A DNA stretch of 64,000 nucleotides from Ylistrum balloti (lineage: Eukaryota): contig NW_026782026.1 of assembly GCF_031769215.1 (NCBI RefSeq), positions 124,001-188,000 of the forward strand. Reading direction: 5' to 3'. The notes below the pieces were generated by a model that did no database searches, was not told where the DNA came from, and saw only the letters and a list, made by a program, of their open reading frames with translations. Below, piece after piece: positions 1 through 64,000 of the stretch. The stretch's first letter is position 1. The number at the start of each line of letters is the position of its first letter. The translations under genes and the position numbers were made by a program.

Positions 1-72
1 GGTAAATGGGACTGATTAAGCGAGCTTTGTTTCCTTGATGATGTCCACTTGCCTCCATGTACATGTAATGAC
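1..72 (-). CDS. MAM gene exon 26 (MAM-H middle, runs off window)
   Basis: [24 protein letters not shown]. Confidence 0.88.
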
Positions 73-3000
73 CTGGTAAAGGAATTTCAAATTAAGAAAA
101 ATCATTAGGGGTAGGATTCTAACCAGACTCAACAAGAAAACCTTGACATAAAAACACTCATTTTGGAGTAAAAAACAATCACCACTTCAGAGCTCTCAAT
201 AAAACCAACAATCAATTTATCTGGTAATAAGCTTATGACTGGTTCTGCTCAATATCACCTTCAAGGAATGGCCAGTGCTGAAACTGAAGAAATTCAAATT
301 AGTCACTGGGGAGACTTAAGAAAATCAGATTAGTCCCTGGGGAGACTAAAGAAAATCAGGTTAGTCCCTGGGGAGACTAAAGAAAATCAGGTTAGTCCCT
401 GGGGAGACTAAAGAAAATCAGGTTAGTCCCTGGGGAGACTAAAGAAAATCACGTTAGTCCCAGGAGAGACTGAGGCTACCTTGGCCAGTCCCTTATTTAG
501 ACTCAGAAAACAGAAAGTAAAAAATCTGATTAGTCCCTGGGGAGACTCAACAAACTCAGACTAGACCAAGCACCTGTTGTTCAATGTACCTGTGTATACT
601 TCACTAAGAAAATTATTATTTCAAACTTATAAATAAAATAAGTATGGTGATAAGATGAAAGTATTAAAAACTAACCATTTGATGTTCCATAGGTGTGGTC
701 ATTAGTCGGTCCAGTTCCAGTTGAGCTGGTTGTGCCACTTCCTCTTGTCCAGTCCAATTGATCAGCATGACTTTGTTGAAATCCACAAATCATTGAACTC
801 TCAAAATCACATGACATTGCAGGCCCTGTCAACATGATATCAATTCAGTAATATTGTAAACATGTAAGGTATCAGAAAGCATTCATAGCCTTCCATAAAT
901 TTCTTTATGGAATATCAATTCTTTGTCAACATCAAAAATATAATTTCTTTGCCACCACCAAAAGTATCATTTTTCTGTTACCACCAAAAGTAACATTTCC
1001 CTGTCACCACCAAAAGTATAATTTCTCTTTCACCACCAAAATTAACATTTCTCTGTCACCACCAAAAGTATAAATTCTATGTCACCACCAAAAGTATAAA
1101 TTCTCGGTCACCACCAAAAGTATAAATTCTCGGTCACCACCAAAAGTATAAATTCTCTGTCACCACCAAAAGTATAAATTCTCGGTCACCAACAAAAGTA
1201 TAAATTCTCGGTCACCACCAAAAGTATAAATTCTTGGTCACAATCAACAGTATAATTTCTCTGTCAGCATCAAAAGTACCATTCATCAGCCACTATCAAA
1301 AGTATCAATTCTCTGTCACCACCAAAAGTATAAATTCTCGGTCACCAACAAAAGTGTCACCACCAAAAGTATAAATTCTCTGTCACCACCAAAAGTATAA
1401 ATTCTCGGTCACCACCAAAAGTATAAATTCTTGATCACAATCAACAGTATAATTTCTCTGTCAGCATCAAAAGTATCATTCATCAGCCACTATCAAAAGT
1501 ATCATTCATCAGCCACTATCAAAAGTATCAATTCTCTGTCACCACCAAAAGTATCATTTATCTGACACCACCAAAAGTATAAATTCTCGGTCACCACCAA
1601 AAGTATAAATTCTCGGTCACCACCAAAAGTATAAATTCTCGGTCACCACCAAAAGTATAAATTCTCGGTCACCACCAAAAGTATAATTTCTTTCACCACC
1701 AAAAGTATAAATTCTTGATCACAATCAACAGTATAATTTCTCTGTCAGCATCAAAAGTATCATTCATCAGCCACTATCAAAAGTATCAATTCTCTGTCAC
1801 CACCAGAAGTATAAATTCTCAGTCACCACCAAAAGTATAAATTCTCGGTCACCACCAAAAGTATAAATTCTCTGTCACCACCAAAAGTATAAATTCTCTG
1901 TCACCACCAAAAGTATAAATTCTCTGTCACCACCAAAAGTATAAATTCTCGGTCACCACCAAAAGTATAAATTCTCGGTCACCAACAAAAGTATAAATTC
2001 TCTGTCACCACCAAAAGTATAAATTCTCTGTCACCACCAAAAGTATAAATTCTCGGTCACCACCAAAAGTATAAATTCTCTGTCACCACCAAAAGTATAA
2101 ATTCTCTGTCACCACCAAAAGTATAAATTCTCTGTCACCACCAAAAGTATAAATTCTCTGTCACCACCAAAAGTATAAATTCTTGATCACAATCAACAGT
2201 ATAATTTCTCTGTCAGCATCAAAAGTATCATTCATCAGCCACTATCAAAAGTATCAATTCTCTGTCACCACCAAAAGTATAAATTCTCTGTCACCACCAA
2301 AAGTATAAATTCTCGGTCACCACCAAAAGTATAAATTCTCGGTCACCACCAAAAGTATAAATTCTCGGTCACCACCAAAAGTATAAATTCTCTGTCAGCA
2401 TCAAAAGTATAAATTCTCTGTCACCACCAAAAGTATAAATTCTCGGTCACCACCAAAAGTATAAATTCTCGGTCACCACCAAAAGTATCAATTCTCTGTC
2501 ACCACCAAAAGTATAAATTCTCTGTCACCACCAAAAGTATAAATTCTCTGTCACCACCAAAAGTATAAATTCTCTGTCACCACCAAAAGTATAAATTCTC
2601 TGTCACCACCAAAAGTATAAATTCTCTGTCACCACCAAAAGTATAAATTCTCCACCAAAAGTATAAATTCTCGGTCACCACCAAAAGTATAAATTCTCTG
2701 TCACCACCAAAAGTATAAATTCTCGGTCACCACCAAAAGTATAAATTCTCTGTCACCAACAAAAGTATAAATTCTCTGTCACCACCAAAAGTATAAATTC
2801 TCGGTCACCACCAAAAGTATAAATTCTCTGTCACCACCAAAAGTATAAATTCTCGGTCACCAGCAAAAGTATCATTTATCTGACACCACCAAAAGTATGA
2901 ATTCCCGGTCACCATCAAAGGTGTTCTGTTAAAAAGAAAGGAACAACACACAAAAAGTCATAAAACCAGATAAATATTCTATAACAGTAGAGCTCAATGA

Positions 3001-6000
3001 TAACAATTATAGCACTTATTCAGTATGACTGACACTGAAACAATAGGGGAAAAGGGAATCCCATTCTTAAATAAACCTAATCAAAACAAGTAATTTATCC
3101 CAGTAAGAGATATTTCATGGCATTATCACAGTATTCCTAATAAGGTTAACACAATCAGTCAGAATACCTACCATTTGTACAACTGCCTTCTGAAATGCCC
3201 ACATCATCTATAGCTATATCACCAAAAATACCGCCTCGGGTACTCTCAAAGACCACCTTCAACAGACAGGAAATCAAATATTATAAAGTACAAAGTCTTT
3301 TCATAAACAGGAAGTCTCATCATTAACAAGATGTGTCATCACCAACAGGAAGTCTGGTCACTAATGTGAAGTATCATCACCAACAGAAAGTGCCATCATC
3401 AACAGGAAGTGGCATCATTAAAAGAAAGTGTTTAAAGCTTCATAAACAGGAAGTGCCATCATCAACAGGAAGTGGCATCATTAATAGAAAGTGTTTAAAG
3501 CTTCATAAACAGGAAGTGCCATCATCAACAGGAAGTGTCATCATTAACAGAAAGTGTTTAAAGCTTTATAAACAGGAAGTGCCATCATCAACAGGAAGTG
3601 TTATCATTAACAGGAAGTGGCATCGTTAAAAGAAAGTGTTTAAAGCTTCATAAACAGGAAGTGCCATCATCAACAGGAAGTGCCATCATCAACAGGAAGT
3701 GGCATCTTTAAAAGAAAGTGTTTAAAGCTTCATAAACAGGAAGTGCCATCATCAACAGGAAGTGTCATCATTTAAAGAAAGTGTTTAAAGCTTCATAAAC
3801 AGGAAGTGACACCATCAACAGGAAGTGTCATCATTAATAGAAAGTGTTTAAAGCTTCATAAACAGGAAGTGCCATCATCAACAGGAAGTGTCATCATTTA
3901 AAGAAAGTGTTTAAAGCTTCATAAACAGGAAGTGACACCATCAACAGGAAGTGTCATCATTAATAGAAAGTGTTTAAAGCTTCATAAACAGGAAGTGACA
4001 CCATCCACAGGAAGTGTCATCATTAATAGAAAGTGTTTAAAGCTTCATAAACAGGAAGTGCCATCATCAACAGGAAGTGTCATCATTTAAAGAAAGTGTT
4101 TAAAGCTTCATAAACAGGAAGTGACACCATCAACAGGAAGTGTCATCATTAACAGAAAGTGTTCAAAGCTTTATAAACAGGAAGTGCCAACACTAGAAGC
4201 CCCATCAATAACAAGAATTACATAATAGCATATACAGGAAGTGTCATTACTAACAGGAAGTGTCATCACTTACAGAAACATCATGAACTGCAAATGATAT
4301 TAGCAATCAGAAGTTTGCGAATGTGAAGTTATATTGTAAACAGGAAGCGCCAACATAACCTAGCAGTGAAACAATAAACTAGAAGTGCCTTCACAAAAAG
4401 GTAGTGTCAATGCAAACAGGAAGTGTGATTTTATATCGTAAACAGGAAGTGCAAACAGCAACCAGAGGTGAAACCATCAGGAACAAGAATTATGTAACAT
4501 TATGTACAGGAAGTGTCATTAAAACAGGAAGTACAATCAAGAATAGAAAGTGAAATTACCGAATGTTTCATCAAAAATAGGAAGTGAAATCAATATCAGA
4601 AAAAGTGCCTTAAAGATATTTGTATGTTCCAATCTTACATTGAAAACGGTTTTGGCAGTAATGTCAATTTGGCCCATCAACCATCGGTTACCCTGATTTC
4701 CACTTCGCCTCCAGATAGGGCTAGAGGGCAGTGCCAGACCGCTCTTGGTATAGACATTTAATTGGGCTACATTACGTCCCATCATGAAATACCAGAAAGT
4801 GAGACACTTGGTTGGGGTGCCAGTGTTAGCTACATCAGGGCTTATCAGTCGAGCTTTGTCTCCGTTTTGCCTTGGCCTAGATGCCTCCGTGTATACGTAA
4901 TAGCCACCTGTCAAAGGAGCTACACTTAAATCTTGGTAAATTAGTGTAATCAGTTAAAACTTTAACCTGAAGTCTGAGATATAAAGAACCATTACTTTTT
5001 ACCTTAAATCTCAGCTTTAAAGATCCAAAGAATGAATATTTTCATATTAAGCTATATTAAACAAGGATGTTAAAACCATTAATCTGACAAACAATTATTT
5101 GTTCAGCCCAACTGTTACTCTTAAATCAACATAATTTTTACCTCTTATCATACTAACACTGCTTCATTTAGCCACATTGTTACAGAATATTGAGTGAAAA
5201 TAATGGAAGGAGTTAATAGAACACTAATATGTGTAAGAAGGACATCTCACTTCCACTATGATCAGAGTTGGGACCTGTTGAGCTACTCTGAGTACGCCCT
5301 CGCATCCTTGTCCAATCAAAATTATCGGTTTTATCCTGGATCCAACCACAGAAGTTAGTATCGAAGCTGCAGTTGAATGACCCTTGGGCTACGGGTGTTG
5401 TAATGGTAGTAGACATGGTGGTTGGTCCAATTATAGGATGGGCCCGACTTGGTCTCACTATTAACAGAAAACAGGCCTTGACGATTTCAATAAATGTTAT
5501 TATATTGTGTATTGCAGACATGTAGAGGCAGGCTCTTTAAAAAAAACATACTTCATAAATCTTCAGGATGCTCGTAACATATCTGGAATAACATTATTTT
5601 ATTTTTCAATTTGGATGTAAAGAACTCACCTCCACAGCTGGATTCAGCAAAAGATATATCATCAATTGCTATATCACCAGTAACAGATGTTCCTCTTCGC
5701 CCTTGGAACACAATCTGGTAACTTTTAGTGGGCATACTAATTGGAGCACTGGCAGCCTGCCATTGTTGTCCCTGGTCACCAGTCAGACTCCAAATAGCTG
5801 AGTCAGCAGTACCTGAAATGTTGACATAAAACCAATTAAAACAATGTTAAATGGCCTCTTAAATACCACAAACTCATACTGACTAATGACTTCTAAAATA
5901 ACTCAAAACTCATACTGAATATACATTCAAATACTGTCTGATGACCTGTAAGTACATACAGTATCTATATGGTCTGATGACCTGTAATTACATACAGTAT

Positions 6001-9000
6001 CTATACTGTCTGATGACCTGTAAGTACATACAGTATCTATATGGTCTGATGACCTGTAAGTACATACAGTATCTATACTGTCTGATGACCTGTAAGTACA
6101 TACAGTATCTATACTGTCTGATGACCTGTAATTACATACAGTATCTATACTGTCTGATGATCTGTAAGTACATACAGTATCTATATGGTCTGATGACCTG
6201 TAATACATACAGTATCTATACTGTCTGATGACCTGTAATTACATACAGTATCTATACTGTCTGATGATCTGTAATTACATACAGTATCTATACTGTCTGA
6301 TGACCTGTAATACACATACAGTATCTATACTGTCTGATGACCTGTAATACACATACAGTATCTATACTGTCTGATGACCTGTAAGTACATACAGTATCTA
6401 TACTGTCTGATGACCTGTAAGTACATACAGTATCTATACTGTCTGATGACCTGTAATACACATACAGTAACTATACTGTCTGATGACCTGTAATACACAT
6501 ACAGTAACTATACTGTCTGATGACCTGTAAGTACATACAGTATCTATACTGTCTGATGATCTGTAATTACATACAGTATCTATACTGTCTGATGACCTGT
6601 AATACACATACAGTATCTATACTGTCTGATGACCTGTAAGTACATACAGTATCTATATGGTCTGATGACCTGTAATATACATACAGTATCTATACTGTCT
6701 GATGACCTGTAATACACATACAGTATCTATACTGTCTGATGACCTGTAATACACATACAGTATCTATACTGTCTGATGACTAATTAGAACTTGGATTTCA
6801 ATATTATGATTGGCAACATAGTGCATTTCAAATATACCTGACCTTGAACTTACCTTGAACCCTCATGAGGACTGTAAGAGTGTCTATGGTTTGGCCGTAC
6901 ATGTTGTACCAGAAGGATATACAGCGTCCAGACGCAGATGTTGGTGGGAAAACCTCACTCACTAGCCAAGCAACGTTCCCAGCCAGTTGCGGCGCAGATG
7001 TCTCTATATACATGTAGTGACCTGTAACATAGGTAGGAATACACTTTATTCATGCTAACTGCACAAATAACTTGTATATTTTTATAACACATTAAATGTA
7101 GAAATACAAAACACTGTGTATTTTATGAAATATAGACAAAGGGATGTTGATGATGAGTATAAGTATCAATTAAATAATTCAGATAAAATGACAACATTCT
7201 ACTCCTTTAACGAAAGAAAGCATTGCCAGGGAGATTAGGGGAGAGAATGAAATCGCAGTTCCAGATAGTATGATTTTGGGGAGAGTATGAAACCTTTGAA
7301 GCACAAAAGGGGCAGACCAAGAAACACCTGGCGCCGAACTGTACAGACAGAGCTCAAGACCATGGAACAGACTTGGGGTACCATCCAGAGGCTGACCCAG
7401 AACCGGCAGACGTGGCGATCCTTCGTAGTCGCCCTACATGCCACACGGCATAACGGGCATGAGTGAGTGAGTGAATGAAACCTTTGTCTGGGAGAATATG
7501 ATTGAAGGGTGAATATGAGAACTTTGTTAGGGAGAGGATGATTTAGACGAGAATATGAAAACTGTTTTTAAGAGAGTGTATGATTTGGGGGAGAGTCCGA
7601 AAACTCTCTCTTGGAGAGTAAGGTTTAAGGGAGAATATGAAAATTATGTCTGAGAGAGTATGTTTTAAGGGAGAGTGTGACAACTCTGTTTGAGAGAGGA
7701 TGATTTAGGAGAGAATATGAAAACTCTGTTAGGGAGAGGATAATTAAGGAAGAGTATGAAAACTCAGTCTGGGAGGGTAAGGTTTAAGGGAGAGTATAAA
7801 AACTTTGTCTGGGAGAGTATGGTTCAAGGGAAAGTACAAAAAGAGAAGGCATGATTTAGGGAAGTATAAAAAGAGAGGGAATGATTTTAGGAAGAGCCTT
7901 CATCAGGGAGTATATATATTTTGGGAGAGAGTAACAAGGAGAGGATATAAAAAAATGACGTCTCAGAGGGTATGATTTTGGGGGCAGTATAAAAAGAGAG
8001 AATATAATTACCGGTTGAGCCTCCAGTTGTGTGGTCTGTCCTAGGACCAGTGAACTGTGATGATGTTGTACCCGAATTAATTTCCCAGTCAAACTGATCT
8101 CCTATTTGTACATTGGACCAGGTACATTGACCTGTTTCAAAGTCACACTCGCCTGCGTAAAAAGATATGATATTACGTACAAATTCTTACACAAGTTTTC
8201 ATTTAATATATGAATTTGTAAAACAAAGTTCAAGAATTTTTCTTTTTAGCGAGCCTCTTACTCTGTTGAGTTTTGTAGATTACATATCAAATGGAAATAA
8301 AATGAAAATCCTTTTTAACACATGATATATCTGTAAATGTGTGATTTTATTATGTAAACCTCACAAAAATATGACATGGGTATATTGACCTTATAACAAA
8401 GCAATCATATGTTTAACCACAATACCATCTACATACACCATACACTAAACAACATACACCAAACAACATACACCATACATCAAACACCCTACACCAAACA
8501 AAATACACCAAACAACATACACCAAACAACATACACCTTACAACATACACCAAACAACATACACCTAACAACATACACCTAACAACATACACCAAACACC
8601 ATACACCTAACAACATACACCTAACAACATACACCTAACAACATACACCAAACAACATATACCAAACACCAAACAACATACACCAAACAACATATACCAA
8701 ACAACATACACCTAACAACATACACCAAACAACATACACCTAACAACATACACCAAACACCATACACCAAACACCATACACCAAACAACATACACCTAAC
8801 AACATACACCAAACAACATACACCTAACAACATACACCAAACACCATACACCAAACAACATACACCAAACACCAAACAACATACACCTAACAACATACAC
8901 CTAACAACATACACCAAACAACATATACCAATCAACATACACCAAAAAACATACACCAAACACCATACACCAAACACCATACACCAAACACCATACACCA

Positions 9001-12000
9001 AACAACACACACCTAACAACATACACCAAACAACATACACCAAACAACATACACCTAACAACATACACCAAACAACATACACCAAACAACATACACCAAA
9101 CAACATACACCTAACAACATACACCAAACAAACAACATACACCAAACAACATACACCAAACACCATACACCTAACAACATACACCTAACAACATACACCT
9201 AACAACATACACCAAACAACATACACCTAACAACATACACCAAACAACATACACCAAACACCATACATCTAACAACATACACCTAACAACATACACCAAA
9301 CAACATACACCTAACAACATACACCTAACAACATACACCAAAACCAAACACCAAACAACATACACCAAACACCAAACAACATACACCTAACAACATACAC
9401 CAAACACCCTACACCAAACACCAAACACCAAACAACATACACAAAACAACATACACCAAACAACATACACCAAACAACATACACCTAACAACATACACCA
9501 AACAACATACACCTAACAACATACACCAAACAACATACACAAAACACCAAACAACATACACCAAACAACATACACCAAACACCAAACAACATACACCTAT
9601 CAACATACACCAAACACCAAACAACATACACCTATCAACATACACCAAACAACATACACCTAACAACATACACCAAACACCAAACAACATACACCTAACA
9701 ACATACACCAAACAACATACACCTAACAACATACACCTAACAACATACACCAAACACCATACACCAAACAACATACACCAAACACCAAACATACACCAAA
9801 CAACATACACCAAACACCAAACAACATACACCTAACAACATACACTAAACAACATACACCTAACAACATACACCAAACAACATACACCAAACACACACCT
9901 AACAACATACACCAAACAACATACACCAAACAACATACACAAAACACCAAACATACACCAAACAACAAGCAACATACACCATAAACCTAACAACATACAC
10001 CAAATAACATACACCTAACAACATACACCAAACACCAAACAACATACACCTAACAACATACACTAAACAACATACACCTAACAACATACACCAAACAACA
10101 TACACCAAACACCAAACATACACCTAACAACATACACCAAACAACATACACCAAACAACATACACAAAACACCAAACATACACCAAACAACATACACCAA
10201 ACACCAAACAACATACACCTATCAACATACACCAAACAACATACACCTAACAACATACACCAAACACCAAACAACATACACCTAACAACATACACCTAAC
10301 AACATACACCAAACACCATACACCAAACAACATACACCTAACAACATACACCAAACAACATACACCAAACACCATACACCAAACAACATATACCAAACAA
10401 CATACACCTAACAACATATACCAAACAACATACACCAAACAACATACACCAAACAACATACACAAAACACCAAACATACACCAAACAACATACGCCAAAC
10501 ACCAAACAACATACACCTATCAACATACACCAAACAACATACACCTAACAACATACACCTAACAACATACACCAAACAACATACACCTAACCTAACAACA
10601 TACACCAAACAACATACACCTAACAACATACACCAAACACCATACACCTAACAACATACACCTAACAACATACAGCTAACAACATATACCAATCAACATA
10701 CACCTAACAACATACACCAAACAACATACACCTAACACCAAACACCAAACAACATATACCAATCAACATACACCTAACAACATACATCTAACAACATACA
10801 CCAAACACCATACACCTAACAACATACACCTAACACCATACACCTAACAACATACACCTAACAACATACAGCTAACATACACGAAACAACATACACCAAA
10901 CAACATACACCTAACAACATACACTAAACAACATACACCTAACAACATACACCAAACAACATACACCAAACATACACCTAACAACATACATCTAACAACA
11001 TACACCAAACAACATACACCTAACAACATACACCTAACAACATACACCAAACACCATACACCAAACAACATACACCTAACAACATACACCTAACACCATA
11101 CACCAAACAACAAGCAACATACACCATACACCTAACAACATACACCAAACAACATACACCAACACCATACACCAAACAACAAGCAACATACACCAAACAC
11201 CAAACAACATACACCAAACAACATACACCTAACAACATACACCAAACACCCTACACTAAACACCATACACTAAACAACATACACCTAACAACATACACCT
11301 AACAACATATACCAAACAACATACACCAAACAACATACACCAAAAAACATACACCTAACAACATACACTAAACAACATACACCTAACAACATACACTAAA
11401 CAACATACACCTAACAACATACACCTAACAACATATACCAAACAACATACACCAAACAACATACACCTAACAACATACACCAAACAACATACACCAAACA
11501 ACATACACTAAACAACATACACCAAAAAACATACACCTAACAACATACACTAAACAACATACACCTAACAACATATACCAAACAACATACACCAAACAAC
11601 ATACACCAAAAAACATACACCTAACAACATACACTAAACAACATACACCTAACAACATACACCAAACAACATACAGCTAACAACATACACCAAACAACAT
11701 ACACATAACAACATACACCAAACAACATACACCTAACAACATACACCAAACAACATACACCAAACAACATACACCAAACACCAAACAACATACACCAAAC
11801 AACATACACCTAACAACATACACCAAATATCATACACCTAACAACATACACCAAACACCAAACAACATACACCAAATAACATACACCTAACAACATACAC
11901 CAAACAACATACACCTAACAACATACACTAAACAACATACATCTAACAACATACACCAAACAACATACACTAAACAACATACACCAAAAAACATACACCT

Positions 12001-15000
12001 AACAACATACACTAAACAACATACACCTAACAACATATACCAAACAACATACACCAAACAACATACACCAAAAAACATACACCTAACAACATACACTAAA
12101 CAACATACACCTAACAACATACACCAAACAACATACAGCTAACAACATACACCAAACAACATACACCTAACAACATACACCAAACAACATACACCTAACA
12201 ACATACACCAAACAACATACACCTAACAACGTACACCAAACACCAAACAACATACACCTAACAACATACACCAAACAACATACACCAAACACCAAACAAC
12301 ATACACCTATAACATACACCTAACAACATACACCAAACAACATACACCTAACAACATACACTAAACAACATACATCTAACAACATACACCTAACACCATA
12401 CACCAAACAACAAGCAACATACACCAAACACCATACACCAAACAACATACACCAAACAACATACACCAAACACCAAACAACATACACCTATCAACATACA
12501 CCAAACAACATACACCAAACACCAAACAACATACACCTATCAACATACACCAAACAACATACACCTAACAACATACACCAAACAACATACACCTAACAAC
12601 ATACACCTAACAACATACACCTAACAACATACACCAAACACCATACACCAAACAACATACACCTAACAACATACACCTAACACCATACACCTAACAACAT
12701 ACACCTAACAACATACACCTAACAACATACACCAAACACCATACACCAAACAACATACACCTAACAACATACACCTAACAACAAACACCTAAAAACATAC
12801 ACCAAACAACATATACCAAACACCATATACCAAACACCATACACCAAACAAAAAGCAACATACACCAAACACCAAACAACATACACCTAACAGCATACAC
12901 CAAACACCATACACCAAACAACATACACCTAACAACATACACCTAACAGCATACACCAAACACCATACACTAAATAACATACACCAAACACCAAGCAACA
13001 CACAACATAAAACTTAGTACATATTTTATAACTTATCATCAATTCCATGTTGTGTAGCTACTGTAAATCACTTAATATATTTACAAGAGGAGAGTCAATT
13101 GCTAATTCACATCCCTTGCAAAAATTTGTACAAAATAACTCTGGCATCTATATTGATTCAGTTATTTATATGAACGTTTTGCAGATTTCATTTCTCTAAT
13201 AGCTTATTATTTGTAAATTTTAATTAATTTCTTGATCAACAACTATGAAATTACATACCTGAAAAGGTACTTTCTGTTAGTATTTTAAGTGATTTACAGT
13301 ATACAATTATTATGTTATGATATTAAATTCACAACTGATCTAAAAACATCAAACGTATTGGTTATATTACAACTGTTTACCTGGGTTTTGACAAGGTCCT
13401 GATTTAAATTTGATGTCATCAATAGCAATGTCCCCTCTGGCATTTGAACCTCTCACTCCCTCAAAGACAACCTGTCAAGAGTTTTGTTAATTTGATATTC
13501 ATTAAAGACACAGGTTAGTATAATGTATAATGTCAATATAGTGTTATAACAAACAAAAAGATAATAACTCAAACATAGCAACTTTACCTTTCAAGCTGGT
13601 ACAGAGTTATAACACACACAGAGATGTCAACTCAAAAATGGCAACTTTACCTTTCAAGCTGGTACAGAGTTATAACACACAGAGATGTCAACTCAAAAAT
13701 GGCAACTTTACCTTTCAAGCTGGTACAGAGTTATAACACACACAGAGATGTCAACTCAAAAATGGCAACTTTACCAACCAAGCAAGTAGTTTGTTGACAA
13801 CTTGATACATGCACCGAAGGCACAAAGGAGTGGTCAACCATCCAAGTGGTGACCTTGATCTCTAAGTCGCATAACTACATTACACACACATGACACTCAA
13901 CTAAACAGCCACAAAAACTACCAACTGGAATACATAACTGATATGCCTTTATCCATGAAATCCATCCAAGTGCTGACCTCATACAATACTGCTTAACTTA
14001 ACTCCATTGAAGGATCTCATCCAAGTGCTGACCTCATTCAACACTGCTTAACTTAACTCCAATGAAGGATGCCATCCAAGTGCTGACCTCATTCAACACT
14101 GCTTAACTTAACTTCATTGAAGGATCTCATCCAAGTGCTGACCACATTCAACACTGCTTAACATTGACAGACTCCAAGTGCTGACCTCATTCAGCACTGC
14201 TTAACTTAACTTCATTGAAGGATCCCATCCAAGTGCTGACCTCATTCAACACTGCTTAACTTAACTCCATTGACGGATCCCATCCAAGTGCTGACCTCAT
14301 TCAACACTGCTTAACTTAACTACGTTGAAGAAACCCATCTAAGTGCTGACCTCATTCAACACTGCTTAACTTAACTCCAATGAAGGATGCCATCCAAGTG
14401 CTGACCTCATTCAACACTGTTTAACTTAACTTCATTGAAGGATCTCATCCAAGTGCTGACCACATTCAACACTGCTTAACTTAACTCCATTGACAGATCC
14501 CATCCAAGTGCTGACCTCATTCAGCACTGCATAACTTAACTCCAATGAAGGATCCCATCCAAGTGCTGACCTCATTCAACACTGCTTAACTTAACTACAT
14601 TAGAGAAATGGCACTCTCCTGCAAGGCCACCCAAGCTAGCTATTGGCCTCAGCTGCAAGAATACCAACACCAATCAACCATATCATTATTACAGAAACTG
14701 TATACAGTAAAACACCATATAAAAACATAACTTTACACTTGGTACAAAGTGCATTATGGTTCCCTCCAAAATGGTCTGTAACTCATATAATTTTGTAGCA
14801 ATATTTCATTACAGAATATTTAATTTTTTTTTATGATTTTACTGACAAAAGGAATTGGGCTACAGACATCGCCTATAAAAGCCTTCTCCATGTAGCGATA
14901 TTGTCAGTAAGGAAAAAATTCCTCATTATTATGAAATAATTCTGCGGTGAGCTGGTTGGACAATATAACACAAATTTTCATGTTCATTTTAGATCAACAC

Positions 15001-18000
15001 TTTGTCTCTGTGATGTAAATCCTCGTAAACTTTTATATGATTTATGAAGTTAAATTAAAATGTAATATGGTAAAGAGTAACATGAATATAAGATGCCATA
15101 TAAATGCTTTGTACAAGATACATACATATATGGATTCCAATATTCTGACCTTAAACTCATTTTCAAAATCAGATATTTATAGTTTAAGAAATTTACAGTA
15201 AAATACATTTTATGTCTACTTTAATGTCTAGAGAAACTTGTGATACTGTGAATAGATACCTTGTATCCAGCTGTGGCAGCTGAGGATGGAACTGTTATTT
15301 CTCCAAGGTGCCAGACATTCCCATCATTGTTAGACATTGTAAAACCAGCTCTCCCTAATTGGCCGCCAGTCTGTGGAAACAGTGATTTCAATATACGGCA
15401 TTGTTTAAGAAATTTTTAAAAGATAAAATTATCATTTATAACATGTGCAGATTTTCCTCAGATTTGAGGAAGTGAACCGTGTGTTCCTGTTGTTTAATTA
15501 TCAAATTTGATTGAATGACAGTCATATTTGATTAAATTCTGTAAAACAATCGGAGTACATTACATGGTATACTTCATCCCCTGCCTTTGTATTTTAAATG
15601 ATCTATTTCTATCCTTCTCGTAACCCTAGAAACAAACTACTGATCAAGCTTATACACCAGCATCCCTTCTTTTGGGTGATTCAATCTTACGGGCATCTCT
15701 TCTTTTGGGTGATTCAACCCTATGGGCATCCCTTCTTTTTGGTGATTCAACCCTATGGGCATCCCTTCCTTTGGGTGATTCAGCCCTATGGGCATCTCTT
15801 CTTTTGGGTGATTCAACCCTATGGGCATCTCTTCTTTTGGGTGATTCAACCCTATGGGCATCTTTTCTTTTGGGTGATTCAGACCTATGGGCATCTCTTC
15901 TTTTGGGTGATTCAACCCTATGGGCATCCCTTCCTTTGGGTGATTCAGCCCTATGGGCATCTCTTCTTTTGGGTGATTCAACACTATCAGCATCCCTTCT
16001 TTTGGGTGATTCAACTCTATGGGCATCCCTTCCTTTGGGTGATTCAGCTCTATGGACATCCCTTCCTTTGGGTGATTCAACTCTATGGATATCCCTTCCT
16101 TTGGGTGATTCAACCCTATGGGCATCCCTTCCTTTGGGTGATTCAACTCTATGGACATCCCTTCCTTTGGGTAATACAATAATATGAACATCCCTTCCTT
16201 TAAGTAATACAATAATATGGGGATCCCTTCCTTTTGGTGATACAGCAAATCAATTGTTAAAACCGATATGCATTAACATGTCATAAGTTCACTGACCAAT
16301 TGTATAAAAAGAATGAAGAATGGTAATCAAACCTGTATGTATACGTTGAGTGCCCCTACGGTTGTGCCATATATATGGTAGTAAAACTGGACACACATGG
16401 CTTGGCTGTCAGTGTAAGTCGGAGAGATCAATCGTGCGGTATCCCCAGCTTGACGTGGAGCAGACGTCTCAATGTACATATAAAAGCCTACAAGATTTAA
16501 TATTAGATATCTTTATATTAATTTTACGAACAGAAAAGAATTATATATCTATCACAATAAACTTCTGGAGGGTCATGTGCCATACCATGTTTGGTATTGT
16601 ATGTGTGATCATTTGAGGGTCTGGACCTTACCTTGTCTGGTATTGTATGTGTTATCATTTGAGGGTCTGGACCTTACCTTGTCTGGTATTGTATGTGTTA
16701 TCATTTGAGGGTCTGGACCTTACCTTGTCTGGTATTGTATGTGTGATCATTTGAGGGTCTCGACCTTACCTTGTCTGGTATTGTATGTGTGATCATTTGA
16801 GGGTCTGGACCTTACCTTGTCTGGTATTGTATGTGTGATCATTTGAGGGTCTGGACCTTACCTTGTTTGGTATTGTATGTGTGATCATTTGAGGGTCTGG
16901 ACCTTACCATGTCTGGTATTGTATGTGTGATCATTTGAGGGTCTGGACCTTACCTTGTCAGGTATTGTATGTGTGATCATTTGAGGGTCTGGACCTTACC
17001 TTGTCAGGTATTGTATGTGTGATCATTTGAGGGTCTGATCTTTACCTTGTTTGGTATTGTATGTGTGATCATTTGAGGGTCCTGTCCCTGAAGATGATGT
17101 TGATCCTGAGTGTCTTGTCCAGTCAAACACGTCAGTTTTGTCCTGTGTATATCCACAGATATGAGCATCCTCAAAACTGCATGTCCTTCCACTGAGTGAC
17201 GATGACCCTGAAGACAAAGCACACATCAAAAATTCATTCAAAACAACTTTTGTGTTAACAAACCAGTAAGTAGTGTCACTTTGTGTTGTTGAGCCAGTAA
17301 CTCATGTCACTTTCGTGTTAATGAACCAATATCTTGTGTCACTTTGTATTGTTGAGCCAGTAACTCATGTCACTTTCATGCTAATGAACCAATATCTTGT
17401 GTCACTTTGTATTGTTGAGCCAGTAACTCATGTCACTTTTGTGCTAATGAACCAATATCTTGTGTCACTGTTGTGTTAATAAATTACTTTTGAATGAATT
17501 ATCTAATAACTCATGTCACTTTTGAGTAAAGGAACCAGTAATTTGTGTCACCTTTGTGTTAATGAACCAGTAATTTGTGTCATCTTTGTGTTAATGAACC
17601 AGTAATTTGTGTCAGCTTTGTGTTAATGAACCAGTAATTTGTGTCACCTTTGTGTTAATGAACCAGTAATTTGTGTCACCTTTGTGTTAATGAACCAGTA
17701 ATTTGTGTCACCTTTGTGTTAATGAACCAGTAATTTGAGTCATTTTTAAGATAATGAACCAGTAATTTGTGTCATCTTTGTGTTAATGAACCAGTAATCT
17801 TTGTGTTAATGAACCAGTAATTTGAGTCATTTTTAAGATAATGAACCAGTAATTTGTGTCATCTTTGTGTTAATGAACCAGTAATTTGTGTCACCTTTGT
17901 GTTAATGAACCAGTAATTTGTGTCATCTTTGTGTTAATGAACCAGTAATTTGAGTCATTTTTAAGATAATGAACCTGTAATTTGTGTCATCTTTGTTCTA

Positions 18001-21000
18001 ATAACCCAGTAACTTCAGTCATTTTTGTGTTAATGAATCACTTTTGTGTATCTGAGTCACTTTTGTGCTAATGAACCAGTACCTGAACATGTTCCACTTT
18101 TCAGCGTTACATCATCCATAGAAATATCACCATGGTAACCATCTGTCATAATGCCTTCAAATATGAGCTGAAACAGAAATGACAGAATCTATTTACTAAC
18201 AATCACATGACACTAAACAGCCAATAGAATTTCACTAATGGACCACAAGACCTCTACATGATAACACAGCAGTAGTTGTAGTTGGAACAGTTTTTAAATG
18301 ATTAAAACAAATAGCAATATTTCATCAGTAAAGCAAAACCTGAGCAATGCTATTTCATGAGAGATGCAAATCTTAATCTGACTATTTTAATGAACACCTA
18401 TTCTGTCAATTTTGGTAAGTTTTAGTACAATACTTGATGTCTCATAGCAACAGTATACATTCATGACAAAGCTTGTTTCGTTTTGAGAAACAATGAATTC
18501 ACGATCATGTTACAAATGGCCATCATGACTTTCCTTCCTTAACATTCCATATTAGACTTCGGATAGACCCAAAATATAACAACACTTAGTCAGCACTATC
18601 TCAGGATCATTTCATTTATATTCCAGCTCAATTTCACTTATGGAGCTTGAGAAGAAATCTAAAATGCAGAAAGATCTTGCCCAGCGGATGGCAAACAATG
18701 ACAAACAAAACATGATGGCTATATGTACATATTCCAATCTTTATGAAATAAAAAAGAAATTAACGTGTTTTATTCATAATAAGAACCAATATTGACAGGA
18801 ATAGATTAGTATCATACATAAGTACTGTACTTACATTGAAGGGAGCAGCGGGGGTGAAGGTCACATTTGCTTGCCTCCACTGGTTCCCTTGATTTCCAGA
18901 GCGTGTCCACTCTGGGGATCCAGGAGTTGCCCCTGTCTGTACATACAGATTCAGTGTCCCAATATCTGACCCGTACATATGATACCAGAAAATGAGGCAA
19001 TGTGGACCAGTCTGCCTCACTTGAACACTCTGTAGTAGTGCTTTTTCATTGACATGTCGCTGGGATGATTCAGTAAACACATAGTAACCATCTACAGTAT
19101 AAAATGGATTATAAATTACTATTAGTCATTATAACTACCATGTTATGACAACTTAGTATTTACATTTTGACAATATTTTGATAAGATTTATGAGCCTCAA
19201 CTAATGTCCAGACTGACTGTGTCACATTTCGAGCCCACCCTGTCAACAGACCTTATTGAACAAATCAAATTACAAAAAAAAAGGGGTGACCGATTATTGG
19301 AAACTGGCACAAAACGTTTCTTTACTACAAAATCATTTAGAAAATATTGAACAGACTTTGAGAACAGAAAGTCAAGGAAGACAAGCTTACAACAATTACT
19401 ATGAAACAGACTTTGAATCCTGATCAAAACAATGCTTATGATAAAGGACAGCAATAAATCAGAGGTTTATTTGCAGTAAGGATCAGGATGGTCAAAATCA
19501 ACCAGATGATAACATTACAATTCTTTTAACTAAAAGTGGGGGAGAAGGCTATAACAAGAGGTTTATCATAAGCCTATGAAGGTGGTAAAGAAATGCCTAC
19601 TTTTCAACTTTTGTTTTGCCTTCAAAGTAAGAAATGAATGATTAAAAGTTTTGCCTTCATAGTAAGAAATGGATGATTAAAAGAGTGTGGGCAGTTATTG
19701 GAACAAATACAGTAAATCATGTGTATCTGAAATACTGTAACGTATTAATTAAATGTAACAATAGTGTGATGTCTTAGATATGATAATGTCTATAATGTCA
19801 TATCAGACAAATTCACTGTGATTGTAGTCTTTATCCATGATGTCATGTAAAGTGTTATTTTTTAAATTCCAAAACTATTTTGATTATTTTTAACTATATC
19901 TTTTAGTAACACTGTTGTGTTTAAATCATTATTATTTTCTTTTTTTATGAAAGATGTCCTGACAAAGTAATAATGAAATACTGATGTTGATCATGAGGAA
20001 TGTGATGACATATCTATGTATTGAAGATTATAATGTCTAGAGATAATCATGAAATACTGATGCCATTATGATATTTATAAAATGGTGTAATGATGTTGAA
20101 AATGATATGTTGGTACCATGATGATGATTATGATGATAAATGGATACACATATGTGTGTGTATAATATGTGAAATTTTTCAAATAATAAAATGAATACAA
20201 AAAAAAATATTTTCATTTGCTATGGTTGTAAAATCCTTCAAGGCTATAGTTGGCCATGTTTATAACCATAACAACTATCAATAATGATAACTTCACTTGA
20301 TTGATTGACATATGCACCACACATAAAAAGTAATTTGAGATAAAGGACAAGAAATGTATGATATTTCAAAATAATATATTATAAATTTCTAAAAATAGTA
20401 ACTGTGACCTTGATCTTGACCTCTAAAAAACTACCTTTTCTGAGGTACTTTCTTAGTTAACTTCTGTATATAAAGATTCGTCAAAATTGCTATCAAAATA
20501 AAGTTGTTAGATTAATGGAAGTGAATTGAAAGAATCTGGATGCTGATACAAGTTGAGAAAAACAATCAAGGCAAACTTATATGCCCCCATTCCTCTGAAG
20601 AAATGGCTTGGACATAAAACATAATGACATATATAACTACATCATTTAATGATCATGTACTTAAATATTTGTTTATTTAAAGAATTAAAAGTTTTAGAGG
20701 AGCTGTCCATGTATGGACCAGTTTCAACTAAAACAACATTCTGTGAAAAAGGACATGCACAACTTTATGGTGTATCAATCTTGCAGAACAAATTTTGTTC
20801 CGTTGACGTGGAAGATTAGGAGTAGTTGTTTGAACAAATTGTCATAACAGACAACAACACACAACACAGATAGATGGACAGAAAACACAAATAGATAGAT
20901 AGACTAGCTTGTTCCTGTACAACCCTTTCAACTTCATCATTGAGAGAAGGGTTTATGAAACACCAGCACCGTATTACTTACGTCCAGAGGTGTGGTCAGA

Positions 21001-24000
21001 GGAGGGTCCAGTGCGGCCAGTTACTGTTGGCCTGTTCTGCCTTGTCCAATCAAAATCATCATTTTTAGGGTTTGTCCAACCACAGAAGTTTGAGTCGAAA
21101 TTGCATGTGACTGAGTTTGTACCTATAAATAAAATTGGTAAGGAATTTCAAGGTTCTATTATTGATTCTCAAGAAATCAGCTGGAGTTTATTTAATCCAA
21201 AACCTATATATTGCTTTAAGTATCGTCATAAATGATTTTCATAGTTCTGCTGTCATTGTCAGAAACATTGTCTATCATGTGGAATCAATCAGCTGGTCAC
21301 TTATTGGATGGACTCTAGATATCAACATCCCAACAGACACCTTTAAAGATTATCCAAGATCTAGATTAATTACAACAAGTCAATGTTACCCTACAATGCT
21401 GTGTGATTTGGGAGTTTTTTTCTCATATCATGATTTGAGTTCCTAAGTGTGCAGGACAAGTCAATACCATCAATATGTCACGTTAGCAACATCTCTGTTC
21501 TGATAAGGGCAAAGAGAAGCTTTGTTATATATCAAGAATTTATATCATATTAAATTAAAAGTGATTTGATACAGGTACCTCATTAGCATGTACATTTCGT
21601 TAAGATATATACAATAAGTAAAATGTTCATCTCATTGAAATTGATTTCTAATGGTCAACTTTCTGGTATTTCCATAAAGAAAGTACTGTGGATTCATTTA
21701 TTTTCGTTGGGTTCAAATTTCGTTGTTTCTACAGATTAGACAGTTTCGTGGACTCATAAATTCGTTGATTTTTTATTCTGTGGAAAAAAATTAAAATCAT
21801 TAGAATTTTCCCTAAGAAAAACGTTTTTACTTGCATTTTCAGTATGTAGTTCATATTTCATGGATTTGCTCATCAACGAAAACAACAAAAATTGGACCCC
21901 CACAAAATAAAATGAATCCACAGTTGTCAAGTCACTATACAAATGAGACTGAAGCTAAACAAAAGTATGATGTCAAAATGCTAACAGGTGAAAATAATGT
22001 CATTCTGTTGTGTCAGGTTTTTGTATTGTGAGTTGAAAACTGACTTGCTGGAGGAGATGTTCCTCCTGGCGTTGTTGCCTTTGTTGATGCAGTTGTTGGT
22101 GGTTTTGTTGAAATCTGCGATGAAGGTTGGGCATTACGTGGAGATACTGATAAAAATAAAAAAAATCATAACGATTTTCAATATCATATTGATTTTATTT
22201 CACCATGCTTCAATCAATGCTTGACAGTAAATATACCAAGGTCAGTAACCAAATCAGAAAATCTAAACATGCTTGAAAACTTTACCTAAAAATAACCTGA
22301 TATAAACTTTTCAGAATCGAACAATGCATGAAGGGAACAAATTGTATTTGTCACTAAAATTAACAAAAGATTTACGAAGCCTGCTAAACCCCATAGCTAT
22401 ATTAAGTTCAAATAAATTCAGCTTAAACTACCCTGAGGTATATAGTCATGTATTATTAATGAACAAAATTTAACTTAAAACTGGTGTTAATTTTAATTTC
22501 TGACAATTAATTTTCATGCCTTTACCTCAATCAACAAAATCACTTGAGTAATTCACACAATAAAAAACGTTTAATCACAGTAATTCATAGACCAGGAGAT
22601 TGATTTTAAGATGGACAGCTTTGTAGCAAAAACAATTATTACAGAAAATAGCCAGCCTTTAAACTAAAATCAATTAGAAAAACTTACTTGTACATATAGA
22701 ATTTCTCACAAGAAAGTCATCCAAAGCAATGTCTCCTTGAACTCCTTTACCACGTATGCCAACAATGGCCAGCTGTAATAAATCATTGATTGTAGGATTA
22801 ACATCTGAATTACAAGTTATCTCCTAATACACTATTACCATCAGGACCAAAAAGGAACAGCTGTAATCCATCAATGATTATAGAGTTTACAGCTAATTTA
22901 ATAAAACAAGAGATATATCTCCTCCTCACAAGAGCTTTCAAAAGTCTGTCCATGAATCCGTGAGATATGTTTTACACAAGCTTTTTATTTCAAAAGAAGA
23001 CAAATACATGGTGATTTTTTTACCTTTAACCTTGACAGATGACCATCAAAATCTAGCTAAGTGTAGACCTTGTTGGGGTGATGATATTTTGGTTCATCAG
23101 ATATCTGGTACTTCAAATGTGTTAAAGGTTGACCTTTGGCCTTTAACATTGATTGATGACCACAAAAATCAAAGTGTAGACCATAGTTGGGTGCTGCTAT
23201 GTTAAGAATATTAATTGAATTTGTCCATGGGCACATGAGACATTTTGTTGACAATTTTATCACTGATGCACAGACACACAAAATGTTTACTATATACATC
23301 CCCCTAACCTTAATTGGGAGTGTAATTTAAGTCAATCATTCAACACGCTAATATGTCATTATTTCAATTTGAAAACTATACATTACAAATGGGTCATAAT
23401 AGAGTGAGACTTTCAAGCAAGAATACCTTGAAGTTATTTTGGTTGTTGGTGATGGGAACGCGTCCAAATATCCAGGTGCCATTCTGACTGCCACTCAATG
23501 TCCAGATAGGTCGGTCTACACCATTCACATTCATTATGACTGTGAGCGTTCCAATGTCAGACCCTTGCATGTTATACCAGAACTGGAAACACTTCTGTCT
23601 GGAGGACTTTCGAAACACTTGACTAATCAAGCGAGCTTGGTCATTAGGTCGCTGCGGAGAGCTTGCCTCAGTGTACACATAGTAACCTATTTATCAAATA
23701 GTCCTGTAGATTTAGTTTCACCATTTTTATTATTTAATGATTTTCATTTGGCAGTTACTTTGTCGGCTAATAAAAAATCTGATCAAAGAACTTCTTGAAA
23801 ATCTAACTTTATACCAAGAAAAAGTAACAAACAAGATAGTTATATGTTTTGATAAACATCAAACTTTGTCATGTCTATGATTCAAACAAGATTCATCGCA
23901 TAAAATATTAATACATGTACTCAACTTGTCTTAGTCAACAAAAATGATTCATTGAAATTACTTGATTCCCTATAAATTAACTAAAATTTGTAATTAATTC

Positions 24001-27000
24001 AATTTACAATGCTAATTTATTGGAAAATCACTTATTCCACATTAGAACTTAATATAAGTGACAAAGAAAAGCAGTTCAGTTGTCTTGTTGCCCTTACACT
24101 TCTACACTATCTTGAATGCTGTCATGTTGTCTTTTACACTTCTACACTATCTTGGCTGTTGCCTTGTTGCCCTTACACTTCTACACTATCTTGAATGCTG
24201 TCATGTTGTCTTTTACACTTTTACACTATCTTGGCTGTTGCCTTGTTGCCCTTACACTTCTACACTATCTTGATTGTTGCCTTGTTGCATTTACATTTCT
24301 ACACTATATGACTGCTGCCATGTTGCCCTTACACTTCTACACTATCTTGATTGTTGCTATGTTGTCTTTTAACTTCTACACTATCTTGAATGCTGTCATG
24401 TTGTCTTTTACACTTCTACACTATCTTGATTGTTGCTATGTTGTCTTTTAACTTCTACACTATCTTGAATGCTGTCATGTTGTCTTTTACACTTCTACAC
24501 TATCTTGGCTGTTGCCTTGTTGTCCTTACACTTCTACACTATCTTGAATGCTGTCATGTTGTCTTTTACACTTTTACACTATCTTGGCTGTTGCCTTGTT
24601 GCCCTTACACTTCTACACTATCTTGATTGTTGCCTTGTTGCATTTACATTTCTACACTATATGACTGCTGCCATGTTGCCCTTACACTTCTACACTATCT
24701 TGATTGTTGCTATGTTGTCTTTTAACTTCTACACTATCTTGAATGCTGTCATGTTGTCTTTTACACTTCTACACTATCTTGATTGTTGCTATGTTGTCTT
24801 TTAACTTCTACACTATCTTGAATGCTGTCATGTTGTCTTTTACACTTCTACACTATCTTGATTGTTGCTATGTTGTCTTTTAACTTCTACACTATCTTGA
24901 ATTTTGTCATGTTGTCTTTTACACTTTTACACTATCTTGGCTGTTGCCTTGTTGCCCTTACACTTCTACACTATCTTGACTGTTGCTTTGTTGCCCTTAC
25001 ACTTCTACACTATCTTGACTGTGGCCTTGCTGTCTTTAACACTTCTACCCTACCTCTATTGTTGCCATGGGTGTGGTCTGCTGAAGGACCTGTGTTTCTT
25101 GAACTTGTTGTTCCATGATGACGCATCCAGTCAAAATCATCCTGCCTCACATTAGTCCACCCACATAAGTTTTTATCAAAGTTACAGGTTCCTGAGGGAA
25201 AATTGATTTGCAATGTAGGTTTTGATTAAAGTTTTGGCCATGAGATATAAGAGCATCTGATGACAGTCACATTAAAAAAAAACATCAATTATGTTCATCT
25301 TTCTCTTCAGATGACATCTTTAGACACTAATTGTAATATTCTCTGAAGCTCTTTTGTTTGCTTATTACAAATGTTGTCTTAAAGACGAAAGGGATTTCAT
25401 CTATAAGTGAAAACTATTGAAATGTGACATAATGTAGACAACATCAATTGACCTTACCAATGGCTGGGCAGTTTCCTGAAGCGACACTAACATCATCAAT
25501 AGCTATGTCCCCCTTAAAGCCTTGTCCTCTCACTGCTTCAAACACAACCTGAAATAAAAAGGCAGAATGTTTCATTACACCTAACATATAATACTTCTAA
25601 TTTCTAGTAGATATACTGATCAAACCAATAACAAGGATATGAGTGTTTCTTTTTCTGACATATGTATTAAAACATGATTTGGTTCCTAAAGGCTCAAATT
25701 GATAAAAGTTAACTGGTTTAATAACTTAATGATACATACATTGAAAGCCCTTCCTCTCCGTAGTGTGACTTGAGCAATATTCCAGCCCACCCCTTGGTTG
25801 CCACTAAGGGTCCAGACAGGCTGCCCGAGAGAGTTTCTAGACTTGGTATATACATTGAGACTGTCCACACCAGTTCCATACATGCTGTAGTAAAAGGTCA
25901 AACACATGCTTCTTCGACCAGTGCTGGACGGACTGATAAGGCGAGCTTTTTGACCAGACTGAGTATTTGATGCATCAATGTACACATAATGACCTTTAAA
26001 AGACAATAAATGACCTTTTCATAAACCACTGAGAGTGTATTCATGGAGATTAAATGCAACCCAATCATAAGTTGTGACCTAAACTACAGTCAAAACTTGT
26101 TTGCTCAAATTCAAGGGATCATAGAAAATATTTCGACTTATCCATATTTCGGCTCAAACGGAATGTATAAATAAGGTTGACAATATCAGTTTTCTGACGT
26201 TGATTACGGATGAACGAAGTAGCGCTATGATAGCATGCAAACAGAGTAGTTTAATCTGATATTTGAAATGGCAGTAAATAAACAAATGAATTTATCCTTC
26301 TTTCTCCTTTTATTGTTTATTCATCCAAATAACAAAACATGTAATAACAACTCTAATAAAATGCAATCGTACTCGCGTCGTTTCGTTCACCACACACGTG
26401 TACAATACCCTTACTGACCAAGCACATAAGCACCATATATTTTACAGAATGACATAAAACAAAATTAAAATTTGCTTTTGATACACTATAAGAAAAAATG
26501 TATGAAGCCAAAGATCATATCAATATGACTTTACTATGAATAAGTAAATGTATGAAAAACGTGTCACTAGAAAAGTTTTAGCTGTTACAGAAATAATTGT
26601 ACAAGCACCAGACTTAACAAATCACACACTGATATAGACTCTATCATTGAAAAAAACTTCCAGCACTTCTTTGTCCGAACACTAAATCTAACGAAGTGCC
26701 TGATCTTAGTCCTTTAGTTAACAAGCTCAAAATTAGTTTCTTTCCGAATTGTGGGGATCACATTTCATCAACAAGAGATCCCAGAGGGATCTTGGCGCCC
26801 ACCATTTGAGGATCTGTTTTCAGTTCTTGAAGATTTGTTTATTTTTTTTTGTTTGTTACAGGTGTTGTAAATGTTCATGAACTGGTCTTCATTGAATGTA
26901 CTCAATGATGGCACAAGATATTTTTATTAAACACCTATTAGCAAATATCATGTGAAAAAGATCCCAAAGTATTATTAGATAGCAGTCAGTTACAGGTGGA

Positions 27001-30000
27001 TAATGGACAATATGCTTGTGCTGTATTACTGTCGACATCCAAGATGGCTGCCTGTGGGCCACCTTGATTTCAAATCAGTCCAAAAAAGGTATAATGCACA
27101 ACTAGGGACCAAGGGAAACCAATATCTATGAAATATCAGAAGGATCCATCCAGTATTTCCTCAGATATAGCAGTAACAAGATTTTACTCTCAAAATCCAA
27201 GATGGCTGCCTGTCAGCCATCTTGATTTCGGATCAATCCAAAAAGGTATAATGCACAACTTGGAACCAAAGGGAACCTGCATATGAAATTTGAGAAAGAT
27301 CCATCCAGTACTTTCCAAGAAATAGCAGTAACAAACTTTTACTTCCAAAATCCAAGATGGCTGCCTGTCGGCCATCTTGAATTCGAATCAGTCCAAAAAA
27401 GGTACAATGCACACCTAGGGACCAAGGGGAACTTGCATATGAAATTTGAGAAAGATCCATCCAGTACTTTCCAAGAAATAGCAGTAACAAACTTTTACAT
27501 CCAAAATCCAAGATGGCCACCTGTCGGCCATCTTGAATTCGAATCAGTCCAAAAAAGGTACAATGCACAACTAGGGACAAAGGGGAAACTGCATATGAAA
27601 TTTGAGGAAGATCCATCCGGTACTTTCTCAGAAATAGCGGTAACAAACTTTTACTTCCAAAATCCAAGATGGCCACTTGTTGGCCATCTTGAATTCGAAT
27701 CAGTCCAAAAAAGGTACAATGCACAACTAGGGACAAAGGGGAAACTGCATATGAAATTTTAGAAAGATCCATCCAGTACTTTTCCAGAAATAGCGGTAAC
27801 AAGAATTGTTTACGGACGGACAGACGGACCACGGACCTCGGACGGCAGGGCGATTTGAATATCCCACCATCTGATGATGGTGGGCTAAAAAGTATGTCCT
27901 GATTTAACAGGTTTCATTTTTATCATTCCTGAAGATGCACACAACCAAGCTAAATGTTTTTATGTTTTGTGTAAACGTGCTACTTTTTTAAGGTAAGTCA
28001 CTTCTAAAGAATGGTTACATTAATTAAGAAGCCAACCTTTAACTGGATAATTAAACTGTCAATTAATAGCAAGTGATCACATGTTATGTGAACGATGGAC
28101 GGACACCCCGTTATTAGCCATGTGTTATGCACAGAAGACTTTCTATTCTGTGTATGTATTGACTGATTTCGTCATAAGACGTGCAGATGTTTTTACAAAA
28201 ATTAATTTCAAGGCAACGAATGACTTTTCCCTTGCTTTACAACTGAAGGGAAAGAAAAATCACTGCAACTCAACCGAAATTTCGACTCAATGAAATTCCA
28301 GTCATCCAAACTAAAATTACGGAGATATAGAAGGGAAAAAATTAGGACTTGAAAATTATTTCCACTCAAACGGAATTTCAACTCAAGCAATTGTGATACG
28401 AGTTTCAATTGTATATAAATATATGGATGTACCTTCTACTGAAACTAATGAAATTTCGACTCAATGAAATTTGAGTCATCTAAACTTAAATTATGAAGAT
28501 ATAGAAGGGAAAAAATTAGGCCTTGAAAATTATTTCCACTCAAACGGAATTTCAACTCAAGCGATTGCGATACGAGTTTCAATTGTATATAAAATACATG
28601 GATGTACCTTCTACTGAACGAATACATTTCATACTTTCCTTCAGATAAACTTTAAAAGTGATCAATCTAGCACAAGTGAAGCAAAAATGTGAATTATTTA
28701 AAGACAAAGATAGGATGGACAAATAATGAACAACAAAGTGGAATCTGAACAGAATATTCAATGCTCAGTCATGTACCTTGTTGTGTACGGTAAGTATGAT
28801 CACTGTTGGGTCATGTTCCTTGTTGTGTACCATAAGTGTGGTCGTTGTAGGGGAACCTACCTTGTTGTGTACGGTAAGTATGATCACTGTTGGGTCATGT
28901 TCCTTGTTGTGTACCATAAGCGTGGTCATTGTAGGGGTACCTACCTTGTTGTGTACCATCAGTGTGGTCATTATTGGGGAACCTACCTTGTTGTGTACCA
29001 TAAGTGTGGTCATTGTTGGGGAACCTACCTTGTTGTGTACTATAAGCGTGGTCATTGTAGGGGAACCTACCTTGTTGTGTACAATAAGCGTGGTCATTGT
29101 AGGGGAACTACCTTGTTGTGTACCATAAGTGTGGTCATTGTTGGGGAACCTACCTTGTTGTGTACCTTAAGTGTGGTCATTGTTGGGGAACCTACCTTGT
29201 TGTGTACCATAAGTGTGGTCATTGTTGGGGAACCTACCTTGTTGTGTACCATAAGTGTGGTCATTGTTGGGGAACATACCTTGTTGTGTACCATAAGTGT
29301 GGTCATTGTTGGGGAACCTACCTTGTTGTGTACCTCAAGCGTGGTCATTGTTGGGGAACCTACCTTGTTGTGTACCATAAGTGTGGTCATTGTTGGGGAA
29401 CCTACCTTGTTGTGTACCATAAGTGTGGTCATTGTAGGGGAACCTACCTTGTTGTGTACCATAAGTGTGGTCATTGTTGGGGAACCTACCTTGTTGTGTA
29501 CCATAAGTGTGGTCATTGTTGGGGAACCTACCTTGTTGTGTACCTTAAGTGTGGTCATTGTAGGGGAACCTACCTTGTTGTGTACCATAAGTGTGGTCAA
29601 TGTTGGGGAACCTACCTTGTTGTGTACCATAAGTGTGGTCATTGTAGGGGAACCTACCTTGTTGTGTACCTTAAGTGTGGTCATTGTTGGGGAACCTACC
29701 TTGTTGTGTACCATAAGTGTGGTCATTGTAGGGGAACCTACCTTGTTGTGTACCATAAGTGTGGTCAATGTTGGGGAACCTACCTTGTTGTGTACCATAA
29801 GTGTGGTCATTGTAGGGGAACTACCTTGTTGTGTACCATAAGTGTGGTCAATGTTGGGGAACCTACCTTGTTGTGTACCATAAGTGTGGTCATTGTTGGG
29901 GAACCTACCTTGTTGTGTACCATAAGTGTGGTCATTGTAGGGGAACCTACCTTGTTGTGTACCATAAGTGTGGTCATTGTTGGGGAACCTACCTTGTTGT

Positions 30001-33000
30001 GTACCATAAGTGTGGTCATTGTTGGGGAACCTACCTTGTTGTGTACCATAAGTGTGGTCATTGTTGGGGAACCTACCTTGTTGTGTACCATAAGTGTGGT
30101 CAATGTTGGGGCCAGTTCCTGATGTAAGAGTAGCACCTGATGCCCGTGTCCAGTCAAAGTTGTCACTCTGATCCTGTGTATAGCCACAAATACGGCCATC
30201 TTCAAAGTTGCACTGAATACTGGTAGAAGTATTCACGCCTAAAACATAGGACAACTTGTATAATACCGGTGTAGCCACAATTTTCCTCCCTCTACACACC
30301 TCTATAGACACTCATATATTGTCATAATATACCTCTATAGACACTCAAATATTGTCATAATATACCTCTATAGACACTCAAATATTGTCATAATATACCT
30401 CTATAGACACTCAAATATTGTCATGATATTCCTCTACAGACACTCAAATATTGTCATAATATTCCTCTACAGACCCTCAAATATTGTCATAATAAACCTC
30501 TATAGACACTCAAATATTGTCATAATATACCTCTATAGACACTCAAATATTGTCATGATATTCCTCTACAGACACTCAAATATTGTCATAATATTCCTCT
30601 ACAGACACGCAAATATTGTCATAATGTTCCTCCATAGATACTCTGATATAACTCTACCATCCCTCTACACTCTCAGATATCACCATACTATCCCTCTACA
30701 CACTCAGATATAACCATACTATCCCTCTAAACACTCAGATATAACCACACCATCCCTCTACACACTCAGATATCACCATACTATCCCTCTAAATACTCAG
30801 ATATAACCATACTATCCCTCTAAACACTCAGATATAACCACACCATCCCTCTACACACTCAGATATCACCATACTATCCCTCTAAACACTCAGATATAAC
30901 CATACTATCCCTCTACACACTCAGATATAACTATACTATCCCTCTACACACTCAGGTTTGCTACATCCTCAGCAAAAGCAATAACATCCCTCACAACACA
31001 AGACATAGACCTAATATTCCTCCTGACACTTACCATTCTGGGGACATGGTCTGGTATTATACGTGATGTCATCAATAGCAATGTCTCCTTTGTAGCCCCG
31101 ACCTCGAACTGCTTCCAAAACAAACTGAAAAAACATCAGAATAACAGCATGTTATTGCTGAACTGCATGACAACAGAATCATTACAAAGATGAAAGAAAA
31201 AAACATACAGGGCTAATCATATACAAAGTATATATGTGTCATGTCTTCATATATTAGTACTAAGCATTGTCCCACAGACACTGCTCTAACCTCTGGAAAT
31301 GGACTTGTTATTTCCTGGAGGAGGGGTATGTAACCCTTATAAATACTAGTCGCAATATACCGGTCAGCTTGAGAGAACTTCTCTTTAGCTCCATCAGTTG
31401 AGCATCAGACTAGTAAACCTGAGGTCCCACATTTGAATCCTAGTGGATACACAGAAAAGAACCAGATAATGACCTCTGTCACACATATCATCGCAATGAA
31501 GTAAATCTATTTTCGATCTAGGATGAAGGAAGCAAACCTTGGCCCTAGTATTGACAGGAACATCGACTAGCGCATGCATCCATTTGTTTCCCTGGTCACC
31601 GCTGCGCTGCCATACAGGTTGGCCATTGTTGTTGTTTTTCTGTAGGTACACATTGAGGTTATTGACATGTTGGCCATACATATAGTACCAGAAGGACAAG
31701 CAGGCCTTGCTGCGGGCTGACACCCTCACTGCAGGACTCGTCAGCTGGGCATTAAAACCAGCGGTTCCTGCATTAGCCTCAAAGTACGCATAGTTTCCAT
31801 CTGTAAAACAAGTATAATGCTAATCAATGCTGTACTATGGGTACGCTCCCGAAGAAGATATTGTTCAAATGATGTGTGGTATTATACACGATCAAACAAC
31901 TCTAAGTATATAACTGAAAAGTGTTATAAATGTCAGAAAAAAACGATAAAACTCAGAGGAATAGAATTTCACTCTGAGTACTAAGAAGCTGGAAGCACGC
32001 TATGAATAATGAAGCTGTGCATGCATCTCCCGTGGTTACATAACACCTATGGAGCCAAGGCTGAAGAGGTCAAGCTCCAGATTACCCTGTACAGGTAGTG
32101 ATTGACAGGGGCTTCAATGATGACTGCATACATAATTATTATATTTATTATATGAATATCTTTTAATTGTATACATATTTAGTTATTTCAAATTTCTATT
32201 AAATCAAATATTAATTTAAGACCTATGTTTGGGCAAACATCAGTTATTTTCTCATAAAAACAAGGGCGTTTTTTACATAAAATTAAATCCCTAATGATCC
32301 AACACACGTACAGGTATAGCATGCATTGTTTTTTTCAATTATATAACTGTTAAGCAATTTATTTGCAAGTTTTAATATTCATGCAAATATGAATTAATAA
32401 TTTTAAAGTGGAAAATGTATATTAAACACAGCTTTTATGTAAAATGATGACCTCAATCAATCTTTAATTGAATTTATCCACAGGTAACTTTAATTGATCA
32501 CTCGTTATACCTGCCATATGCACATGGGTGCTCACTCAGGTTTGACCCCTCTACACTTAATCCTCTTATGTAATTGACTGGTTGGCCAGGTGTAATTAAC
32601 AACTTCACAGCTAACATAGCACCTATCATCATATTTTCACTATCACCTTAAATATATGCCTATATGCATTGTTAATATAACTTCTCTTGAGGGGGATCAA
32701 AATACTATAGGGGGGATCATTTTCTGATGGCCAGAAATATGATCCGGATCCTTTTCTGATGGGGGATCCAAATATGATATGACACCGGTACTAACTGAAT
32801 GGAGACAGAATTAATATTGTCCTATAAATTAAAGCATATATCATTTTAATTCTTTAGAAAATTAAAATCCTAACCGGTGTGAAATAACCACAAAGTACAA
32901 GACTGAAAAGTTATTGTTTTTTACATGAATACGTAGACTAAAATGTATTTAAAATGGAAAATGGGATTAAGCTTTTTTTTTAAACAAAAAATGCCACTTT

Positions 33001-36000
33001 CATTTTACAGGTAATAGAAAAGAACCCTTGTTTTCTAAATGTGCGAAGAGTTATAGGATGTCGTATTTTGAGAAAATGCATCAAAGATTATTTTTCAAGA
33101 GTTTTTTTTCACTGCTATACATTTTAATCAAACATGCTGAAGACAATGTAACATTTATTTTCCTAATCATGCTGCTTTATTTCCCCATTTCTGCTAGTTG
33201 CTGTACTTACGTCCAGTCGTGTGGTCATGTGGTGGACCTGTACTCCCTGTTGGTGTTGATCCATTAATCCTCTTCCAGTCTGTTTTATCGCCGGTTGCTT
33301 GGGTCCATTGACAAAAATTTTGTTCAAAATTACAATTTAGATTCTGGCCTCTGGCAGCTGTAAAATAACCAAAATGAAAATATAATAAATACAGGCTTGT
33401 GTAATGGTAACCCACCAAATCACAGGTAATTTGGTGATACAGATGATAATACAGGCTTGTGTAATGGTAACCCATCAAATCGCAAGTGATTTGGTGATAC
33501 AGATGATAATACAGACTTGTGTAATGCTAACCCACCAAATCACAGGTAATTTGGTGATACAGATGATAATACAGACTTGTGTAATGCTAACCCACCAAAT
33601 CACAGGTAATTTGGTGATACAGATGATAATACAGGCTTGTGTAATGGTAACCCACCAAATCACAGGTAATTTGGTGATACAGATGATAATACAGACTTGT
33701 GTAATGCTAACCCACCAAATCACAGGTAATTTGGTGATACAGATGATAATACAGACTTGTGTAACGCTAACCCACCAAATCACAGGTAATTTGGTGATAC
33801 AGAAGAAAATACAGACTTGTGTAATGGTAACCCACCAAATCACAGGTGGTTTGGTGATTCAGTAATCAACCTATCACAGGTGGTTTGGTGAAACAATTAA
33901 TGGGGGTTGGGGGCTTGTATTCTGACAATATCTTAGTCTGTCCCTATTGGCATATGTGTAAAAGCACATGTGTAGAAAAGTACATTTTACTAGAATTAGA
34001 ATTTAGTTATCCGAATGAAATTTAATTAAAATTGGTCAAGAAAAGTTCACTGATAACAGAAAGTGGAATACACCATTCAATGATCGCTTACTCAAGACTA
34101 AAGGTTATGTGACCAATTAAAAACAAGGCCCTATGTGAGCCCCTTTTACACAACTAGTTTGGATTTGTCACAGCTACTTTATCCATACAGAAGAAGAAAG
34201 TCTTTTAAGGTTTATTACAGCTGTACACCTACTGGACCCCATGGATACATTTCTGATACCTAAGAGGTACAATTCAAAACCAATTTTCTCAAAATCCCTT
34301 TATCCTTACAAAAAAAAAGGATTTGAAGATTTACTTTTTATTTTCCCAACTGGAACCAGCCTCTGCCCCACTGCCCCTCGGGTGGGCGGGACACTTCATT
34401 AATACAACATTGAGTCCCTTTCACCTAAGGATGCTTCAGACCAAATCTGAAGAAATTCTCTCAGGTGGGCGGGACACTTCATTTATACAAAAATGAGTCC
34501 CTTTCACCCAGGGATGCTTCAGACCAAATCTGAAGGAATTCTGTCATTGCTATACAAGTCTGCAAAAGAAAAGCAGACTTTGAACAAAGTTATGTCTTTC
34601 CTACATATTTCAAATCCGTTTGGATGATATACTGTCATTCCTTTAATATCTTGCCATTCCTACTGACAAGATAGACTTTTGAAGAATTTGCATTAAACAA
34701 TCTTTTGGGTCCTGCCTCTTAGGCCCCAGGTGGCTGATTCCCCTTCCCTAAGGATGTTCATGACAAAATGTGGTCAAATCAGAAAGATTTTAAAAGGATT
34801 GACCTGTTTTCCCTATTGAGCATTGCCTCTGTCCCTAGGGTGGTCAGGCATACCATTTATATAAAACAGGGTCCCCGTCACCTGGAGATGCTTCTGGTGA
34901 AATATTGAGACAAAATTCTAACATTTCTATTGGATAAGAGGGGATGAGATGGGAAAAAATTAACTCACAAACACAAGTAATTCTTTTCACAATATGATCT
35001 TTCTACACGCAACAATCGTTAGATTTACTCTTTTAGAGTTGCTATTTCTAGAGAGCGAGTTTGGGCCAGTGTGTATTTGTGGTTATTTTTTCGAAAGAAT
35101 ATCAATGCCAAACAACGTTTTATTCAATAAATATTACATGATATGCTAAACACATTCTAATACATTTATGTATCAACTTGGTTGCAATTCATCGGCGTAG
35201 CGTTACTGAAGCATCAAGTCCTAGGCCTAATTGGTCGACGTTATATTCAATACGCCTCTCGCCAATCCCTTGGGAAATGATTGTTATGTCTATACCACAT
35301 AACTTGCCAACTTTTGTTGAAACATCTGTGCCAAAATATCGTGATCTTACCTACGAAACGTGTCTATCGTTTTAGTCTAGATTTCTACCAACCCCAGCCT
35401 CCACAGAAATTCAGATGTCATCCCTACCCTCAACCACTTCCGGCAGGAGAGCAGACGAACTTGGGGTTTTCAAAATGTTTTTTTTATCTTGTTCCAGGAA
35501 GCCAATGGGGGTAGGGCCGCTTATTTTATTGATATTGATGTTGTTAAAAATTGAAATTATTTTCAATAAACTCATTCCCTTTTCAAGTCAGAGGTCCGAG
35601 GTACCGAGGTCTCAACCTAATATACAGCCCCTCATCCATAGGGGATTGGTCGAGCCTCGAATGAAACAGAACAATTCTGAAGGCTATAATTTACTTAGTA
35701 ATTTTAAAGGGCAGAAAGTCTAGACATTTTTTCTGACACAAATTTGCATTGACGCGCGTGTTGTCCTGTAAAATTTAATGACTTTCTACTTGTTAGTTCC
35801 GAGGATAACATCGATTGAGTATGTACATGTATCGATGTGTGATAATCAATGCTTGATCGCGAGGATCACCGAACGGTACACGTTTCACGAATACTTAATC
35901 TGAAATGATCAGTCTCGCATGAGAACAATGCAACGAAAATATAAATCCATCTCTCTTCAAGACTGATCAAAACCTCCTCTGGGTTCTTTAAAAAAGGGTA

Positions 36001-37410
36001 AGAAAACAAAATTAATTTCTAATGCCACTTTCTTTAGGACAGTGTTCGTGGTATTTGGTATGCATCGTGCGTAATTTGGTTTGCAAGCATGTGTATGTGC
36101 CACTTTCTGGTCGAAGGAGACAATCGACGCCATATGCAACAAACGTTTCTCTGTACATCTCATGACAAAGTTTCTTTTTTTTAACATTGAATTTAATTCG
36201 AGCTGATAAACGAAACACATATTTTGCATTTTAGAAAGGCTGCAACATGTCTTTCAAACAAAACATCACACACAAACACAAGAAATGGTATTTCAGAACT
36301 CCGAGTTGTTACATTTCGGTAGGTTTTTAAGCAAAAATTAAACGCAGACTGCAAATGCATGTGTTGCGCCATTATCAACATTCATAACGTAAATTCAATT
36401 ACCAGTGGATTTCTGACAAACGCCGCGAATGAAAAACGCTCCAGGATAAATTACCGCGACAAGTGACTTAAGTATCTCAAAATTATAACACGGGCGAATT
36501 CACTGGATGTGATCAATGTTGTTCTATATTTTTTCGTTTCCGATGAAAGAAAAACCTTACGTAAATAAATAAATAAATCTTGTTACATGTTGTTCAATGA
36601 TGCGACATTATAACAGTTACTGAGAGTAGATGTACACGGCACTCTCCAGTATATGTTATATGTGTAAACATAATCATGAAATGTGTGAGACATTGTATGT
36701 AATGCTTATGATAAACATGGTGTTGGTGCGCAGTTTGCATATTTGTATATTATATGTGTTTGTTATGTTTAGTGGTAAGTTGTGAAAACTTAAGCTTATA
36801 AAGAATCTGAAACATTCCCGTTGATAATTTCTTTAAAAGAAGCGGAAAGGCTCGGTCCCTCTCGATCACACCGAAGTCGCTAGACGGTCGGAGCACTCTT
36901 TTGTCCGGTCCTTTCAAATTTCATTAGGTGACTTAATATACCATACTTTATATTTGTATGATGACTTCTATTAGATGTCTTAAATAAAATCCTGTATAAC
37001 AATATTATATAGCATTGTAGTTGAAAGTCATTTGCAAAATACAGAATGAACGGATGCTGTAATGACGAGTTTAAAGAGAGGAATCCCTCTTAAATCAGAC
37101 TAGTTTTTTTCACTTTCAATCTCTGTTTCTTACTCTCGTTTCCTCTATTTCAATCTTCAAAATGTCTTGGATTTCAATGACAACTTCCATGCACTTCTCT
37201 GTTGCATAAATTCAAAGCAAGTTTTGGCTAACGATGATGGAGGGGTGTTAAAGTTCGTCACACGATGAAGGAGGGGTGTTAAAGAAAATATCATCACACG
37301 ATGAAGGAGGGGTGTTAAAGAAAAGGTCATCACACGGTGAAGGAGGGTTGTCATACTTTACCTGGTAATCCAACCACCAGAATGCCGAGAAAGAAGTAAA
37401 CTCCGTTCAT
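1..37410 (-). CDS. Secreted multi-MAM-domain protein (signal peptide + >=8 tandem MAM domains; MALRD1/MAMDC-like), 3'-partial, 26 exons in window
   Basis: Hand-spliced join (minus): 37410-37362, 33357-33211, 31800-31538, 31124-31034, 30238-30077, 25993-25740, 25548-25458, 25191-25054, 23686-23427, 22772-22688, 22146-22045, 21122-20982, 19091-18835, 18167-18083, 17207-17046, 16487-16333, 15370-15260, 13471-13381, 8152-8012, 7021-6854, 5812-5630, 5457-5251, 4907-4639, 3256-3172, 825-676, 72-<1. All introns GT-AG with consistent phases. MAM motifs recur eight times: CxF(D/E)xxxCxW/Y, DW.R, GP..DHT, G.Y.Y.E, C..F.Y.MYG, G.QG..W, GDIAIDD. Confidence 0.9.
300..545. repeat. 31-bp minisatellite (intronic)
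   Basis: unit ttagtccctggggagactaaagaaaatcagg, about 6 copies. Confidence 0.85.
676..825 (-). CDS. MAM gene exon 25 (MAM-H N-terminal part)
   Basis: [31 protein letters not shown]...[12 protein letters not shown]. Confidence 0.9.
945..2915. repeat. 26-bp minisatellite (intronic)
   Basis: unit caccaccaaaagtataaattctc(t/g)gt, about 2 kb, with recurring variant blocks. Confidence 0.95.
3172..3256 (-). CDS. MAM gene exon 24 (MAM-G C-terminal part)
   Basis: [28 protein letters not shown]. Confidence 0.88.
3300..4535. repeat. 63-bp minisatellite (3 x ~21-bp subunits) rich in ACAGGAAGT, with degenerate tail
   Basis: unit aaacaggaagtgccatcatcaacaggaagtgtcatcattaatagaaagtgtttaaagcttcat; explains ORF 3333..3629. 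Confidence 0.9.
4639..4907 (-). CDS. MAM gene exon 23 (MAM-G middle)
   Basis: [23 protein letters not shown]...[11 protein letters not shown]...GNQGNRW...TVFN. Confidence 0.9.
5251..5457 (-). CDS. MAM gene exon 22 (Thr-rich linker + MAM-G N-terminal part)
   Basis: [22 protein letters not shown]...[24 protein letters not shown]...GPNSDHSG. Confidence 0.88.
5630..5812 (-). CDS. MAM gene exon 21 (MAM-F C-terminal part)
   Basis: [18 protein letters not shown]...[30 protein letters not shown]; |gtgagt donor. Confidence 0.9.
5930..6780. repeat. 36-bp minisatellite (intronic)
   Basis: unit tactgtctgatgacctgtaagtacatacagtatcta. Confidence 0.95.
6854..7021 (-). CDS. MAM gene exon 20 (MAM-F middle)
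   Basis: [11 protein letters not shown]...[24 protein letters not shown]; |gtaagt donor. Confidence 0.9.
7299..7474 (+). mobile_element. 5'-truncated RTE-clade LINE 3' end with (GAGT)n tail and 12-bp TSD
   Basis: Encodes [53 protein letters not shown], resembling the RTE ORF C-terminus (GRP..TW...W......A.DR..WR pattern); flanked by atgaaacctttg at 7287-7298 and 7475-7486. Confidence 0.8.
7475..8000. repeat. Degenerate ~40-bp purine-rich minisatellite
   Basis: recurring ggagagtatgaaaactctgtctgggagag.atgatttaagg-like units. Confidence 0.7.
8012..8152 (-). CDS. MAM gene exon 19 (MAM-F N-terminal part)
   Basis: [28 protein letters not shown]...[12 protein letters not shown]. Confidence 0.9.
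8430..13010. repeat. 4.6-kb A/C-rich ~14-bp simple satellite (UG-rich on the transcribed strand)
   Basis: units acatacacc(a/t)aaca; plus strand almost devoid of G; source of all the MYVV/CCLV ORFs. Confidence 0.97.
13381..13471 (-). CDS. MAM gene exon 18 (MAM-E C-terminal part)
   Basis: [30 protein letters not shown]. Confidence 0.9.
13575..13775. repeat. ~60-bp tandem repeat, 3 copies
   Basis: gcaactttacctttcaagctggtacagagttataacacacacagagatgtcaactcaaaaatg. Confidence 0.85.
13955..14600. repeat. 55-bp minisatellite
   Basis: catccaagtgctgacctcattcaacactgcttaacttaactccattgaaggatcc. Confidence 0.92.
15260..15370 (-). CDS. MAM gene exon 17 (MAM-E middle b)
   Basis: [37 protein letters not shown]; phase 0-0. 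Confidence 0.85.
15655..16240. repeat. 33-bp minisatellite
   Basis: ttgggtgattcaaccctatgggcatcccttcct; explains three overlapping 11-aa-repeat ORFs. Confidence 0.93.
16333..16487 (-). CDS. MAM gene exon 16 (MAM-E middle a)
   Basis: [23 protein letters not shown]...[22 protein letters not shown]. Confidence 0.9.
16580..17085 (-). repeat. 46-bp tandem array of exon-15 3' end + splice donor (11 copies)
   Basis: minus unit gaccctcaaatgatcacacatacaataccagacaag|gtaaggtcca; junctions after 17046, 17000 ... 16586, spaced exactly 46 nt. Confidence 0.95.
17046..17207 (-). CDS. MAM gene exon 15 (MAM-E N-terminal part)
   Basis: [32 protein letters not shown]...[13 protein letters not shown]; first donor CAAG|GTAAAG. 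Confidence 0.88.
17255..18082. repeat. 32-bp minisatellite starting at the exon-14 donor
   Basis: tttgtgttaatgaaccagtaatttgtgtcacc; fills almost the whole intron. Confidence 0.92.
18083..18167 (-). CDS. MAM gene exon 14 (MAM-D C-terminal part)
   Basis: [28 protein letters not shown]. Confidence 0.9.
18835..19091 (-). CDS. MAM gene exon 13 (MAM-D middle)
   Basis: [10 protein letters not shown]...[20 protein letters not shown]...GNQGNQW...APFN. Confidence 0.9.
20640..20957 (+). mobile_element. Degenerate HINE/pearl-like element 3' part
   Basis: acag/atag microsatellite (about 20840-20905) followed by an imperfect hairpin acccttt...gaagggt and ttatgaaa; 5' boundary approximate. Confidence 0.35.
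20982..21122 (-). CDS. MAM gene exon 12 (MAM-D N-terminal part)
   Basis: [27 protein letters not shown]...GPSSDHTSG; |gtaagt donor. Confidence 0.9.
21686..21923. mobile_element. MITE with ~45-bp terminal inverted repeats (Tc1/mariner-like)
   Basis: left (ta)ctgtggattcatttattttcgttggg; right ccccacaaaataaaatgaatccacag(tt); TA on left, TT on right. Confidence 0.75.
22045..22146 (-). CDS. MAM gene exon 11 (Thr/Pro/Ser-rich linker)
   Basis: [34 protein letters not shown]; 102 nt, phase 1-1, donor |gtcagt. Confidence 0.75.
22688..22772 (-). CDS. MAM gene exon 10 (MAM-C C-terminal part)
   Basis: [28 protein letters not shown]; |gtaagt donor. Confidence 0.9.
22905..23325 (+). mobile_element. Degenerate HINE/pearl-like element
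   Basis: starts aacaagag; internal tgacctt motifs; acag/acac tract; ends ccccta...gggag.gtaat hairpin-like. Confidence 0.5.
23427..23686 (-). CDS. MAM gene exon 9 (MAM-C middle)
   Basis: [11 protein letters not shown]...ARLIS...[11 protein letters not shown]...GSQNGTW...NNFK. Confidence 0.9.
24080..25075 (-). repeat. 39-bp minisatellite homologous to the exon-8 donor junction (GT changed to AT in copies)
   Basis: minus junction catggcaacaatagag|gtagggtagaagtgt vs unit catagcaacaatcaag|atagtgtagaagtgt; about 24 copies, with a 353-bp higher-order repeat. Confidence 0.88.
25054..25191 (-). CDS. MAM gene exon 8 (MAM-C N-terminal part)
   Basis: [24 protein letters not shown]...[12 protein letters not shown]; GAG|GTAGGG donor. 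Confidence 0.9.
25458..25548 (-). CDS. MAM gene exon 7 (MAM-B C-terminal part)
   Basis: [30 protein letters not shown]. Confidence 0.9.
25740..25993 (-). CDS. MAM gene exon 6 (MAM-B middle)
   Basis: GHYVYIDAS...KARLISP...[11 protein letters not shown]...GNQGVGW...RAFN; |gtatgt donor. Confidence 0.9.
26085..26170 (+). mobile_element. Relic terminus of a pogo/Tc1-like MITE
   Basis: tacagtcaaaacttg...ctcaaattcaagggatc...ttcgacttatcc resembles TA-CAGTCAAAC..CTCGAA-type termini; partner TIR not found. Confidence 0.35.
26770..27891 (+). mobile_element. Pearl/HINE-type non-autonomous helentron-associated element
   Basis: 5' aacaagag + hairpin gatccc/gggatc + subterminal gcccacca; about five 155-158-bp core repeats (starts 27039, 27197, 27352, 27508, 27664); (acgg)n tract about 27811-27845; 3' hairpin cccaccatc-tgat-gatggtggg containing the inverted tggtgggc; ends ctaaaaa. 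Confidence 0.85.
28276..28618. repeat. 174-bp direct duplication (possibly MITE-derived)
   Basis: gaaatttcgactcaatgaaatt...gtaccttctactgaa occurs twice, starting at 28276 and 28450; shares ctcaaacggaat with 26150. Confidence 0.75.
28770..30110 (-). repeat. 42-bp tandem array of exon-5 3' end + splice donor (32 copies)
   Basis: minus unit cccaacaatgaccacacttatggtacacaacaag|gtaggttc; first junction after 30077, last after 28777 (1300 = 31x42 - 2, i.e. two 41-bp units). Confidence 0.95.
30077..30238 (-). CDS. MAM gene exon 5 (MAM-B N-terminal part; 3' end has a ladder of alternative donors)
   Basis: [32 protein letters not shown]...[13 protein letters not shown]; first donor CAAG|GTAGGT after 30077. 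Confidence 0.85.
30295..30960. repeat. Two related adjacent minisatellites (33-bp and 31-bp)
   Basis: acctctatagacactcaaatattgtcataatat then atccctctacacactcagatataaccatact. Confidence 0.88.
31034..31124 (-). CDS. MAM gene exon 4 (MAM-A C-terminal part)
   Basis: [30 protein letters not shown]; |gtaagt donor. Confidence 0.9.
31538..31800 (-). CDS. MAM gene exon 3 (MAM-A middle)
   Basis: [10 protein letters not shown]...[20 protein letters not shown]...GDQGNKW...NTRAK. Confidence 0.9.
33211..33357 (-). CDS. MAM gene exon 2 (MAM-A N-terminal part)
   Basis: [20 protein letters not shown]...GPPHDHTTG; ttacag| acceptor, |gtaagt donor. Confidence 0.9.
33390..33890. repeat. 60-bp minisatellite
   Basis: acaggcttgtgtaatggtaacccaccaaatcacaggtaatttggtgatacagatgataat. 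Confidence 0.92.
34123..34920 (+). mobile_element. Degenerate helentron-associated element with bivalve-satellite-like cores
   Basis: starts aacaaggccc; duplicated gggtgggcgggacacttcat...ccctttcacc.a.ggatgcttcagaccaaatctgaag cores; 3' boundary uncertain. Confidence 0.45.
37362..37410 (-). CDS. MAM gene exon 1 (start codon, signal peptide)
   Basis: ATG at 37410 gives [16 protein letters not shown], then CAG|GTAAAG phase-1 donor. Joined to exon 2 it reads ...[15 protein letters not shown], a hydrophobic core plus A-R-G cleavage-like site. Confidence 0.75.
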
Positions 37411-37844
37411 CTCCCTCCGAGATCGCTGAGTGTATTCCGCGACATATATTTAGGATAATTCCAATGTAGATTACCACGAGAGAGACAGGAGAAAGACTGT
37501 TACATAGGCCCAGTGTATGTGTCTATATATCATCCACCCCTTTACGCTATCTCATCGGGTACAGTAGTCCACACAGATAAACAAGCCACAGTCCCTTTAT
37601 TATGTAAACTTCTGTTTCATAATAAATACCTTCGTATCAAATAAAGTACACTTTCTTATGACATTATTCTTTATGAAGATATTAGAATCGGGAATAAATA
37701 CTGGCGAGGAGGGATTTTAAAATGCATGTATAGAATCAGACGATAACACATAATTAGGTACAGATATTAAATATATCAAGTGTAGGCTCAAATGAGGATG
37801 AATTTTAATACAAATTTCGAGGAGGATAACATGCTTGGCCATAG

Positions 37845-38125
37845 ACTCAGCTCAAACGAAATTAGGTATAGACTCAGCTCAAACGAAATTAGGTATAGAC
37901 TCAGCTCAAAAGAAATTAGGTATAGACTCAACTCAAACGAAATTGGGTATAGACTCAACTCAAGTGAAATTAGGTATAGACTCAACTCAAACGAAATTAG
38001 GTATTGACTCAACTCAAACGAAATTAGGTATAGACTCAGCTCAAACGAAATTAGGTATTGACTCAGCTCAAACGAAATTAGGTAAAGACTCATATCAAAC
38101 GAAATTAGGTATAGACTCAGCTCAA
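37845..38125. repeat. 27-bp minisatellite
   Basis: aaacgaaattaggtatagactcagctc. Confidence 0.9.
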
Positions 38126-38299
38126 ATGATAAGGTTAAAGGAATTAAAGGTACAGACTGGGCATCGGAGATGTTGGTTACGTACAGGCTTGATTAAACAC
38201 CCATCCGGTGAGGAAACTCTAATAAGGCACAGACTTTATTAGACACTCAATGTGTACAGAATCTGGTGAGGGGACACTAATTAGATAAACATTCGTATG

Positions 38300-38930
38300 A
38301 GGAGACACTAATTAGGTATAAACTCAGGAGAAGACGCAATAGTTAGGTACACAATCGGGTGAGAGGACGCTAACTAGGTACAAACTCAGGAGAAGACGCA
38401 ATAGTAAGGTACACAATCGGTTGGGGGACGCTAACTAGGTACAAACTCAGGAGAAGACGCAATAGTTAGGTACACAATCGGTTGGGGGACGCTAACTAGG
38501 TACAAACTCAGGAGAAGACGCAATAGTAAGGTACACAATCGGTTGGGGGACGCTAACTAGGTACAAACTCAGGAGAAGACGCAATAGTTAGGTACACAAT
38601 CGGGTGAGGGGACGCTAACTAGGTACAAACTCAGGAGAAGACGCAATAGTTAGGTACACAATCGGTTGAGGGGACGCTAACTAGGTACAAACTCAGGAGA
38701 AGACGCAATAGTAAGGTAGAGAATCGGGTGAGGGGACGCTAACTAGGTACAAACTCAGGAGGAGACGCAATAGTTAGGTACACAATCAGGTGAGGGGACG
38801 CTAACTAGGTACAAACTCAGGAGGAGACGCAATTGTAAGGTAGAGAATCGGGTGAGGGGACGCTAACTAGGTACAAACTCAGGAGGAGACGCAATTGTTA
38901 GGTAGAGAATCGGGTGAGTACTATTTTAGG
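38300..38930. repeat. 61-62-bp minisatellite
   Basis: ggtacacaatcgggtgaggggacgctaactaggtacaaactcaggagaagacgcaatagtta. Confidence 0.92.
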
Positions 38931-51712: not shown

Positions 51713-54700
51713 GTAACTATATAGATGAATAATTTACCTTTCTAATATTCCTGCCATTTCAGTGTCATTTTTGTCACGGTTCCATCGTTACAAAGTGAAG
51801 AGTTATACAAGTTTTCACTTTTATATGTCGGTCGTAAGTTGACCAAACCAATGTTATTATAAAAAAATCACATATATTGAACATATGTAAAACATCACTA
51901 ATTCTGAGCGTATAAGCTTAGTTGATTAGTAACTTCAATTATGATAAACCTGTTTTGTTTTAGTTTTGTTGAATTTGGTAACATTATGAAGTTGAAGACT
52001 AGGCAAGGATGTTCCTAGTGTATCTGTACTGTAAAACACAATGTTGTACAATATGTTTAAATAATGTGTTATTTAACTAATAATTCTAGTCTTCCTTTTG
52101 TTTATTCTATTCTGTGTTTTGTAGATTGGACCTGGATTCATTGATGCCAGACTAGATACAGATGTTCCAATTTTTAGTAAAAAGAAGGTCAACTTCAAGT
52201 GAGTTATTGAAAATCTGTTTTATCTTTCACTGTTACATTATTGATTAATGCTTCATCAGACGAAAATTATCTGACATGAGGAAAATGATAACATTTGACA
52301 TTTTCATATTGTTCCTGCTTTCTAAAAGGCTTGAGATCTTTTACTACAGCAAAAAGGAAATAGATATTTCACAAACCATCACATATTTTATGGCTGAGGT
52401 CTGTATATTTCTGTGCTGATGGTTTGATAAATATATACTACTAGTTGTTTATTACTTTCTGGTCCTTTGGATTGGTTGATAAGTTGAACTTTGACCAATT
52501 ACAAAAGGGCACCTTGCATATTTACAGAAATGAAAACATGCAACATATAGTTCATGATTGTAATAATTTTATTTTTATGAAGAATAATATAATTTATTGT
52601 TTTGAAGATAACAAATCACTTTATTACCTGACAGTGTATGATTTGTAAGAATTATAATATATTTGCATTAACAAAAGACATATTGGTACAGAACAAGTCA
52701 TCTTTTTAACTGTGGTAAAGACAGGTCACATAAACTTGTGTTATTAGGATATAAGGTACTTTTAACTGATAATGTAAATGATCTTAAGATATATAGCAGG
52801 ATAACATCCTCAATTGTCCTGATGATGATACATGACAGGATAACATCCTCAATTGTCCCGATGATGATACATGACAGGATAACATCCTCAATTGTCCTGA
52901 TGATGATACATGACAGTTTAACATCCTCAATTGTCCTGATGATGATACATGACAGGATAACATCCTCAATTGTCCTGATGATGATACATGACAGGATAAC
53001 ATCCTCAATTGTCCTGATGAAGATACATGACAGTTTAACTTCCTCAAACCTCATTATGATAAAGATACCTTTAAGGCAATGTTTTTGAGTCACAGTTGAA
53101 ACTCTTTTTAAATCCTTTGAGATATGACTTCTTTTTTTGCCAGACCGCCTGACCCTATAACACATATGGCAGTATGTAACAACTTCCTGGTGATATCAAT
53201 GACCAGTAATATCTTACTGCGCCTCGACCTCGAACATCCTGAAACACCAGATGGTAAGATTAAATGATTATAAAAAACAGATATATTATCTTAACACGGT
53301 ACATTTGTATGCAATTTGGTCAGTATCTTATTATTTAATTTTAATCACACTTTGTTGACCTTTCTGTTATTTAGTTAGACAGGTATGTCAGATTATGTAC
53401 ACACACTGTGTTGCCTTGTCTATTAATTAGTTAGCCATGTATGTTAGATTATGCAAACATATTAGTTGGACAAAGATTCTTTTTAACTTGTGAATTGGTT
53501 TTAAAGTATTGATGAAATTGTCCAAATACTTCCTAGGAATAGTCAGGATTTTTATACTGTTATATACAAAGTTACAGTAATAATATTTGTGTATTAAACA
53601 AGTTATCATACTGTTTTTGTAATAAACAACTTTTGTAGTGTTCTTCTGTACTTAATGTTTGTGTTAACAGAGGTGGAACTTCCAAGAGCTGTTGAAGACA
53701 AGGTTTACAAAATTTTTCTTGACCCAACTGGCAGACATCTTATTGTCAGCATGGAATCTACTGAGAATTACTATCTCTCCCGTAACTCGAAGAAGCCACG
53801 TCCCATAGGCAAACTAAAGGTACCTTGGTGCATTCAATAGTTTTATCTTTCTTATTATATACCAGTCTGTTCAATTAGGAAAAGGGAAATCTGGTCATTT
53901 GGAAATTATTGTACACAGGCTTTGGTGGTTCAGGGCAAAAGGAACGTGCAATATATACTGATGTAGGGCCTCTAGATATTATGAAATGTGCTTATTTAAC
54001 AATAATATGGTAAGATCAAGGGCAAAAAACCAACCATGTGGGTTTTCCCCGGGTAGTCCCACACTAAGACCCCTCACGCGCTTCCATTCGAGCCAACAAG
54101 AGTGATTTATAAAAGTTGGAAAAACTTGCTTCGTAATTGTTGTGAAATAAATAAAGTTTATTATAAGGGCAAAAAAAGGTAGATGTACTAATTCAGGGCT
54201 CTACTAATATGTACTGATTCAGGGCTCTACTAATATGTACTGATTCAGGGCCTAAATAGCATGTAATGATCAAAGCAGAAAGAACACATAACTCATATTG
54301 TTGCAGACCCTCATCTTAACATGCCAAGTGTATTGATGAGGGTTTTTATATGATGACAATGTTATGGGATTCTCTAACATACAGCTATTGTTTTAGGGTC
54401 ATCATGTGCATGCAGTTGGTTGGAACCTACAGAATGCCAATGACAACACAACAGGTGCCATCCTCCTGGGCACTAGTAAGGGTAAGACTGAATCCTTTAT
54501 CCTTAGCACTAGAAATCATAGGATCAATACATCTCAGTGTAATACATTTGGAGTGAAGTACACTAAAATATGGTAAATGTTGACATATGTTCATTTACAG
54601 TGTTAGAAATTTCTGTGTTATAGATACTGAATGGCAGATTCCTGAATGTGTTTTGTTTTCTGTTTTAGGTCTGATATTTGAAACAGAATTAACAGATAAT

Positions 54701-57700
54701 GAAAACAGTCGTTTTTTCCAGGGAAGTTTGGACCAATACCTGAAACAGGTAAAGACAAGAGAAAGTGTTTCACGGAGCAATGTTGACAAGTGTCTCAAGA
54801 TTACACGATAGTCTTCTATATCAAAAATTAATTAATAGTGAAACATGGACCAGTATCTAAAAACATCTAAAGAATATTACAGGAAAGCCTAAATTTACAT
54901 CTGAGCAAGTTAAGAACATTTCACATTTTGTAGGACAACTTTTGATTATTGAAGTATTTGATAAAGCCTTGATATACCAGGTAACTACTAGACATTAGTA
55001 ACACAATATGAGGATTATAAATTTGAACATGATTAAGTATCAATCAAATTCATTTGTACAACACTTTGAATTCAATTGTACAGTTCTTGGAATTCATTTG
55101 TACAACACTTTGAATTCAGTTGTACAGTTCTTGGAATTCATTTGTACAACGTTTTGAATTCAGTTGTACAGTCCTTGGAATTCATTTGTACAACACTTTG
55201 AATTCAGTTGTACAGTCCTTGGAATTCATTTGTACAACACTTTGAATTCATTTGTACAGTCCTTAGAATTCAGTTGTAAAGTCCTTGAATTCACACACAG
55301 AATTCATGTTGCATAGCACTTCAAATTCATTTGTACATCACATATAATTTGTACAGTACCTGTAGGAGAACAGGTGTTAATGTTATATCTTGTGTTCCTC
55401 TTAAATGCAGCTGAAAATTCTGGCTCGTCCAGAGGAGGTACTAGCTATTGTATACAGTTATAAATAAACTTCTCAGTTCTTTGCCTGCTTTTTCTGTTAA
55501 TTCAATGGTACAAGTTATTGAAGAAAGAAAAAATAAAAATCAAACAAACATTACTTTAATCCTGCCTTGCAGACCAAAGGTGAAAAGTACAATCGTAGAA
55601 TTAACAGTTTTTGTAGTAAAGCATTTTCATTTGCTTGAAACGCCACTGTTGTAATTGTGTGAATTCATTTTTAATAATGTATCTGATGCATGGAAAATCG
55701 CATATATTCCTGAGTTGTTTGTAGTAAGTGACGCTGTAAGATAGTATATATCTTTAGCTCACTATCATCAGGTTGTTATTGCTGTTTCTTCAGAAGCTAC
55801 TTATAGATCATTCAAAACTTTCATGTGTAGGCCCCCCATTTCCCCTGGTTGTGTATATTTGCCTTTGGGATCAAACTACTCAGCTATTTGATGGTGGGCA
55901 AAAAAATCCCTATGAGACCTCTTGGTGCTGTAACCTGTAACACCTCAAGCTAAGGTCAGGGTTAGTGTTCCCTGTAATACTGCAATATAGCATATATCTT
56001 TAAGTAAAATGTCCTTAGTGACAAAGTAAGATATCATACAGCCTCATGTTAGTATACTTCTGTGTTATTATGACAGCATATAGCCTTAAGTCTAGTATGT
56101 ATATTTGTATATCCTTGAATATCCTAGATTGTCATGAGAGAAGTTCCAAGGTAGTATATAACCTTAAGTCAGTTGTCTTCCCTCATGACTCTGTTAATCT
56201 AGCATATAGCTTTAAGTCCATTGCTCTATATGACATTGTAAGAGGGAATTCATCCTTTGCATGTGTCAAGAATGCAGTAATGCAGATTTCTAGAGTGTAA
56301 TTTGGGGGTTGGGGTTGGGAGAGAGGGTTGATGGGGGGAGGGGGTTGGTTAAAGACTACTGACAGCTTGCTTTTTTTGTGTTTCTCGTAAGATTGGTTGT
56401 GATTGCATGTATTGTTTAAAGTGTTTAAGTTTTTATATATATTTTATATCATGTGATTTACCTACCTTTATATATTGATGAGATTGATATACATTCAACA
56501 GTGTGAGGTTGTACATTTATCTTATACTGACTCCTACCAGGTCATCTTGTTGTTGTACAGTAAATGTTTAGTATGAGGTTATATATATATATGGTTTTCC
56601 AGTTGGTAGAATGCATCACTTTTATAATAGATTACTACACTAAAATATATGACATCAACAATGTGTTACTCAATACTAGTGTTAATCACTTTCATAATGT
56701 ATTACTACTACAATGTATTGAATCAACAATGTGTCACTTAATACTAGTGTTGATCACTTTTATAATATATTACTACTACAATGTATGACATCAACAATGT
56801 GTTACTCAATACTAGTGTTAATCACTTTTATAATGTATTACTGCTACAATGTATGACATCAACAATGTGTTACTAGTAAATACTACTGTTAATAGGACAT
56901 CTAACAACATTTTACTGAACTAAACTACTACTAAACTAGAATATATTTCATTAAAATGTCTTATTTCTAGAATGTATTACTACTAGAATGCTTTACTATT
57001 AGAATGTTTTACTACTAGAATGTCTCACCACTAGAATGTTAGAGGCATAGAGGTAAATCACAACAGGTGAAGAGGCTGGGTTCTAAGATTTATTGTTGTC
57101 AACCAGTTTCACCTCTCGGGTTTCTTCAGTGCACAAATTTACACAGAGATTTTACCCCGATAAAAATGAGGAGACAAATCTCATTGTTGAATTATGGCGT
57201 CTAACTATTATACGAAAACCATAACTTAGTCACGGTTATTTTACTCATCAATAACAATGTTATGCAAAATTGTGGCCTGAAGAAGCCTGAGAGGTCAAAA
57301 CCAGTTGACTGGCAGTTTTACTACTAGAATGACATACTTCTAGAATGTCATACTACTAAAATGTCTACTAAAATGTCATACTACTTGAATGTATCACTAC
57401 TAAAATGTCATACTACCTGAATGTATTACTACTGAATGTCATACTACTATATGTCATACTACAAAAATGTATCACTACTGGAATGTCATACTACTAGAAT
57501 GTATCACTTCTAAAATGTCATACTACTAGAATGTATCACTACTAAAATGTCATACTACTAGAATGTATCACTACTAAAATGTCATACTACTAGAATGTAT
57601 CACTACTAAAAAGTTGGGTTTTTTTTCAGTTGTTTAACCTGGGTAAATCCAAGGCTGTTGCAATCACAGGACTGGAGTTTGACAGAATGCCATCTGATGC

Positions 57701-60700
57701 TATGACTGAATATAAATATTTTATCATGATCACCACTCCAGGGTAGGTACTTTAGCTGTAATATCATGATAAAATTATTATGAAGTCAGAAAACCTGATT
57801 AATCTTGTGTGATAGTTGATGGCCTGTTGATTGAATTTGTGTATATGGTGGTTCCATTATATTGTTTGTCAATAAAAGCTTATTATGAGATTTGTTTGTG
57901 AAATGTGTTTTGGTTAATATGTTAACTTCCTTTAATTGAGTAAAGATTGATATCATATGTGGCAGACATAGGTAAGAAATCAAACAGTAACATCTATCAT
58001 TGTGTTTATTATAGTCGTCTGTACCAGTTTATTGGAAATGTGTCCAAGTCGTCGGAGCCCCCAATGTTCCAGCCTCTGTTCCAGCAGTATGAAAACAAAC
58101 CAGGTACTCACTGCAGCCAACTGTAAATTTAGTACTGACCATCTGTGACCTGTGTGTTTATTTCTGTCAATGTGAACTGTCCATCTGTGACCTGTGTGTT
58201 TATTTCTGTCAATATTAACTGTCCATCTGTGATCTGTGTGTTTATTTCTGTCAATGTGAACTGTCCATCTGTGACCTGTGTGTTTATTTCTGTCAATGTG
58301 AACTGTCCATCTGTGATCTGTGTGTTTATTTCTGTCAATGTGATCTGTCCACCTGTGACCTGTGTGTTTATTTCTGTCAATGTGAACTGTCCACCTGTGA
58401 CCTGTGTGTTTATTTCTGTCAATGTGAACTGTCCATCTGTGACCTGTGTGATAATTTCGTAATGTGAACTGTCCATCTGTGACCTGTGTGATAATTTCGT
58501 AATGTGATCTGTCCACCTGTGACCTGTGTGATAATTTTGTAATGTGATCTGTCCACCTGTGACCTGTGTGATAATTTCGTAATGTGATCTGTCCACCTGT
58601 GACCTGTGTGTTTATTTCTGTCAATGTGATCTGTCCATCTGTGACCTGTGTGATAATTTCGTAATGTGAACTGTCCACCTGTGACCTGTGTGTTTATTTC
58701 GTAATGTGAACTGTCCACCTGTGACCTGTGTGATAATTTCGTAATGTGATCTGTCCACCTGTGACCTGTGTGTTTATTCTTGTCACTTTTCAGATTATAT
58801 TAATGGCCTCTGCTAAATATGGTCATTGCTTTTAAAAACATTTATCTCAACAGTTAAGATAAAGATTTGCTCAAACAATGTCATATTTCTATTGTGATTT
58901 TACATGTTTGATTTGTTCAGGAAACAGTAAGACTACATGAAAGGTTATAACCTGAGTTATTCATGTATGTGACTTGTGTTTAATACCTTAACAATAAAGT
59001 TGTTCTTGTGATAAACAGAACAGTTCCTAGAGCTGCCAGGAGACTTTGGAAATAGTGAATTAAAGCTGTACCTACCAAGATTCCGAGCTGCTCCAAAGAA
59101 TTTTGCTTGGATGACTGGTAAGTATCACCAGGAAGTAAATAATAATAACTGATTTAACAACTCTAGGAATTTTAAAGGTGAAAGTTCATCGGTTCACATT
59201 TCAAATGGAAATTCATTTTAGACCCTTTTTTGTCATATTTTTCAAGCAAATATATCAGAATATTGACATTTTTAGATCAAACTTAAATTCACATCCACTA
59301 TGTATCCATGACCTCCATGGTTACATCACAGTGCCATCTGTGAATGTGTGACGTCATTTCATTAAGTGACAATAAGCTGTAATACACACATGTGTAAATG
59401 CAAAAATATGACATAAGTATATTCCCTAAATAACAAGACAATCATGTGATTAATACAATCTGTTACCTGTAACTGAGTGAGATCGTGGGTATCTCGGTCG
59501 AGGGCTAAGATCCAGTAACATAATTCTAACTGATGCGTTAGCCAAGGTTAGATAGTTACAGGATCTTAGCCCGAGACTGTGATACCCCGATCTTGTTCAC
59601 TTACAGGTAGTAGTTTTTTCTCGCATCTACAGCCTCTTCACTTTTAAATATCGTTTGGATAGTGCTGCATAAACAATGTAGGCAGGAATTAAAAGTACTG
59701 TACTACCTTTCAAGAGGGCTGGTCGCATTTTCGATTTCATTTTAAATATGATTAATTAAATAGAATATCGTTGAAATTTCAACAACAACATAACCCATGC
59801 TTTTGTTGAAATACATGGGTTTAGGTGCCACTTATGCCTACACTTGGATGAATACACAGATGCATAAAGAATTACACGAAAACACGTGAGAGTATGATAC
59901 AGATCGGGCGAAATAGAAAAATCTAGGATGGAGTATTAATTGGGATATCTCTGTCTGAAGTGTGAGAAAAATATACCTGTGACAGGGACTTAGTCTGGAT
60001 AATCAGTACATATAGTGACAAGGACTAAGTCTAGATAATCAGTACATATAGTGACAGGGACTAAGTCTAGATAATCAGTATATATTGTGACAGGGACTAA
60101 GTCTAGAAAATCAATATATATAGTGACAGGGACTAAGTCTAGATAATCAGTATATATTGTGACAGGGACTAAGTCTAGATAATCAGTATATATAGTGACA
60201 GGGACTAAGTCTAGATAATCAGTATATATAGTGACAGGGACTTAGTCTAGATAATCAGTATATATAGTGACAGGGACTTAGTCTAGATAATCAGTATATA
60301 TAGTGACAGCGACTGAGTCTAGATAATCAGTATATATAGTGACAGCGACTGAGTCTAGATAATCAGTATATATAGTGACAGGGACTAAGTCTAGATAATC
60401 AGTATATATAGTGACAGGGACTAAGTCTAGATAATCAGTACATATAGTGACAGGGACTAAGTCTAGATAATCAGTATATATAGTGACAGGGACTAAGTCT
60501 AGATAGTAAGTATATAAAGTGACAGGGACTAAGTCTAGATAATCAGTACATATAGTGACAGGGACTAGGTCTAGATAATCAGTATATATAGTGACAGGGA
60601 CTAAGTCTAGATAATCAGTATATATAGTGACAGGAACATTGTCTGGATAATCAGTATATATAATGACAAGGACTAAGTCTAGATAATCAATATATATAGT

Positions 60701-63425
60701 GACAAATAGGCAAGTTTGATTGGACAAAACTAAGACTATGTTATGGTTGCTATTGTCTAGGACCAGGAGTGTATTACGGGGATGTAGAAGTGACTGGGGC
60801 TGCTGGCCCCTCCACCGTCACTACCAACACAAAGCTGATGCCTTACCCCCGTGACCCAGATGAGAGGGGCACTAACCCCCAGGCTATGGCTCTGACAGAA
60901 TTTCATGTCCTGTTGCTCTTCCCTGACCGGTAAGTAGTGATGTTTTATAGCCCCCTCTTCATTACATACAAAAGACATACGATTTACCTAGCTGACAGTT
61001 CTATACATTTATATAGACAATGTAACAACATAGTAGATAATTGTTATGTAATAGTCAGACCCTAAATAATTAATGTGTTTAAATCTACATGATTAAACAT
61101 AGGAAAACAAGGTAAGAAGAATGCCAATTACAAACATCAGCTTTGTGTAAACTTAGTAAACTTAGATAAATTATGTTTGACTACAATCATTTATCAGATG
61201 TAAGGTTCTGTATATGTACCAGCCTGACTAATACAATTATCTATCAGATGTAAGGTTCTGTATATGTACCAGCCTGACTAATACAATTATCTATCAGATG
61301 TAAGGTTCTGTATATGTACCAGCCTGACTAATACAATTATCTATCAGATGTAAGGTTCTGTATGTACCACTGAATTCATCATGTCTTTATCTGGTTTTGT
61401 ATTGTCAGGATCAAGGTTGTCTGCGTCCTGAATGAACAGCCAATCTTTGATGACATTTACCCTGATGTAAGTAGAGTTCTCTGATATTGATATTTTAAAT
61501 ATGTGTTTTATTATTTACACTTTTGTTTTAAGATAATTTGAAAGTTTTGTCTGGTTAATAATTCTCTAATACAGCCAATACCTGATCACCTCTTTAATTC
61601 TGCATGAAGACCTGGCAGAGTTTGGACCATGAACTAAGACTGTGTAAATTGTTTTACAGAGATTGGGTCGTTTACAAGGACTATGTAAATTGTTTTACAG
61701 AGATTGGGACGTTTACTAGGACTGTGTAAATTGTTTTACAGAGATTGGGTCGTTTACAAGGACTATGTAAATTGTTTTACAGAAATTGGGTCATTTACAA
61801 GGACTTTGTAAATTGTTTTACAGAGATTGGGTCGTTTACTAGGACTATGTAAATTGTTTTACAGAAATTGGGTCATTTACAAGGACTTTGTAAATTGTTT
61901 TACAGAGGACTGACTATGTAAATTGTTTTACAGAAAGATAGGACTTTGTAAATTGTTTTACAGAGATTGGGTCGTTTACTAGGACTATGTAAATTGTTTT
62001 ACAGAAATTGGGTCATTTACAAGGACTTTGTAAATTGTTTTACAGAGATAGGGTCGTTTACTAGGACTGTGTAAATTGTTTTACAGAGATTGGGACGTTT
62101 ACTAGGACTATGTAAATTGTTTTACAGAGATTGGGACGTTTACAAGGACTGTGTAAATTGTTTTACAGAAATTGGGTCGTTTACAAGGACTGTGTAAATT
62201 GTTTTACAGAAATTGGGTCGTTTACTAGGACTATGTAAATTGTTTTACAGAGATTGGGACGTTTACTAGGACTTTGCAAAGACCCGCTTAAAGGCAGTTT
62301 ATGGACTTTTACATCTCAGAGTGTTTTCAAGTACAAAATTGTACGAGAATCACGGTAAGTTTGGTCACAGAGGCAAGGGGAACCCTGCCCTCAGATGGTG
62401 ACAGAGGGGATAAAGGTTCTGTATGTAGATCATTGTTATTGTAATACTTACTCAGGGTTAGGAATAAGTAAGTTAAATCTATCCTTATAGCTCTATCTTT
62501 GTTAAGTTCACATTTCAGGCTGAAGTGCTTTATGTATTAGTTTATTAAATCTTATTCTAAAGTTTTGTCTAATATTCTTTCACTATTAATATCAGATATT
62601 GAATTCTAGACAGATATTATTGTTTCCAGGAGTGCTCTGCAGGTCTGTTTCTTATTCTTAAAAATTTTGTTGATATACAATATATACTGTATATATGACA
62701 TGATTTACTTCTGGTGGTTACCTGTTAAGCTTTGACATAAACTGAAATATTCTTGTGATAGAGTATTGTAATCACCAAACAAGAACATTTTATTATATCT
62801 GTAATGGTATATCTCATTCTTTTACTCCAGGGATGTATGGCAGATGTACCTTGATATGGGCAAGTTTGATCTTGCCAAGGATTACTGTCGGGTTGGTTTT
62901 ATATTTCTGTACACTGTCCCCAACCTCATTCTTGTTAGGATGAGTAAGATGATAACGAGTTCTTCATGCTCTACCAAAATTTGTTTATCCATCTGTCCAT
63001 CTTTCCATCCGTCCTATATATCTGGATCATAACTTTTCTCACAGTTAAACCAAGATCATGAAAATTTTTATACATTGGTCATATTAAGGTGATGTGCAGT
63101 GTACCAAATTTAATTACTCTTTGTTAAAATTGTATGCCAAATAAGGTCGTGTTCGGGGAGCATTTATCAGTTTCACTGATACTTTTGTATATACATATAT
63201 GATCTTCATTGTCAAGTAATCATTTTTAAGTCATTACATTTACACAGTACTTTGTAAATGTTAGAATTTTCTGCAGTCACAAGCCTTTATCATTGCAACT
63301 TTCTTCCATTTCTCTTTATATCTATGAAAACAATTGATATTAATTATCCTTTACTTGTAGGACAACATGGCCCAGATGGACCGTGTACTTACCAAACAGG
63401 CAGAGTATTTGTTCACTAATGAGAG
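51629..63425 (+). CDS. VPS18: Vacuolar protein sorting-associated protein 18 (HOPS/CORVET core subunit), 3'-partial, 14 coding exons in window
   Basis: Join: 51629-51712, 52125-52198, 53144-53253, 53671-53819, 54397-54481, 54669-54748, 57630-57742, 58015-58103, 59019-59117, 60761-60929, 61409-61466, 62251-62354, 62831-62891, 63361-63425; GT-AG, phases consistent. Translation MASILDQYEE...DVPIFSKKKVNF...KVYKIFLDPTGRHLIVS...VGWN...GAILLGTSKGLIFETEL...FAWMTGPGVYYG...LTEFHVLLLF...RDVWQMYLDMGKFDLAKDYC matches my recollection of metazoan VPS18 (MASILDEY..., LTQFH, RDVW..YLDM..FDLAK.YC). Confidence 0.95.
52125..52198 (+). CDS. VPS18: VPS18 coding exon 2
   Basis: IGPGFIDARLDTDVPIFSKKKVNF; |gtgagt donor. 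Confidence 0.9.
52795..53040. repeat. 39-bp minisatellite
   Basis: gacaggataacatcctcaattgtcctgatgatgatacat. Confidence 0.9.
53144..53253 (+). CDS. VPS18: VPS18 coding exon 3
   Basis: PPDPITHMAVCNNFLVISMTSNILLRLDLEHPETPD. Confidence 0.9.
53671..53819 (+). CDS. VPS18: VPS18 coding exon 4
   Basis: EVELPRAVEDKVYKIFLDPTGRHLIVSMESTENYYLSRNSKKPRPIGKLK. Confidence 0.93.
54035..54160 (+). mobile_element. SINE 3' fragment (Deu/Nin-domain-like mollusc SINE)
   Basis: gtgggttttccccgggta...cccacactaagacccctcacgcg...gccaacaagagtgattt...aaataaataaagttta resembles, from memory, the central-3' part of mollusc SINEs; not database-checked. Confidence 0.5.
54397..54481 (+). CDS. VPS18: VPS18 coding exon 5
   Basis: GHHVHAVGWNLQNANDNTTGAILLGTSK. 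Confidence 0.92.
54669..54748 (+). CDS. VPS18: VPS18 coding exon 6
   Basis: GLIFETELTDNENSRFFQGSLDQYLKQ. Confidence 0.9.
55050..55290. repeat. 44-bp minisatellite
   Basis: ttgtacaacactttgaattcagttgtacagtccttggaattcat. Confidence 0.88.
57045..57315. mobile_element. Insertion with ~33-bp inverted repeats resembling decayed minimal hammerhead motifs (Penelope-like pLTR relic)
   Basis: 57098-57130 (minus: ctgaagaaaacccgagaggtgaaactggttgac) and 57277-57309 (plus: ctgaagaagcctgagaggtcaaaaccagttgac); interrupts a tactactagaatgt satellite. Confidence 0.5.
57320..57610. repeat. tactactagaatgt(c/a)-type satellite
   Basis: 17/18-bp alternating units; degenerate continuation at about 56860-57045. Confidence 0.85.
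57630..57742 (+). CDS. VPS18: VPS18 coding exon 7
   Basis: LFNLGKSKAVAITGLEFDRMPSDAMTEYKYFIMITTP. Confidence 0.9.
58015..58103 (+). CDS. VPS18: VPS18 coding exon 8
   Basis: RLYQFIGNVSKSSEPPMFQPLFQQYENKP. Confidence 0.9.
58135..58780. repeat. 42-bp minisatellite (plus shorter variants)
   Basis: ctgtccatctgtgacctgtgtgtttatttctgtcaatgtgaa. Confidence 0.92.
59019..59117 (+). CDS. VPS18: VPS18 coding exon 9
   Basis: EQFLELPGDFGNSELKLYLPRFRAAPKNFAWMT. Confidence 0.92.
59464..59609. other. ~146-bp fold-back palindrome (probable MITE end/hairpin element)
   Basis: left arm tacctgtaactgagtgagatcgtgggtatctcggtcgagggctaagatccagtaac...ctaac vs reverse complement of right arm tacctgtaagtgaacaagatcggggtatcacagtctcgggctaagatcctgtaactatctaac. 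Confidence 0.85.
59975..60705. repeat. 36-bp minisatellite
   Basis: gtgacagggactaagtctagataatcagtatatata. Confidence 0.93.
60761..60929 (+). CDS. VPS18: VPS18 coding exon 10
   Basis: GPGVYYGDVEV...KLMPYP...AMALTEFHVLLLFPD. Confidence 0.93.
61195..61365. repeat. 50-bp tandem repeat, about 3.5 copies
   Basis: tcagatgtaaggttctgtatatgtaccagcctgactaatacaattatcta. Confidence 0.88.
61409..61466 (+). CDS. VPS18: VPS18 coding exon 11
   Basis: RIKVVCVLNEQPIFDDIYPD. Confidence 0.9.
61640..62275 (+). repeat. 41-bp tandem array of VPS18 splice acceptor + exon-12 5' end (16 acceptors)
   Basis: unit tgtaaattgttttacag|agattgggacgtttactaggacta; AG ends at 61659, 61700, 61741, 61782, 61823, 61864, 61905, 61933, 61963, 62004, 62045, 62086, 62127, 62168, 62209, 62250. 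Confidence 0.95.
62251..62354 (+). CDS. VPS18: VPS18 coding exon 12 (acceptor is the last of 16 tandem copies)
   Basis: RLGRLLGLCKDPLKGSLWTFTSQSVFKYKIVRES; only the acceptor ending at 62250 gives a stop-free frame. Confidence 0.9.
62831..62891 (+). CDS. VPS18: VPS18 coding exon 13
   Basis: RDVWQMYLDMGKFDLAKDYCR. Confidence 0.93.
62940..63188 (-). mobile_element. Short HINE/pearl-like element (minus orientation)
   Basis: minus 5' end acaaaag + hairpin tatcagt-gaa-actgata + aatgctcccc; (gacg/gatg)n tract at 62985-63013. Confidence 0.55.
63361..63425 (+). CDS. VPS18: VPS18 coding exon 14
   Basis: DNMAQMDRVLTKQAEYLFTNE. Confidence 0.88.
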
Positions 63426-64000
63426 GTAGGTACAGGGTACATCTAGATTACTATCATGTCTAAAACCTGTCTAACCTGACTCTAGTCTGGATCTCTGTCT
63501 ATTAGGATCTACGCATTTTCCTGCTTAAATTATGATAATGAATTTCTTGGCATTGGTGTAGTTTGTCTTTTTTAAAATTCCATTCATACATATCATTCTG
63601 GAAGCATCGTTTGCATTCTGGTACAAAATTTTTTTCACAAAGGACAAAATTGGTTGCAAAATTTTAGTGTAGATTTTGGTTGTTCAGGGGCAGTTCAGCT
63701 GTGATCCCTATCTCCTAGTAGTTGACAATAATTTACACAAATGTAATGTATTAAAGAATATGTTTTACATACTGTGAACACCTTGCACCGTAAACTCTCT
63801 CCAGTAAGAAGGACATCATTACCACTAATATACTTAGTACAAGTTTTATCTTATGTCATGGCGTAGCATCTAATGTGTTTGTCTGTCTGTTGTTACTCTG
63901 TCACCAGTATTTTATTCTAAAGGACTTCTTCTCAATAACCAAAAGGTTGAATTAACAATTTTTAGCTGGTAGTTTCCTGGGATGAAGCATAACAAAATTT

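What the first reader, a model, noticed from the sequence alone, without database searches (positions are those of the whole stretch)
16580..62275. Recurrent amplification of splice junctions into tandem arrays in two neighbouring genes
Seen: four arrays have units that are copies of a real exon-intron boundary. Three derive from the donor that ends the first exon of a MAM domain (MAM-B, 32 x 42 bp; MAM-E, 11 x 46 bp; MAM-C, about 24 x 39 bp), and one from a VPS18 acceptor (16 x 41 bp). The three MAM arrays sit at the same homologous position (after ...DHT..G) but have different units, so they arose independently. They show different outcomes: an in-frame ladder (MAM-B), out-of-frame decoys (MAM-E, VPS18), and donors inactivated by GT>AT (MAM-C). 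Short exon/intron microhomologies are visible at two array ends (gaccctc at 16568-16574 vs the exon; actaagactgtgtaaa at about 61633 vs exonic actaggactttgcaaa). Inference: a microhomology-seeded duplication process that creates splice-site VNTRs, which could tune isoform length or productive mRNA dose by copy number. Tandem duplication creating new splice sites is a known concept, but I know of no description of such large, repeated junction arrays; novelty is unverified.
Basis: partly seen in the sequence, partly recalled or inferred. Interest (0 to 1): 0.85.

Follow-up and report, generated by a model that had tools for sequence, protein, structure and literature searches.

The report
Tandem repeats copied from splice junctions
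Four tandem repeat arrays in a scallop multi-MAM gene and in VPS18 are real copies of an exon end plus its splice site, a repeat type already known from human genes (F7, IFI6) and amphioxus; related scallops carry such arrays at the same three MAM splice donors.

Summary
Of 53 mapped splice junctions in the window, exactly four are reiterated in an adjacent array:
- MAM-B donor: 42 bp, exon copy plus 31 units
- MAM-E donor: 46 bp, exon copy plus 10 units
- MAM-C donor: about 39.5 bp, 25 units, only about 14 nt of exon, authentic GT lost in the copies
- VPS18 acceptor: 41 bp, 16 acceptors

Details need correcting. The MAM-B ladder stays in frame for only the first six extra donors. The "microhomologies" cannot be told apart from partial end units.

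The class is not new. Junction-spanning minisatellites are described for human F7, IFI6 (6-16), CBS, LMNB2 and PDGF, and as amphioxus "mirages". This scan has also reported the same class many times elsewhere in this genome.

In this window alone, four junction arrays is not more than its repeat density predicts (38% of bases; 2.3-2.9 expected).

What is new: the Pecten maximus orthologue has junction arrays at the same three MAM donors (P = 0.0012), and Argopecten irradians has one at the MAM-C donor. This holds despite about 0.6 substitutions per neutral site. So these donors are either hot spots or carry very long-lived, exon-anchored arrays.

No RNA data could be obtained, so splice-site use and any tuning role remain untested.

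The parts
30077..30238 (-). MAM-B exon 1 (ends ...DHTYGTQQ + 1 nt; authentic donor aag|gtaggt after 30077)
   Evidence: ORF and splice sites; MAM Pfam match for the corresponding MAM-E exon 1 piece; tblastn
28774..30111 (-). MAM-B donor array. The 42-bp unit is the last 35 nt of the exon plus 7 nt of intron. It holds the exon copy plus 31 units. Twenty-five copies are identical to the authentic donor, two are gtagtt and one gtatgt. Two distal 'V' units are only about 76% like the main unit. Identity to the exon copy falls with distance from the exon.
25740..25993 (-). MAM-B exon 2 (phase-1 acceptor; GHYVYIDAS...)
25054..25191 (-). MAM-C exon 1 (donor gag|gtaggg after 25054)
24079..25069 (-). 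MAM-C donor array: 25 units of 38-40 bp arranged as 79-bp dimers and a 353-bp higher-order repeat. About 14 nt of exon is included. The first unit is diverged. Copies read agat where the junction reads aggt, and about 9 units carry another GTAAGG.
17046..17207 (-). MAM-E exon 1 (authentic donor aag|gtaaag after 17046)
16568..17081 (-). MAM-E donor array. The 46-bp unit is 34 nt of exon plus 12 nt of intron. It holds the exon copy plus 10 units. Unit 1 carries an in-frame TGA, so all decoy donors are unproductive.
   Evidence: seen in four DNA runs
16333..16487 (-). MAM-E exon 2
61409..61466 (+). VPS18 exon upstream of the acceptor array
61638..62280 (+). VPS18 acceptor array. The 41-bp unit is the last 22 nt of the intron (ttgttttacag) plus the first 19 nt of the exon. 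It holds 16 acceptors and only the last gives an open frame. A 123-bp higher-order repeat is present.
62251..62354 (+). VPS18 exon fed by the array (RLGRLLGLCKDPLKG...)
   Evidence: neighbouring exons match PF05131
17249..18082 (-). 32-bp array filling the whole intron between MAM-D exon 3 and MAM-E exon 1. It starts at the first intron base but includes no exon sequence, so it abuts the junction without spanning it.

Best explanation
These are junction-spanning ('mirage'-type) minisatellites.

Origin. A short local tandem duplication copied the end of an exon, its splice site and a few intron bases. For VPS18 it copied the end of an intron and the start of the exon. Unequal exchange or replication slippage then expanded the duplicate into an array.

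What is shown:
- local origin from the gene's own junction
- higher-order repeat structure
- a polarity of unit age in MAM-B
- presence in independent DNA samples (MAM-E)
- arrays at the same MAM exon-1 donors in another scallop genus

What is inferred:
- The arrays are tolerated because the exon-proximal site is the one used. That is the first donor, as shown experimentally for human F7, or the last acceptor. The decoys then stay silent or give frameshifted, stop-containing RNAs that are degraded.
- Because the exon-borne copy is kept intact by selection on the protein, it can act as a lasting master copy. The array can regrow from it. That would explain persistence or recurrence at the same donors.
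For: Local origin: the exon-side 24 nt recurs 24/24, 24/24 and 23/24 in the adjacent arrays. Only 4 of 53 junctions behave this way.

Expansion by unequal exchange: 79/353-bp, 123-bp and 84-bp higher-order periods.

Age layers: in MAM-B, identity to the exon copy falls with distance (rho -0.54, P 0.0015). Two distal units keep the codon states agt and tac, which the P. maximus exon has and the present exon has lost.

Reality: the MAM-E borders and raised unit word depth appear in 4 runs.

Tolerance: exon-internal arrays are absent (3.2 expected, 0 seen, P 0.04), whereas junction arrays are not depleted. Annotated proteins of P. maximus, A. irradians and M. yessoensis use the first donor at every MAM.

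Recurrence: the P. maximus orthologue (P0017, L001) has junction arrays at the B, C and E exon-1 donors, and also at the D exon-2 acceptor, the donor of E's last exon and the F exon-1 donor. All 3 of ours fall among its 6, out of about 47 junctions (hypergeometric P 0.0012). A. irradians (L002) has them at the C exon-1 donor, the B exon-1 acceptor and the C exon-3 acceptor.

The MAM-E units of this species and P. maximus share a register: 34 nt of exon starting at the Pro codon, plus 12-13 nt of intron. The P. maximus unit matches our exon better (9/12) than its own exon (6/12) over the first 12 nt.

Precedent for first-donor choice: F7 (PMC1557585).
Against: No RNA evidence was obtained, so which sites are used here is inferred only from reading frames and from other species' gene models.

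Within the window, 4 junction arrays against 2.3-2.9 expected is not significant.

Unit borders differ between species. For B: 35+7 nt here, against an 80+16-nt primary unit collapsed to 42 bp in P. maximus. For C: 14, 10 and 43 nt of exon in the three species. The intron-derived parts of the C units show no significant similarity between species. Common descent is therefore supported only for MAM-E.

A. irradians lacks arrays at the B and E donors.

Only MAM-E could be checked in reads.
Confidence: 0.8

Rival explanations
1. Functional splice-site VNTR. Copy number tunes isoform length (the MAM-B in-frame ladder) or the share of productive mRNA (decoys in MAM-E and VPS18), and selection keeps the arrays for that purpose.
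For: Seven MAM-B donors are in frame and open. Decoy donors in MAM-E match U1 better than the authentic one. Arrays recur at the same donors across genera. In human IFI6 and CBS the two proximal pseudo-donors are used as well (PMC1557585).
Against: There are no RNA data. The ladder breaks frame after 6 units and later units carry stops. That is decay, which is not expected of a selected ladder. Gene models in three other scallops use only the first donor. Copy number, unit borders and even presence differ freely between species (11 vs 47 vs 0 for MAM-E). The same genome carries very many such arrays in unrelated genes. That pattern fits a mutational by-product.
Confidence: 0.1
2. Pure coincidence of a very high minisatellite density with a dense set of junctions. 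There is no site preference at all.
For: 38% of the window is tandem arrays. A uniform-seed model expects 2.3-2.9 junction-spanning arrays and 4 are seen (P 0.2-0.34).
Against: Three of the four sit on the 8 MAM exon-1 donors (P about 0.009, post hoc). All three are shared with P. maximus (P 0.0012). Across three species, junction arrays occur at 8 of 14 exon-1 donors of the B/C/E/F/H type and at 0 of 9 of the A/D/G type. Fisher P is about 0.006 by my own count; the data points are not independent if the arrays are inherited.
Confidence: 0.08
3. One ancestral array that predates the MAM domain duplications and was inherited by MAM-B, MAM-C and MAM-E. In that case the three arrays are not independent.
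For: MAM-B and MAM-E are sister domains (support 83/88). Their units start within 1 nt of the same Gly-Pro codons. Both 3' flanks contain catgac.
Against: B and E are only 53% identical in protein. Introns are not alignable even between orthologues. Units are 94-100% identical to their own exon. The third member of the group (MAM-H) has no array. A. irradians lacks arrays at the B and E donors. The intron parts differ (7 vs 12 nt). A start within 1 nt has a chance of about 7%.
Confidence: 0.04
4. Assembly artefact or a dispersed satellite/transposon family that happens to lie next to exons.
For: Repeat arrays are error-prone in assemblies. Only MAM-E could be checked in reads.
Against: The MAM-E borders and raised unit depth appear in 4 runs. 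The same class is present in two independent assemblies of other species. Units are exact copies of the adjacent exon and not of a dispersed consensus.
Confidence: 0.02

Closest known systems
Human F7 intron 7 VNTR (37 bp, 5-9 copies)
   Same: The first unit spans the exon-intron boundary, so identical donors are reiterated in the intron. Only the most upstream donor is used, and the pseudo-sites are functional but silent (PMC1557585).
   Different: F7 copies only 4 nt of exon and has few copies. Here 14-35 nt of exon are copied, up to 31 times (47 in P. maximus). Usage is untested here.
Human IFI6 (6-16) intron 2 minisatellite; also CBS IVS13, LMNB2, PDGF
   Same: A large array of reiterated donors (the authentic one plus 25 pseudo-sites in 6-16). 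The authentic donor and the two proximal pseudo-sites are used, as cited in PMC1557585.
   Different: Taken from that paper's introduction; I did not read the primary papers. The MAM-B unit is 42 bp (14 aa) and its frame is lost after six units.
Amphioxus 'mirages' (Adh3, globin genes BflGb6 and BflGb9)
   Same: [quoted passage not shown] They vary in length between haplotypes, evolve in concert with the boundary units excluded, and regular splicing is kept (PMC3087553).
   Different: A different phylum. Units there are 10-160 bp with few copies. Sharing of position between genera, and recurrence in paralogous domains of one gene, were not reported there.
Rogers model: intron gain by tandem duplication of an AGGT-containing segment
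   Same: Tandem duplication creates extra splice sites (discussed in PMC3087553).
   Different: No new intron or exon is evident here. The copies lie inside an existing intron.

Membership tests
Junction-spanning minisatellite (mirage / F7-IVS7 type) | Head-to-tail array of a 10-200-bp unit, three or more copies | tested here: met
   TRF; unit tables
Junction-spanning minisatellite (mirage / F7-IVS7 type) | One end unit spans a real exon-intron boundary, so the splice site is reiterated in the intron | tested here: met
   B, E and VPS18 are unambiguous. MAM-C is met only through register-specific matches, and its copies have lost the authentic GT.
Junction-spanning minisatellite (mirage / F7-IVS7 type) | Only the exon-proximal site (or it plus one or two neighbours) is used in mature mRNA | not testable with these tools
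   The single run search returned DNA runs only. Reading frames and other species' gene models agree with it but do not show it.
Junction-spanning minisatellite (mirage / F7-IVS7 type) | Copy-number variability (VNTR behaviour) | tested here: inconclusive
   Short-read contigs cannot count copies. Between species MAM-E has 11 vs 47 vs 0 copies.
Short-distance tandem splice sites (NAGNAG and the like) | Alternative sites a few nucleotides apart created by very short duplication | tested here: not met
   Sites are 39-46 nt apart in long arrays
Dispersed satellite or transposon-borne repeat | Unit belongs to a family found at many unrelated loci and is not derived from the flanking sequence | tested here: not met
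   Units are exact copies of the adjacent exon end. No other junction or array in the window matches them.

The most novel reading that the evidence does not exclude
Exon-anchored minisatellites at particular MAM splice donors have been retained, or continually regenerated, across scallop genera separated by about 0.6 substitutions per neutral site because they do something. They might act as clusters of U1-binding decoy donors that enforce use of the first donor. They might instead act as a copy-number-dependent drain into nonsense-mediated decay or into length-variant MAM proteins.
Probability: 0.1. Interest if true: 0.8.

Novelty: new member of a known kind. Interest (0 to 1): 0.42.

Why it matters
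The arrays are natural experiments in splice-site choice. The real donor is followed by up to 28 intact GT donors here, 25 of them letter-identical (46 in P. maximus), or the real acceptor is preceded by 15 identical ones. The genes are conserved and include the housekeeping gene VPS18.

If only the proximal site is used, the first-come rule shown for human F7 holds in molluscs and at much larger scale.

Sharing of array positions between genera raises a testable evolutionary idea. A repeat whose master copy lies in a selected exon may be effectively immortal. It also marks such introns as places where gene prediction and assembly tend to fail. One possible example is the P. maximus gene model, which ends inside a donor array.

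Tried and rejected
- RNA evidence. My single run search used kind 'any' and returned only five DNA contig runs, so no splice usage could be read.
As the tool suggested, I then laid the 11-copy MAM-E stretch instead. MAM-B, MAM-C and VPS18 were therefore not checked in reads.
- The search for homologous proteins with the MAM-B exon-2 ORF found nothing.
- The M. yessoensis loci are not on record.
- VPS18 orthologous loci could not be reached. There is no full-length query by reference, and no VPS18 lies within the 10-kb flank of L001.
- I tested whether other arrays next to junctions copy exon sequence: D exon-3 donor, E exon-1 acceptor, A exon-1 acceptor, F exon-1 and exon-2 donors, F exon-3 acceptor, and the VPS18 arrays at 58134 and 61182. 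None does. The D exon-3 array copies the intron only from its first base.
- I considered a common origin of the MAM-B and MAM-E arrays before the domain duplication, based on the same start codon and the shared catgac. I judged it unlikely, given 53% aa identity and unalignable introns.
- I looked for similarity between species in the intron-derived parts of the MAM-C units. There is none beyond the first 9 nt.
- Literature search for scallop or bivalve reports of this repeat class found none in the held library.

Full report
**Setting.** The window is extremely rich in minisatellites. TRF lists 82 rows, which collapse to 39 distinct arrays covering 38% of the bases.

The minus strand carries a multi-MAM gene. 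Eight MAM units lie in the window, named A to H in transcript order. Each is split by a phase-1 intron after the DHT motif (Pfam PF00629). The plus strand from about 53100 carries VPS18 (PF05131). Earlier notes of this scan identify the organism as a scallop. The closest proteins found here are from Pecten maximus, Argopecten irradians and Mizuhopecten yessoensis, each about 80% identical. The window therefore comes from a fourth scallop lineage.

I mapped 53 splice junctions and asked which 28-nt junction windows recur nearby. Only the MAM-B, MAM-C and MAM-E exon-1 donors and one VPS18 acceptor do. The exon-side 24 nt recurs perfectly or nearly so for B, E and VPS18, and no shuffle reaches this.

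MAM-C is weaker. A free local alignment is not significant. However, the last 14 exon bases recur 11/14 only at offsets that are multiples of the period. The copies read agat where the junction reads aggt.

Unit tables give the anatomy:
- MAM-B: the exon copy plus 31 units of 42 bp (35 nt of exon plus 7 nt of intron). Twenty-five donors are identical to the authentic aag|gtaggt.
- MAM-E: the exon copy plus 10 units of 46 bp (34 plus 12 nt).
- VPS18: 16 copies of ttgttttacag plus 19 nt of exon.

- Two MAM-B units are 41 nt. Only the authentic donor and the next six keep the frame, and four later units carry TAA or TGA.
- In MAM-E the first unit has an in-frame TGA, so every decoy donor is unproductive. 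The authentic donor (gtaaag) matches U1 less well than nine of the copies (gtaagg).
- All 15 upstream VPS18 acceptors lead to stop codons.
- The 'microhomologies' at the array ends are what the partial last unit of any array looks like. They cannot be counted as separate evidence for a seeding mechanism.

**Reality of the arrays.** The reads tool refuses stretches with more than 12 copies, so only MAM-E could be laid. In four independent DNA runs, one labelled as a second organism, contigs run from unique sequence into both ends of the array. Unit contigs have two- to five-fold higher word depth than the flanks. Two other scallop assemblies show the same class (below).

**Is it more than chance?** Within the window, it is not. 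If array seeds fell uniformly on the non-array genic sequence, 2.3-2.9 would span a junction, and 4 do (P 0.2-0.34). By contrast, 3.2 seeds are expected wholly inside exons and none is seen (P 0.04). Junction-spanning arrays are therefore tolerated where exonic ones are not.

What is non-random is position. Three of the four sit on the eight MAM exon-1 donors (P about 0.009, post hoc).

**Orthologues.** A full-library search with MAM-B exon 2, followed by blastp, gave P0017. This is a five-MAM P. maximus protein, colinear with MAM-A to MAM-E at 77-86% identity. Its locus is L001. The A. irradians orthologue P0151 gave L002.

Between the window and L001 only exons and the junction arrays align. 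Fourfold-degenerate sites differ at 41%, a Jukes-Cantor distance of 0.60.

Even so, P. maximus has junction-spanning arrays at all three of the same donors:
- MAM-B: a 96-bp duplication of 80 nt of exon plus 16 nt of intron, followed by six 42-bp deletion derivatives
- MAM-C: 86 bp x 42
- MAM-E: 47 bp x 47

It has three more: the D exon-2 acceptor (61 bp x 14), the donor of E's last exon (45 bp x 36) and the F exon-1 donor (70 bp x 8). All three of ours fall among its six, out of about 47 shared junctions, which gives P = 0.0012.

A. irradians has arrays at the C exon-1 donor (70 bp x 12), the B exon-1 acceptor (46 bp x 8) and the C exon-3 acceptor. It has none at the B or E donors.

Across the three species, exon-1 donors of the B/C/E/F/H type carry arrays in 8 of 14 cases. 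Those of the A/D/G type, whose intron lies 6 nt earlier, carry arrays in 0 of 9.

**Old or recurrent?** There is evidence for age:
- The MAM-E units here and in P. maximus have the same register. Both take 34 nt of exon from the Pro codon plus 12-13 nt of intron, and the intron parts match at 9 of 13 positions.
- Over its first 12 nt, the P. maximus unit matches our exon (9/12) better than its own (6/12). It looks like a fossil of an older exon sequence.
- In MAM-B, identity to the exon copy falls with distance. Two distal units, only about 76% like the main unit, keep codon states that the P. maximus exon has and our present exon has lost.

There is also evidence for repeated births:
- Unit borders differ between species for MAM-B and MAM-C.
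- The intron-derived parts of the MAM-C units show no significant similarity between species.
- A. irradians lacks two of the arrays.

Among paralogues, independent origin is the better reading. B/E and C/F are sister domains but are only 53% and 44% identical. Each array matches its own exon.

I therefore regard these donors as either hot spots or carriers of long-lived arrays whose exon-borne copy acts as a protected master. The present data do not decide between the two, except to favour inheritance for MAM-E.

**Mechanism.**
- Shown: local duplication of the junction; expansion with higher-order periods (79/353, 123 and 84 bp) typical of unequal exchange; age layering.
- Inferred: the exon-proximal site is the one used. 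This rests on reading frames, on first-donor gene models in three other scallops, and on the F7 experiments. Those showed a 5'-to-3' scanning choice of the most upstream of several identical donors, even against stronger pseudo-sites (PMC1557585).
- Not tested: actual usage here, leakage into decay, and copy-number polymorphism.

**Comparison with what is known.** The class is well described. The F7 paper's introduction lists minisatellites whose first unit spans an exon-intron boundary in IFI6/6-16 (authentic donor plus 25 pseudo-sites, with the authentic and the two proximal ones used), CBS, LMNB2, PDGF and F7. Amphioxus 'mirages' cover both donor and acceptor boundaries, with concerted evolution and normal splicing.

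This scan has also reported the same class repeatedly in other parts of this genome, including arrays of hundreds of copies. The present arrays are new members of a known kind. The added point of interest is recurrence at the same donors in paralogous domains and in orthologues of other genera.

**Verdict.** The novelty claim is not supported, and function is untested. Interest is moderate.

Noticed in passing
window 17249-18082 (-); L002 15117-15788: The whole intron between MAM-D exon 3 and MAM-E exon 1 is a 32-bp array that starts at the first intron base. The same intron in A. irradians is filled by an unrelated-looking 27-bp x 25 array.
   Followed up: partly
L001 38437-40052 and 19153-22438: The P. 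maximus gene model P0017 ends by reading into a 45-bp x 36 array copied from the donor of E's last exon. The A. irradians and M. yessoensis models splice on to MAM-F. This is either an annotation break or a real effect of the array. Separately, the P. maximus B exon-3 donor is followed by 126 units of 26 bp, each starting GTAAGA.
   Followed up: partly
window MAM exon-1 donors: 33211, 20982, 5251 versus 30077, 25054, 17046, 8012, about 674: The MAM exon-1 intron occurs in two registers 6 nt apart: after DHTxG+1 in A, D and G, and after DHTxxxxx+1 in B, C, E, F and H. Only the second kind carries junction arrays in any of the three species examined.
   Followed up: partly
window 8435-13009: A 4.6-kb array of a 14-bp unit (ACAACATACACCAA, about 330 copies) lies in the intron between MAM-E and MAM-F. 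It accounts for the extreme GC and AT skew there.
   Followed up: no
window 17089-17091: A three-base substitution in MAM-E exon 1 (Ser to Gly) appears in runs X1 and X3 but not X5. It is a multi-nucleotide polymorphism just upstream of the array.
   Followed up: no
window 1-33400 (-): The domain tree pairs B with E and C with F. The order A-B-C / D-E-F / G-H suggests the gene grew by duplication of a three-MAM module.
   Followed up: partly
window 25046-25054; L001 about 22802; L002 about 11277: The first 9 intron bases after MAM-C exon 1 (gtagggtag, with a ta insertion in P. maximus) are kept in three genera although the introns are otherwise unalignable. The G run next to the donor could be a splicing enhancer.
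   Followed up: no
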